64,000 nt of DNA from Lingula anatina (lineage: Eukaryota; Animalia; Brachiopoda): NCBI GenBank assembly GCA_051362555.1, contig CM120648.1, positions 18,596,587 to 18,660,586 on the forward strand, in the 5' to 3' direction. Position numbers and translations under genes: made by a program. The first letter of the stretch is position 1; each line of letters begins with the position of its first letter. The notes beneath the pieces are model-generated. The model had not been told where the DNA came from. It saw nothing but the letters and a program-made list of their open reading frames with translations, and did no database searches. Shown piece by piece: positions 1-64,000 of this stretch.

Positions 1-239
1 TTTCCGCACTCGGAACTGCTCGGATGTCTCCACAGTCGACAATGACAGCATGGAGCTTGCGGAATTAGCCGAGGATTGCCGATTGCATTTTCCGGCAAAT
101 TCAATAACGACGTTTGCGACAACCGACTTCTTTGGGGGGGGGGGGAGGGGGGGATTTTTTTTTTTTTTTTTTTTTTGGAGAACGGACGAAAATCGGTGCG
201 CGCGCAGGATGTCATCCATAAAATTAAAAAAGTGTGGCC
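1..239. mobile_element. Right end of a non-autonomous DNA transposon (GGCC termini, TWA target), same family as 55348-56456
   Basis: 1-239 is nearly colinear with 56226-56456 and ends ...aagtgtggcc followed by tta. Confidence 0.8.
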
Positions 240-1775
240 TTATAGGCAATAAAAACAACAAAATACCCGAGAAAGTTAATGCATACAATCAAGTAGGCCG
301 ACAATAGACACGTGTTTGCCAATAACTGTCCATTTAAAGTAACTGGAAGCATCTAGAAGATGATAAAAACAATTATGTGCTACTGAAATAGTAAAATAGG
401 ACCTAATAATCCCGCAGTTCTACCTGATAAATGTAACTGTAGCTTCAATGCTTAATATATTTCGCCATGTGTCTCCCGCGAAAATAATGTCTGCTACATG
501 CACGTTAGTACTGATGTCAGCTAGTACCATTTTTCTTGCAAAGACAGTCCTGAAAACTACTCATTTCGCTTAAAATCAGAATGATAAGTTCAAAAAGGCA
601 TCGTCAAGTGACAAACGGAAATCAATTCGATAAAACAAATCGCGATTTACCCTCGATTTCATAGCAAACTGGAGTAAAAAACTTAGATCATTAGCCTTTC
701 TTGATAGAATTATCAGCTATATATGTATATTTTATATCTATATTAATGCGGGGTAATGTCTTTAACAGCAAGCAGTATGAATGCATACTACATCAGAACA
801 TAGAAGTAGAACTATTTATATGATCCGAATTAACTCACAAAACCACAGAAATAACGTTTTGAAGTATTAACAGTCATTTTTATAACAATTAACTTATTTC
901 GTAACGGAGGTTAGCATAACGGACGTAAGGTGACACGCATTCTTTTTCAGTTTTTATCCTCGGGAAAACTTTGCATAACTATTGAATGAATTTTTTAGGA
1001 AGAAGTTGGTCCTTGCTTAACAAAAATGATGTTTTTAACTTTCTAAAGCAACATTTTCTTCAAATTTGGTCCGTTACTGAGGTTAGGCTCTTAAATGCGA
1101 CACCCCGACTTTTGTGAGTTAACATTCTCTATGATGGAACGCATCATTCAAAATTAACAAATAGCACTGTTTTATTAAACTTCATGTATTATGAGTTTGA
1201 AAAATGCACAGGAAGGCCATTTAAGAGCATTTTCATTTATTCTTACATTGACTTAAAAAACCGTTACGGAGGTTAGGGGTTACTGAGCGACATTGATTAA
1301 ACTATGACAGTGACGTAAGTAACCTACAAATTCGACAGAGATCACCATGTATGATAAAAAGAAACATGAATTCAAATTAGTTGAGGACTAAAAACACTAA
1401 AACACGGGAAAATATAAACTTTTTTTTGTGGCAAATCAGCTATAATACCGAAGCGACACGTCGAAATCGTGCTTTTTGCGGCATATAGACCCCCGGGGTT
1501 CCCGTCAAAGCAAGTGGTACTATATTAATTGTTGTTTTTTAAGTAGAACACATCGGGTCCAGCTAAAAAAGGCTAAAAAAAGCAAAACTGCAGATGCCTT
1601 TACTACCGAAAATAAGCTGCGACAGGTATTATTCAGAATTGTACCCTTTTTCGTGGAATGGCTGACTCCCATAATATGCGGAATTGAAAACATGGAAAAG
1701 GTCAAGGACGTTTCAGATCGCTGACGGTGCGCGCACGCCAACTGGTGTTAAGTCCGCGAATGACCGTTTGCGACA

Positions 1776-2335
1776 ACTGATTGTTGAGTTACGGCAACTG
1801 ATTGTTGAGTTGACGTCTGCATTTTTTGCGTGAATGGCGCACCATGCATTCGTGCCATTCACGCAAAAAATGCATTGTTGAGTTGCGGTAACTGACTTTT
1901 GAATCGTTTATTGACTGTTAGATTTTGACGAATGATTAAAATGACCACAACTAATTTAGTAGAATTAAGTTTAGATAGTTAAAGTAGGTTTTGGTTAAAT
2001 AGTGCCGGTAGATTGATTTGACGTCTGTATTTTTTGCGTGAATGGTCACGCAAAAATACATTGATACATTGTTGAGTTGCGGTGACTGATTGTTGAGTTG
2101 CAGTAACTGATTGTTGATTTGCGGTGACTGATTGTTGAGTTGCGGTGACTGATTGTTGAGTTGCGGTAATTGACTTTTGAATCGTTATTATTGATTGTTA
2201 GATTTTGATGAATGATTAAAATGACCACAACTAATTTAGTAGAATTAAGTTTAGATAGTTAAAGTAGGTTTTGGCTGTTAAATAGTGCCGATAGATTGTT
2301 GAATTGACGTCTGCATTTTTTGCGTGAATGGCGCT
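1776..2335. repeat. 21-bp minisatellite (gattgttgagttgcggtgact) within a ~170-bp local duplication
   Basis: Repeated units at 2068-2170. About 1875-2045 recurs at about 2152-2330. Confidence 0.8.
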
Positions 2336-2336
2336 C

Positions 2337-2419
2337 CATAACGCAGGTCAAGTTCGAAAATCAGCATGATCAGGTCACTTTTAGGGAATTTATGCTGTTT
2401 TTTCACTATTTTCAATATA
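2337..2419 (+). mobile_element. Fragment of Helentron/HINE-like element (part of the last 161-bp unit), continued at 7686
   Basis: Matches about 39872-39955 of the full copy (cgcaggtcaagttcgaaaatcagcatgat...cactattttcaatata). Confidence 0.75.
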
Positions 2420-5400
2420 CAGTAGTTGTAAAAATTAAGTTTCCGTTGTACGACGTTTTAAAAACGTCAGAATGTTTTAATCCCTATCCTGTGAAAAGAA
2501 GGGGGCAGACAAACAATGGAAAGCAGTCTAATCCCTTTAAAATTCGAACGCAAAAACACAATAGTTTAGACGTAATAACACACAAAACCTTAGACGACTG
2601 AACCCCACGACGCCTGTTTCTGTGGTCCAGCGCAAGCGCGACAATCCGCTGTGTCTAGGTGTAATTAACAGCAGGATACATCAGCCAGAAGGTGCCCATT
2701 GTTTGTTGCGGCTATAGGATTATAGCTTTAAGATGCCAGAACCCATGCTAACGCGTGCCACTCCCGTGGCCACCTATCCTTATGTTCACTAGCTTGGCAG
2801 GCGCAGCTGATGATGTTTTAAGTGTTGCAAGAAAACTGCTAGTTTAATTTAGTATCAGATATTTAATTCAATATGAAGTGTTCTGTGGTCAAAAATTGAA
2901 TTTGATAAACATGCATCAGCATCGTACATCAGCATGATCAACAAATCACCCCGTCTCAAAAAGTTAAAAGATGCTCCGTACACAAATTTCCATCATCGCG
3001 ACCTGAGTAAAAATAGAATATTGTTTAGAAATAACGAAGAAAGAGACAAGCTGACGTGTTGCCTCAACTACTTCATTAAGTCACATTTTATATAAAATAA
3101 TAGAGCGAATCCGTAACAGGATAAATAATAGAAATTCTTAAATAAATAAATAAATAAATTATTTAAAGAATTAAGTAAATTATTAGATGACATTAAGAAT
3201 CAAATAAAAAATAGATAAAAGTTATATAATTATGTCGCTGTTCAGTAACCATATAAAGGAAAGTTTAAAAGGAAAGTTAGATTTTGCTTGTATAAAACAC
3301 TTTTTATTTTGATAAAAATCGACTGCGCATGGAGCATAATGATATTAGGCTTTCGATGATGATCGTGCATGAAACGTCAAGTCATCTTCTTTTTTTATAA
3401 TAGTGCTGGGCACCCAGGTCTTGAATCTTTTACTCGACGTGCATCTCCTACTATTGTATAGGCATGATTTCAGGTTGTTCGGGGGGATGACGATTGCGTT
3501 CAAAATGGGTTGTTTGCATCATAAGGCCCTTATGCTTTGTGATATATGTGAATAAACCTAGCTTACTCATTAACTATTACCAAAGTACGTAAAGCAGGGC
3601 CTTAGGTTTAACAGTCTAAGATTTATTTAATATAGGCAGTTAACTTGGACCAGTCTTGTTTCATTAACTTTGCGAATGAAACAGTCTCCGTCGTCAACGT
3701 AAATTTCCAATATGATTTTACATCACTTAGCCGATTTAACAATGTTATTGTTTAGGTTTGGTTTATATTTGTTTGAGAAAAGATAATGATCGCGTTTAAC
3801 AATAGATTGCAGGCTATAGTAAACCCCCTCCTTTTTGAGCGATGTCTAATACTGTTAAATCCAGCGTACTTTCATAAACATGTAGTGTGACCACACTGTC
3901 AGACATCCCACTTGTTGCACGTTGCAAGCGATTTGTCTCATAACTATGACAAGGCGTTCTTTTTTCTCGTTGTTGTTTAAAACTGATCAACTTGTCAAGG
4001 CTAATTGCTTAGCTCTTTGCGCGTCATATGTAAACGCTAAGATATGAATGTTATAGTTGTTTGTGCCCGGGTACCGCACTTATGCCTTCTTACTAGAGCG
4101 ATCTAGAACAAGCCGCCAGTTTACCCTGTTTGTAACTGTAGCAAAATATGTTCGACATGCAGTTTCTGCACAACAGCCGGAGACACAGTTTATTGTTTAG
4201 GCATGGTTTAAGCTTGTTCGAGAGATAATAACAGCCGCGTTTAACAATAGATAGTATGACCCCCTACTATTTAACTGATGTCTTACACTGTTAATATTGA
4301 CCGTACTTTCATATATTATGTAATACACTGTCAGACTTTCCCCTGTTGCACGTTGGCGTTGGATTGTACTTGTGCCTCTACCAATGCACCTCATTTAGTT
4401 TAAATAGTTTTTACCGCATAAACCTTTGTGGTTTATGGTTATTAGTTAAAGTAGTAGGAATAGGATGCCTGGGCAAAAAGCTTCTAGTCAACTCACTTAG
4501 ACCTAGGGTGTGATGCTGCTATCATCCGAGGAAACACCTACACTGAATCCTCTACCTGAAGTCCCCCTGGCTGAAACAAAAAATGCCCCTTGAACCTGTC
4601 CATTTTTTAAAGCGTCAAATCATTTCTGATATCATTGAGCGTCTTTAAACCAAAATCTTTCATGTAACAAAAACAGAAGCGTGTGGTGATTATTTATTAA
4701 AGCATAGGTTTATTCATCATGATCTATTTTGTAAACAATACTTGCGTATATTTTACTTGGTTTGATCAACGTCACTGTTGGCTACTCGCCTATAATGCAT
4801 GCTGAACGACAGGCAACTTATAAATATTATCTGTGTTAATGACCACGTTAAGTTAAAATAGAACCATGTCGGTGAATTAATCCAACCAACATACTTATAT
4901 TTATTCTTTTAAAACCAGTGTCAGGTTTTTACCTGATAAAACACCAAGTCAAAGCAAGTCTTGCAGACTGATTTTGTTTAAATTGTCATAAAATAAGTAA
5001 AGCTAAGTAAAGCCTGTTTCTAGTTCATTCAAGCTATAAAACTGCATGAAGGATAACAAGTCTCTGTAGCCAATTAACTTTCACATTGCCCTGTGCTTTA
5101 GAGTCCCGTGTAATACAATAAAATCAGTATGGCCTGAGAGAAATATAAATATGAGGACGTGTATGAAAGATGTTTCAAATAATAAAAAATCAAGAATTTA
5201 AACATATTTTTCAGATTAACCTCCACTATTATTGATCAAAACGCCTTGTCTGATGTTTACATGTAGGCGAGGGAGGTATACTCCAATATTAATTGCGAAT
5301 AATATCAACAGCGACTCAAAATCGTTGCCTGTCTTTCACACTTTTACACATACTCATGAAGGGTTAATAAAAGGATTCGCGTCATGACATCTATCTCTTT

Positions 5401-7685
5401 TCTTCGAACAAGCAAAGGGCTGATCCGAAGTTTCAAAACTAATTTCTCTTTGACTGTACAGGGGTAGGCCTATATTGTAATTACTCCACTTGGTCGCCTC
5501 CATTGTCTTGTAAAAGTGACAAAGAATGTGTTTTCACTCGTGAGTTTACATATCAAGGTTATAATCAGTTTGAATAGGCTGTCTTGCCTCACATAAAAAG
5601 GGAGTTGTTCTTCACACTGGTTGTTGCATAACTTATGCTAACCTACTTTGTACAAATATGGTTTTAATAAATCGCCAAAATGATGACACTAGTGAACATT
5701 GTGTATCAAACGTTTTGATACAATTAAATAAATGTGCAAGAAGGATTACGGAATGAGTTACTATTTACCTCTGGCGCTAACTTCGAACTGCTACATAAAT
5801 AAACAAATGTTGCAGATCGTAACAAAAATACTTGATTGTAGTGTTTTTATGACATATGATTTACATATTTGATATTGAGACATTTCTCGGCTTTAACGAA
5901 TCACCCGGTGTTTACTATGTCCCCCACGCGCCCCCCCCAAAAAAAATGCTCTTTTGATTTCGAAATAAATTTGTTTTTAAGGCAAAGAAGTCCAATACTT
6001 CTTTCACGACTCAGTCATTGTACAGCAAGTTGTAATCGATATTTAAAAAAGTTAATTTTTGTACTCCGCCTTTCAGTATTTATTGTGGTGCTTTAATCGG
6101 GGACACTGCCTGTAGAGGATACAATTACAATTATCTCCAGAGGTTACTGGATTATGTCTAAGGTATAGATAAAGTACGAGGCGCCTAGCTTTACGCAAAA
6201 TAGAGCAGATAATTGGCGAGGCGAAGCCGAGGTTTGATATACACTGTACAGTAGCTACTATATGCCGTTCCTCAAGTTGGGTCTGCTGGGGGGGGGGGGG
6301 GGGGGATTTAAATGATAAACTAAGAAGTCCTTTGTGAAGCAGCAGCGGTTTATATGATCGCTATCTCTGATCCCTTTTCTTTGACAGCATCATAGAAAAT
6401 GTTAAGGGAGAAAGTGACACATATCCCCCGGCGTTGTTGTGTCTTCAGCATTTCCTCATTCTTGCTTACTACAATTATTCTTGGCAATTAATGAAACCGA
6501 GAAAGCAATTAAGTGATGGTACATTGAATATATTACTAGGCGCATTTCACTGAGTGTTAACAAGATCTAGCAAAACATTTTATCGCCACGCGTTCAAGTC
6601 TGATAAATCAGGGGATTTTTTTGTGAATCGGGGAATCAGCAGATATGTCCCTAGGTGGGGAGATTTTCGAGAAGACCGGTAGTGTTGTAAGGTCTGAGGA
6701 ATTAAGTCAGTAAAATGTAAAAGCTAGCATATATAATCATACAATTAATGGTATCATGTGTGCCTTAGATCTCCAGTGTGTTCAATAACGAGAGACGCAA
6801 AAATGGCAAAATGTAAGCAAGGAGGCGTGTGTTTGTTTATGGGGGGAGGGGGCAGTAAGTGGTATTTGTTTGTGTAGTTGGCGAAAATAGAAAAAAGTCT
6901 AGAATAGTGTACGTACACGTTTACGTAGTTGAACATGGAAAAGTTTTCAACTGATAATAAAAAACATCAGGTTAGAAACGAAATTTGTTTAGAAATTTAA
7001 ACTGTCACTCTTGTGGCACAGCGTCATGGCTATGAATCTGACATGGAGTTTAGTCCGAAATATTAGTGAATTTAGAACTAATTGCAAAAACGTTTATCTA
7101 CCCTAATTTGTCAGATAACAAAAAATGCCGGTGATCCAACTATGAGTTATGTATTTAAAGTACGGCCATTTCGGATTATAAGTGCATACCTTGATGCAAA
7201 ACAGCCTATCGTTTCTTCCACCGCGAGTCCCTTTAATAAATGTATTATATTACTATTTACCCTTTTATTTGACACTGTCTCTGTTTCTCTCCCTTTTTCC
7301 TTTCTCTTGTAAAAAGGAGGGTAAATAATTAAGCACTCAAAATATGCATCACTAATCTTCAGAATAGAATAAATCAAAGAACAGCTTTCACAAATTTAAC
7401 TGTAGTTAGCTGCATAGTGTCACTATATACATAATACGCTGCCCGCGCGAAGCTGTTGAACAAAAGAATAGTTTTCTATGGAAGACCTTTTGTTTACATA
7501 AGTACTCAAAGGGGGCGTGCCTACCCAGGCGACAAGGGGATTAGGCTAGTCACTATATTCCGTCAAAATCGTTTAGCGACCCTATCATTATCACACTCCC
7601 TCTATTGTATTTTCTGACGTTATAATTGTATCTAATCTTCTTATGGTAGATGGAAAAAATGCAAACATATATAATCTTTTGACTG
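2420..7685. mobile_element. 5.3-kb unclassified insertion with CAGT...ACTG ends and TA duplication
   Basis: Removing it restores ttcaata-TA-aatacaacactg, colinear with the intact HINE at 39948-39968. Only 4 terminal bp are perfectly inverted and no transposase is seen. Confidence 0.55.
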
Positions 7686-8652
7686 TAAATACAACACTGA
7701 TAACACAATATAAGAAAACGGATTGGCCAATTGTAATTATACTCACAGGAGTGGTCAATCTTACTAAAACGCAGGTTGTGTTCGAAAACCAGCATAATCG
7801 GGCCATTATTTTAGAAGTTATACTGTTTTTCACATTTCCTCAGATTCAATTATTAGGCATGTTAACAGTCTCATTATTTAACTAATAAGATGCCTAAAAG
7901 TGTTTGTTTGATATTTCCTGCATCTTTACAACATTGTTAGTTGATTATGTAAAAAACATGGTAAACTTGTTATCATGTATTGTGTAATAAAGTGTCAAAA
8001 ATGGAAATAAACTCATATCATTGCAGTTTGTCAGATTCAATCATCCACTATGTTCAGAATCTCAGAATGGAGGAGATTGGACATTTAACACTGTTCTATT
8101 GATACTTTTCCCATCTCATCAAGTTTCTTAGTTGGTCATATGAAAATGGCAGTAAAATGTTTATTTTGTTTTATGTTAAAAAAGTGTTAAAAATGGAAAT
8201 AAACCCATTTCAGAACAGTGCTGTCTTGTTTACATTTTGGCATTTTCAAGGCGTGACTTTGAAGTTCCATGGGCCTGAAGACCTTTGCTAGCCACATTTT
8301 CTGAATATCTGTGAAACAATATTTTATAATTAAAAGTTGATGGTCATTAAGCTGTTAAACATTATGTAATATTGCATCAAAATTTGAAGAAACCCCTATT
8401 TTGGGCACTGCTTCCATGGTGACCATTTAAGTAAAATCATGTCACTTACTGTTCTCAAACTTACAGGAAAGAAACATGGGACTTAAATACAGCTTCAGTA
8501 GGCAATGCAGTCTGTTTGGTATTTTTATTTATTTATTTATTTTTTTTTCTGGCAATTTAACAGTTTTTTTGTGAAAATTTAATTTTTCACTTATTTGCAT
8601 CTTTATTTTCTGTTCTTTGTCTGTACATTTGACAGCTTTGCTGCCTTGTTTT
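7686..8652 (+). mobile_element. 3' part of Helentron/HINE-like element
   Basis: Near-identical to 39954-41250 apart from an internal duplication in the latter. Ends gtctgtacatttgacagctttgctgccttgtt. Confidence 0.85.
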
Positions 8653-9208
8653 ACTCAATATTGAATTAAATTTTTCAACGGTGTAACCTGATACGTACAC
8701 TCAGAAAAGGTACATTTAGATACAACGCTTGATCTAACTGTATGATCCTTCCAACTATTCTCAGATGATCCAAAAGACCAGTTTGCACAAAATATGGCAA
8801 TTGGAGTACAGAATTCAGATACGTTTTGCCAGCCGGACTTAACAGTATTGGACCAAATGCCACTAGAGGAATCCCTACCAGGTTCGGAAGAGAATATTAA
8901 TAATATGCTGACAAATAGAAGTATTGTACATGATTGTCTCTAATAGTTCATCTTGGTGCAATTTAAACAGATATTTGTAGTTATTCTTCTTTTTTGCCAA
9001 GAGATTCCACCTTCTGTGTGTTTTTCGTTGGCCATTCCACATATATGTGCCTTGAAGACTGCATCCCAAATTTTATTTTATATGTTTAAATTTTGTAAAG
9101 AAATTCCTTTCTAAATTCTTTTATCCTAGCCATGTTTTTGTTTACTTCAAGGTTGAGTCATTTTCTGCTAGAATGGTGTTTGATATAATTCTTTTCTTTA
9201 TTCTGCAG

Positions 9209-9259
9209 CCGCTCCCCCTGATGACAGTGAATCACCTGCCTCTCCTGACAGAGCAGCAG
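9209..9259 (+). CDS. 51-nt phase-1 mini-exon (APPDDSESPASPDRAA) of the Roc-COR-caspase gene, copy 1
   Basis: ttctgcag acceptor after a pyrimidine tract and cag|gtaagt donor. Symmetric phase 1 fits exon 13617. Confidence 0.7.
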
Positions 9260-12200
9260 GTAAGTAGTTCACATGTAGTAAAACAAGATTCTTGTGTATT
9301 GCTCAGAATGTTCGGGAGTTTTTCTTAGCTTGCCGATTAGGTATGTCAGTGTCTACATTCTTATTTTCATCAAACTGGGACTTGGAACTCACACGGGCAT
9401 GAAGCCCAGTGGTAATCAAATTTTCTTAATGTCCATTTTTTTAATAGAAGATAATTAAAATTTTGTGGTATTTATACAGTTGACCATTATTGCATCAAAA
9501 ACCTACTTTGTGCACTATCACCATAACGTTATAAAATGAAAACTGTTACCTATTTTTTTTATTTACAAAATATGGTTCTTAGGATTGACAAACAGCTTAA
9601 ATTAGAAAACCAGCTCTTTTGAATTATCGTTTTTATCGAATGATGCATTTTTTGTGAAATTTTTATTTATCTCATTCTGGTGTGAGTTTGAACTCACATG
9701 GGCCTGAAGCCTTATGCTTTTACTTACATTGTTATATACTGTTGTGCATAATTAAATTTTGAGGTTGACTGTGCAGTTAAGCATTGTATTACATTAGAAC
9801 TGACAGCCTCCTATTTTGTGCATTATTATTTTCTGCTTTTTTAAAATTGTGACTTAGATATTTCATGGGCCTGAATACCGTTGCTAGTCACATTTGGGTG
9901 ACAAGCCTCTAATCTTCCATTGGGTAACTACTAGCTAAATTCAGAGCTATAAGGTCACTTGCCTCATTAAGTTTCAAGTAGCAATAAAATGAGATTATAT
10001 AAAACACTCATGTTGAGATTCCCTGTAAACTCCCATAGGTTAAGTTCTCTGCCAGATAACAGTGTCCATAATAGGGAAGCAGTGATAATTATGCAGATAA
10101 ATGTTGTTTGATATTGCAAATAAGTTTTCAAAAAAATTATTTTGTATAATGCCAACATTAATGCTGTATATGAACAACAGTGCCTTATTATCCTCAAATT
10201 CGATGGGGTTATTCATAACATGCTTATACATTAAGACTAAAAGTTTGAAAAGCAGCTTTACTGGAATAATTTTGTTATGTTTTGTTTTTAATTTTTTCAA
10301 ACACTGAGAATTTCAACTGAATTTTTAACTCCCCTCCACCTGAAGCTCTGCACATTTTCTGTTTTTCCACATAAGCATTTGTATTGGTATTTATGTCTTT
10401 AAACATTATGTAACATTATATTATTCTATGCACTGCTTTCATTTGTCATATTGTGATTTTCATCATGTGAATTTGAACTCTAGTGGTCCTGAAACTGTGA
10501 TCTTATCATAGGGGCAGATTGGGATCGTATTCAGGGTTTTCCATGGTTTTAGTCCCCACCTGTCCTCATACAGCTCCGCCGGCTAATGCGGCTCCGCCGG
10601 CTCCATAGTCGGGTGTCGGAAACAAGTCACCGTTACCGCTTCTCCTCCTAGACTGCCAGGACCTGTGTCCCCATCTCTTGGATTTAGGTCACATATAATC
10701 TCAACTTGAACACCCTGGTTTTTTTGTCTCTGTCATTGCATTGGCCTGGGCGTTACACTTGTTGAAAGGCACCCTTGTAAAATTTTTTGAAAATTAAAGG
10801 CTAAATATCTCCCAAACCAAAGGAATTATGGGAAAAATTACTACAGAAGTGTGACTGAAAGTCATATGTGGAGATTCCAAATATTCCCTTGGATTTGACT
10901 TTAGACCTTTTTTTCAAGGTCAAACAAGGTCTAAAAATGGGAATTTTCTGAAAAAAAATTTTGTTTGTGCTATGTTTTGGAAACTAAACAGATCTAAGCT
11001 CTTCTGTTATAGTGAGGGATCACAATTGGGGACTCCTTTCATCTTTGGGAGTTTGGAGTCAATCGGTGCATTTTCACGGGAGAAGCAGCCATAAGATACC
11101 GAAACTGAAAACTTGCTTTTATTCTGGAATGGTAAATGCCATAGACCTTTTGTTCATCTCATTATGTAGAATACTCAAGTGTAATACTGGAGGTGGTGTC
11201 CATTTGTTTGTTTTCGCTATGGTTTAGGCATTGCGCTATATCAAAAATTACAACTGCAATATTCAGTGGGGAAAATGTTAAATATTCCAAAATTAGCAGA
11301 GATATGCCCATAGTTACTATTGAACTTGAATAGGAAGTCATATACTGGTAATCTAACTGTGACCTTGAAATTGACTTTTGACCTACTTTTCATGATGAAC
11401 TGCACTTAATTTGAAGTATTCTGATCTTTGTATCTCCAAAACTGGCAGAGATACGCCCATAGTTACTATTGAACTCAAATAGGAAGTAATATACAAGTAA
11501 TCTAACTGTGACCTTTAAATTGATCTTTGACCTACAGTACTTTTCACCATGAACTGAACTTTGGAAATTTTCTGGCCCTTATATCTCCAAAACTGGCAGA
11601 GATACACCCATAGTTACTGTCAAACTTGAATAGGAAGTCATATACTGGTAATCTAACTGTGACCTTTAAATTGACCTTTGACCTACTTTTCACCATGAAC
11701 TGAACTTTGCACATTTTCCAGCCCTTATATCTCCAAAACTGGCAGAGATACACCCATAGTTACTGTTAAACTTGAATAGGAAGTCATATACTGGTAATCT
11801 AACTGTGACCTTTAAATTGACCTTTGACCTACTTTTCACCATGAACTGAACTTTGCATGTATCCTGGCCTTCGTATCTCCAACATTGGCAAAGAAATGCC
11901 CATAGCTACTATTGAACTTATATAGGAAGTCATACACTGTGACCTTGAAGTTGACCTTTGACCTATTTTTTACCACAAACTGAACTCTGCATAATTTCTT
12001 GCCCTTCATATCTTCAAAACTAGCAGAGATCTGCCTAGTGTTGTCCCTAGGTTTTCTCTTTTGTCAGCATACTGGAATATGCAATACTTATAATGCATTT
12101 CAAGGAAAACCAATAGGCCTATTGTCTAGAAAATAACAGGAGTGATCAGTGTAAGGAAAATACAGGTCAATTTGAACATCTCCTTGATTGGACCATTTAA

Positions 12201-15184
12201 ATTGTTGTTTTTTATTTATTTATTTTATTTTATTTTATTTTATTTTATTTTATTTTATTTTATTATTATTATTTTTTTTTTTTGCATGTTTTGAGAACTT
12301 TTGTTTATTGCATTTTATAGAGCTTGTCAAGCACAAGACTGGTGGTGATGTCCAATATATATATATATATATTTTTTTTTTTTTTATTTTTTTATTTTTT
12401 TTTTTTTTTGGGGGGGGGGGTCCATACGAATGTGCTTACTCCAGCTGGTGGTACAATATCCAGAGGCGGCCATTATACTTTTTGTGCCTTGAAGACTGGG
12501 CGCTTGATAGCAATTATACTTGATCTTATTAGACGCATTTTCAATGTAATTTATTTATTTTTTTACAATATTTATACAATATCCCGAAGTTAAATTATAT
12601 GTTAAAATTTTGGAAAGAAATTCCTTTATCTTAGCCCTATTTTTGTTTTCTTTAAAGTTGAGTCATTTTCTGCTAGAATGGTGTTTGATATTATTCTTCT
12701 CTTTATTCTACAGCCGCTCCCCCTGATGACAGTGAATCACCTGCCTCTCCTGACAAAACAGCAGGTACATGTAAGTAGCGTACATGTACTAGTAAAACAA
12801 GATTCTCGTCTATTGCTCAGAATGTTCGAGATTTGTTCTAGCTTGTCGATTAAGTATGTGAGTTCCTGCATTCTTATTTTCATCAAACTGTATGAATAAT
12901 GTTACATTGAAATTGACTATACCTTACAATTTTAATTGATTTTACTGAATGTAAAAACATTCAGTGTTTATCACCCCGTTATGTTTTGAGCTTATCCACT
13001 TGTATTCATCAGAGAGGATACATTTTAAAGAAAAGTTTGTTTTTTTTCGCAAATTGCTGATAAACCTTCAGACGAAACAGACGAAAGCTTCTAGTGTATT
13101 TGATAACTGTTTCACAAAGTTAATTGACACTAAACACATTCAAATTTTGTCAATAATTACAATACTTTTTAACGCTAAAAAGTTTTATTTTAACCGCACT
13201 GTTTATTGTACAGTCCCTTTCAAAGGTGAAAGTGGATCTCATACCTCTGGGGAAGAAAACATGAGTAGTATAAGAATGTTGACGATATGTCGATGTATGA
13301 ACAGTCCCTGACAGATGAAATAAATTAGATTAAAAGCATGTCTATTAAGATTAAGGTCTAGTCTCTCTCTCTCTTTCTCAAACCCCCCCCCCCCTTGAAG
13401 AAGGCACACAAGCTGAAAACTCAATCAGGCGCTTGATACCAATTATACTTATTACATGCATTTTCAATCTAATTTATTTATTTTTATACAATATTTATAC
13501 AATATACTCAGTATAAATACGATGACTTGAATAAATGTGCACTCATTTTAATACATTACAGTATGCATTATGCTAAAATCAGTTAGTTTGGACATAGCTT
13601 ATTGTATTCATCGCAGTGGCAGAAAGGGACCATCTAGATGATATTGAGAAGGAGCTATTGGAAAAAATTGAGAAAATTGCCCGAGGAGAAGATGTGGAGC
13701 CAGAGAAACAGGTCACAATTTGGGACTTTGCAGGTCAGGATGTCTACTACACCACGCACCAAACGTTCCTCTCAGAACGGATCATCTACTTGTTGGTATT
13801 CCGACTTAACCAGGACCTCGATGATAAAATCCCTGTATACAGGGGAGAGAAGACGCTGAAAGGTATTGTTGAGCTTTATGTATATATCTTTACATGTATT
13901 AGAGCGGATTCTCAACGAATTAAGCCAGGCTTTACAAAGCCAGTGACCTAAAAATGGCGGACGTACATGAAAGAAAACCGCCTAATCTTTTAATAGTCTC
14001 TCCGCCTCCCCACACGTCGTCCCTGCGGGGTACAGTAATTAAATCTCGGCTCCGTTCGCCATGCGGAAGCTACCTGAGAAATATTAAGTGCGCATGCTCA
14101 TTGGTCTTGGGTCAGCTGATCAGCTAGTTCCCCTTCTTCAGTTGAAAGAACGCACGCGACGAAACAACAACGACATCAGCTATCACAAATTATCATCAAA
14201 CATGCCTGCCCAGCGGTCAGACAATTGGACAAGACAGGAAACTGTAGCCTTGCTGAGCATTTGGGGGGAGGCAAATGTTCAACATCAATTAGAAGACGGC
14301 AAACAAAGAAACATTCATGTATACCGGTGTCACGTGAAGAAACCGTCGTCGTGAATAAACCGTTCTGACGGATTATTCACGCGGGGGTAGCAGTCCGTGA
14401 ATAAACCGTCGTCGTGAATAAACCGTCGTGCCGCGCTGGTCATGCTGCTTACCTGGCCATTGTTCTCCGGTTTTATTACGCAATTTGGAGGCACTGTACA
14501 GTGCACATATATCCCCACATATATATATATATCACACCTTACCTGGTTATTGTTCTCAAGATACACCAATTAGGCCCTACTACAGCTGTTGTAAGAACCT
14601 AGATGAGATCGTTCAAATTTTGTCCTTTGTATTGTGGGTCAAGTTTATCTGTTAGTGTTAGGTATAAATAATTTTGTTTAGCTACTATTTAGCCTATGCA
14701 TTTTTTTTTTTTACTTTATGTTAATAATATTTTGGTCTGTCTTGCCGAAGTAGTTTATTGCGGTAACCGTAGACAGCAACCAGATCCTAAAACAATTAAG
14801 ACGAGAGAACTTTTAACCAACATACCTGGGTAGCCTTGTGAGTACACAGATTGTTGATATTTAAGAAATCCCTTAAAGAATTTTCAGTTGACTTCCATGC
14901 CAACTTCAGGAATATATTTGAAAAATAGAGATTTAAAGTTAAGAAGTAGGCCCTATTTATTGATACAGACAAAAATCGCAATTAAATGTAATTTAATGTT
15001 TTTTCCATTCAATTCTAGTGCCAAATGAGACTTGGATGAATTTTTGAGATCATGTATGGTATATGTCCACCAATTAAAACTAGTCATTTCGTGTCCATTA
15101 CTTGTCATGTGTTTTGTAATCATTGCAATATTAAATGAACTTCGCTGTCTTCATGTTTTACATATAAAGAACCAGTATTATCCT

Positions 15185-15216
<32 letters not shown>

Positions 15217-18200
15217 CTGTATAAAAATCAAACTCAATTTATTGTTATATTTCTCATTGCTTTATCACAACATGAATGATAAATGTTCACATATTTTCAA
15301 AAAAAAAAAAACAATAATAATAATAATAATAACTTCTAATTAGATATCAAACATCTTTTTGACACACATTACAACATGACAAAATGTGGCCAAAATTTCT
15401 TTTCAGCCATCATTCAAATGTTTTCATAATTTTCTTAATTTTGCGCACAATTTTGTACAGTTTTCAACCTTTTTGAAACAATATGTTAAGGATAAATTTA
15501 CATTTCAGAAAATGTTTTAGACTTTTGTTCCCACCAGACGTTGATAAAACATCCTTAAATGTAATTGTAATATTTCTTATTTTTTTATATTTTTTCAAGT
15601 TTTTAATGGCACTATTTCCATGTACCCTAGGTTCTAGATTTAGGTATTGCCAAATCGATCTTGATTTCATATATATATAGCACACTTCAGCAATACACCG
15701 TAAAGCTAACACATGAAAAGGTTTAGTAAAAAAGCTAGCTTTATAGTGTCCTGACCCTCAGGGCATTCCTATGTGGTTTTCTAGAAATTTTAAAATGTGC
15801 TAATGTTTAAGATTAGCAAAATTAAAAAAGAACACAGTATATTATACAAAATACAACATGTTTATTTGGTGATGTGAAAATATAGAACAATTACAACAAG
15901 TAATCATCACAATACACACACACACTATAATTTTAAGCTATTTTCTTCTGCCAATCAATCTGAACAATGAAATAAAATAAATGTGTTAAAGCTTTATGAT
16001 ATAAAAAAAACTGACTTGAAGGTGGACTGTTGGGAATGCGTCGACCTTCTCACTTTGGACGTGTAACACACCTGTGAACATATCTAAAATTATATAATGG
16101 GCATTCATACGAGTCTTACGACGACTTTCTGCAAACGCAGTCACATTCACGACACTGACAAAGTTGACTTACAGCACGTAGCTACATATGTATTTCCAAC
16201 ATTTCGCCGTAGAGGAAGTTATATTATTGTCAAACACACACTTTCTCTCGACAACAATTACTGAACTCTAAACTGAAAGAACGTTGTAGTGTGAAAACAT
16301 TTATACTACGAGTCTTACTACAACTTCATCACAGAGCAAAACAGTTCAGTCACGATCACAATCTCAGTAATAAGGGCTGTGTCACACGCTTCCTTTGGTG
16401 TTTATATAAAACTTTTTCAACATTCCTCCGTGGAGTTTATTATAAGATTATCAAATACATACTCTCTCATGGCAAAAACCACTGAATTACGAATTGAAAG
16501 GTCACTAGTTCCAAAAATACCTACGACGATATCGTCATACCGGAAGTCCCTTCTTTCAATCTACACTCAATGCGCATGTGCAGAACGGTTTCGTCACGGC
16601 ACGGGTCTATCACGCCACACCGGAGGATAGCGGAGAGGTTACAGAGGGAACATGGATTTGAGAGAACTGGAAAGGAGTGTTTAGAAAAAGTGAAGAGGCT
16701 AAAGGAGCTGTACAAAAAATCCAAAGATCAAAACAAGTAAGTCGCAAGAAACGTTTAAATCAGTGGCACTCACATTGTGTATCAAGATTTGTTTTGGCTC
16801 ACGGGGATTCAATATGGTCGGGTATTTGGGGTCTCGCAGCTTTATGTAGCCGATGTCAGTGCCGTTTACTATTGGCCTAGTTCTAGAATAACGAAGAAGT
16901 CCTTCCACGCAGATTTTCATATTCATAATTACTTTTAGGTAACTTTTACTTTCTTAATTTTAGCCGGAGTGGAGCAGCCCCAAGGACATTTCTCTATTAT
17001 GACCAGTTGGACGCCATATTGGGCAATCGCCCCATTGAAATGCCCACACGTCTGTTGGAGTCTGGAGTTGATGATGCAGGTATGTTATGATACTTTGTTC
17101 TTCTTCTAGCTTTACAGCTGCCAGTGTCACTGCAGTAAACATCCCAATTAAGGGAAGGGCACCAGAGCTAGGGTCTTTGTCACTGTTGTGTTCGTGCATT
17201 TTCCTACCTTCACCCGGTGTGCTCTCCCTGCGCGGAGAGCGCGCAATTACGGTAAGTACTGCGCACACCAGGTGGAGAGTCCAACTTCCCTGCCTGATCC
17301 CGGTGAGTACAACTCAACCACAGCTACCGTGCAGACGTGTACGGTACAGACGACAAAAAATAATCAGAATTGAGACACAATACACAGTGATCTACAATCT
17401 CACTCCGTAAGTAGAACCAGTGAATACTTTATTGGCGACGAGGCATTCGTAACTTGTAATTTTGCGGGCCTAAAGCTTAGTTTTCGCTGCGATCTAGCTG
17501 AAAGTAGATTACGCGGGAAATTCCTTTGTCTAACATCCTTTTGAATAATTGGGTGGAGCGGCGGTCAAAATTGTAGTTTCAGTTTTGGATCATAAAGGTT
17601 ACCGCTTCTGGAGACACTGGTATTTGTTGCGTATCTACTGTATTTTCAGTGCTTACGTGTGTGAATTGTGATATAAAGGAGACGTTGGTCTCATTCCCCT
17701 GTGTGTTGTTATCAAAGCTGAATTTTCCCCAAGACTGAGGTGCACACGTAATATTTTAGTTTCTTTGTTTCTTTAGTTTATTTGAAAGAATAAAATATTG
17801 ACTTCAGTGTTTTTGTTGATTATTCTTTTGTATTTTAGATAGGATTCTGAACAGAATTTCTGTCTAAATTCAACTTATTGCGTTGTGTGCCGAAGTCTTC
17901 CTTCCCCGAATTTGAATTAACTGTACGTTTTTGGATTCTATTTATAGTGAATTTCGCTATAAGCTTGGAAGTGTATTGTGCTTTGATAGGTGAAATTATT
18001 TTGAATCAATTTAATTCTCGCTTACAAATGTACAATGGCGAGTGCATCAAGGTTGCCAATCAATCGTGCGACTTACGATGAGCTCGTTACGCTGCCGGGT
18101 ATAGGTCCTAAACGTGCAGAAAGGATAATATACGCTAGAGAGCAAGGGATCCCCGTGACCAGATCCAACATTTTGGAAATTTGTGGATCCAATACCGGAT

Positions 18201-21200
18201 CAAATAAAATCAAAAATTTCTCTTTTGGGGGTACTCACAGCAGTGAATTAGGATCTGAAGTCAACATGGGTGACCTAGACCCTAGCGTATTATCCACTCA
18301 AAAAACTCATTACACAACTTCTAAAGTGACTTCCTACATTCAGCATGAAGGAAGAGCGGCTGCTGAGAGATATAGGGCGGAATTTGAAAAAATTCTCAAA
18401 CTGGGTGAGAAAATTCAACACCAAGAACAAATTTCTCGCAGTAAAAATATAAAAAACGCTGCTAATTTTTCACCATCAACATATTCTAAATTAAAATCTT
18501 GTTCAAAATCACATTTTCACTCAGCTATTGACCCAAAATCTTTCACATCGCAGCCAGCCACTTTAGCCTCTGAACACGACATTTTTGCTCTGCCTATTGA
18601 GAGGCTGCGTGCCAATAACAAAGATAAAAAAGTAACATCTTCTGTGCATGCAAAGTCTTCAGGCCGCGTCATGAACCCTGATACTGTTACTTCCTTTCCG
18701 AATGGTAAGGACAGTAGTCGGCACTTTGCTCCGTCTGTCCATAAGGGTGATGTGAATTGTGATCTGTATCAGTTTCATGTTCCTAAACCCGGAAGGCGGC
18801 AACGACATGTTGAGCAAAATTTTGCCGATACAGTTCAACAAAATCATGAATACCGGTCTAGTTCAATAGGAAAACATTATACGCGCCCTAGAATCTCGCC
18901 TCCCGTTTTCTGTGACGAACCACTAATTTATGAAAGGGATAACATTGAAAAAGAATACTTTCGGCTACCCAAACCAGAAAAAGTAGGTCCAAAAAGTAAA
19001 AAGGACAGAGTAGACCCCAGTGATTTACCTAAACAATTATCGTTTGACGGAAACAGTGACGACTGGGAGTCTTTAAGAAAAAGATATGAAAGTTATCGCC
19101 AGATAAAAGAGTGGTCAGAAGACGAGTGTCTGGACTACCTTCTGTGGTGTCTTGAAGGCGAGGCTTTGGCCCTGTATAATAGCCATCTCAGAGCAAATAA
19201 AAATGTGTCGTACACATCTATAATGAAAGAAATGGACTTAGTGTTCGGGATTAAAAAACATCCCGATTCGGCTCGCCTGGCATTTCTTACTGCCGTTCAA
19301 TCGCAAAACGAAACGTTAAACCAATGGCTGTGCCGCGTTTTGTTATTGGTCAGAGATGCTTATCCTGATAAATCGGAGTCTTTTAGGACAAAAGAAACAA
19401 TATCAAAATTTTGTCAAGACTGTATTGATCAGGATGCTGGGCGTTATACTAGTTTAAAGCATCCAGCAAGCATCAGCGACGCAATAACACATATGGTGGA
19501 CTATCAACATGTTTGTAAACCCACGAATAGTCAAAAAGAAACAAGAAAAATTCGTGAAAAAATTCAAATATGTTCTCTTGATCTTACAGCTAGAGAAAAT
19601 CAACAATCTCCATCTGAAAATGTTGAAAAACTAGTTGAGTCCATCATAGAGAAACGTGTCAGCCAGCAGCCAAAATTGAGCACAATTCAATTTAATTCAA
19701 GGGCTGACTTGGAAAAAACGGTTGAACATTTGGTCAGGAAGTCCACACCTAAAACATCAAGTGTGTGTTTCTTCTGTAAAAGAAAAGACCATTTTAAAAG
19801 AAATTGCCAGAAATATAAAGAGTTCTTAAAACGAAAAATTACTGAAAAAGAACTCGCAAAACAAAAGCGAGCTGATAACGCTGAGTCATTTAAACTTAAG
19901 GTTCGAGCATCGAGTACATGTTCAAATACACCGTCTCAAATGCATGGCACAGAAAAACCTCACCTAGTAGAACAATCATTGCAGCAAAATCAACGTAGGG
20001 GCGTAGAGTGGGAGTCTGATCCTAGTATAGATCAAAATCCTAGGCTTTCAGGCAATTTTTCGTCCATTAAGTGGTCTCGGGTGTAGATCAGTGGAAAAGT
20101 GGACATGGGCGCGCAGATTTCTGTAATGTCAGGGAGAGTGTATTGCGCGCATTTAAGGTTAGCCATCAGTTTTAAGTTGCCTCGACCTACTATCTCTTGC
20201 TGCAGGGAATAATCGGAAATTAGGAAAACGGGTTTGCATACATAATTTTGAGTCATTTTAGAATCAGTTGTTGTACATGTAGCACCAATGACAATTTTAA
20301 AATTGAATGCATATTTTCAGTGCAAAGTTTTCTGCAAATTGACGGAAAAGATAAAGCGGAACAAAGGATTCGTAGATCAAAGAAATAAGAGTAGCACCAG
20401 TACGTATAGGCCTAGTAAAAAGAAAAGGATAGTGGAATCCCCAAAAAATCGGAACATGATTCCATGCGAAATCTATAAACTGGCTGAAAGGTAGTCATGG
20501 ATAGAAATAAAGAGTAAAATGGGGTTACTGACTCAGAGAATGGTGCTGTCCGAAAATTCCGATCAATAAAGAAAACTTCATGCGGTAAAGTCATGTGGTA
20601 GCTGCAAGTGGCAAACACATTTTGGAAACCTCTAAATTGGATTGATATTAGCTTAGGGGGGTGGATTGTAAAGTTAAAAAAAAAAAAATCTGTGCCTGCA
20701 TTATCAGTTACAAAGCTGATGAGACAACATGTACCGATGTACCGGTGGGAACACCTGAAATTATTCATAAAATCAGCTGTTTCTAGAACCGGTATCGAAT
20801 CTTAAAATACGCTTGTGGGATAAAACATACTAGTGGAGGTTTTCATTCACCCTCCTATAACTGGTAACATCCCTATAACAAGTGTACACCCGAACCAAGA
20901 CCTAACTTGTGGGATTAAATTCTGCAGGGGTTTCAAGTGTTAATTCCCCTAATTTCGAGAATATCCCTAGAACAAGTAACCGATTGAAAAGGACTAAATG
21001 TCACAGACTCTGAAGGTGGGTGGAAGCACTAAGGGCCCTTCAAGTGCCCCATTCACTGGAAGACGTTTGTAAAACTAAAAATTAACACAAAACTACCGGT
21101 AGTATAACATCTTTCAAGACTCCAAACATCGGGAGTCCAAATTTAAATAAAAATGCTGGTGACGTTCACATCGGGCTAGACTCTTCGGGTTGCGTGTCTC

Positions 21201-24200
21201 TAGTAAAACAGGTTATCCCTGGACATCTGGAAGTGATGTTTAAAGTATCTAAAGGGAATAGTGTAGAATCAAATTTAGAAGGGGTGTTTTCTAAATTGAA
21301 ATATGTTTTTACTAGAGACAATTTTGATCTTGGTCGGTCTTAAGTCACTCAACGTGGAAATGAAGCCGAGAATGCCGAATCCCTTAAATCGCGTATGCGG
21401 TGGATGCTTGCGTGTGTCATGCAGAAAGCATAGGGGGCATTGTTAACGGAATGTTAACAACCGGATTCATGCAAGGCTGACAAGAGTCTCAGTTTGTGTG
21501 GACATTAGCACCAGTGTTAAATAAGAAAACGTGACGTCACGGTTAAAAATTTCCAATGGGGAAAATTAAAAATATTGCTAGCAATATCCTTAAAGAATTA
21601 GACTATCACTTTGTGATGTAGTTTATTTTTGTGTTTAAGAAAAATGGCTACAGTCTATTAAGATCAATTAATGGACTATAACTGTTATGTAGCTTATTTC
21701 TGTGTTAACACATGACTACAGTCCATATGACTATCACTCTGTGATGTAGTTTATTTTGTGTTAATAAATCGCTACAGTCTATTGTGATCAATGGACTATA
21801 ACTGTTATGTAGCTTTATTTTGTGTTAACACGTGACTACAGTCTAATTTGATGAAATTTTTGAAATACCGGGATCTTATTTTTGCATTCCATTTTTCTTT
21901 TCATTTATTTATAAGAATTTTTGGAACGGACTATCACTTTATTTTTGGTGATGTGACTGGCTGGTGAATGAACAGCTCATCACAGTCTGTTCTGCTGTTT
22001 ATTTATTTTTTGTATTTTTCTTCGGCGGACTATCACCTCGGTGATGTTGTTAGCACTAACAGCTAATGACAGTCTGTACGAATATTTCAACTGGAATCCA
22101 CTTTATTTCATTTATCCAAAGGAATTTTAAGTTTGTACATGGACAAACATGTATTTATAATTAGCTCCTTTCAAATAAAAGTGGGGGGAATGTTGTGTTC
22201 GTGCATTTTCCTACCTTCACCCGGTGTGCTCTCCCTGCGCGGAGAGCGCGCAATTACGGTAAGTACTGCGCACACCAGGTGGAGAGTCCAACTTCCCTGC
22301 CTGATCCCGGTGAGTACAACTCAACCACAGCTACCGTGCAGACGTGTACGGTACAGACGACAAAAAATAATCAGAATTGAGACACAATACACAGTGATCT
22401 ACAATCTCACTCCGTAAGTAGAACCAGTGAATACTTTATCACCATCGAAAATTGCCAAATTAATTAACCTGTCAGTTTTCCCAGGTAACAAAGACCAGGA
22501 AACTGACAGGTTAATTAGCTGCCTACTTCCTTGTTTGCTATTGTGGACACCTGTAATTGATAAGTCCATTTACAATTAAAGTTGTGTAGTTGGTTCCCTT
22601 CACTGAGTAAATGGCTCACTGCATGAATTATATAGAAAGTTATTTTTAAATTGTTTTATTAAATTTACCAAGCAAGCTTTGGGACTGTTCAGGTGACATT
22701 TATTAACAATAGGATTTTATTTGTTTATTATTTTTTTATGTCAATGAACTTGTTTATAGCCTGATATCTCATTTTCTTCAGGGCCACTAGAGAGAGCAGA
22801 GGAGGAAGAAGAAGAAGAACAAACACAAGATGACGTTGATGAGACAGAAGAAAACTTGGTCACCCCTATGCGGCCTCGGGCAGGCAGCAACACTTCAAGT
22901 AGCAGTGGGTCAAGTATGTTATATATTTGGTGAAACCCGCAACAAAAACTTTTCTTCAGCTCATACACATTTCTGTCACTAGTCCACATTTTGTGTTTCA
23001 CACTTTTGGTACAGCAATATCTTAAAAAGTGGTATGTATGATATATGTTAAATACCCAGACCATACATTATATAGGTGACATATCAGTTTACTTATAGAA
23101 TTCAGGACATGTGCAGTGTCTGTAGGTCAGACATGTACTGTAACCTAGCTTTCAGTTTGTGTTAGTCACACAAATAGTAAAAATCTGCTTTCTAGAAGTC
23201 GAGAGAATTCAAGTTAACATGAGAAAAAAGTATTTTTTAAAATTTGTTTTATATTACTAAAACGTTTCTAGTTTTAAAATTGTACCTTGCAAATGTTTCA
23301 TACATATAATTTTTCTTTCAGGCTCTAGGAGGAAACGTAGGCTGACAGGGGAAGATGTGGATGTGATGCTAAAAACAATGCTACAGAAGCAAGACGATGA
23401 GAGGAACAGCTGGGCTGAACTTCAAAAGGAGGTTGAGGAACGTCACAGAAAATGGACCATGGAGCTGGAAGAGAACAGGCAAAGATGGCTTGAAAATATG
23501 GAAGAAAGGAAGAGGCGATGGATAGAAGCAATGGAGGAGAAAGAAAGCCATCGCCGGAAGGAAGATCGGGAACATGAACTGAATGTATTAAAGCTCATAA
23601 TGAATTCTAAATAGAGAATTTTTTTTTTAATTTATTTATTTCCTTAACATAGAAGGATAGAAACAGTATATTATTTAAGGAATGAAGGAGTATATTGGAA
23701 ATCATTAATGTTTTCCCATGAAAGTAAAAGCTCATTAAGAAATATGATACAGAGATCTTAGAACTAATTTATAAGAGTTTGCTAAAATAAATATTTGATG
23801 ACAATATATTTCTCTACTTCTTTTAAACACCAAGTTTTTTGATGGGCTCATATGTATATATCATATTTTTTAATAATCATAATACATTTCTTATCCGTTC
23901 TCTTTGTGAAACTCCTCATTTTCTAATATAGTTAATTTTGTATTTTATTTTTGTCTTTACCAAGCAGGTGTTTCTGTCCATAATGTTCTTACTATTTCAC
24001 ATTTATAAAACAAATGTACTGTTACTGTATCAGATTTACAGGGAGAGCAGGTTTTATTTGGAACTTTTCCAATTTTATACCAAAAATCTCTAGTGGCTAG
24101 AATTGTGTTTATAATAATGAACTGGAAACATCTCTTTTTTACAATAATGAATGAAATAAATTGTGTTAACTATCTATAGTCAAGTCTTGATTATTAAGAG

Positions 24201-27200
24201 TGTTCACCTTGAAAAGAAAAAGACCATATTCAATAACTGTATGTGAAATTTTACTTTCGAGTACCTCTGCAAGTGACAGGCTTTTTATATCTTATGCTGT
24301 TGTGAAAAATTATCACCAGTTAAATTCTTTTTTGGAAGGGGGGATTTTTTCACGATTTAGATCCCTGTGAATTTGTTAATATAAAAGGGATAAAAACTCT
24401 TCGTATGAGATCTATATTTCACAATACATACATTGTGAGCAACTTATAGAAGCAAACTATATTCTATTATACCACGAAAACTGCAGTTATAGCTATTATC
24501 TGATATCTGAGCTCGTCTCTGGACTAGGTAACCTCCCTTGATGGCTCGACTCTCTTAAGATATAACATTCAAAATATGAATAGAAATAATACCTTTTCTA
24601 ATTGTAGGCAAGTCTGGGTTAATTAAGGGTGCCCACATTGAAAAGAAATAATCTATGCTTCCATTTTTTTTTTTTTTTTTGGGGGGGGGGGTGAAACAAC
24701 CAGATTTGTGCAGATGTTTTTCTTTAAGAGCCCCAAGACGATGGATGTTTTGCACTAGTTACAAATGCTGTATTTATAAATACAAATCTTCACCAGTTAA
24801 TAACTTTGGCTTTGTGCATCTGATCAATTTCATGGAATATGCAAATAAATGAAATCAGTACTAATAAAGTAATGAATTATATTTATTACTACTTAACAAT
24901 AGCAAAAATACATTTGTCTTTCTGTTCATGCTAAGTGCATACAGCCTGCTTCAAATTTAAATTTAATCTGAAATTCAGGAAGTGACAACAGCATTAATAC
25001 ATATCCAGGTAACTGGAGCTTTGCATCTACCTTCAAACAACAAAGTTACACAATTTCATGTGTTTGATACAACCACGTAACCCAAATTTTCTTTACTTTT
25101 CTACAGCTAGTAATGAACATCCAAACTTTCCAAAATTCTACATTGATTTAAAGGACACCATCTCATCCCTATTAAATACCAGTGTGCTGCAAACCATAGC
25201 ATAGCACTAGGTAAAATATATCACGTTTGTGGTCCAACTTTTTTCAAGACTGAAAACTGAAGGACAAAACTGACACCTTATCTGTTGTTAAAATACTGAA
25301 CATAGGCTTCTCTTATGGCTTTGGCATCATACTGTCTCATGTCATGTCCTGGTTGGTATCCATTATGATTTCGATCTTCCTCCACCAAGTCCATCCACTC
25401 CTGGTCAAAGCCTTCATTGTGAACCATGACAACATTATGCAGTGTAAAGCATGCTAGGATCAGCACTGGCACAAATTCAGTTTCAAAATTTACCCTTTGT
25501 TGAAGTATTTGCCATTTCCCTTTGCATCTACCAAAACACCCCTCAATGCACATTCTTCCTCGAGAGTGGCAATAGTTGAAGTTCCGTTGTGCTTGAGAAA
25601 GGACACCAAACTCTGAAAATGTTTTTAACAGCCAAGGTTTGAGGGGATAGGCAGGGTCACCTAATATTAAAATCGGCACTTCTACTCCATTTATCAGTCG
25701 ACTTGTCGGGGGGAATAAAGTCCCACTTTCTGCCTTTTGAAAGATGCTCGACTTTGCTAGTACTCTGGCATCATGCACTTGGCCTGGCCAGCCGGATACC
25801 ACATGCAAGACTCTTAGTTCATGATCACATATCACCTGTAACGGAAAGATGAAAAATGTATGAAATGTGACAAGACTAAAATAATATAATAATAAATGCT
25901 GCTTCTAAAATCCAGTGAAAAATTGCTAAATATTAATAAGAGTCTGAAATAAAACACCAACATTTGAATCATGTTCCAAGACTTTCATAAAACGCAGATT
26001 AAGCACCACCAAAAGGTGTAGCTATGTACTGAGAATACTGTTAACTGTGTATTTGTAAATTATGGGGTGGAATAGGTGTAACTGTACTTAGTGGACAATG
26101 TTTGGTTTTGTATGAAACAAGGCCTCTACAGAGAATCCTGCATGTTGTATATTTATTATTCTTTACCTGACTGACAATGGAATAAAAACTTTTTCTGTTG
26201 TAGTAATCGATCTTGTGTTCGCTTGGAGCAATAATGGGCACGTGTGTTCCATCAATAGCCCCTGCACATTGTGGAACACCCCATTTGGCCTCAAATCCCT
26301 CCACAATATTTTGTAGTCTTCTCCCACTGGGCATCTGAATGAACTTAGGAGAAAGATGGGATGCTATTGCCTGCACAGTTTCTCGGAAAATGTTGCAGGC
26401 TGAAGATATCCCAACTCCAAACAAATGCCCAATGCTTCTGTATTCCATACCAGAGCCACATATCCAGAGAGTCACTGCAACCCTGAGTTCAACTGAATGA
26501 CATCTAGGAAAAACAAAAATTGTTGTTATTGTACAATATTATGTAATGACAATTCCCCAGTTTGGGTTATGAATATAAAAATATTTGAGCTTATAATTTC
26601 CAATCATGGCAGTGATTATCCCTGCTATTGGTCCATATCAGTTGCATTACTGTTTTGTTATTTATTTACCACCAACTTTGGAATTACACAATTTTGTATA
26701 AGAAAAAAAAGTAAGTTTATGCTAAATTACCCATATGCCTTTTATATAACAATAAAGCAACATGACTGTATAATTGACAGTAGTCTGTACCCTTTAGATC
26801 AACAAGAAGACACCACTGTAATATTTAAACTATATAATGCAAATTTTACGGGGAATCATATGCATTCCTGTTCTTCAAGTTATTCTTCAAGCATGTACTG
26901 CCACTTACTTTCTGTTGGAGTTTTTCTCCAGAAAAGGTCTGAGTTCAAGGCAAAGATACTGGAATGTTGCTCTTTTCATTCGGAAATTTTCCATCCAATC
27001 TCCATCCGTAAAAGTCTGATTCACTATATATTCCCACCAGTGGCTTGATCTAAAATATAATTTTAAAATATACATCAAGATGAAAAAAATCCAATTCTGA
27101 CTGTCTAGAAAAGACTTTATATTTGCTTTCATCAAGGTTAAGATATTTTGTTTACCTATGAATAATACTCTAAATGTGCAAAATAATACAAAACTACTAG

Positions 27201-28601
27201 TGAAATGCATGAAAAGCTAGATACAGGAGAGTATTATGATATACGAAAGGGATTGGTCTGCAGTGATTCACCTGTGCTAACCTGCAGTAGCTGGTCATAA
27301 TAATAATAACAACAATAATATAATAATAATAATTATATTAACGTCTCACATTTTAAAAATAAAACTCACCCTCCTAAGGGTTATGAGAGACTAAAAGCTG
27401 TACTGCATTTAAAATTCATTTAAGTTCTTCAAAATTATAACTTATCAACAAAACACATAAAAGGTATATTAAATATACTTTTCAAGCCCTCTTTTCCACA
27501 TCACTGCATATACTTTTTCAGCGGTATAAAATTGTATTTGGTCGTTTAATTGGCATAAGGAATATAAACTTTTCATAGTCATGAAAAGCGGTTAAAAGCA
27601 TTCCAAGTATTTGTCTTATTTTATTTGCACGGTTAAAAAACTTTTCTCCAATGTCTTTTATAGAGCACACATTTAATTAAAAAATGTTTCTCACACTATA
27701 TTTCCTTTGAGGAACAATAAATGCAAGTAGTGCATTTCAAATACAACGACATCGGTTAATTAAAACCATGTTATCCATGCCATGGTTTCACCTCTTCTTA
27801 TCATAAGTATTTTACCTAATTTTATTCTATCACCAAAACAAAAAAGGCGCATGTCACCTACCTTTCTTTCATCCAAACAGTTCGATCAGGCGTGGGGAAC
27901 AAGGCAAACATCAGCATAAGAACGAACTGCGCCCTTTGACGAGACTGCATACGCAAAAATTCTGCCCACCTCCAACTACGTCTACTGGGGCTGTGTAGTT
28001 CTGTGAATATCTCTGGTGATATTATCTCCGTAGATAGTCGATTCGTTGCTACTCTACGGGCCAATTCATTCCTTTTTCGTCTCTGTTTTGACCGATAATA
28101 AAACAGAAGAGCTTTTTTCCTTCGAACGCCTTCAGCCGCCATTTTTCTTCACCACGAGTTTAACTGATGAGCATGCGCACTTGATATTTCTCAGGTAGCT
28201 TCCGCATGGCGAACGGAGCCGAGATTTAATTACTGTACCCCGCAGGGACGACGTGTGGGGAGGCGGAGAGACTATTAAAAGATTAGGCGGTTTTCTTTCA
28301 TGTACGTCCGCCATTTTTAGGTCACTGGCTTTGTAAAGCCTGGCTTAATTCGTTGAGAATCCGCTCTAAGCTACTCAGGGCCCTCATGTAAATAATGGCC
28401 TGTCAACTGTGTGTAATTTCTTTATTAAAAGACCCACATTTTTAAATCTCTCTATTGCTCTTAATATATATTTATATATATATCATTGAATTTTTAGTAG
28501 TGTTAATTTTAAATTGTTCCGATGAGTGTTTTAGATTTTAATATTGTAGTAATTTTAACGATTTTAGTTATATTATCCATTGTAAGCCGCCCAATAAGAA
28601 A

Positions 28602-28663
<62 letters not shown>

Positions 28664-31600
28664 TAATTGGCGCTATTTTTTAGCAATGCTGAGGAGATAA
28701 CACTGATTAATATTCATCTTTGCAATAACCTCAAGGCTTTATATGTATTTTCAGAGTTTATTATGTTTTGGTTAAACTCAATCCATATGCACACTATTGG
28801 AAAATTGAGGGAAGAAGACAAAAATGCCATGCCATACGTCTTGATTATTGGAACTCATAAGGACATGTTATGCCCACAGGTGAAAACGCTTTTCTTATCA
28901 CAATTATTCAATTACTACCATACTTATTCTATGTATAATTTGTATCCCTTCAACCATATCACATTGCGATTCCTGATGAGTGACTTAATTATTTAGAACA
29001 TTTTCACTATGTGACTATTTGTGGATGGCATGATTTAATGTTGGGGGGAAAGGGTGTCCCTTGCCCACTGTACCCTATCCTAATTTTATAGGTTCATTGC
29101 AACATACCCCATTTTTCAACTTGAACGAAGTGGACTATATCATATACACATATATACATGTACATACACACTGGTAGATGTTTTCTTTCGCTGACACTTA
29201 AGCATTATTATATAGTAGTGAAAAACTACAAAAGAATCTTAACATCTTTTCATTCATAGGGCGAGGTTGAAAAGATTTTTGATAAACTCAAGAAGTGTCT
29301 CGATGACAAGCAGGTACTCAAGGACCACGTCTACCGATATTTTGCCATAAGCAACTTGGCCGAAGACGCTGAGGAGTTTGCTGAAATAAAAAGAGCGATC
29401 GAAGATTTGTGCGGTTATAGCAGCGACAGTGAGGCTACCGTTCAACATCTTCCAGTGAGTTGGATTAAATTGGAAATGAATTTGGCAAAGAAGAGTGAAG
29501 AAACACCCATCATAACTATTGAAAAATTGATGGAAATGGCGCAAAGGGTAGGACTCCCTGATGGAGAATTACAAGAAAAATTCATTCCTTACCATCACCG
29601 TCAAGGCGACATCCTACATTTTAAGATTGATGGACTGGAAAATGTCGTCATAATAGATCCACTTTGGTTAGCAGATGTGTTTTCTGCCATCATGACCCCG
29701 GCCAGCATTCACTCTGGATGCAGTCGCGGCCATTTCCTGAAAGATGAGCTTGAAAGAGGAGTCCTAAAAGAGGAGGTATTTGATGAGTATCTAAAAGAAT
29801 TCAAGATGGACGAAAAAAAGACTGAAATCATTCGACTTATGCTGCATTTTGACTTGATGTTAGAAATATCCCAATCAGTTGAAAACCCTCTGCCTGGACA
29901 TGGAAAAAGAAGATTCATCGTACCCAGTATGCTGGTATCAAATAACATTGCAAATGAGACAAATCCGCAGAAATATTTGCTAATCGCATTCCCTCATATT
30001 CTGTTTCCTACTGGGTTATTTCATCGTCTGACCATCCGTCTTCTAAGGAAGTATAAAGCTCAGCAATATAAAAATAACTTCCCAGTTGTCGGGTTTGACA
30101 GCGCCTCCTTCCGCCTGGCTGATAAACAGTCGGTGCTGCATCTCGCCGTTGAAAATAAGGCCATGAAGTTGTTTATAACTAACGCCACTGGACTCCCTCC
30201 AAAGACTCGCGTGTACTCAGAAGCAAGAAAAACAGTTGAAAACGAGTTGACAGTCCTTCGGGATACATACTGCCCCAGGATGCATTTTGGCTACAGCATC
30301 AGGTTAAAAAATGACGGACCCAATATTCCAATAAATGCACATGACGTCCAAACAGCCGATTCCATATGTGTGTATGTAGAGAACTCTGAAGCGTCGGTAG
30401 ATTTAAGGCCATATCGCGTTTGGTTTTCCGGTAAGCAGTTTGAAATATCACGTAGTGTTGTTGTGAATAGACATTAGGCCCTATGCTATTTTAACATAGA
30501 ACATGCATTCCATGTCAATTGGTTCACAGATCTTAAGATTTTAAAAGATCCCTGATTACACAACATGTAATGTCTGAAACCAGATACCATTAGAAAATTT
30601 AGGTTTGATTAGTTTTAATTTTCAAAGTAATTTATCTGGAAAAAAGTATTAAGGATATTTCTGTTTTGTACATATATTTTTGAAAATATTGATTTTTTAC
30701 ACAAACACTAATGACATACAATGTTAGTTATTTCTTATGAATACTCAATTGTATATGCAATAGACTAAAAAATGCTCAATTAGAAATTAATGGGAAAATT
30801 TATATTAATCTACCCTTCTTAAATGAACTAGGTACTTGTTTGTAACATTTTTATTAGAAACAAAAGGCAAGATATCGTATTCAGATTTTACTCAAACATG
30901 TTATGAATTAGCAACCTGTGATAACAAGTCATTAGAAACATGTCAGTGAGAAATAGAACCAAAATTAACAATCATTTCGGAATGACACTTGGATTTTGCA
31001 AGGAAAAGTACGGTGTATGATAGGACATAAAGTATTTTGATGGGGCCCTAGAGGCCAAGTACCAATATATAATATATATTAGGCCAATCTTACCATTTTA
31101 GCAGCCCCAGAGAATCAAGACCGTCGTGCAGCCAAGTGTCCTGAAAACGAGGCAAGTTGTGAGCTTTTAAATGCGTTTGTGTCTAAGTACTGCGCAGCAA
31201 ACACAGAACGTTATTATAACGTTACCATATCATATGTCCAAAAACATTTTGGTAACATTATAGTAACGTTCTGTGTTTGCTGACCATTATCCTCACTTGC
31301 ACAAGTTTTAGTAAGACCATGAAATTAAATGTACTTGTATATACACAAGCATAAGAAAAATTGGATACACTTAGGCATAAATGCGCACTTTTCACTCTGT
31401 TACACTTGCTATACGACCTCCGATACAGGTATTTCTAATGATAAATTTCACATAAAGACGGTGTATGTGTGCGTTTCAGTACAAGAACGATTCCGAACCG
31501 AGAGGTCGTGCACTCATTGTCAACAACAAGACATTTTCCGTGGACTGGCTTCGAGAACGTGATGGTACCGAGGTAGACGTTGTTGCCTTGAGGAAACTAT

Positions 31601-34600
31601 TCCGTTACCTCCATTATGAGACAGACGTTATCAGTAACCTGACTGCAAACGTGAGTTCATTAATAAGATCATGGTGTGTTTGTAATAAAACGAACATTGT
31701 AAAAGCCAAATGGCTTTTAGGTTTCAAAGACTAACATACTTTTTGGTGATATCTAAATATATTTATCAGTGATACAAAGATGATACAATTGATACTTGAA
31801 CCTTTTGGTTCAAAACAGGTGTTGTCAAACAAACTTTTGGGTCACATTTTATTATGTATATCTATTTCACTGCAATACATTTTTCTACTAAAATGAAGCT
31901 TTTCACTCGTTTCTGTTCATTGCATGTATTTGTATTTATATGAGAGACGTATGGTACACTGTATAGTTATACAACATTGGTCAAAAAGGTTGTCCCACCC
32001 CTATTTCCATTTACTTTTATTTACAAATGATCACCTTACAGCTGTAAATTGTTAGAAGTAGTGCTTTTTATGTACAGACACATCTACATATAGCCATTAT
32101 CTGCGTCTGTCATCGCCGTCGTCGCTGTCGCCGTGCACTTTTACCGATAACACGATAAGTGGAAAACTGTTTTGTCTTTTGGCTTGAAACTTACAGAACT
32201 GATGAATATTCATAATACGCAGGTCAAGTTCGAAAATCAGCATGATCGGGTCACTTATAGGGAATTTATGCTGTTTTTTCACTTTTTTCAGCATATATAC
32301 AGCACCGATAACACGATAAGTGGAAAACCATTTTACTTTTTGGCTTGAAACTTACAGATCTGATGAATATGATCTGATGAATATTTATAATACGCAGGTC
32401 AAGTTCGAAAATCAGCATGATCGGGCCATTTTTAGGGAAGTTATGCTATTTTTTTCACTTCTTTCAACATATATGCAACGCTAATAACACAATATAAGAA
32501 AAACAGATAGGCCAATTGTCATTATACTCACAGGAGTAGTCAAACTAACTAAAATGCAGGTTGAGTTCCAAAATCAGCATAATCGGGCCATTCTTTTAGA
32601 AGTTATGCTGTTTTTTCTTATTTCCTCAGATTCAATTGTTAGGCATGTTAACAGTCTCATTATTGAACTAATAGGATACGTAAAAGTGTTTGTTTGACAT
32701 TTCCTGCATCTTAATAACATTGTTAGTTGATTATGTAAAAATGATGGTAAACTTGTTATTGTGTATTATGTTATAAAGTGTCAAAAATGGAAATAAACAA
32801 ATATCATTGCAGTTTCTCAGATTCAATCATCTACTATATTCATTATCTCAGAATGGAGGAAATTGGACATTTAACACTGTTCTATTGATATTTTTCCCCA
32901 TCTCATCAATTTTCTTAGTTAATCATATACAAATGGTAGAAAACTGTTTATTGTTTTATGTTAAAAAAGTGTTTTAAAAATGGAAGTAAACCCATTGCAG
33001 AACAGTGCTGTCTTGTTTCAGCATATATGCAGCACCGATAACACGAAGAGTGGAAAACCATTTTACCTTTTCCCTTGAAACTTACAAAACTGATGAATAT
33101 TCATAATACGCAGGTCAAGTTTGAAAATCAGCATGATCGGGTCATTTTTAGGGAAGTTATGCTGTTTTGCACTTTTTTCACCATATATGCAACACTGATA
33201 ACATGATGAGTGAAAAATCATTTTACCTTTTGGCTTGAAACTTACAGAACTAATGAATATTCATATTACGCAGGTCAAGTTCGAAAATCAGCATGATCGG
33301 GTCATTTTTAGGGTAGTTATGCTGTTTTTTCACTTTTTTCAGCATATATGCAGCACCGATAACACGATAAATGGAAAACCATTTTACCTTTTGGTTTCAT
33401 ACTTACAGAACTGATGAATATTCATAATACGCAGGTCAAGTTTGAAAATCAGTATGATTGGGTCATTTTTAGGGAAGTTATGCTGTTTTTCACTTTTTTC
33501 AGCATATATGCAACACTGATAACATGATAAGTGGAAAACCATTTAACCTTTTGGTTTGAAACTTGCAAAACTAATGAATATTCATAATACTCAGGTCAAG
33601 TTTGAAAATCAGCATGATCGGGTCATTTTAAGGGAAGTAATGCTGTTTTTTCACTTTTTTCAGCATGTATGCAACACCTTTGTGCTATATGACGGTACTG
33701 TATGGATAGCAGTCTTTAAAATTGTCCCTTGGGTGATCACTAATTAAATTAAGGTCTATAAAGTCACTTGCCTACTCATTAATTTTCAATTGGCCATTAA
33801 ATGAGATTACATAAAACACTCCTTGAGATTTCCCTGTAAAGTCCCATAGGTTTAGCTCTCTTAACTGTGTCACAAAATTAGGATTTGGTGATAAATGTGC
33901 AGATAAATGGTGTTTAACATTGCAAATAATTTACAACAAAAAGAATGTGTTATGCCAACATGCTATAGATGCGTAACAGTGCTTTATTTTTCTCAAACTT
34001 GGTGGGGTTATTAATATCAAGTTAATACAGCTAGATTAAAAGTTTGAATAGCAGCTTTATTGGAATTTTTTACGTTTTATTTAATTTTTTTTAAATTATT
34101 TTTCAAACACTAGCATCTTCAAGATGTGATTTTATACTCCCATCCACCAGAAGTGCTGTGCATTTTCTGTATTTTTGTATATAATTGTTATTTCTTCAGA
34201 TTTAATTCTTAGCCATGTTAACAGTCTCATTATGGAACTAATAAGATATGTAAAAGTGTTGTTTTGACATTTTCTGCTTCTTAACAATATTGTTTGTTGA
34301 TTATATAAAAATGACGGTAAACCTGTTATAATATTGTGCATTATGTAATAAAGTATCATAAATGGAAAGGAACTCATCATTGCAGTTTGTCAGATTAAAT
34401 CATTCACTATGTTCAGCATCTGCAAATGGAGCAAATTTGACATTGAAAATTGTTCTATTGATATTTTTCCTATGTCAACAATTTTCCTAGTTGAACATTT
34501 AAAAATGACAGTTTATTGATCATTTTGTTTTAAAAAAGGTGTTGAAAATGGAAAGAAAATCATTTCAGTACAGTTATCTCTTGTTTACATTTTGGCATTT

Positions 34601-35067
34601 TGAAAGTGTGACTCTGAACTTCCATGGCCTTGAAGACCTTCCCAAATCACATTTTCTGAATATTCATGATACTTTTATTTTTTTATAAAAATTTGATGGT
34701 CATTATGCTGTTAAGTATTATGTTTTATTGCATGAAAGTTGAAGAAAACCCTATTTTGGACACTGCTGCCAGGATAGCGATTAAGGGAAAACCATGTTAC
34801 TTACGATACTGAAACTTAGTGAAAAGTTTCATAAGACAGAAATGCGCAGCTTGTGTTTGAAAACCAGTGTGATTGTTTTCTGTTTTGGAGGCAATGCAGG
34901 TTTATAGAGTGCTATACTGGCATTTTCAAGTTGTGACTTATCACTCCCATCTGCCAGGAGCCCTGTACTCTTACTTTGTAACATTTTCTGTATTTTGTTA
35001 AGTTACATGAATGATTCTTAGGATTGACATACAGCCAAAAAAAAAAAAAAAAAAAAAAATTAATAAT

Positions 35068-35143
<76 letters not shown>

Positions 35144-38100
35144 GAGTTTAAGCAATTTTTTTTTTTGTGTGTAATTTTCACTGTACCTCATTCAGGCATT
35201 TCCAAAGTTTAACTCTTATCAGCCTGACACCTTAGGGACTATTTCCAGACTCTATCACGCTAACTGTGGATCGATCTATCTCCATGGGAATTCTCGCTAA
35301 ATTGCAATCAATGTAAGTGGCTTAGTTGTCTGTCACGCCTACTGAAACTGGCATGCCAGAATCCTAAGACTCTCAAACTGAAAGCAATTTAGTGAGAAAC
35401 CCCTTGGAGTTGGATTGATCCTGTTAGATTGATCTAGGTATGGGAACTTGGTCTAATGCTTGATACACCTTTTACTTTCATCCTAATCCAATGTTTTGCA
35501 GAATAAGAATTTGATGTTGGCTATGCAGTTACAGTAAGCATAATACATTAGTTCATCAGAATTGACAGTATCCTATTTCCTGCGTTTTTATTTTCTGGTT
35601 TTTGTCTGTACATTTGACAGCTTTGCTGCCTTGTTATTACGGATACCGTGTCTAACTTGATTAATGGTTTTAAAAATACAAAATAGTGGTGAAAATATAC
35701 ATATTTTATACCATTTAGTAAAATTTATAAGAGGTACCCCCTAAAATCGACTGTTTCACTGTGACTTCTACAGATGTAAAGTAATGTCTATAAAATTGAA
35801 AAGACGCCATCAAATTTCACCAAATTCACACACAATAAGCATTAGGGCATGCTTGTTAAAGGTCACGTGCCTAACAGCGTGCACGTGTGTGTCTGCCGCG
35901 TACTGCAATTATCTCCTGTAGACGGCGCGACAAGCCTTCAACACGGGTTACAATTCTGCTTTGTGGGATATTGTCCGATTCTTCTTAAACAAGATGGGGG
36001 ATTTGGCCCAGGTTTTTATGGGGTTGGTTCTTTACATCTGTAGAAATCATAGTGAAACAGTCGAATTGAGGGGTATCTCTTATAAATTTAACTAAATGGT
36101 ATAAAATGTGTATATTTTCACCACTATTTTGTATTTTTTTTAACCATTAATCATGTTAGACACGGTATCCGTAATAAAAAGCACTATTTCTAACAGTTCA
36201 CAGCTGTGAGGTGATCATTTGTAAATAAAAGTACATGGAAATGGGGGTGGGACAACCTTTTTGACCCATGTTGTATACAGACAGACATGGCGTACAATCT
36301 ACATATATACCAGCATATGTCCGTCCTCGGTGGCTACTGCCTTTCACATTCTCTGTTTGCGTCAAGTATGAATTGATGCTGCCATTTTGCTTTACGCTGA
36401 CGTTGATAACCCAATTCCGTACGTACCACGTCTCTGCAGTCATTGCATGCTATTTCGTTTGAAGTACACTGTTTTTATGTCACTTCTTCTTTTATTTTAA
36501 TGTGTAAAGGAAATGAAGGAAGAAATAGAACAAGAAAGTCAAAGAGACGATCACAAGATCTACGATTCTTTCATCTTGTTTCTACTGAGCCATGGTACCG
36601 AGGGTGCTGTTTATGGAACGGATGGCGCTCCTTTACCCTTCAAATATATCAAAGGCATTTTGAATAACAGGAACTGTCTTGGCCTGTCGGGCAAACCGAA
36701 AATGATATTTATTCAGGCTTGCCAGGGAAGTAAGTTATGGAATGTATTACACAAGCTTGAATACCTGCGATGAAAATAACATGCAAAATTATTAAACAAA
36801 TGTATTGAGATATTAAACTGTATTAACAGTTTGTCTCCTTTAAATTATATTTAGCCACACGAAACGAATACGCTTAGTATTATGTAATTGTTTAATTAGT
36901 TAAAGGATTTGCATCATGCCATCAGAATGGCCTGAACGGAACATATTCTTCAGAAAACATGCCCAACTAATGATATCTTTATCCAAATACACAAATTAAA
37001 AGCTCATTTTGTAAATTTTTGGCTTTAAAAAACGTCCTATTTGCTCGGCCTGGGAGTTAATGAGCTACGTGGTCACGTGGTCCGATGACGACAATCGAGC
37101 CACTGGAGAACAGAGCGTGCTTAGCTGTCAAACTGAGCTGCATTGTCTACCTATAAGATGACTTCTCTGGCTTCTGATAAAGTTTATACTCATTCAAATC
37201 TCTTACCCGAGGGGTCTAAATCCTCGTGAAGCTGTGTAAAACCATTTCCCGTCTAGTCAATTCTTAAACAAGCATTTAATTATGGTTGTCCCAAGTTGTA
37301 TAAAACACTGCATTTGAATGAGTTAAAGGAAATGTTGATTATTGCATATGAGGTCCATGTTATTTGTGAAATTCAATTTATTTTGTTAAACCGCTGACAC
37401 TCCGTCTTGCATACTTTTATTAAACTGAGGTAAACAATGCCCGTTACCTTAACAAGTCCTATCTTAATCATCCATCTAACTGGAACTTCCTTTACCTCTT
37501 AATTAGAGGGTTAAATGGCATTCAATTTGTCTTGCTTGTATATAACGCACTCTCTATCTAAGCTTTACTCCAGTTATCTCAGGTAAAAATCTACCTGTGC
37601 GTTAGTTACAAAGAGCAGCTCACGTAGACCTGGGGGTACCAGATAAAATCTGAACACCAGGTTTATCGAGGAGCTAGAGAGAGAAACGAAGAATTTTTCC
37701 TGCACAACTTCATAGGAGTTTTAATACAGACTTGATCCAGCTTAGACCTCCAAACTAACAGGGTGACATGGGCAATTTTCACAAACAAATCATAAAACTA
37801 TATTTCAGTTAACCGCCTTTGAAATAAATATACCGTTCTGGGTAAATTAGAATAGTTATTAAATCGAAAGAATATTTTTGACTTAAATGATGATTTTATT
37901 ATTAATGGAAATTAAGCTACTATATGAGGTACATTTGCTGTGATTACGCTGTCCTTCATGTTTTGCGTAAGTCTACATTTTGCTGTATGTGCTTGTAATT
38001 TTTTTAAATATGTGCGTACAATTTTTACAGGTCTGGTTACCCCCCTGTTATGTGATGAGAGTATAAATTTGGCAATTAGTTCCTTAGCTTATTTAAATAG

Positions 38101-41100
38101 AATTGCAGTGTAAAATTTTCAACAAGATGTTTGCGAAATAGCCCATTACTATTTGTAGGTATTTCCCCCGTCAAAGTTTGTCTAAAATTATCTTTCAATC
38201 TTTACTCTTTCAAAGACAGTATAAAGTTACCTGACATATTTTCGTGTAAACTTAATGACAAGCCAAGTGTCTCCAGTTCATTCCGTACTCAATTTTACCC
38301 AAGCAAATTTTTTTCTTGAGTAGATCTTTATAGCACGGTGTTAAAAGCTTACAAATTTGCAAAAAAATTTGCGTACTGACGCAGAATTTGCGTTTCAAGT
38401 TATAAAATGATCAATCTTTTAAATTATTAAATATTTCAGATGAAATAATCTTCAGAAACAAATCCTCAAAGCATAAACGAATTAGGATAATGAAACCATT
38501 TTATTACAGCAGTTCCCATTTTTTTCTTTAATATAACGCTCTTTTTCCTGTTTTTCCTCAACACGTTTTCTTCCACGGAAGCTTCAAGATACCCTGAGAG
38601 CAATTTCTTTTATTAATGTTCGCGACCGTGTTTGAACTTAATTGTTTAAGTATTGATATTTAACGTTATTTACAAATACCAATAAAATAACCCCATGAAA
38701 TAAATGAGATATATTGAAAAATATGAAAGCCCACCAAGACGAGTTTCATACCTGTTATTACCTGGCTTGGGAATTGCAGCGGTGCATAATTAACAGTTTT
38801 TATTGTTAACGAGCTCTTGGTCAACTACAATGGATTTAAAAATGCATCAGCAATATTAGTAAGCTTGCCAAATGCTGACAGTATCTAAAAGACTATCAGC
38901 TTTTGATATGATCTAAAACACCTCAGGTGACCGAGATCGCGAGGATCGCAACTATTGTCACTGAAGTTAGTAAGTTAGTCACGGAAGACCGTCACAGATA
39001 AAGAAAGATAGGCAAGGAGTGCTGCAATTTTGGTGAATCCCACGGCAATACACTGAGGCATAAAGAAAATTGCTCAACTCCGTTCAACACAACTTTCCAA
39101 AATTATTCTGTCTGTTTGCACCATGCAGCTCAGTTGAGTCTCATAGACCTTTATCCCAATTGTCGTCACAGTACCGCGTAACCCAGATCTGTTGCTTCAT
39201 TTATGAGGTGAGGTTTACTAAAACGCTTTTTTACTACTAAAAGATTGTAAAACATACCTCTAGTGTACAGATTGAGTGCTGAATCTTCAAAATTCGAGAA
39301 ATGGATTTTAATACTGATATCAATTCTAACTTATAAGTAAACATGTAATCCACATAAGGGTGTATGGGGTATTTCATTTTTTTATGTACAGACACAGATG
39401 TGTCTGTACATACAGTATAGCCATCATCTGCGTCTGTCGTCGCCGTCGGCGCCGTCGGCGCTGTCGTCGCCGTGCACTTTTACCGATAACACGATAAGTG
39501 GAAAACCATTTTACCTTTTGACTTGAAACTTGCAGAACTGACGAATATTCATAATACGCAGGTCAAGTTCGAAAATCAGCATGATCGGGTCACTTTTAGG
39601 GAATTTATGCTGTTTTTTCACTTTTTTCAGCATATATGCAGCACCGATAACACGATAAGTGGAAAACCATTTTACCTTTTGACTTGAAACTAACAGAACT
39701 GATGAATATTCATAATACGCAGGTCAAGTTCGAAAATCAGCATGATCGGGTCACTTTTAGGGAATTTATGCTGTTTTTTCACTTCTTTCAGCATATATGC
39801 AGCACCGATAACATGATAAGTGGAAAACCATTTTACCTTTTGACTTGAAACTTACAGAACTGGTGAACATTCATAATACGCAGGTCAAGTTCGAAAATCA
39901 GCATGATTGGGCCATTTTTAGGGAATTTATGCTGTTTTTTCACTATTTTCAATATAAATTCAACACTGATAACACAATATAAGAAAAACGGATTGGCCAA
40001 TTGTAATTATACTCACAGGAGTGGTCAATCTTACTAAAACGCAGGTTGAGTTCGAAAATCAGCATAATCAGGCCATTATTTTAGAAGTTATACTGTTTTT
40101 CACATTTCCTCAGATTCAATTATTAGGCATGTTAACAGTCTCATTATTTCACTAATAAGATGCCTAAAAGTGTTTGTTTGATATTTCCTGCATCTTTACA
40201 ACATTGTTAGTTGATTATGTAAAAAACATGGTAAACTTGTTATCATGTATTGTGTAATAAAGTGTCAAAAATGGAAATAAACTCATATCATTGCAGTTTG
40301 TCAGATTCAATCATCCACTATGTTCAGAATCTCAGAATGGAGGAAATTGGACATTTAACACTGTTCTATTGATACTTTTCCCATCTCATCAATTTTCTTA
40401 GTTGGTCATATAAAATGGCAGTAAAATGTTTATTTTGTTTTATGTTAAAAAAGTGTTAAAAATGGAAATAAACCCATTTCAGAACAGTGCTTCTTGTTTA
40501 CATTTTGGCATTTTCAAGGCGTGACTTTGAAGTTCCATGGGCCTGAAGACCTTTGCTAGTCACATTTTCTGAATATCTGTGAAACAAATATTTTATAATT
40601 AAAAATTGATGGTCATTAAGCTGTTAAACATTATGTAATATTGCATCAAAATTTGAAGAAACCCCTATTTTGGGCACTGCTTCCATGATGACCATTTAAG
40701 GAAAATCATGTCACTTACTGTTCTCAAACTTACAGGAAAGCAACATGGGACTAAAATACAGCTTCAGTAGGCAATGCAGTCTGTTTGGTATTTTAATTTA
40801 TTTATTTTTTTGGCAGTTAAACAGTTTTTTGTGAAAATTTAATTTTTCACATATTGGCATTTTCAAGGTGTGACTTTAAAGTTCCATGATCTTGAAGACT
40901 TTTGCTTGTCACATTTTCTGAATGTCCATGTTACTAATATTTTATTAATAACATTTGATTGTCATTATGCTGTTAAACATTATGTAATGTTGCATCAAAA
41001 TTTGAAGAAACCCCTATTTTGGGCACTGCTCCTATGATGACCATTTAAGGGAAATCATGTCACTTACTGTTCTCAAACTTACAGGAAAGAAACATGGGTC

Positions 41101-44100
41101 TAACATACAGCTTCAATAGGCAACGCAGTCTGTTTGGTAAATTTTTCTGGCAATTTAACAGTTTTTTGTGAAAATTTAATTTTTCACTTATTTGCATCTT
41201 TATTTTCTGTTCTTTGTCTGTACATTTGACAGCTTTGCTGCCTTGTTTTTCCATATTCACCCAGAGAGAAGGGACAGTGGGACACTCCTGGACGGACAAA
41301 CAGTTCAACAACCACAGCAAGCACCACCTGCAGCAAACCTTGGCGATGAGGTACCCGATGCGCCACACGAGATTCCAAAGGCATCCAATGATCCGACTAT
41401 GTCCGATTTTCTCGAGGTCCATGCGACTTCACCAGGTACTTTAACCGTGCTTCTTTGTATGCCATTTTACTTAGGCCTTACAAATGTGTTTTTTTGTCAG
41501 AAAAAAATCAAAATGATAAGGTGCACGTGGTGATGCTGGGATTATGGCATTTTGCCTCAGGAAGAAGATGGTGTGCATTTTGTGGTCTTTCAACATATTG
41601 TGGAGAACTGTATTGTACCACCCTGAGCTTCAGAGCTAACTTGACACTAACCTTTTCACTGTAGCCTATCTCCATCGTGTCAAGTAACCTCTGACCAGAT
41701 TCGAGTGCCCCCGCCGCCCGCCAATCAAATTTAAAGCCCGCACTCAATGACTCATTGAACGATCTAGCCAATGAACGCGAACGAGTCAAAGCGCGCTTTG
41801 TTCAAATCCGGACCAATCAAAGATAAGGCTGAATATCAGGGACTTGCCGTAACCTGTGGGCAGCACGCAAAATACATCATCCCTCAGTAGATAATGATGC
41901 AGGGCATCATACTGCTCTGGTTTCAATTCCGATATACTGCTCCATGCTTTCTTTGTGTACGGTTATGCACTCGGAACCACTCGGAACTACTCGGATGTCT
42001 CCGCACTCGACAATAACTATGTTGTTAGTATGGAGCTTGCGGAATCAGCCGAGGATTGCCGATTGACGATCAACCAATCAGCGTTTTCACCAAACTTTGG
42101 TGAAAAATTTTGAAACATGGATTCGATTGGCTTATATAAAATAGGTCAAACTATTTTCGTCAGAGGTTACTTGACACGATGGAGATAGGCTACAGTGAAA
42201 AGGTTAGTGTCAAGTTAGCTCTGAAGCTCAGGGTGTATTGTACGTGTATACTTAAAAATGCGCACTACATTACTGCACCAGTAAATACTGAAAATGGTGC
42301 ATGTATTTTATACAGTATCAAATAAAATATATGTGCCAAATTTAATTAAAATGTACGTACATTTTTATGTACAGACACAGATGTGTCTGTACATATAGCC
42401 ATCATCTGCGTCTGTCGTCGCCGTCGCCGTCGCCGTGCACTTTTACCGATAACACGATAAGTGGAAAACTGTTTCTTCTTTTGCTTTGAAACTTACAGAA
42501 CTGATGAATATTCATAATACGCAGTTCAAGTTCGAAAATCAGCATGATCGGGTCACTTTTAGGGAATTTATGCTGTTTTTTCACTTTTTTCAGCATATAT
42601 GCAGCACCGATAACACAATAAGTGGAAAACCATTTTACCTTTTGGCTTGAAACTTACAGAACTGATGAATATTGATAATACGCAGGTCAAGTTCGAAAAT
42701 CAGCATGATTGGGCCATTTTTAGGGAATTTATGCTGTTTTTTCACTTTTTTCAGCATTTATGCAGCACCGATAACACGATATTTGAAGAACTGTTTTACT
42801 TTTTGGCTTGAAACTTACAAAACTGATAAATATTCATAATTCGCAAGTCAAGTTCGAAAATCAGCATGATTGGGCCATTTTTAGGGAATTTATGCTGTTT
42901 TTTCACTTTTTTCAGCATTTATGCAACACCGATAACACGATATTTGAAGAACTGTTTTACCTTTTGGCTTGAAACTTACAAAACTGATAAATATTCATAA
43001 TTCGCAAGTCAAGTTCGAAAATCAGCATGATCGGGTCACTTTTAGGGAATTTATGCTGTTTTTTCACTTTTTTCAGCATATATGCAGCACCGATAACAAA
43101 ATAAGTGGAAAACTATCTTACCTTTTGGCTTGAAACTTATAGAACTGATGAATATTCATAATACGCAGGTCAAGTTCGAAAATCAGCATGATTGGGCCAT
43201 TTTTAGGGAATTTATGCTGTTTTTACACTTTTTTCAGCATCATTTATGCAACACCGATAACACGATATTTGAAGAACTGTTTTACCTTTTGGCTTGAAAC
43301 TTACAAAACTGATAAATATTCATAATTCGCAAGTCAAGTTCGAAAATCAGCATGATTGGGCCATTTTTAGGGAATTTATGCTGTTTTTTCACTTTTTTCA
43401 GCATTTATGCAACACCGATAACACGATATTTGAAGAACTGTTTTACCTTTTGGCTTGAAACTTACAAAACTGATAAATATTCATAATTCGCAAGTCAAGT
43501 TCGAAAATCAGCATGATCGGGTCACTTTTAGGGAATTTATGCTGTTTTTTCACTTTTTTCAGCATATATGCAGCACCGATAACAAAATAAGTGGAAAACT
43601 ATCTTACCTTTTGGCTTGAAACTTATAGAACTGATGAATATTCATAATACGCAGGTCAAGTTCGAAAATCGGCATGATTGGGCCATTTTTAGGGAATTTA
43701 TGCTGTTTTTACACTTTTTTCAGCATCATTTATGCAACACCGATAACACGATATTTGAAGAACTGTTTTACCTTTTGGCTTGAAACTTACAAAACTGATA
43801 AATATTCATAATTCGCAAGTCAAGTTCGAAAATCAGCATGATTGGGCCATTTATATGGAAGTTATGTTGTTTTTTCACTTTTTTTCAGCATATATGCAAC
43901 ACCTATAACACATTTTAAGGAAAATTGATTGGCCAATTGTCTTGAAATTCACAGTAGTGATCAGTGTTACTGAAATACAGATTAAGTTTTGAAAATAAGC
44001 TTGATCAGTTAAAGTTTGGTGAAGTTATACCTTTTTTTTGTATATAAGTTTTTTTCCTCAAATTTAATTCTCAGGCATGTTAACAGTCTCATTTTTTAAA

Positions 44101-47100
44101 TAATTAGATATTTTAAGTTGTTCTTTTGACATTTTCGGCATCTTAACAACCTTGTTAGTCGATTATATAAAAATGATGGTAAACCTGATATTGTGTATTG
44201 TTTAATAAGTGTCAAAAATGGAAAAAAAACACATATCTTTACAGTTTGTCAGATTCAACCATTCACTATGTTCAGAATCTCAGAATGGAGCAAGTTGGAC
44301 ATTTATAATTGTTCTATTGATATTTTTGCTTTAACTACATATTTTTTTGATTGATCATATAAAAATGACAGTAAATTGATTATTTTGTTTTATGTTTAAA
44401 AGGTGTTGAAAATGGAAATAAACTCTTTCAATACAGTTTTCTCTTGTTTACATTTTGGGATTTTCAAAGTATGACTCTGAACTCTATGGGCTAGTCACAT
44501 TTTCTGAATATCCATGATACTTTTATTTTATTATTAAAAAATTTATGGTTATTATGCTGTTAAGCATTGTGTAATATTGCATCAAAATTGAACAAAACCC
44601 TATTCTGGGCGCTGCCTCCGTAGTGGCGGTGAAAGGAAAACCATGTTACTTGCTCTTTCCACACTTACAGGAAAGAAACATAGGACTGAAATATAGCTTC
44701 AGTTGTAAAATTGTCTCATTAGTTTATTGTTTGGAAGTCATACAGGTTTTTTGTGAAAATTTTTATCTTTCACATGTTGCAATTTTCAATGTGGGACTTA
44801 TTGCTCCCTTGGGCATGAAGCCCAGTGGTGATCAAATTTTCTTAATGTCCATGTTTTTAATAGTAGATATTTTAAAATTGGTGGTATTTATACAGTTAAT
44901 CTTTATGTAATGTTGCATCAAAATTGACAAAAAACCTACTTTGTGCTCTGCCACCATTAATATTATGTAAAGTAGTGTTACTTTCTATTTTTTAACTAGT
45001 CTTACAAGAATGATTCTTAGGATTGACATACAGCTCATATTATAAAACCAGCTCTATTGGATTATCATTTTTATTAAATTATGCATTTTTTTGTGAAATT
45101 TTCATTTTTCTCATTCTGGCACTTTCTAATTGTAAACTTGAACTTCGATGGGCCTGAAGCCTTATGCTTTTACTTTCATCAGTGTTACCTGTTGTGCATA
45201 ATTAAAATTTGATGTTGACTGTGCAGTTAAACATAATGTATTATTGCATCAGAATTGTCAGTCTCCTGTTTTTGTGCATTATTGTTTTCTGCTTTTCTTA
45301 AGGTGTGACTTATGGGCCTGAAGACCTTTGATAGACAAATTCCCCTTGGGTATTCACTAGGCCAAGTTTAGTGCTATAAACTCATTTGCCTAATTAAGTG
45401 TCCATTAAATGAGATTTCATAAAGCACACTTGTTGATATTTCCCTGTAAACTCCCAAAGGTTAAGCTCTCTGCTAGATAACATAGTGGCCATAATAAGGA
45501 AGCAGTGAATAACAGCTTCATTAGATAATATTTTTGTTGTTTTCTTTTTAATTTTTTCTCCAACACTGGCATTTATAAGATGTGACTTTTAACTCACATC
45601 CACCTGAGGCGCCGCACATTTTCTGTATTTCCACATAAGCAGTTGTATTGGTATTCATGTCTTTAAACACTATGTAATATTATCTTATGCACTGTCATCA
45701 TTTTTCATATATTGGGACTTTCATCATGTGAATTTTAACTCTCATGGTCCTGAAACTGTAATCTTATTGAAGGGGTGGATTGAGACCATCTTCTGGGTCT
45801 CCTGGAAGACAGTCAGATTTTAAAGTTTATATTGATGGGTATCTATTTTTTTCTGTTGGAAGACCATCAAAATGGAGGATGGATCAACAAAAATACTTTA
45901 GAATACTGTCAGAAAATATTTCTGACCGACCGGATGGCCTTGTGGTTAGAGTGTCCGCCTCCGGAGCGGGAGGACGTGGGTCCAAACCCGTCCGGGGACA
46001 TACCAGTCCTTTATAAACGGTACCTGCTGTCTCTCCGCTTGGCACTCAGCACTAAGGGGTTGAAGCAGGGGCCTGGTCAGGCAGTGCAGAAATGATACAT
46101 TAGCTATGAGCGCCTAATATGGCAGCCGAGCTGTATGCTCCCCAGGGAGGCGAGACAGTCTACGGAGTGCACCAGTGCAAAAATGACCAGGCTTCCTTGA
46201 CTTTAATATTAATATATAATTGTATAACATAATTGTATAACTTCAACCTTTGGGTTGCGATTCTCCAATAAAGATTATTATTATTATATTATTATTATAA
46301 AATACTTTACAATACTGTCAGAAAATATTTCTGGATCTGCTCCTGTTATTGACCATGTTACCTGTTGTGCATGATGAAAAATCAGTGTTGACTGACTGTG
46401 CTATTATAAGCATTATTTATTATTGCATCAAAATTGACAAAATGACCTCTTTTGCATCTTTTTTTCTGTTTTTTTAGTCTGTACATTTGACAGCTTTGCT
46501 GCCTTGTTGCCATAATGCTTTTAAAAATGCGTTCACGATCACTACGAAAAATCAAAGTGTGTCGAGACGTTACCTAATTGTATTTGGGAAGCTGTCAGAC
46601 AATTTCTTTTGATAAAAAATACTTTGTAGCTTATGCAAATGTTGAGAAAAAAACATGCCGATTATGGAAAATTCAATTATCAAAATTTAAACTACGTAAT
46701 TCGACAGATTTTAATTTAATTTAATTTAATAATCGCGATCGTGTAATTCTGACATTGAATTCTCAGTGTGCACAAAGTGTAGGCATCGAAGGCATTCATG
46801 AATGTTGACACGTTTGATTTTTGAATCAGACGCTTCATGTTACTTGATAGCGCAGAGGCATGCCAGGGAAAACAGAGGAAGAAAAACAAGTTCTGTTTTT
46901 TCTTGATTGAAAGCTTCGATTTGTTGAAGGGCAATTCTGTATAGCCTGGTTTCCAAAGATCGTGTCGCAGGCATATCAGCAAAACAAAATGCATCGCCAA
47001 GGACCCGAATGCCTTGGCAAAATGTTTTAAGTTTACTTTGTTATTTTGATACAAATAAGCTTTCGGTTGACACAGATTTGACTGGTCTCCAACTTTCCAT

Positions 47101-50100
47101 GTTGCACTGTGCCTGACCGGAAAAAAAACCCTTAAAATGAGTAGTGATTCAGTGTTCCAATGATGCCTGCGACGGCTAGAAACGTGACCCGTATTATTGG
47201 CCTTTGGGAGATCATTTCAGGTCGGTTCACTGTAACACTATCGGCAAATATACTTTACAAATAGTTCCTCGATCTACGCGATTTATGAAATATGCTTTTC
47301 CGCACTCTCAGTGAGACTAAGTACTGTTATATTAACAAAATAAAATAAACAGTACCGTTGCATCTACGAGTAAATAATACGTTAAGGCTTCAGAATTTTC
47401 TGTTTCAGAATACGTATCTTGGCGACACACGGGAAAGGGAACATGGTTTGTTCAATCCATTGTCGATACATTTTATCGTGAAGCACACAAATATGACGTT
47501 TTACAAATGTTGGTGAATGTAAGTACTGAAATAACATGAACTACATTATTTTGCATTGAAAGTGTGTTAAATTCATTAGAACACCAATCAAATATAAAAC
47601 ATAGCTGCCAGAAGAAGTGACATGTCGTAAGAGGTGACTTATGTAAATACAGTCCAACATGCACAGACTTTTTAAGAACCAGCGAAATGCTCTTCTGTTT
47701 ATTTTGACAGTTTAATCAGAACTGTTCACTTCATGTAATATTTTATTTCACCAGGTCAATCACGCGATCTCTCAAAAGCAAACAACAATGGGCAACAAAC
47801 AGGCACCAGAGATAGTTACCAGCTTACGCAAGAAAGTTTTCTTCAACATAACTCCAGGTAAGCAAAAAGAATCACATCTTCCCTAGGTGTATTCGGCCAA
47901 ATAATAAAGACTTGAGATCAAAAGTAAGCAAAAACAACGAACCTGGAACGTGTTAAGGTACAAACAATGCTGCCAGTCCTGCTGAAGATCTCATCCTTTT
48001 ATCAAATGTCTCAAATCTCCCACCCAGTTGCAGACCCCACCTACAACATTGTTTCCCAACTTCAATAAATCATTCCCAACTAAAGCTGGAACTTCAAGGT
48101 TATGATATTCATAAGGTTATTTTTCTCATCAATGTTATTTCTATGTGTTTCCACCTAAATTGCACCACAACTCCCAGCATTCACACACCTCACAGTCATT
48201 TATCAGTACTTACTCCTCCTGAAGTGATTTGGGACTACATTGAATCAGGTTATCCTTTGGGCGGATTGCTGGCACAATTTAGTCTCCTTCTTACAGATTT
48301 CAAATATTCAATGTTACATGTTATCCCTAAATCTGATCTTCACAAAACTCGTGTAATTTACGATTTTTTTTTATCCCAACCTGGTCTCGGTTGATTCTAA
48401 CATTCCAAGAGAGTTCTCTGTGGCACAGTACGACTTCATTGATGCTGTTATCACACATGTCCAACATTTTGTTCGTGGTGCTCTTTTAGGTATATCTTAT
48501 ATTCAAGATGTTTTCCACATTTTACCGATTATCAACTGCGTCCATCCCTTAAAGGCCCAGTGGGTCACCTGTGAGCCACACGTTTGACACGTCCCCACCC
48601 ACACCACACAAAATGAATCCACTTCATTTTGCAATTTCCTATTCCTTATGTACTAGTTTATCCTTGTTGACCAATTAGAAACTAGATCATTATCCTTCAC
48701 TTACTCAAATATGTCTGCCTCCATAAGAAGGAGTAAATGCTATTGTCTAGTGGGTTTTTATGTCTGTATTGTCATCTCAAGGTTAATAATAATTTCAGTC
48801 TTCTGGCTTTTCATTCTAAATACAATAGTCTTAAACCACACAGAAATGTTTTATACAGTTGTTAGCTACGCTTCCAGGTTTAAATTTATTTTTATGTACA
48901 GACACAGATGTGTCTGTACATATTGCCATCACCTGCGTCTGTCGTCGCCGTCGTCGCCGTCGCCGTCGCCGATGCCGATGCCGTCGCCGATGCCGGCGCC
49001 GTGCACTTTCAGCGTTAACACGATAAGTGGAATAAAGTTTTACTTTTTGGCTTTATATTTACAGAGCTGATGAATATTCATAAAACCCAGGTCAAGTTCG
49101 AAAATCAGCATGATCGAGCCATTATTGTAGAAGTTATGCTGTTTTTTCACTTTTCAGCATATATACAACACTGTTAACACATTTCAAGGAAAACCGATAG
49201 GCCTGTTGTCATGAAACTCACAGGAGCAATCAATCTTACTAAAACGCAGGTCAAGTTCGAAAATCGGCACGATCGGGCCACTATTTTAGTAGTTATGCTG
49301 TTTTTTCACTTTTTAGCATATATGCAACACTGTAAACACAATATAAGAAAAACAGATAGGGCAATTGTCATTTAAACTCACAGGAGTGGTCAATCTTACT
49401 AAAATGCAGGTTGAGTTTGAAAATTAGCATAATTGGGCCATTATTTTAGAAGTTATGCTGTTTTTTCACATTTCCTTAGATTCAGTTCTAAGGCATGTTA
49501 ACAGTTTCATTATTTAATTAATAAGAAATGTAAAAGTGTTTGTTTGACATTTTCTGCATCTTTACAACATTGTTAGTTGATTTCGTAAATATGATGGTAA
49601 ACTTGTTATGGTGTATTGTGTAATAAAGTGTCAAAAATGGAATTAAACTCATATCATTGCAGTTTGTCAGATTCAATTATTCAGTATGTTTAGAAACTCA
49701 GAATGGAAGAAATTGGACATTTAACACTATTCTATTAATATTTTTCCCATCTCATCAATTTTCTTAGTTGATCATATATAAATGGCAGTAAATTGTTAAT
49801 TTTGTTATATGTTAAAAAATTGTTAAAAATGGAAAAAAAACACATTTCAGGACAGTGCTGTCTTGTCTACATTTTGGCATATTCAAGGTGTGACTTTGAA
49901 GTTCCTTGGGCCTGAAGACCTTTGCTAGGAACATTTTCTGAATATCCATGATACTAATATTTTATTATTAAAAATTGATGGTAATTATCCTGTTAAACAT
50001 TATGTAATATTGCATCAAAATTTGAAGAAACCCCTATTTTGGACAATGCTCCCATGATGACCATTTAAGGAAAACCATGTCACTTACTGTTCTCAAACTT

Positions 50101-53100
50101 ACAGGAAGAAACATGGGACTTAAATAAAGCTTCAGTGGGCAATGCAGTCTATTTGGTAAATTTTTTTGGCAGTTAATCAGTTTTTTGTGAAAATTTAATT
50201 TTTCACATATTGGCATTTTCAAGGTGTGACTTAGAACCTCCACGGGCTTGAAGACCCATGCTAGTCACATTTTCTGAAAATCCACAATACGTATATTTTA
50301 TTATGAGGCCACCTGCGTCTGTCGTCGCCGTCGCCAATCATGTTGCCGTCACCGTCGCTGTGCACTTTCAGCGTTAACACCGTTAGTGGAAGACAGTTTT
50401 ACTTTTTGGCTTTATATTTACAGAGCTGATGAGTATTCATAAAATGCAGGTTAAGTTCGAAAATAAGCATGATCGGGCCATTATTTTATAAGTTGTGCAG
50501 TTTTTTCACGTTTCCTCAGATTCAATTCTTTGGCATGTTAACAGTCTCATTATTTAACTAATAAGATTCGTAAAAGTGTTTGTTTGACATTTCCTGCATC
50601 TTTACAACATTGTTATTTGATTATGTAAAAATGATGGTAAACTTCTTATTTTAGTAGTTATGCTGTTTTTTACACTTTTCAGCATATATGCAACACTGTA
50701 AACACAATATAAGAAAAACAGATGGGCCAATTGTCATGAAAGTCATAGGAGTGGTCAGTTTTGCTAAAATGCATGTTGATTTCGTAAACCAGCATAATCG
50801 TGCCAATATTTTTGAAGGTATTCTGTTTTTTCACATTTCCTCAGATTCATTTCTTAGGCATGTTAACAGTCTCATTATTAAACTAATAAGATACGTAAAA
50901 GCGTTTGTTTGACATTTCCTGCATCTTTACAACATTGTTAGTTGATTTAGTAAAAATGATGGTAAACTTGTTATCATGTATTGTGTAAAAAAGTGTCAAA
51001 AATGGAAATAAACTCATATCATTGCAGTTTGTCAGATTTAATCATTCACTATGTTCAGAATCTCAGAATGGAGGAAATTGGACATTTAAGACTGTTCTAT
51101 TGATATTTTTCCCATCTCATCAATTTTCTTAGTTGATCATATGAAAATGGCAGTAAACTGTTAATTTTGTTTTATGTTAAAAAATTGTTAAAAATGGGGA
51201 AAAAAACATTTCAGAACCGTGCTGTCTTGTCTTTATTTCCACGTAAGCAGTTGTATTGTTTTTTATGTCTTTAAACATTATGTAATATTATTTTATGCAG
51301 TCATCATTTTTCAAAAATTGAGACTTTCATCATGTGAATTTGAACTCTCATGATCCTGAAACTGTAATCTTATTGAAGAGGTGGATTGAGACCATCTTCT
51401 GGGTCTTCCGGAAGACGGTCAGGTTATTAAGTTTATATTGACTGATATCTATTTTTTTTCTGTTGGAAGACCATCAAAATGGGGGATGAATCAACATAGA
51501 TACTTTGGAATACTATCAGAAAATATCTCTGGGTTCGCTCCTGTTATTGACCATGGTACCTGTTGTGCATGATTAGAATTCAGTGTTGACTGACAGTGCT
51601 ATTATAAGCAGTATTTATTATTGCATCAAAATTGACAAAATGACCTATTTTGCATCTTTATTTTCTGTTTTTTGTCTGTACATTTGACAGCTTTGCTGCC
51701 TTGTTTATGTTGTTATTGTAATAAAAAGAGGTTTGTGATATCTTGAAACTTAGTCATTTGTTTACCTCTAAAGCCCAGTGGGTCACCGGTGGAACATAAC
51801 CAAAAACTAGGTCAATGTTGCCCAAAACATTTTTTTCAACATTTATTGATAAATATGCTTATTACAACCCTATTACCTAGGTATTAAACTTTTCATGCAA
51901 GAAAAACATGTCTTGGGCCTTAAAGGGTTTTTCCTGGAATGATCTGTTTTATTATGAGAAATGTTTGCCAATAGGTGCAAGTTGTTCGTGCCAGATTTTT
52001 TAATCTATGAGTAAAGCTATGCAATGGATTATGTTGGAGAGATTTCACGATTCGGCCATGTCCCGTATACTAGATGATATCTGTTTCATTGGACCTCAAA
52101 ATTCCAAGAAGTGTCAGGTTGATTTTTCTTGTGTTATGCACATGGATAAACGTTTCCATTAACGCAGTAAAAACCTTTACTCTGACCACTTGTTTAACGT
52201 AAACAACCTTTACTCTGACCACTTTTGTTTATTTTATCTCATCGAAATAGATTCAATACAAATGAAACCTTGGATAGGCTTTTAGGGTTTAATCTGAAAT
52301 GAAATTTCAGGCATCGGTCAAACGTGTCTAATTTGGTTCAGTTTTGTTGTGGGATATGGTTGATTGCATGGGTGAGTAATGACCCACCCACTTATTGTCC
52401 ATGTGGTTCAAGTATGGTGATTTTGATGACCAAGGTAACTGCTTACTCCCTTGTTTCATTAAGTTATCTGCTATTCGAGGTTCTCTGTTCGAACCAGTAA
52501 TCTCATTGTGCAACCTTACATTACTCCTAATGTGCCCCCTAGTCATGCGATTCCCAGATTATAACTTACTTTGATGTGTTTAGGATCTTATTATTTCTTT
52601 ACTATTAAAAATGATAATTTTCAGTCATATGCACTTTACCTCATTTGCCTTTGAGCAAAAACAGAGCTGCGTTGTGCTAATGATCATTTGGCTACATAAA
52701 ACAGCAATTTAGATAATTGTGTTTATGTAGGGAATGTCTACATCAGTGAGATTTAAGTCATCCAGCTTTTTAGCTGCTTGATATTTACCCGCATTGTTAC
52801 GTAGTGCAGTTTATGCAGCTACGCTGGAAGATTACTTGTTTCGTTATTTCATTTTTATTTGGACACATTCCACCTTCCCCCATCACCCGCCTTAGTCCTT
52901 GTGTTTTTTTTCTATTTTTTTTCTTTTTTCACTAACCAGTCTCTCTATTTCTGCGCCAATAACTATTGTGGTTTCATATCTATTTTATTCTGAATTAATC
53001 TTGGTTGCACCCATTAAACTATATTATTATTATTTATATTATGACATTTATATAGCATGGGGTGTATGATAATCCCCCATTTTTGTAAGTTTATATCTCA

Positions 53101-53429
53101 TTATTCTTCGTCATTAATAAATGACAATTTTCAGTCATATGGACTTTATGCTATTTACCTTTGAGCAAAAAGCTGAGCTTTGTTGTGTTGGTGTGATTAT
53201 TTGGCTACATGAATAGAATATTTCATCCACAGAGGTGTCTCTTGGCTGTAAGATAATATGAAATAATATTCAAATAAATCTGAACTGAAAAAAAAAAAAT
53301 TAATTAATTCTATAAAACGCAATATTTTGAAGAAACATGTTGTAAAGAACAATTTTCTTGCTGCTGTCATATCACCTGGTAATTGTTTGTTTTCTAGGTG
53401 AAGAAGAGTCAGTCCAAGACCAAAACTAA
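9209..53429 (+). CDS. Multi-exon Roc-COR-caspase fusion gene, 5'-incomplete. Exons: 9209-9259, 12714-12764, (13214-13264), 13617-13862, 28755-28879, 29260-30430, 31102-31151, 31480-31650, 36510-36729, 41265-41435, 47409-47518, 47755-47857, 53398-53429
   Basis: From 13617 on, all exons have AG acceptors and GT donors (one GC) with matching phases (1,0,1,0,0,1,1,0,1), giving one open frame of about 800 codons. Motifs seen: Roc WDFAGQ, GTHKD and FAISN; COR LPVSWIKLE, IIDPLWL, FIVPSML and FPTGLFHRL; caspase PRGRALIVNN, LSHG, QACQG, SWRHTGKGTWFV and SLRKKVFF. Confidence 0.88.
9376..10520 (+). mobile_element. Distal fragment of the long HINE variant
   Basis: Similar to about 44793-45785 (gggcatgaagcccagtggt..., ccctgtaaactccc..., ggtcctgaaactgt). 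Confidence 0.7.
11296..12035. repeat. ~146-151-bp tandem repeat, about 5 copies (second satellite family, probably Helentron-borne)
   Basis: Unit starts (gcagagata-like) at 11296, 11445, 11596, 11742, 11888 and 12023. Contains aataggaagtcata and tgacctttgaccta. Confidence 0.85.
12714..12764 (+). CDS. 51-nt mini-exon copy 2 (APPDDSESPASPDKTA)
   Basis: Two substitutions versus 9209-9259. Flanking intron is also duplicated (about 9100-9377 vs 12610-12890). ctacag acceptor and cag|gtacat donor. Confidence 0.7.
13214..13264 (+). CDS. Candidate third, diverged 51-nt mini-exon (VPFKGESGSHTSGEENM)
   Basis: gtacag acceptor, same length and phase, and codon-level similarity (ggtgaaagtggatctcatacctct vs gatgacagtgaatcacctgcctct). 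The a|gtagta donor is weak. Confidence 0.4.
   Translation, partial: SLSKVKVDLIPLGKKT
13617..13862 (+). CDS. Roc GTPase exon (G3/switch II)
   Basis: [30 protein letters not shown] is the ROCO Roc signature. Bounded by tcgcag| and g|gtattg. Confidence 0.92.
13901..14101 (+). repeat. Left TIR of Harbinger element (201 bp)
   Basis: agagcggattctcaacg...gtgcgcatgctcat is the reverse complement of 28167-28367 with 1 mismatch. Confidence 0.95.
14328..16619. mobile_element. Non-autonomous Ginger1-like DNA transposon
   Basis: TGT...ACA ends, ~40-bp imperfect TIRs and subterminal cgtgaataaaccgt repeats. The 4-bp CCGG TSD (14324-14327, 16620-16623) is the reported Ginger1 target. Excision restores the Myb frame. 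Confidence 0.8.
17184..17431 (+). repeat. 5' LTR (248 bp, TG...TA)
   Basis: Identical by eye to 22191-22438. Confidence 0.93.
17433..17443 (+). other. Primer-binding site TGGCGACGAGG, complementary to the 3' end of tRNA-Ser(GCU)
   Basis: Lies 1 nt after the 5' LTR. tRNA identity is recalled from the animal tRNA-Ser(GCU) 3' end ...CCUCGUCGCCA. Confidence 0.8.
18035..20086 (+). CDS. gag: 683-aa Gag-like protein with N-terminal ComEA-type helix-hairpin-helix domain, capsid-like region and CCHC zinc knuckle
   Basis: LPINRATYDELVTLPGIGPKRAERIIYARE (HhH). FDGNSDDWESL...WSEDE...CLEGEAL...QSQNETLNQW (retrotransposon capsid-like). CFFCKRKDHFKRNC (CX2CX4HX4C). Confidence 0.9.
   Translation: MASASRLPINRATYDELVTLPGIGPKRAERIIYAREQGIPVTRSNILEICGSNTGSNKIKNFSFGGTHSSELGSEVNMGDLDPSVLSTQKTHYTTSKVTSYIQHEGRAAAERYRAEFEKILKLGEKIQHQEQISRSKNIKNAANFSPSTYSKLKSCSKSHFHSAIDPKSFTSQPATLASEHDIFALPIERLRANNKDKKVTSSVHAKSSGRVMNPDTVTSFPNGKDSSRHFAPSVHKGDVNCDLYQFHVPKPGRRQRHVEQNFADTVQQNHEYRSSSIGKHYTRPRISPPVFCDEPLIYERDNIEKEYFRLPKPEKVGPKSKKDRVDPSDLPKQLSFDGNSDDWESLRKRYESYRQIKEWSEDECLDYLLWCLEGEALALYNSHLRANKNVSYTSIMKEMDLVFGIKKHPDSARLAFLTAVQSQNETLNQWLCRVLLLVRDAYPDKSESFRTKETISKFCQDCIDQDAGRYTSLKHPASISDAITHMVDYQHVCKPTNSQKETRKIREKIQICSLDLTARENQQSPSENVEKLVESIIEKRVSQQPKLSTIQFNSRADLEKTVEHLVRKSTPKTSSVCFFCKRKDHFKRNCQKYKEFLKRKITEKELAKQKRADNAESFKLKVRASSTCSNTPSQMHGTEKPHLVEQSLQQNQRRGVEWESDPSIDQNPRLSGNFSSIKWSRV
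20087..21540 (+). pseudogene. Decayed pol remnant (aspartic protease and start of RT region only)
   Basis: In frame after the gag TAG: ISGKVDMGAQISVMS (D-T/S-G protease motif mutated to DMG). At about 21302: YVFTRDNFDLGRS*...LKSRMR. At about 21508: APVL. No RT core, RNase H or integrase is recognisable. Confidence 0.75.
21599..22077 (+). other. Array of six predicted perfect three-way-junction motifs GACT-ATCAC..GTGAT-GT..AC-AGTC in the LTR element's 3' untranslated region
   Basis: Cores at 21601-21655, 21674-21723, 21729-21779, 21794-21843, 21929-21987 and 22028-22074, with compensatory stem changes. Confidence 0.8.
22177..22190 (+). other. Polypurine tract
   Basis: aaaagtggggggaa immediately before the 3' LTR. 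Confidence 0.85.
22191..22438 (+). repeat. 3' LTR (248 bp)
   Basis: Identical to the 5' LTR and followed by TSD tcac. Confidence 0.93.
25278..28142 (-). CDS. Harbinger DDE transposase, ~438 aa, apparently intact. Exons 28142-27862, 27049-26909, 26503-26167, 25835-25278
   Basis: GT-AG introns with consistent phases. Motifs WMENFRMKRATF, GAIDGTHVPI, YYNRKSFYSI, WPGQVHDARV, LGDPAYP and IEGCFGRCKGKW. Confidence 0.92.
28167..28367 (-). repeat. Right TIR of Harbinger element
   Basis: Reverse complement of 13901-14101. Confidence 0.95.
28604..28664. repeat. (ATT)n microsatellite
   Basis: Directly visible. Confidence 0.95.
28755..28879 (+). CDS. Roc exon (G4 motif)
   Basis: EFIMFWLNSIH...PYVLIIGTHKD. 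Bounded by ttttcag| and cag|gtgaaa. Confidence 0.9.
29260..30430 (+). CDS. End of Roc (G5) plus COR domain exon
   Basis: 390-codon open exon: YFAISN, HLPVSWIKLE, YHHRQGDILHF, VIIDPLWLADVF, LMLHFDL, FIVPSML, FPTGLFHRL. Bounded by catag| and g|gtaagc. Confidence 0.9.
31102..31151 (+). CDS. COR-caspase linker exon (APENQDRRAAKCPENE) with NAGNAG acceptor and GC donor
   Basis: This is the exon I found that bridges phase 1 to phase 0. The donor reads AG|GCAAGT. Confidence 0.7.
31480..31650 (+). CDS. Caspase p20 N-terminal exon
   Basis: YKNDSEPRGRALIVNNKTF...RDGTEVDVVALRKLFRYLHY...NLTA. Confidence 0.92.
32065..35635 (+). mobile_element. Helentron/HINE-like non-autonomous element with 161-bp tandem units
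   Basis: T-run start, subterminal tgtacagac/gtctgtaca inverted repeat, (GTCGCC)n microsatellite, 161-bp units and a 3' hairpin cagc-ttt-gctg followed by cttgtt. Confidence 0.8.
35071..35140. repeat. (AT)n microsatellite
   Basis: Directly visible. Confidence 0.95.
36510..36729 (+). CDS. Caspase catalytic exon (His and Cys)
   Basis: DSFILFLLSHGTEGAVYGTDG...LSGKPKMIFIQACQG. Bounded by aag| and a|gtaagt. Confidence 0.95.
39377..41250 (+). mobile_element. Helentron/HINE-like element ending in the splice-acceptor tract of a caspase exon
   Basis: 5' hairpin atgtacagacac-agat-gtgtctgtacat, three 161-bp units and the standard 3' end. Confidence 0.85.
41265..41435 (+). CDS. Caspase inter-subunit linker and start of p10
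   Basis: KRRDSG...GDEVPDA...PTMSDFLEVHATSP matches the caspase P..xDFL..xST.P motif. Phase 1 on both sides. Confidence 0.88.
41619..42235 (-). mobile_element. 617-bp MITE with perfect 77-bp TIRs, 8-bp TSD and a RecQ-like helicase relic (AcademH-like)
   Basis: TIRs at 41619-41695 and 42159-42235. TSD tattgtac. The - strand at 41926-41825 reads LKPEQYDALHHYLLRDDVFCVLPTGYGKSLIF (RecQ-like motif I). Confidence 0.8.
42362..46508 (+). mobile_element. Long Helentron/HINE-like element with nine 161-164-bp units
   Basis: Same termini as the other copies. Array spans about 42445-43900. Confidence 0.85.
45925..46298 (+). mobile_element. tRNA-derived SINE with V-domain-like core
   Basis: A-box-like tggccttgtggttagag and B-box-like gggtccaaaccc. 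V-SINE-like core cataccagtc...ggtacctgctg...gcttggcactcagcactaagggg. aataaa and (att)n tail. 35-bp flanking duplication. Confidence 0.75.
47409..47518 (+). CDS. Caspase p10 exon
   Basis: EYVSWRHTGKGTWFVQSIVDTF...DVLQMLVN. Bounded by tttcag| and |gtaagt. Confidence 0.93.
47755..47857 (+). CDS. Caspase p10 C-terminal exon
   Basis: VNHAISQKQTTMGNKQAPEIVTSLRKKVFF. Confidence 0.92.
48553..51920. mobile_element. TTAA-inserted element (Kolobok-like AGG...CCT ends) splitting the RT relic
   Basis: ttaa-aggcccag at the left and ttgggcc-ttaa at the right, with RT homology resuming across it. The TIR match is only ~7 bp and one T is missing at the right junction. Confidence 0.5.
48889..51706 (+). mobile_element. 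Helentron/HINE-like element (rearranged, second head at about 50308)
   Basis: Same 5' hairpin, microsatellite and 3' end as the other copies. Confidence 0.8.
52328..52460 (-). pseudogene. Small Tc1 transposase relic
   Basis: LPWSSKSPYLNHMDNKW resembles WPxxSPDLNPIENxW. Confidence 0.5.
53398..53429 (+). CDS. Candidate terminal coding exon (GEEESVQDQN*)
   Basis: ttgttttctag acceptor, phase 1 matching the donor at 47858. The alternative is read-through of exon 47755 to a stop about 9 codons later. Confidence 0.5.
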
Positions 53430-53476
53430 AGACGGCTGTCGACGGTTTCATGCACAGAGAGCCCGCAAACGAAGTA

Positions 53477-54739
53477 CACGCACTGGACAATAGAAGTGTC
53501 ACCCCCTAAATCAGAGTAGTAAAAGTAGGCAGATCTTCGGTACTTATAATGTCTGGTCTACTTATAATGTGACTAATGAGTATAAAACCGCTATACCATG
53601 GAATTGTATTGTTGGTCTTGTACATGTACAGCAAATATTATTCCTGTCTTCCTCCAGTATGGCAAGATACAGGCAATTACATAACGGTTATATGCGTCAA
53701 GTTTTTAACCTGAAGAGACGGAATATAGGCAATGTCAGAATATCGACACAATTGAATTGTTCAGTCAGAACCGTGCAGAGGGTCTGGTCTCGGTATGGAA
53801 ACACTGGATCAAGAGACAAATTGCCTCTGATGGGTTGTCCAAGAAAAACTACTGGCCGTAAAGACCGACGACTGATTTTGATGTCCAGGTTGTCAAAGTT
53901 CGACACTGCTTGTCAGTTGACAAGACAGTTGAACAATTTTACACATAAGAATGTGTCTGTGAAAATTATTAGGCGTAGGTTAAATGCTCAGAGAGTGTAT
54001 AACAGGGTAGCAAGACAAAAAAAACTCATATATCGTTACAAAACAGGCAAGGTAGAGTGAACTAGGGTCAACAGGATCTGGAACTGGACAGTCCATGGCA
54101 ATTGGTCCTATATATTTTTTTCTGGTGGGTTTCGCTTTGGTCTGACCTCTGATGACAGATGGGTACGATGCTAGCGAACTGCTGGTAAAGCATTTGAAGC
54201 ACATGCACTGAATTTTCGAACCCGGAGCAGCATATTTATCATGGTGTGGGGCTGCATCAGCATCCATTGCCTGGGCGAATTGGTAGTGGTTGATGGAAAC
54301 ATGAATCACTAGAAATATATCGATGTTTTGGAGTCAGGCTTGCTACCATCTATTACTAACATGTTTGGTGACAGGAGTTATCCATTTGTTCACCAGGATG
54401 ACAATGCTCCTTGTCACAGGCCCAGAGCAGTTGATGATTGGTTTGAACAACAGGACATTCACAGGTGATGTGGCCTGCCCAGAGACCGGATGCAAGACCG
54501 GATGCAAACATACCTGTAATTGAAAATGTGTGGAATGATATGTCAAAACTTTTGACAAATGTCCGTCTAACCAGTAGAGAATAATAGTTATATTATATAG
54601 AAAATAGTTATATTCAGTGTTTTTTTTTTGTGAAATTTGATGTTAATAAAATGATACCAGGAGCATAATATTCCACAGTCATTTATCTCCCCCATAGTAT
54701 TGGTGCAGTAGGGGAGACACTGCTATTGTTCAGTGTGTG
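53477..54739 (+). mobile_element. Decayed Tc1-like transposon
   Basis: TA flanks and 29-bp TIRs (cacgcactggacaatagaagtgtcacccc, 4 mismatches). HTH ORF MARYRQL...GCPRKTT, then IMVWGCIS, QDDNAPCH and WPAQ...IENVW with frameshifts. Confidence 0.88.
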
Positions 54740-55347
54740 TACTTGCATTTTTTACTAGATTCTATTTTAAAATGTAGATATTAGGCAGTTCTCTGTGAAC
54801 ATTTCATTCGCCTTTGGTGTAAATATTACAAAGGATTACGCAGTGCAGAGGTCAAATGTCTGATATTAGGGACATTCTGTCCAGCTCTTAAGGAATTATG
54901 GGGTAACATTTCATTAAACAGACTTGTAATTATTTCTGAATATATGTCTCGCCGTCTACAGGAGACACATGCAGCACTTAGACATTAGCTTCTAAATAAC
55001 GCAGTCTGATGCGGATAAAATATATGCTCTTGTTTATAATGTACATAAATTTGGTGATAGTTGGCGGGGTCTTATCACTAAATGAATATTTTTACCTCTC
55101 TGGAAATCAATATAGAATATCAGATAAGATGGGCATGAATAATCTAAATCTGCAATGTGGTATAAGATATGGATTTTCACACTGGTATTTTGTTTTATGT
55201 ACCTTAGCCCATGTTGATTACAGTGTCTGCAATAAAAATATTAGAGACAGTTAACAGGTCTGATGCGATCATTTGTAAACGAAAGCACATGCAATTGGAG
55301 GCGTGAAAACCTTTTTGATAAGTGGGTATGTTATAATAGAAATATAA

Positions 55348-56456
55348 GGCCACACTTTTTTATTTTTATGGATGACATCCTCAGGGGACCCAAAAATCGG
55401 TGCGAGCGGGCGAAAAAAAAAAAAAAGTCCAAAAAAAAAAAAAAACCTGCTTAAGAAAAGTTGTGTTCAGTACACAGCTCTAAACACTAATTTACCACAG
55501 AAACACGTATCAAACTAACAATATGTCTTTATCCATGTTCCCAAAATATTAAAGCATTGTGAATATGGCCTGCTTCGTAGAAAGGTAAAAAGTCATGAAT
55601 ATACCTTCGTAGAAAGGTAAAAAGTCATGAATATATATGTTGCATATTACCAAATCTATTTAAGGTTATTTCATGCATTCTGTTGGTATAGCAATCAATA
55701 AAACAAATATAATAAAATATAATAGCGTGTCTTTATTTGTACTCTCAGAAAATTAAAGCATTGTAAACACTTCACAGAATTGTTTAAAAAAATGAAGCAA
55801 AGATAGGCCTATGCTTCCTACTACCAAATCTAAAAAAGGGAATTTCGGTCGATGCCATTTTGTCTACTTCGACTCACACGTAGTAGCCAACTATCGGGTG
55901 GCCTGTCCGACCTTCAGTCCACCAAATACCACGACGCTCTTGTCGACCCTTTTTTCGCTTCAAAAAAACCTGGTATGTGCTGCTTTGGACAGAATGTCAC
56001 TGAAATTTCCTGGGCGATGATCGCTGGCCGCGGCCAGCCTTTCGTATAATTGTAAAAGGGTGATATCTCCATGACAATATCAATGGCAAACCAATCCAAA
56101 ACAATGGCCCCGTTCTCTTTATGACTTTAATTGTCGTGTATTTTGAAATGAATGCTAGAGATGAATTTGATGGCAAAGCTGCCATATTTCCACGTGGTGA
56201 TAATACGCATGCGCAGAAAGCTCATTTTCCGCACTCGGAACTACTCGGATGTCTCCGCAGTCTACAATGACAGTATGGAGCTTGCGGAATAAGCCAAGGA
56301 TTGCCGATTGCATTTTCCGGTAAATTCAATAAAGACGTTTGCGACAACCGACTTCCTTGGGGGGGGGGATTTTTTTTTTTTTTTTTTTTTTTTGGAGAAC
56401 GGACAAAAATCGGTGCGCGCGCAGGATGTCATCCATAAAATTGAAAAAGTGTGGCC
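55348..56456. mobile_element. Non-autonomous DNA transposon, GGCC termini, TAA TSD (Harbinger- or Zator-type)
   Basis: TIR ggccacactttttt...tttatggatgacatcc. taa at 55345-55347 and 56457-56459. Confidence 0.85.
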
Positions 56457-57073
56457 TAATATACGTACAAAGAAAATTATGTAATAGACTTGCATAGTTG
56501 GTTCTGATTTTTATTCGAATATTAAATGTAACAAATGTATTACAAAACATTTGTTTATTTATATAAGCTGTGAATACCTGTAGCTACGATGTTAATTCAA
56601 ATGTCTGCCGGGCATTCTATTCATAGGCGTCCGATTTCCAACAACTGTGATGGCGAATCCACTGGGGCAAAGTAGGCCCTCTCCCTCATTTCTTAGCGAC
56701 GAAACCACATGTGGGCATCTATTATCCTTACCCCACTCTTTCCCTAACAGACAAAACCAGTCAATATTCCAATTCATGCGCTCTGTATTACAATAAAAAT
56801 GTCCTGGGCTCGGAATCTCGAAAGGATCGCTATGTTGCGCACGCGCTATAGCATGGCTAGCATGCGCTATCCCGTATCTCGAAAGCATCGCTACTTTGAG
56901 CGTCTGCGCTATCATGGCTAGCGTGCGCTATCCCGTATCTCGAAAGCTTCGCAAATCCCGGCCGTGCGCTAATGTCCAAATCGCCATTAGTTTCGAGGCT
57001 ATTATTTGCGGCCATACAAACTAGACGCAAGTGTTTTTACGCATGCGTACTTGGTCATTATATTGAAATCGTC

Positions 57074-57780
57074 ATGGCGGCTAGTTTTGTTGTTATAAGA
57101 GAAAAACGCCAGGAAAATGCTAAAAGAAGGTGTGTGAGACATATAGATCCTATGGTAGAGTTCCAACCCCATATTTTTCATAAGAGATACTGCATGACGC
57201 AGGAGAATGTGCTCAAACTGACCAATATTATTGAGGAACCTCTGAAAAGACCGACTACGAGGTCTTGAGCACTGTCACCCACTACCCAAGTTCTTGCTGC
57301 TTTACGTGTACTTGCTACTGGGTCAGATCACAAGGTGGTCGGCGACAGCCTTGATCTGTCACCAATGTCGGTGTCCAGAAGCCTCCATGCTGTGGTAGAT
57401 TCAATTTTAAACAGCCATGACCCAGCACTGCAGATCCAGTTTCCAACTGAAGAGGCAGATGTTAGGAGAGTGAAGAAGCAATTTTACAATATTGCAGGCT
57501 TCCCTAATGTCATCGGTGCCATCGATGGTTCTCTAATTCCAATAAAAGCTCCATCCCAAGATGAGAATTTGTTTGTGTGTCGTAAAGGCTTCCACGCTCT
57601 TAATATTCAAACAATAGTGGATGCCAAATTGAAGTAAGTTAATTAACATTTTAAAGGCATTCAGATATTAGAAAAACCTTTAGATCTACCCTTTGGCTGT
57701 TTCATGTTTGTTTCTATTAACTTGTTAATTTCATTACATTATATAGGTAGTGTACATTAGCTTAAAAATATTATTTATCT

Positions 57781-57875
<95 letters not shown>

Positions 57876-57973
57876 ATTTTTATTTTCATTATTTTTATTA
57901 TTTTAGGTTTACAAATGTAGTTGCAAAATGGCCAGGTTCAACTCATGACAGCTTCATTTTCACTTTGATCTGA
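57074..57973 (+). pseudogene. HARBI1-like transposase pseudogene (exons 57074-57633, 57907-57973)
   Basis: FYNIAGFPNVIGAIDGSLIPI...CRKGFHALNIQ and FTNVVAKWPGSTHDSFIF. In-frame TGA at 57266. Truncated before the GDxxY and E motifs. Confidence 0.9.
57784..57868. repeat. (TA)n microsatellite
   Basis: Directly visible. Confidence 0.95.
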
Positions 57974-59285
57974 CCCAGTAGAGACTACATGTAAAGCAGC
58001 AATAATTGGTGTAGCAAGCACTTGTGACAGTGTTTAAGACCTCGTGGTCAGTCTTCTTTAAGGTTCTTCATTGATCCCTTGAGTCAGTTTGAGCACATTC
58101 TCTGAAGTCATGCAGGATCTCTTATGAAATAGATGAGGTTGGAACTCTAGCATAGGATCTCTGAGTCTCACACACACACTTCCATATTCTCCTGGTATTT
58201 TTCTCTAACTCTCAGTTGGATCATTTATGAATCATTGTGGGATGAATACGGATTATTGTTTCATTAAACAAAAAAATGAAATTTGATGTTCTCTTTAAAA
58301 TGTCATAATTTATTATATTTTGCATATAATACTAAGAACTGAAATTTAAAATAAGTGTACAAAATGACAAAGGTGTACAGGTTTGATTTAATATAACAGC
58401 TAGTGTTCATGCAGGAAATTTAATAACAAATTCCAGGAATCAAAAAGACTGATACTTTAAGTCAATTACTTTTGAAGTACACTTTCAATGCAAATAGGGC
58501 AAAATAAAATCACTTTAAAGTTTATGTAAGAAACAAAACAGACGGTCAAGTTATGTTTTACATAAATTTTTTATTTCATGAAATAATAACATTAAGAAAA
58601 TATAAAAATAATATTATAAACAATTTCCTAAATGTATATTCTTGTCTAAATTAAAGTTAATAAGTACAATATAAAAATAAAGTCCTTTTCAAGGACAAAA
58701 GCAAATGAAAACTATCCCTTCTAAAAGATTTGTAACAAATTCCAGTTCTTTGCCGAGGTCATAAACTTAGTTTAAAATACAGCACTGAATGATCAAACTG
58801 ATTCACATATTGAAAATTACTGAATGAAAAATACTGAAAAATTATCAAAAAGAAATTGCATAAATTAAAGGAAAAAAATAATACAGTCAAGTTGGCATGT
58901 ATATCCTTATAATCATTCTTGTACGTAAAAAAATAAGTAACAAAGTTTTATTTTTCATTATATTTGTGGTGGCAGGGTCCACAATAGGGATTTTGCCAAT
59001 TTTGATGCAATATAACATAATACTCAACAGCATATTCACTACAAAATTAAAATAATATAACTATATGTGAAAGTTCACAGTACAGGGATGATGACTGCAA
59101 AAACAGATGCAACTAATGGCTAGTACAGTGATGTACAGTAACATACAGCTAGTATGTGTCTTGGCAAAAACATAAAATATCATGATCCCAATAAGATGCA
59201 CTCACTGGTAAGTATCTACAAGAGAATCGCACTTCATTACATCCAACTTCATTTCACAGTATTCTGTTATTTTTTCAAATAACAC

Positions 59286-59407
59286 TTAGTTACTTTTGTC
59301 AATTTCTAATCTCTCCCTTTCTAATTGTAAACGCTCTTTTTCTACTTTCAACCTCTCCTCTAATGCTAAGCGACCCTCCTCTACGTTGTAAAGCCTTTCA
59401 CTTACAT
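59286..59407 (-). CDS. Probable last exon of the Harbinger partner gene (coiled coil)
   Basis: tttcag| DVSERLYNVEEGRLALEERLKVEKERLQLERERLEIDKSN*, convergent with the transposase. Confidence 0.6.
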
Positions 59408-60425
59408 CTGAAATTTGAAGATGTATGTGATTAATAATTAAATATAAAAATGATATAATAAGAACTCAATCTTTTCAATATTCTAAATTTTACAGATACT
59501 GTACTTTTAAGTCAATGTGATAATTTTTCATAAATGAACATATTCCTGTTGAGTTGCAGCAACAAAAATGAAAAGCCAACCATCTGACAATGTTGAACGC
59601 TTTCATAAGCTATTTGTTTGAAATTACCAATAAAGTTTCATTTGTTAATAGGTATAGAAATAATTAACTCATATGTTTCAACCAATTATAGACTGAAAAG
59701 CACACCTGGCTGCCCACAGATGGTAATGCCTACCACAGCCCTCATTTCCCTGATGAAGTCTGGCTGTAAGCAAAACCCTATATACATAGGTATATACTCC
59801 CCGAACAAATGATTTAAGAGCATTACTTATTCAAACACAAATGTAAATATTAAAGGGGGTCTTTCCGATATGAGGGGAAATAAAACATATCCCAAACTTT
59901 TTCTTATATATGAAGGTCACGATCTAAACCAAAATTCGCCTTTGAGGTAGACGGCAATCAAAGTAATTAATTATTTCACATTCGAGTCTGTATTGGAGAA
60001 CCTCCTCTCCCCAAAATAGAGCGAACGTCAAATGCAGATGTTCCCACGGTCTTAGCCAATCAGAGTCTGCATTACTAAGCTCTCTGGCCAAAAATAGACA
60101 AGACGTCACGTGCAGGTGTACACACGGTTTTAGCCAATGATAGTGCGCATGCCAGGTAATACACGCATTCGGGCAAGAAGAAAGAATTTATGGCGGAGGA
60201 GTTCGAAGTAAGTTGCTTTCATATGTATACGCGTTAGTTACATCGTTTATCCTTTATTATTATTCAACATATGAGAACATAAAGATTTAAAGTTTAAGTT
60301 TTGGTCGGTGGAATAGTCTAGAAAGTCAAAAATATTTCGGAATTGATGCGTGAGAGCCGGACGATAGTGCTTGATATCGTAATTTGTCATGTCGAAGTCA
60401 AACACCGAAAACGAAGAAGGATTAA

Positions 60426-62929
60426 CCCATTGTAGCCCTCGTCATCAAAACAAACGGCAGCCATACTGGAGGGAGACCGGGATCGTCTGCTGCGCATGAT
60501 CATGTCTACATGTACAATTTAGCATTTAATTTCTGTTTTCTTTGATATTAAACCGAGTAAAATGATGAAATTACTGCAGGGTATATGATAGAGAGAAGAT
60601 AAATAACTTTACAAGCGTTCACAGACTGCCTGCAGTGGTAACAATCCAAGGTGTAGGGACGAAAACCGTAAACGGAGGAGAGACTGAGGAGTAGCTTTGA
60701 ATCAAGACTCATCGGACAAGTAAAGGATAAAACTAATTTATTTTACAGCAAAGAATGAAGACCCAGCTGTGCAGCCTTTACCATAAAAGAAAAAAGATAA
60801 AACCAAAGACCGAGGTGTATAAGATATGAGCGCACGTACACTGCATATTAGTAGTGCCCAAAAAGTCTTGGTGGAGAGTGTGTTGTAAAAACGTGTGGAA
60901 ATACCCAGGCAATTCATTATGAAGACTCACTTATTGCCTTGGGTGTAATTTGTTATCAGTTATGGTGCTCTTTTGATTTTATCTGCTGTCATCTACCTCT
61001 TTAATACCTGGTTAGCATTATTGTCAATTAGTGTCAAGGCTACATTACAATGTACACAGCTCAGCTGGTCCAATTAAATCAATTACCTGTGTCATGTGTA
61101 TTTGGAAGTTAGTGGCTTGATTTTAGATTTAGTGTAGTGTTAAGAGTAAATCTGTTTTGTAAGTATATATTCTAGCTCAGGTACCATTTAATTGAATGAA
61201 CTTAATGAAATGAATTTGAAAAATGTTGAATTCTGTGTTTTCCTACTGTATTATGATGCAAGTTACAATATGAATAAAAATAACTATTTTTACCTTTTTT
61301 TGTTAATTTACATTTAGGAAATTAATCTGACATTTTCCCACCAAGCCACACTGAATGATTGGGTGCAAATAAATCTTGGTTATCAAAAAAAAAAAAAGGT
61401 GACAGGTACAAAAGGCAGCTAGATGGCACACAAGGTAGAAGCAGCGAAAAAATATTCTTATATCTTTGTGACCAGCTGAGGAGACAGGATCTGAACATCA
61501 GGAGAGTGAAATTCATTGCATGACAGGAGTTATTTAATTGAATTTTTTATTTATTTAATTGTTCATTTGTTGTTTTAAAGTTGTTATCCTGATAGCTTGC
61601 ATACAACAAGGGCAGGTATTCTATTTATTTAGAATTGTGAGCAGAAGCACAAGAAGAAATGAAAACACTTTTTCTTTCTCATATTTTTAAAGGCTAAATG
61701 GAAAAGTTTGCAAGAAATATAAAATTTTGTATGGTGCACCTCCCACAGATGGTCTGATATGCACAAACAGATGGCTGTTGTACATGTAGGTTGTGCATTT
61801 TTAAATTGTGACCACCAGTTGTGGAATTCTCCTAAATAAAATGACAAACTGCTTAGTAACACCATCTAAGGCCTTATACGTACATGTACATACCCACACA
61901 GCACATATCAATTGTGAGTCTTCAAGCATTTCTCTAGACATAGATTTAAAATATACTAAACAGGTTCCTCAAATTATGGTGGCTTGATTCGACTAAATAT
62001 GCTCATGTACATGTTGCATTGCATCATTAAAAGTATGGAAATATTTTTCATGTCAGTGTTATCAACCAAAAGGAAAGGGACCCTGATAATCTGTCACTGA
62101 ATTGTGCAACAATGTTTTGCATTTTATGTTTACTTTTATCCATACAAAATGTGCATTTTCCTATATTTTCAATCAAATAAATATCAATTCATGAACTGAC
62201 TTGTTGTTATGTTACACTGAATGTCATAAGTTTGAAAAATACATTGCTTCTGTGAAGGTCTGGACTAATAATAAAATGCTAACAATGTTGCTACTGTGAA
62301 TGGTTGAATTCATGGTAAAATATTGAACTCTCAAACAACAGTCATGTTACAAATACTTCCTAATGAACCAAAATGAAGCACAAGAATGCTGAAATAATTT
62401 CTGACAGCTTCATATAATGTACAGTTAAATCATATCTGACAGCAATATTTCTTGTCACAACCCTGCATACTGTCTTCTTTGAGTCCATAAGGGTTGATCC
62501 CGATGGTCAGCTCAAATTTCTCCTTATATCTATCCTTTATGCAAAAAGTTGCTTCTATGAAAGGTTGAACTTATGATTACACAGTAAACTCTCTAAAACT
62601 ACAACTGTTATTACCCAATGAACAAGAAAAATAAAGTACAAGATAACTGAACTAGCTTTTGACAATTCCACGATGTTGGGATACAGGGGTAGGTCAGGTA
62701 GGTATCAAGTCTTTGGACTGTCTTGAGTTTATATGGGTCGATCACGCTGATCAGCTGAAGTTTTCACATGTATATACTATTTTCCTTTTGGTGTACTTGA
62801 TCACGATATGAAGATTATTTCATTTTATTTGGTTCACCTATATTTACGCTACTATTCCCCGTCGTTCTTTCCCTCCAGAATGGCCGCTGGACGAGTGTTA
62901 CGGAGCAAATATGACGTCACTGTAATGGG
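60426..62929. mobile_element. Non-autonomous piggyBac-like insertion
   Basis: TTAA-CCCATT...AATGGG-TTAA with imperfect ~19-bp TIRs. The flanks join as gaagaagga-ttaa-ttgaggagga. Confidence 0.55.
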
Positions 62930-63118
62930 TTAATTGAGGAGGAAACGCATCAGCGACATCATAACAGACAGTCGTACTGTACATATCAGTTGGATTACAC
63001 CTTTTCATAGATAGCTATGAACGTCAATTGAAGTCCGTTGTTTGCTTGCCTGTTTTCTGTTTCAATTTGACTAATATTTGTTGCAACTTTTCAGTTTTAC
63101 CAATTTCATACCTTTTAG

Positions 63119-64000
63119 ATTGAAAGAATTGTTGAGTCGGATGACGATACAAGCAGTCCGAGCAGCCCAGAACAAGAAGAACCTTCCAGGTAAGGATCTC
63201 CATTTTACTGTCAAATGTGATCAGTAGCCATCATTTTTACGCGTCATGTAGGCCCTAGCGTAACCTTACCTAGTATGCCATATATTTATAAATGACTTAG
63301 ACCTTAGTGCTTCTTAATCTTACTTTAACTGAAGACAAGCATGTTATTACTTCAATAGCATTTATTTATTTCCTTTCTTTCTTTCTTTTTAATTGTAAAG
63401 CAGTACCAGTTCAGGTGGTGTCAGCCAAAGAAAGCCAGAAAGACGAGAAGGAAGATCAGGGAGACCACCAACAAGATTAAGGGGGGTTGGTCGTGGTGCA
63501 GGCAGCAGAGCAGAGCCAGTGGCAGGTTCAAGCACCAGTGGTTTGAGGCAGGGAAGAGGCAGGAGATCAGGAGTAAGGGGCAGGACATCAGGAGGAAGAG
63601 GCAAGACATCAAGAGGAAGAGGCAGGAGATCAGGAGGAAGAGGAAGGGAATTTCGGTTGACTGAGGAACAAGAAGAAAGAATAAGAGATCTCCGAGAGGC
63701 CAGGCACAAAGAACTAGAGGTATGAATTATGTTGAAATCTACATTGGATATAAGAATTTTAGGTGTTGCCATATAACCATACACAGCTGCCATTGATATA
63801 TCCCTTTCTTTAGTGTTTAGTATTTATATATGTCTTTTTTTCCAAAAACTACTCTAATTATCTAATATCACTAGAAATGTCAGACCAAAAAGGCTAATAT
63901 TGACTTTTTATAAATTGACAGAGCATGTGTGATGGTGTGGACAAGGAGGCCCTAAAAGGTATAGTGGTGAAAGTGTGTGACCGGAATCCTGCCCTGGCAC
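63119..64000 (+). CDS. Spliced gene with acidic/Ser, then RG-rich 7-aa repeats, then helical region. Exons 63119-63189, 63401-63719, 63922->64000
   Basis: Phase-consistent GT-AG exons: IERIVESDDDTSSPSSPEQEEPS, ...GRGRRSG-type repeats...LTEEQEERIRDLREARHKELE, SMCDGVDKEALKGIVVKVCDRNPALA. Start codon not identified. Confidence 0.7.

What the first reader, a model, noticed from the sequence alone, without database searches (positions are those of the whole stretch)
13617..53429. ROCO GTPase (Roc-COR) fused directly to a complete caspase: candidate GTP-switched, self-dimerising death/immune protease
Seen: ten exons from 13617 splice in one open frame from Roc (WDFAGQ, THKD, AISN) through COR and a ~16-aa linker into a caspase. 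The caspase keeps the catalytic His (SHG) and Cys (QACQG, as in caspase-8/10), both S1-pocket Arg positions (RDGT, SWR), and a linker with an Asp site (EVPD-A). Established: Roc-COR modules (LRRK2, DAPK1, MFHAS1, bacterial Rocos) undergo nucleotide-regulated dimerisation, and initiator caspases activate by induced dimerisation via CARD/DED prodomains. The familiar animal ROCOs carry kinase or death domains rather than a caspase. Inference: here COR takes the prodomain position, so GTP/GDP cycling could directly gate caspase activation in a one-protein sensor-effector. I do not know of a characterised animal protein with this architecture, but I cannot search to confirm novelty.
Basis: partly seen in the sequence, partly recalled or inferred. 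Interest (0 to 1): 0.9.

Follow-up and report, generated by a model that had tools for sequence, protein, structure and literature searches.

The report
Lingula GTPase switch fused to caspase
A lamp-shell (Lingula-type brachiopod) gene joins an LRRK2-type GTPase switch directly to a complete cell-death protease, likely behind a beta-propeller sensor; such fusions are already noted in an annelid and in bacteria, and this one would likely switch the protease on by pairing two copies, which is untested.

Summary
The ten exons, plus three more upstream (8765-12764), give one open 884-residue frame. It matches two halves of a split Lingula anatina RefSeq gene at 95-96%. The 5' half supplies the P-loop and an NHL beta-propeller not found in the window, so the likely protein is NHL-Roc-COR-caspase, about 1275 residues. 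RNA shows three joints, but the COR-to-linker joint was not in the truncated list.

The architecture is not new. A ROC-prodomain caspase is published for Owenia, caspase is a listed effector of bacterial Roc-COR proteins, and a bacterial Roc-COR-CHAT protease cleaves gasdermin.

New here: the fusion recurs in Lingula, Owenia, Branchiostoma and Exaiptasia and is not one clade (AU p=2.7e-5). Lingula paralogues swap caspase for HEPN through a crossover inside the COR exon (42/42 versus 9/9 sites), and the same caspase cassette also sits behind a CARD. Best mechanism (0.45): GTP-bound monomer off, GDP-state COR dimer on, untested. The scan noted related Roc-COR-effector fusions on other DNA, none on this sequence. 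New variant of a known kind; interest 0.55.

The parts
8765..8920 (+). Coding exon upstream of the finding; start of the long insert between Roc switch I and switch II. Phase-1 acceptor, so further exons (P-loop, NHL) likely lie upstream of the window
   Evidence: tblastn and sequence; 95% match to P0008 residues 392-600 over this and the next four exons
9209..9259 (+). 51-nt phase 1-1 exon, low-complexity Pro/Asp/Ser repeat unit in the Roc insert (copy 1)
   Evidence: duplicated with its flanks (87.6% over 274 nt); predicted disordered in the P0008 model
12714..12764 (+). 51-nt phase 1-1 repeat exon (copy 2)
   Evidence: both copies present in P0008, one in the HEPN-paralogue model P0041
13617..13862 (+). 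Roc exon with G3/switch II (WDFAGQ at 13721)
   Evidence: Pfam Roc E=1.9e-8; RNA loose ends at 28753 carry this exon's 3' end (45 and 121 reads in X4, X6)
28755..28879 (+). Roc exon with G4 (THKD at 28853)
   Evidence: RNA joint 28877>29258, GT..AG, 39 and 57 reads
29260..30430 (+). Large exon: Roc G5 (AISN at 29344), COR-A and COR-B; ends in phase 1
   Evidence: Pfam COR-A E=5.4e-22; model of P0006 residues 1-320 matches CtRoco COR 3dpt_B, Z 19.4, rmsd 3.4, 273 aligned
29710..30148 (+). Interval holding the inferred crossover between paralogues: ancestry switches from the HEPN paralogue to the caspase paralogue
   Evidence: 42 of 42 sites of one pattern at or before residue 359, 9 of 9 of the other at or after residue 506
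31102..31151 (+). 50-nt linker exon (phase 1 to 0), GC donor; first exon of the caspase cassette
   Evidence: RNA joint 31149>31478 with 35 and 31 reads (may include paralogue reads); no in-frame ATG in or just before it
31480..31650 (+). Caspase p20 start with S1 Arg (RDGT at 31558)
   Evidence: Pfam C14 E=2.6e-9
36510..36729 (+). Caspase p20 with catalytic His (SHG at 36588) and Cys (QACQG at 36714)
   Evidence: Pfam C14 E=3.8e-18; alignment to caspase-3
41265..41435 (+). Inter-subunit linker with candidate Asp sites at Cys+12 (TLLD-G) and Cys+34 (EVPD-A), then p10 start
   Evidence: low-confidence loop in the model; cleavage is inferred
47409..47518 (+). Caspase p10 with S1 Arg (SWR at 47417)
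   Evidence: Pfam C14 E=8e-6
47755..47857 (+). p10 end with the dimer-interface strand; phase-1 donor. Read-through gives an alternative end (stop at 47884-47886, AATAAA at 47903)
   Evidence: paralogue P0044 uses the read-through end
53398..53429 (+). Last coding exon and stop
   Evidence: same C-terminus in P0006

Best explanation
This spliced gene encodes a Roc-COR GTPase module fused in frame to a complete caspase, likely preceded by an NHL beta-propeller, and it would likely work as a one-chain sensor-switch-protease in which COR pairing replaces CARD pairing. Predicted cycle: in the resting cell the GTP-loaded protein is a monomer and the caspase is silent. A ligand on the propeller, or clustering, would promote GTP hydrolysis. 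The GDP-state COR-B domains would then dimerise and bring the two caspase domains, 24 residues away, together. The caspase would self-cleave in its linker (EVPD-A, possibly TLLD-G) and cut death or immune substrates. Shown: frame, domains, motifs, folds, sense-strand expression, paralogue mosaicism. Inferred: that the NHL and P-loop exons belong to this copy, dimerisation, polarity, the ligand, the substrates and an immune role.
For: Fusion: open frame; same joints in two RefSeq models on different contigs, XP_013381226.2 and XP_013405061.1; no AATAAA/ATTAAA in the intron after COR and no start codon for a free caspase in the linker or first caspase exon; sense-strand RNA on the exons in 2 of 4 runs, with intron depth 1.6-1.8 against 18-43 on the distal COR exon. 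5' half: P0008 is 199 of 209 identical, shares both repeat exons and 37 of the first 38 intron read-through residues, has G1 and G2 and a TRIM2/3-like propeller. Prodomain slot: the cassette follows a CARD in XP_013403374.2 (about 43 differences in 275 residues, counted by eye). Related ROCOs carry Death, DED, TIR, HEPN, OTU or a weak RHIM match after COR. Recurrence: 14 of 190 proteins held have both modules, 10 with the caspase C-terminal, and they are not one clade. Polarity: CtRoco is dimeric empty or with GDP and monomeric with GTP (PMC5714945 abstract); it dimerises through C-terminal COR, and GTP inhibits DAPK1 (PMC6337361 passages). That forced dimerisation activates initiator caspases is recalled knowledge.
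Against: The COR-to-linker joint (30430>31102) and the 31650>36510 joint are not among the 15 joints shown; 166 were hidden. The first caspase exons are covered more deeply than distal COR (X4 54-66 versus 18-23; X6 64-74 versus 32-43), which fits paralogue reads but also a second caspase transcript. Two of four runs show almost no exon signal. No P-loop was found in the window, and 4 of the 5 closest paralogue models (P0001-P0004) lack one; 4 of the 10 C-terminal fusions lack one in their model. The interface strand reads EIVTS against caspase-3 CIVSM, so the caspase might dimerise on its own. Some fusions put the caspase N-terminal or use linkers of 65-72 residues, so tight COR-to-caspase geometry is not conserved. 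No nucleotide control of any Roc-COR protease was found in print; the Runella paper has no mention of GTP.
Confidence: 0.45

Rival explanations
1. Roc-COR acts as a scaffold or localisation module. The caspase is a ready-made dimer and is switched on by linker cleavage, conformational release or higher-order assembly on a ligand or membrane, not by a monomer-to-dimer step.
For: The interface strand resembles caspase-3; linker length varies from about 20 to 72 residues and the caspase can be N-terminal; in DAPK1 Roc is reported to act on the kinase through a conformational change (PMC6337361 passages).
Against: The same cassette works behind a CARD, and the post-COR slot in relatives holds proximity domains such as Death, DED and TIR.
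Confidence: 0.25
2. The fusion is a by-product of exon shuffling in a fast-recombining gene family; the two halves travel together without regulatory coupling, or the copy is short-lived.
For: The cassette has phase-1 ends on both sides; paralogues are mosaics; caspase fragments lie beside a HEPN-type paralogue (P0040, P0041); the introns hold young transposons.
Against: No stop or frameshift in 884 codons; at least two near-identical copies in RefSeq plus three older Lingula fusions (P0002, P0007, P0047); catalytic Cys motif kept in 9 of 10 C-terminal fusions; the same order recurs in annelid, cephalochordate and cnidarian records.
Confidence: 0.13
3. It is a regulated but non-lethal processing enzyme or a bait: it cuts a signalling partner, or is tripped by a pathogen factor that targets GTPases or NHL proteins, rather than killing the cell.
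For: Krasovec et al. suggest caspase-Y, the group of the CARD paralogue, acts in immunity rather than apoptosis (PMC11463336 passage); expression is restricted among runs.
Against: No substrate evidence either way; the sibling effectors (HEPN, Death, DED, RHIM-like) are death- or conflict-type domains.
Confidence: 0.12
4. Gene-model artefact: a COR gene ending near the 30475-30477 stop and a separate caspase gene with another first exon.
For: The decisive joint was not displayed in RNA; caspase exons are deeper than distal COR; RefSeq itself once fused and later split neighbouring caspase and ROCO models (P0041 versus P0040 and P0001).
Against: Canonical donor at 30430, no poly(A) signal in the intron, no start codon for a free caspase; RNA depth falls to intron level after the exon; two RefSeq models share the joint.
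Confidence: 0.05

Closest known systems
Owenia fusiformis ROC-prodomain caspase CAH1787638.1 (Krasovec et al. 2024, PMC11463336)
   Same: Animal caspase with ROC in the prodomain position; placed in the caspase-Y group, to which the Lingula CARD protein sharing this cassette was also assigned.
   Different: Described as a single annelid oddity, with ROC proposed to bind kinases; COR is not mentioned in the main text (0 hits). The Lingula counterpart XP_013381226.2 was listed there with no prodomain. No NHL, no dimerisation model, no test.
Prokaryotic LRR-AP-GTPase(Roc)-COR counter-invader proteins (Kaur et al. 2021, PMC8195603)
   Same: Repeat sensor, Roc-COR switch and a variable C-terminal effector that can be a caspase; several paralogues per genome with different effectors (section 15).
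   Different: Bacterial, LRR sensor, predicted only. Here an animal gene with introns, an NHL propeller, an Asp-type caspase and effector exchange by crossover within the COR exon plus exon shuffling.
Runella Roc-COR-CHAT protease (Johnson et al., bioRxiv 2021.06.07.447441)
   Same: Roc-COR fused to a caspase-like His-Cys protease; shown to cleave its gasdermin and cause cell death.
   Different: CHAT family, cuts after Leu, bacterial; the role of the GTPase is not mentioned in the main text.
DAPK1 and other animal Roc-COR-Death/DED/TIR proteins, including the Trichoplax ROCO expansion (PMC4104024) and Aplysia ROCO-TIR proteins (PMC9334734)
   Same: Animal Roc-COR followed by a death-pathway domain; Civiero et al. 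propose Roc-COR as a nucleotide-dependent dimerisation device.
   Different: They carry adaptor or kinase domains; here the protease is on the same chain, with no kinase, LRR or death-fold domain.
CARD/DED initiator caspases (caspase-2, -8, -9, caspase-Y)
   Same: Complete p20-linker-p10 with catalytic and S1 residues; a long N-terminal region.
   Different: No death-fold prodomain, so no separate adaptor platform would be needed; interface strand is caspase-3-like.

Membership tests
ROCO GTPases | Roc G3, G4, G5 motifs | tested here: met
   WDFAGQ, GTHKD, FAISN in the window product; Pfam Roc above cut-off
ROCO GTPases | Roc G1 (P-loop) and G2 | tested here: inconclusive
   Not found in window 1-13700; present in the 95%-identical 5' RefSeq half P0008, whose link to this copy is inferred
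ROCO GTPases | COR directly after Roc, with both subdomains | tested here: met
   Pfam COR-A; model matches CtRoco COR over residues 1-320, Z 19.4
ROCO GTPases | GTP binding and hydrolysis; nucleotide-dependent dimerisation through COR | not testable with these tools
ROCO groups 1-3 (LRR-Roc-COR; plus kinase; DAPK1 with kinase and death domain) | LRR, kinase or death domain beside Roc-COR | tested here: not met
   Pfam on both RefSeq halves gives NHL, Roc, COR-A, Peptidase_C14 and no LRR, kinase or Death; groups as defined in PMC6337361
Caspases (Peptidase C14A) | His-Cys dyad in SHG and QACxG | tested here: met
   His701, Cys744 of the window product
Caspases (Peptidase C14A) | S1 pocket Arg/Gln/Arg for Asp | tested here: met
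   RDGT, QAC and SWR align with caspase-3; their S1 role is established knowledge
Caspases (Peptidase C14A) | Complete p20 + p10 fold | tested here: met
   Pfam C14 positions 1-233 on P0006; Z 36.0, rmsd 2.4, 231 aligned to 4jj7_A
Caspases (Peptidase C14A) | Asp-specific proteolysis | not testable with these tools
   Needs an assay
CARD/DED initiator caspases | Death-fold prodomain | tested here: not met
   No CARD, DED or Death hit; COR holds the slot
CARD/DED initiator caspases | Monomeric zymogen activated by induced dimerisation | not testable with these tools
   Interface strand is caspase-3-like, which leaves this open
AP-GTPase-COR counter-invader proteins (Kaur 2021) | N-terminal LRR sensor in a prokaryote | tested here: not met
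   Animal gene; NHL propeller instead of LRR. It works like one but is not a member
AP-GTPase-COR counter-invader proteins (Kaur 2021) | Paralogues in one genome with different effectors after COR | tested here: met
   L. anatina paralogues end in caspase, HEPN_DZIP3 or a weak RHIM match

The most novel reading that the evidence does not exclude
Marine invertebrates have an unrecognised class of NLR-like death receptors built on a Roc-COR GTPase switch instead of a STAND ATPase: variable sensors in front (NHL, Bcl-2, ankyrin, SH2, EH), exchangeable effectors behind (caspase, HEPN, Death, DED, TIR, OTU, RHIM), with COR-B inherited together with its effector as a pairing code. The caspase members are adaptor-free 'apoptosomes in one chain', turned on by GTP hydrolysis, in lineages reported to lack APAF-1.
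Probability: 0.3. Interest if true: 0.82.

Novelty: new variant of a known kind. Interest (0 to 1): 0.55.

Why it matters
If COR pairing gates the caspase, this protein is a natural reporter for a question still debated for LRRK2-family proteins: which nucleotide state and which oligomer is the active output. A fluorogenic caspase assay would read it directly. It would also give brachiopods, annelids and molluscs, reported to lack APAF-1 (PMC11463336), a candidate adaptor-free route to caspase activation, and would tie animal ROCO expansions to the bacterial Roc-COR effector systems, one of which activates a gasdermin. The reciprocal mosaic shows how such genes exchange effectors. The domain pairing itself is already in print, which caps the surprise.

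Tried and rejected
No genome is held for this window, so the upstream exons could not be read directly. A permissive tblastn and motif scan of 1-13700 found no P-loop or NHL exon. The run search listed no indexed RNA holder; raw-read runs with the same species label were laid instead, over 28500-37500 only, so joints 3' of 36729 and the three upstream exons were not examined, and intron repeats crowded the joint table. A search with the caspase region at E<=1e-40 returned only P0006 (1 of 2577 candidates), so the CARD paralogue could be compared only by eye. A fold search on the Roc part of the P0008 model was not obtained; Foldseek hits were filled by the propeller. Literature: 'Peptidase_C14 + Roc + COR' gave 0 papers; the other searches gave no paper on NHL-Roc-COR-caspase or on the Lingula family. 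I recall a 2018 review of Lingula immune genes in a subscription journal that did not appear in these searches and could mention it. Rejected: a single origin of all Roc-COR-caspases (the rejection is partly driven by near-identical Lingula HEPN paralogues). Rejected: a P-loop-less start at Met 8794 as the main reading, because the exon has a phase-1 acceptor that P0008 uses; it is not excluded. P0041 (caspase piece before Roc) is treated as a probable mis-joined old model and not used as evidence.
Full report
1. The observation. All acceptors are AG. All donors are GT except the one after the 50-nt linker exon, which is GC. The last exon is 53398-53429 with the stop at 53427-53429. Every motif is where stated. 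Single exons pass Pfam cut-offs for Roc, COR-A and Peptidase_C14 (5 of the 8 gene exons scanned gave hits). Three more coding exons lie upstream: 8765-8920 and two copies of a 51-nt repeat exon at 9209 and 12714. The 13-exon product has 884 residues and no internal stop. No P-loop or other upstream exon was found in 1-13700.

2. What it is. The five proteins found with the COR exon are all Lingula anatina RefSeq models (5 of 3102 candidates). Two RefSeq models cover the window product. XP_013381226.2 (P0006) matches residues 282-884 at 579 of 603 with no gap, including the COR-linker-caspase joints and the last exon. XP_023930482.1 (P0008) matches residues 1-209 at 199 of 209. P0008 lies on a short contig and runs off into the same intron as the window has (37 of the first 38 read-through residues identical), and it has both repeat exons, while the HEPN paralogue model has one. 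P0008 adds an NHL beta-propeller close to TRIM2/TRIM3 and Roc G1 and G2. The model shows a Ras-like strand-helix order with a disordered insert. So the likely full protein is NHL-Roc-COR-caspase of about 1275 residues. This join is inferred: P0008 could belong to a very recent duplicate, since a second near-identical COR-caspase exists (XP_013405061.1). The P0006 model has mean pLDDT 87.8. Its residues 1-320 match the CtRoco COR domain (3dpt_B, Z 19.4, rmsd 3.4, 273 aligned) and residues 333-591 match caspases (4jj7_A, Z 36.0, rmsd 2.4, 231 aligned).

3. RNA. Four raw-read runs with the same species label were laid on 28500-37500 at 90% likeness. Two (X4, X6) cover the exons on the sense strand; two (X1, X7) show almost nothing there. 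Seen: the 13862>28755 joint as loose ends (45 and 121 reads), 28879>29260 (39 and 57 reads), and the GC-AG joint 31151>31480 (35 and 31 reads). Not displayed: 30430>31102 and 31650>36510; only 15 joints were shown and 166 were hidden, most shown rows being intron repeats. Depth on distal COR is 18-23 (X4) and 32-43 (X6), falls to 1.6-1.8 in the next intron, and is 54-66 and 64-74 on the first caspase exons. The excess fits paralogues that share the cassette, but a second caspase transcript is not excluded. The intron has no AATAAA or ATTAAA, and no in-frame ATG precedes the caspase. I put the fusion at about 95%.

4. How common. Of 190 proteins held after the searches, 14 carry both modules. 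Ten have the caspase after COR: five Lingula (P0002, P0006, P0007, P0044, P0047), Owenia CAH1786849.1 (Bcl-2-Roc-COR-caspase), Branchiostoma floridae XP_035660786.1, Exaiptasia KXJ13106.1 and two unnamed ENA proteins. Four have it in front: Potamilus, Antedon, Branchiostoma and one probably mis-joined Lingula model. Six of the ten have a P-loop in the model and nine have the catalytic Cys motif. Only the best 150 of 9305 hits were listed, so this is a lower bound. Other ROCOs in the set end in Death, DED, TIR, HEPN_DZIP3 or OTU and begin with NHL, ankyrin, SH2, EH or Neuralized. In a Roc-COR tree of 52 rows the nine C-terminal-caspase rows need 6 changes, at least 4 forced by starred branches. 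An AU test on 26 rows, leaving out the long-branch Branchiostoma row, rejects one clade (p=2.7e-5); near-identical Lingula HEPN paralogues drive part of this. In a caspase tree of 51 rows (13 ROCO rows and the best 38 of 75 others) the label needs 8 changes, at least 5 forced. The Lingula and Owenia caspases share one starred set of 12 rows, so a single caspase lineage within these spiralians is not excluded; the Branchiostoma, Exaiptasia and Antedon ones lie elsewhere.

5. How effectors are exchanged. The window is 96% and 93% identical to the HEPN paralogue P0001 in Roc and COR-A but 60% in distal COR-B, where the caspase paralogue P0002 is closer (71%) and the two HEPN paralogues pair (71%). 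Of 52 informative sites among window, P0001, P0002 and P0003, 42 join window with P0001 and all lie at or before residue 359; 9 join window with P0002 and all lie at or after residue 506; 1 supports the third pattern (p=3.3e-10; 0 of 300 permutations). The simplest reading is a crossover inside the COR exon (about 29710-30148) that moves COR-B together with its effector; convergence tied to effector type is a less likely alternative. Separately, the caspase cassette starts and ends in phase 1, and in the Krasovec supplement the same cassette, from the linker exon on, follows a CARD in XP_013403374.2 (about 43 differences in 275 residues by my eye count, not computed). The window's caspase is only 41% identical to that of P0002. 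So COR and CARD have occupied the same slot in front of one cassette.

6. Mechanism. CtRoco is mainly dimeric when empty or GDP-bound and monomeric with GTP (PMC5714945, abstract). It dimerises through the C-terminal COR part, and GTP inhibits DAPK1 while hydrolysis reactivates it (PMC6337361, passages). Initiator caspases are activated by forced pairing (recalled). Hence the best reading: GTP monomer off; a sensed ligand or clustering promotes hydrolysis; COR-B dimer brings the caspases together across a 24-residue gap; self-cleavage at EVPD-A (Cys+34) or TLLD-G (Cys+12, the caspase-3 position). None of these steps is shown. Against it: the interface strand looks like that of caspase-3, linkers in relatives reach 65-72 residues, and some fusions are reversed. 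I give it 0.45, a scaffold or allosteric role 0.25, an uncoupled shuffling product 0.13, non-lethal processing 0.12, artefact 0.05.

7. What is known. Krasovec et al. 2024 (PMC11463336; passages, section 11 whole, supplement hits, part 13 of 40; the domain figure S1 was not seen) report an Owenia caspase with a ROC prodomain, CAH1787638.1, a different accession from the one found here, and list XP_013381226.2 with no prodomain. Kaur et al. 2021 (PMC8195603; passages, section 15 whole; source data not read) predict bacterial LRR-AP-GTPase-COR proteins with at least 24 effectors including caspase. Johnson et al. (bioRxiv 2021.06.07.447441; passages; supplements not seen) show that the Runella protease, labelled Roc-COR-CHAT in a legend, cleaves its gasdermin; GTP is not mentioned. 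Civiero et al. 2014 (PMC4104024; passages) list Trichoplax ROCOs with CARD and death domains and propose a dimerisation device. Also seen as passages: PMC9334734, PMC7159879, bioRxiv 2026.04.20.719644; PMC11378527 only as a listing. Ten searches found no paper on NHL-Roc-COR-caspase, on the spread of the fusion across animals or on the COR crossover; subscription journals are largely missing from the library. Earlier scan notes describe related Roc-COR-effector fusions on other DNA and none for this sequence.

8. Verdict. Real, expressed in some samples, and very likely one protein. It is a ROCO protein (P-loop inferred) and a caspase, but not a member of the three classic ROCO groups or of the death-fold initiator caspases. 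The pairing is in print; the NHL version, the recurrence and the exchange mechanism are not, as far as searched. New variant of a known kind; interest 0.55.

Noticed in passing
window 13899-28369: A young PIF/Harbinger-type element fills most of the intron between the G3 and G4 exons: 203-bp terminal inverted repeats at 99.5% identity (13899-14101, 28167-28369), with Myb/SANT pieces on + and DDE_Tnp_4 pieces on -.
   Followed up: partly
window 17184-22439: Nested inside it, an LTR-like element with two identical 249-bp direct repeats and a 693-codon Gag-like frame (18005-20083; PNMA, zinc knuckle) that carries an N-terminal helix-hairpin-helix motif; no long pol frame was seen between the repeats.
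   Followed up: partly
window 47755-47903: Possible alternative 3' end: read-through of the ninth exon reaches a stop at 47884-47886 with AATAAA at 47903; paralogue XP_013405061.1 uses the read-through end.
   Followed up: partly
P0048 (Owenia CAH1786849.1): Bcl-2-Roc-COR-caspase in one chain (Pfam Bcl-2 E=5.3e-23); Lingula P0047 is its neighbour in the Roc-COR tree and has a helical N-terminus without a Pfam hit. A Bcl-2 fold, a GTPase switch and a caspase together seem worth their own study.
   Followed up: partly
P0004 (L. anatina XP_013405835.1), residues 666-681: A paralogue ends in a weak RHIM match (E=0.0072, below the Pfam cut-off) in the effector slot.
   Followed up: no
P0192 (Exaiptasia XP_020902336.1): HEPN_DZIP3 at the front and caspase at the end of one ROCO, with a P-loop 347 residues before G3 that may belong to another NTPase domain.
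   Followed up: no
P0054 and P0074: Roc-COR fusions whose caspase domain lacks a recognisable catalytic Cys motif in my pattern scan; possible pseudo-caspases.
   Followed up: no
window 53494-54640 and 56900-58200: Broken Tc1/mariner-like and Harbinger-like relics just downstream of the stop.
   Followed up: no
window 42445-43919: A tandem array of about 161-bp units in the intron after the linker exon of the caspase; the same unit recurs at 32143-33679 and draws many RNA reads there.
   Followed up: no

Follow-up and report, generated by a model that had tools for sequence, protein, structure and literature searches.

The 3′ untranslated region (UTR) of a non-autonomous LTR retroelement from Lingula anatina carries six copies of a three-way RNA junction in which all bases at the junction are predicted to be paired. 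The structure of this array is solid, and the data support the view that it is a cis-acting RNA structure of the sense strand that the element has kept. It may serve as a tag, specific to its family, that the element's own Gag recognizes on RNA to be packaged, a reading that we favour tentatively and hold at slightly less than an even chance. The preliminary description of this DNA had also proposed a cis-acting element; the sense-strand structure kept by a non-autonomous element stands, but the topology needs revision, as copies 1–4 are predicted to form a rod.

The element spans positions 17184–22438 of the window, i.e. the whole stretch of 64,000 nucleotides that was analysed, in AT-rich animal DNA; all features below are on the + strand unless stated otherwise. 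It displays the LTRs, target-site duplication, primer-binding site and polypurine tract (PPT) expected of Ty3/gypsy-type elements. The insertion is a recent one: the 5′ LTR (17184–17431; 248 nt, TG...TA) is 100% identical to the 3′ LTR (22191–22438), and the target-site duplication TCAC (17180–17183 and 22439–22442) is supported both by the sequence and by an empty-site contig. The primer-binding site TGGCGACGAGG (17433–17443) was recognized from the sequence, the same 11 letters being found behind the LTR of the relative L044, and an AATAAA followed by the PPT lies at about 22174–22190. According to domain matches, relatives and a tree, the element encodes an intact Gag of 683 aa (18035–20086) with an N-terminal helix-hairpin-helix (HhH), a PNMA/capsid-like domain and a CCHC knuckle. 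This Gag is related to those of elements with the order PR-RT-RH-INT, the pol of the element itself being incomplete. The decayed and truncated pol remnant (20087–21528) contains many stops; its last detectable homology (about 21203–21528) covers the part just ahead of RT and the start of RT, and no RT core, RNase H, integrase or ORF3 was detected in it by homology to the pol of relatives. The first junction copy begins about 70 nt past this last homology. As pointed out in the preliminary description, the array has been kept while pol decayed into a stop-ridden remnant, and it has been retained together with an intact Gag.

In a contig from another run of the species, position 17179 is joined to 22439 with four shared letters, which corresponds to the empty-site allele. 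The summed contig depth in another run of the species is about 520–2740 within the element versus 81–113 at its flanks. From this excess of depth and from the empty-site allele with its 4-nt duplication, we infer that the family is multi-copy, insertion-polymorphic, recently active and non-autonomous. RNA reads on the element are few (51, 42 and 148 per run), those of run X15 being nearly all in one orientation, and their depth is too shallow to locate RNA ends. The LTR element belongs to a set of nested insertions (13899–28369): it lies within a DNA transposon whose terminal inverted repeats are perfect over 203 nt and which carries an ORF of the DDE_Tnp_4 (Harbinger-type) kind; this transposon itself interrupts a Roc-COR gene. 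Further along the window (32096–51223), several interspersed arrays of a 161-nt tandem satellite are found with associated repeats.

The six junctions reported in the preliminary description were all recovered at their positions and with the P1, P2 and P3 letters that it had listed. Their cores lie at 21601–21655 (copy 1), 21674–21723 (copy 2), 21729–21779 (copy 3), 21794–21843 (copy 4), 21929–21987 (copy 5) and 22028–22074 (copy 6), between the truncated pol and the PPT. They share the consensus GACU/AUMAC..GUKAU/GU..AC/AGUC, where slashes mark the strand crossings. Sixteen letters around the three-helix junction are invariant, whereas the outer pairs vary yet stay paired. The P2 loop ranges from 1 to 10 nt, so that the spacing of the half-sites varies. 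A pattern with a P2 loop of 3–12 nt matched four copies and had no match in 100 shuffles; near-matches with up to two mismatches are present on both strands. The covariance-model search that had been called for retrieved exactly these six copies in the 64-kb window (51–78 bits), the next match reaching 16 bits; no further copy was found by this model elsewhere in the element, all six lying within 480 nt. No tandem array was detected by TRF at the junction copies, which are therefore not head-to-tail repeats.

In the alignment of the six copies, 94.8% of the cells are paired (23–48% in slid controls); 10 of the 16 pairs never vary and four change on both sides. Copies 3–4 duplicate copies 1–2 (85% identity over 123 nt), so the pair counts of this alignment overstate the number of independent events, which is lower than six copies would suggest, and the shuffles of that test ignore relatedness. 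A stricter test was thus carried out, in which the core letters were fixed, all other letters were shuffled 20000 times and the extra pairs stacked on P1 and P3 were counted. Fifty-one such pairs were found for the rod topology described below (shuffle mean 8.6), 37 for the monomer topology (mean 9.0) and 19 for copies 5–6 only (mean 3.0), and none of the 20000 shuffles reached any of these values. The predicted fold of the array is also 26 kcal/mol below the mean of 40 core-fixed shuffles, and the 3′ UTR region is very stable (z −4.4). The arms thus pair beyond the core, and the loops of copies 5 and 6 are unrelated.

In the predicted folds, no base is left unpaired at the junction, as had been claimed. 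The statement that each copy folds as its own junction holds for copies 5 and 6 but not for the others. Copy 5 (21922–21994, with an 11-bp P1) and copy 6 (22025–22077, with a 9-bp P3) are predicted monomers, with junction pair probabilities of 0.77–0.99. In copies 2 and 4, AUAAC and GUUAU are only 1 nt apart, which leaves a 1-nt P2 loop, and P2 and P3 do not form in the monomers (pairing probability 0.00–0.04). Copies 1–4 (21595–21849) are instead predicted to swap strands and to form one nested rod of four junctions rather than four monomers: J1 would consist of strands a1, b1 and c4, J2 of a2, b4 and c1, J3 of a4, b2 and c3, and J4 of a3, b3 and c2. The predicted energy of this rod is −75.6 kcal/mol (z −6.0), i.e. 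29.5 kcal/mol lower than that of the four monomers (−46.1 kcal/mol), while two other swapped topologies reach −60.3 and −69.8 kcal/mol. Its flanking helices a1–c4, c1–a2 and c3–a4 comprise 10, 10 and 9 bp, versus 4–7 bp for P1 formed within a copy, and in it the palindromic P2 strand of copy 2 pairs with that of copy 4. Since the junctions of the rod would form from strands of different copies, the conserved unit appears to be the junction itself, defined by the crossings CU/AU, AU/GU and AC/AG and occurring in more than one circular permutation; open-P1 and open-P3 permutations are both present in the predicted fold of this single array. A 9-pair loop-downstream pairing noticed by eye in copy 5 was rejected, as it is absent from the other copies.

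The preference for the + strand that had been put forward is found for the whole array and for copy 6 but hardly for copy 5. The RNA fold of the array reaches −136.7 kcal/mol on the + strand, where it includes 19 G-U pairs, versus −104.9 kcal/mol on the − strand; the corresponding DNA folds reach −64.6 and −51.8. The z-scores of copy 6 are −3.7 (+) and −1.1 (−), whereas those of copy 5 are −4.9 (+) and −4.5 (−), its minus strand also folding well.

The natural variants listed mostly keep or improve pairing. Five of the read variants listed lie at or just after copy 5. Among them, the variant at 21977 turns a G-U pair into G-C, that at 21979 would add a C-G pair, that at 21994 would turn a terminal U-G into U-A, and that at 22006 affects an unpaired position just past the copy; the variant at 21988 breaks a G-U pair unless a change of the partner compensates. 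In a variant contig, strand c1 reads AACUAC, which makes both P3 wobbles Watson-Crick.

An Rfam search, as had been recommended, showed that the array matches no described family of ribozymes, xrRNAs or viral cis elements. Scanning of 16800–23000 gave 13 matches at E≤10, none of them real; the only one overlapping the array is mir-994 on the minus strand (19 bits versus a gathering score of 93). In agreement with the preliminary description, the hammerhead core is lacking, CTGA.GA being absent from both strands of the 3′ UTR. The snRNA-type Sm site RAU4-6GR does not occur in each unit; its two matches both fall in the stretch that separates copies 4 and 5. The GUGAUGU of the array, which we likened to the box C/K-turn consensus, has no D-box partner, and this assignment was rejected. 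No description of the junction motif was found in Rfam or in the open-access papers searched.

The DNA-level relatives of the element all come from three host-contaminated metagenome-assembled genomes (MAGs) of symbionts. The closest relatives of its Gag are proteins of Lingula and Dreissena, found by a HMMER search of representative proteins (a word-indexed protein search gave none), and a Gag profile search retrieved 11 related elements in host-contaminated symbiont MAGs; 60 more gypsy-type element contigs were taken from two of these MAGs. Searching genomes of the symbiont families (matches in 3 of 301 and 1 of 122) added only one host-contaminated MAG, with short pieces. The MAGs G002 (JBEVXV01), G003 (JBEVXT01) and G001 (FXLX01) contain many intact gypsy-type retrotransposon contigs, presumably host DNA, with 125 RT matches in G002. 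No relative of the element was found by Gag or RT among viral contigs.

The junction motif was not found by pattern, model or motif-agnostic scan in any of the related elements collected, which lie outside the 10-row Gag subclade of the window's element (Gag identity about 23–33%). The covariance model R1 had no match in 31 related loci. In 43 more loci, its best match (23 bits; L099 1501–1560, G002:C612) is a single look-alike with a 3-bp P2; it lies in non-coding DNA that shows no homology to gag, pol or ORF3 and is probably due to chance. In the genome-wide search with R1, 150 candidates per genome were scored. Two pattern matches in viral contigs and 35 in metagenome contigs were also attributed to chance: each of these 37 occurs as a single copy, only 18 have a complementary P2, P3 comprises 2–5 bp and no Gag homolog is found nearby. 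A motif-agnostic scan for at least three equal perfect junctions within 700 nt covered 71 loci and both strands (1,043,132 bases). This signature is absent from the 15 rows that it returned; those inspected, three in number, are plain tandem repeats. Absence from related active elements had been named beforehand as an observation that would speak against the motif; in the distant relatives, to which the search extended, the motif is absent, and other multicopy motifs are found there instead.

The autonomous relatives encode Gag, a pol whose integrase carries a PHD finger and an ORF3 that ends in TatD and whose N-terminal part is uncharacterized. The PHD finger terminates the integrase in the three pol segments scanned; ORF3 (716–932 aa), located after pol, ends in a TatD DNase domain in all five scanned (L040, L041, L043, L045 and L048) and was also found by HMM in L079, L082, L085 and L095. 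No description of TatD-bearing gypsy LTR elements was found in the open-access papers searched. The N-terminal HhH of Gag is a feature of the clade, as 43 of 157 proteins match window 18035–18200 (first 60 aa) at E≤1e-3, although one of these 43 is an unrelated multi-HhH protein; the literature searched contains no description of an N-terminal HhH on a retrotransposon Gag. The domain was detected in all six Gags of relatives scanned, yet these elements carry plain hairpins. The HhH is therefore not tied to three-way junctions, and a link specifically between this domain and such a junction is not upheld.

At least three copies of another structured motif are present in the 3′ regions of 11 of the 16 relatives inspected (L041, L043, L044, L045, L048, L082, L083, L086, L088, L090 and L098) but not in those of the other five (L040, L085, L091, L095 and L097). 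These patterns were mostly picked by eye, L048 giving only two by regex, and plain tandem duplication accounts for part of the motifs of L082, L083, L044 and L090. In an unbiased test of 7-mers, the 3′ UTR of the window and those of 3 of 13 relatives beat all 200 shuffles, and three more relatives reach 9–14 of 200; the same test on 5′ UTRs gave one of 11. The sister elements L086 and L088 (99% SH-aLRT) share a bulged hairpin GUGGCUWG..CUGGCC (L086 7930–8759 and 1–835; L088 646–1645), with six and five matches in their 3′ UTRs and none outside them or on the minus strand; these UTRs otherwise align only in short pieces. L043 and L045, which form one 99% clade, share a CG-UUCRA-CG hairpin with seven copies each on the + strand and none on the − strand (0.05 expected). 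Its copies (L043: 75, 255, 5508, 5670, 5817, 7720 and 11258; L045: 4297, 9756 and 11294–11626) are found in the 3′ UTR and also inside pol and ORF3, and each closes a different stem of 3–11 bp. The UUCRA loop resembles a T-loop, and the hairpin looks like a putative dispersed packaging signal. In the Gag tree (43 rows, quick maximum likelihood, one long-branch locus left out), the window's Gag falls in the 10-row subclade together with Lingula, to which elements near the lophotrochozoan proteins XP_013398410 and XP_052220033 would belong. As far as three MAGs and motifs partly picked by eye can indicate, it is suggestive that the type of motif follows the Gag tree.

These observations are those on which the tag reading is built. 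As the invariance has its centre at the junction and gives way, further out, to compensatory pairs, it points to a ligand site at the junction rather than to a recent duplication. The reader of the genomic RNA would probably be encoded by the element, since motifs change with the Gag tree within the same MAG and the sister motif is dispersed in coding sequence on the genomic strand only, and Gag is the candidate because it is the sole protein that the element has retained. The process could run as follows. The junction, set only by its three strand crossings, would form whichever arm stays open, so that tandem copies would swap strands into a rod, a swap between two RNA molecules being also possible. 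Several junctions would then offer avid and cooperative binding to Gag and nucleate the capsid around the element RNA. Gag would in this way select the array-bearing RNA for particle assembly, while a helper element would supply reverse transcriptase and integrase. Every family of the HhH-Gag clade would have its own tag, which would turn over with Gag. Some observations argue against such a tag. In retroviruses, most packaging signals are located 5′. The knuckles of nucleocapsid bind preferentially to G that is exposed and unpaired, and the fully paired predicted junction therefore counts against it. The motif of the window is clustered, unlike packaging signals of the dispersed type, to which only the different motif of L043/L045 conforms. 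The array is also retained in part because it lies so near the PPT.

The main rival, possible but distinctly less probable than the tag, is a nuclear export or localization element of the CTE, RTE or MTE type, through which a host adaptor or a Rev-like protein of the helper would export the unspliced genomic RNA. It owes this rank to the position of the array between pol and PPT, where transport elements are found, and just 5′ of the PPT as is the RTE of IAP, which is among the parts common to the shortened IAPs studied (PMC4383553), and to the dedicated export systems of MusD and Cer1, i.e. a structured transport element (PMC3362945) and a requirement for the CERV protein (PMC10309623). The ORF3 of autonomous relatives, with its uncharacterized N-terminal part, and the U-rich UUUAUUUUG tracts that recur next to the junctions would also suit export. 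On the other hand, the complete turnover of motifs between Gag subclades in the same MAG suits a partner encoded by the element better than a fixed host factor, the motif of the sister clade is dispersed through ORFs, and the array has no Rfam match to described elements. A role in dimerization of the genome, in which interchangeable strands and the palindromic P2 would allow mixed junctions between two genomic RNAs, seems the least probable of all: pairing of core strands is as good between different copies as within one, and each P2 strand of copies 2 and 4 is its own complement, but the intramolecular rod already satisfies all strands and the motifs of relatives are ordinary hairpins.

Three other readings are each improbable. 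The array could be a new small self-cleaving or processing ribozyme that trims or circularizes the RNA 3′ end, the junction being the ground-state fold of a circularly permutable molecule that forms strand-swapped dimers. The 16 invariant letters at the three-helix junction, the presence of open-P1 and open-P3 permutations in one array and the pairing of the palindromic P2 between copies 2 and 4 would fit, and the layout is reminiscent of the minimal, dimeric hammerheads found in Penelope elements (PMC4209133). Every invariant letter is, however, predicted to be Watson-Crick paired. There is neither an unpaired core nor a hammerhead core, and no ribozyme family matches. Reverse transcription of LTR elements needs the U3-R end of the RNA, which a cut 5′ of the PPT would remove. 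It is hardly more plausible that the array stabilizes the RNA, either as tandem xrRNA-like exonuclease roadblocks or by protecting from nonsense-mediated decay the 2 kb of untranslated sequence that follow the gag stop. Flaviviral xrRNAs are indeed tandem three-way junctions in a 3′ UTR, which the very stable region of the window resembles; an xrRNA depends on unpaired nucleotides at its junction and on a conserved pseudoknot between loop and downstream sequence, whereas the loops of the copies are unrelated, no junction base is unpaired and no Rfam xrRNA matches. A non-functional or DNA-level origin, i.e. a fold that arose by chance and was duplicated in tandem, or an array of sites for transcription factors, is similarly doubtful. 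The duplication that gave copies 3–4 agrees with it, and gypsy-type elements commonly have 3′ tandem repeats peculiar to each family, the function of which is stated to be unknown (PMC11963269). Nevertheless, the variable half-site spacing does not suit the binding of DNA by a dimer, covariation of the arms extends past the core, TRF detects no tandem array and folding in the RNA sense is favoured.

If the tag reading is correct, recognition of the motif by the cognate Gag (or ORF3) would explain how the RNA of Gag-only parasites is packaged, and its family specificity would explain why families living side by side do not package each other's RNA. A three-way junction that is fully paired and permutable, and whose sequence is kept, would in any case be an unusual target for RNA recognition. 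Several known systems come closest to the array. Gypsy-type elements carry repeats specific to each family behind pol and ahead of the 3′ LTR, their origin and function being stated as unknown; they share with the array their position, their family-specific sequence and their variable copy number, but the copies of the window are not head-to-tail, have a junction core with covarying arms and belong to an animal element (PMC11963269). In at least one invertebrate clade, such 3′ repeats thus appear to be structured RNAs whose arms covary around a fixed core. The multiple packaging signals of ssRNA viruses are likewise many copies of a structure with a common recognition motif on the genomic strand; the UUCRA hairpin of L043/L045, dispersed through ORFs on the + strand only, is like them, whereas the motif of the window is clustered in the 3′ UTR and is a three-way junction without a conserved unpaired loop rather than a stem-loop (PMC6281560). 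The RTE of IAP is, as the array, structured, located after pol and before the PPT and common to internally deleted copies (PMC4383553). Hammerheads, including the Penelope dimers, resemble the array in their three helices, conserved centre, tandem copies, permutable topology and pairing between copies, but the array has no unpaired catalytic core, CUGANGA or GAAA, and lies in the 3′ UTR of an LTR element and not in terminal repeats (PMC4209133). The HIV-1 packaging signal is also a three-way junction in the genomic RNA of a retroelement, although it is located in the 5′ leader, is unrelated in sequence and is not a repeated, fully paired junction (PMC5784592). Compared with these systems, the array is best rated as a probable cis-acting retroelement RNA signal with a new fold and a new arrangement, its function itself being a prediction.
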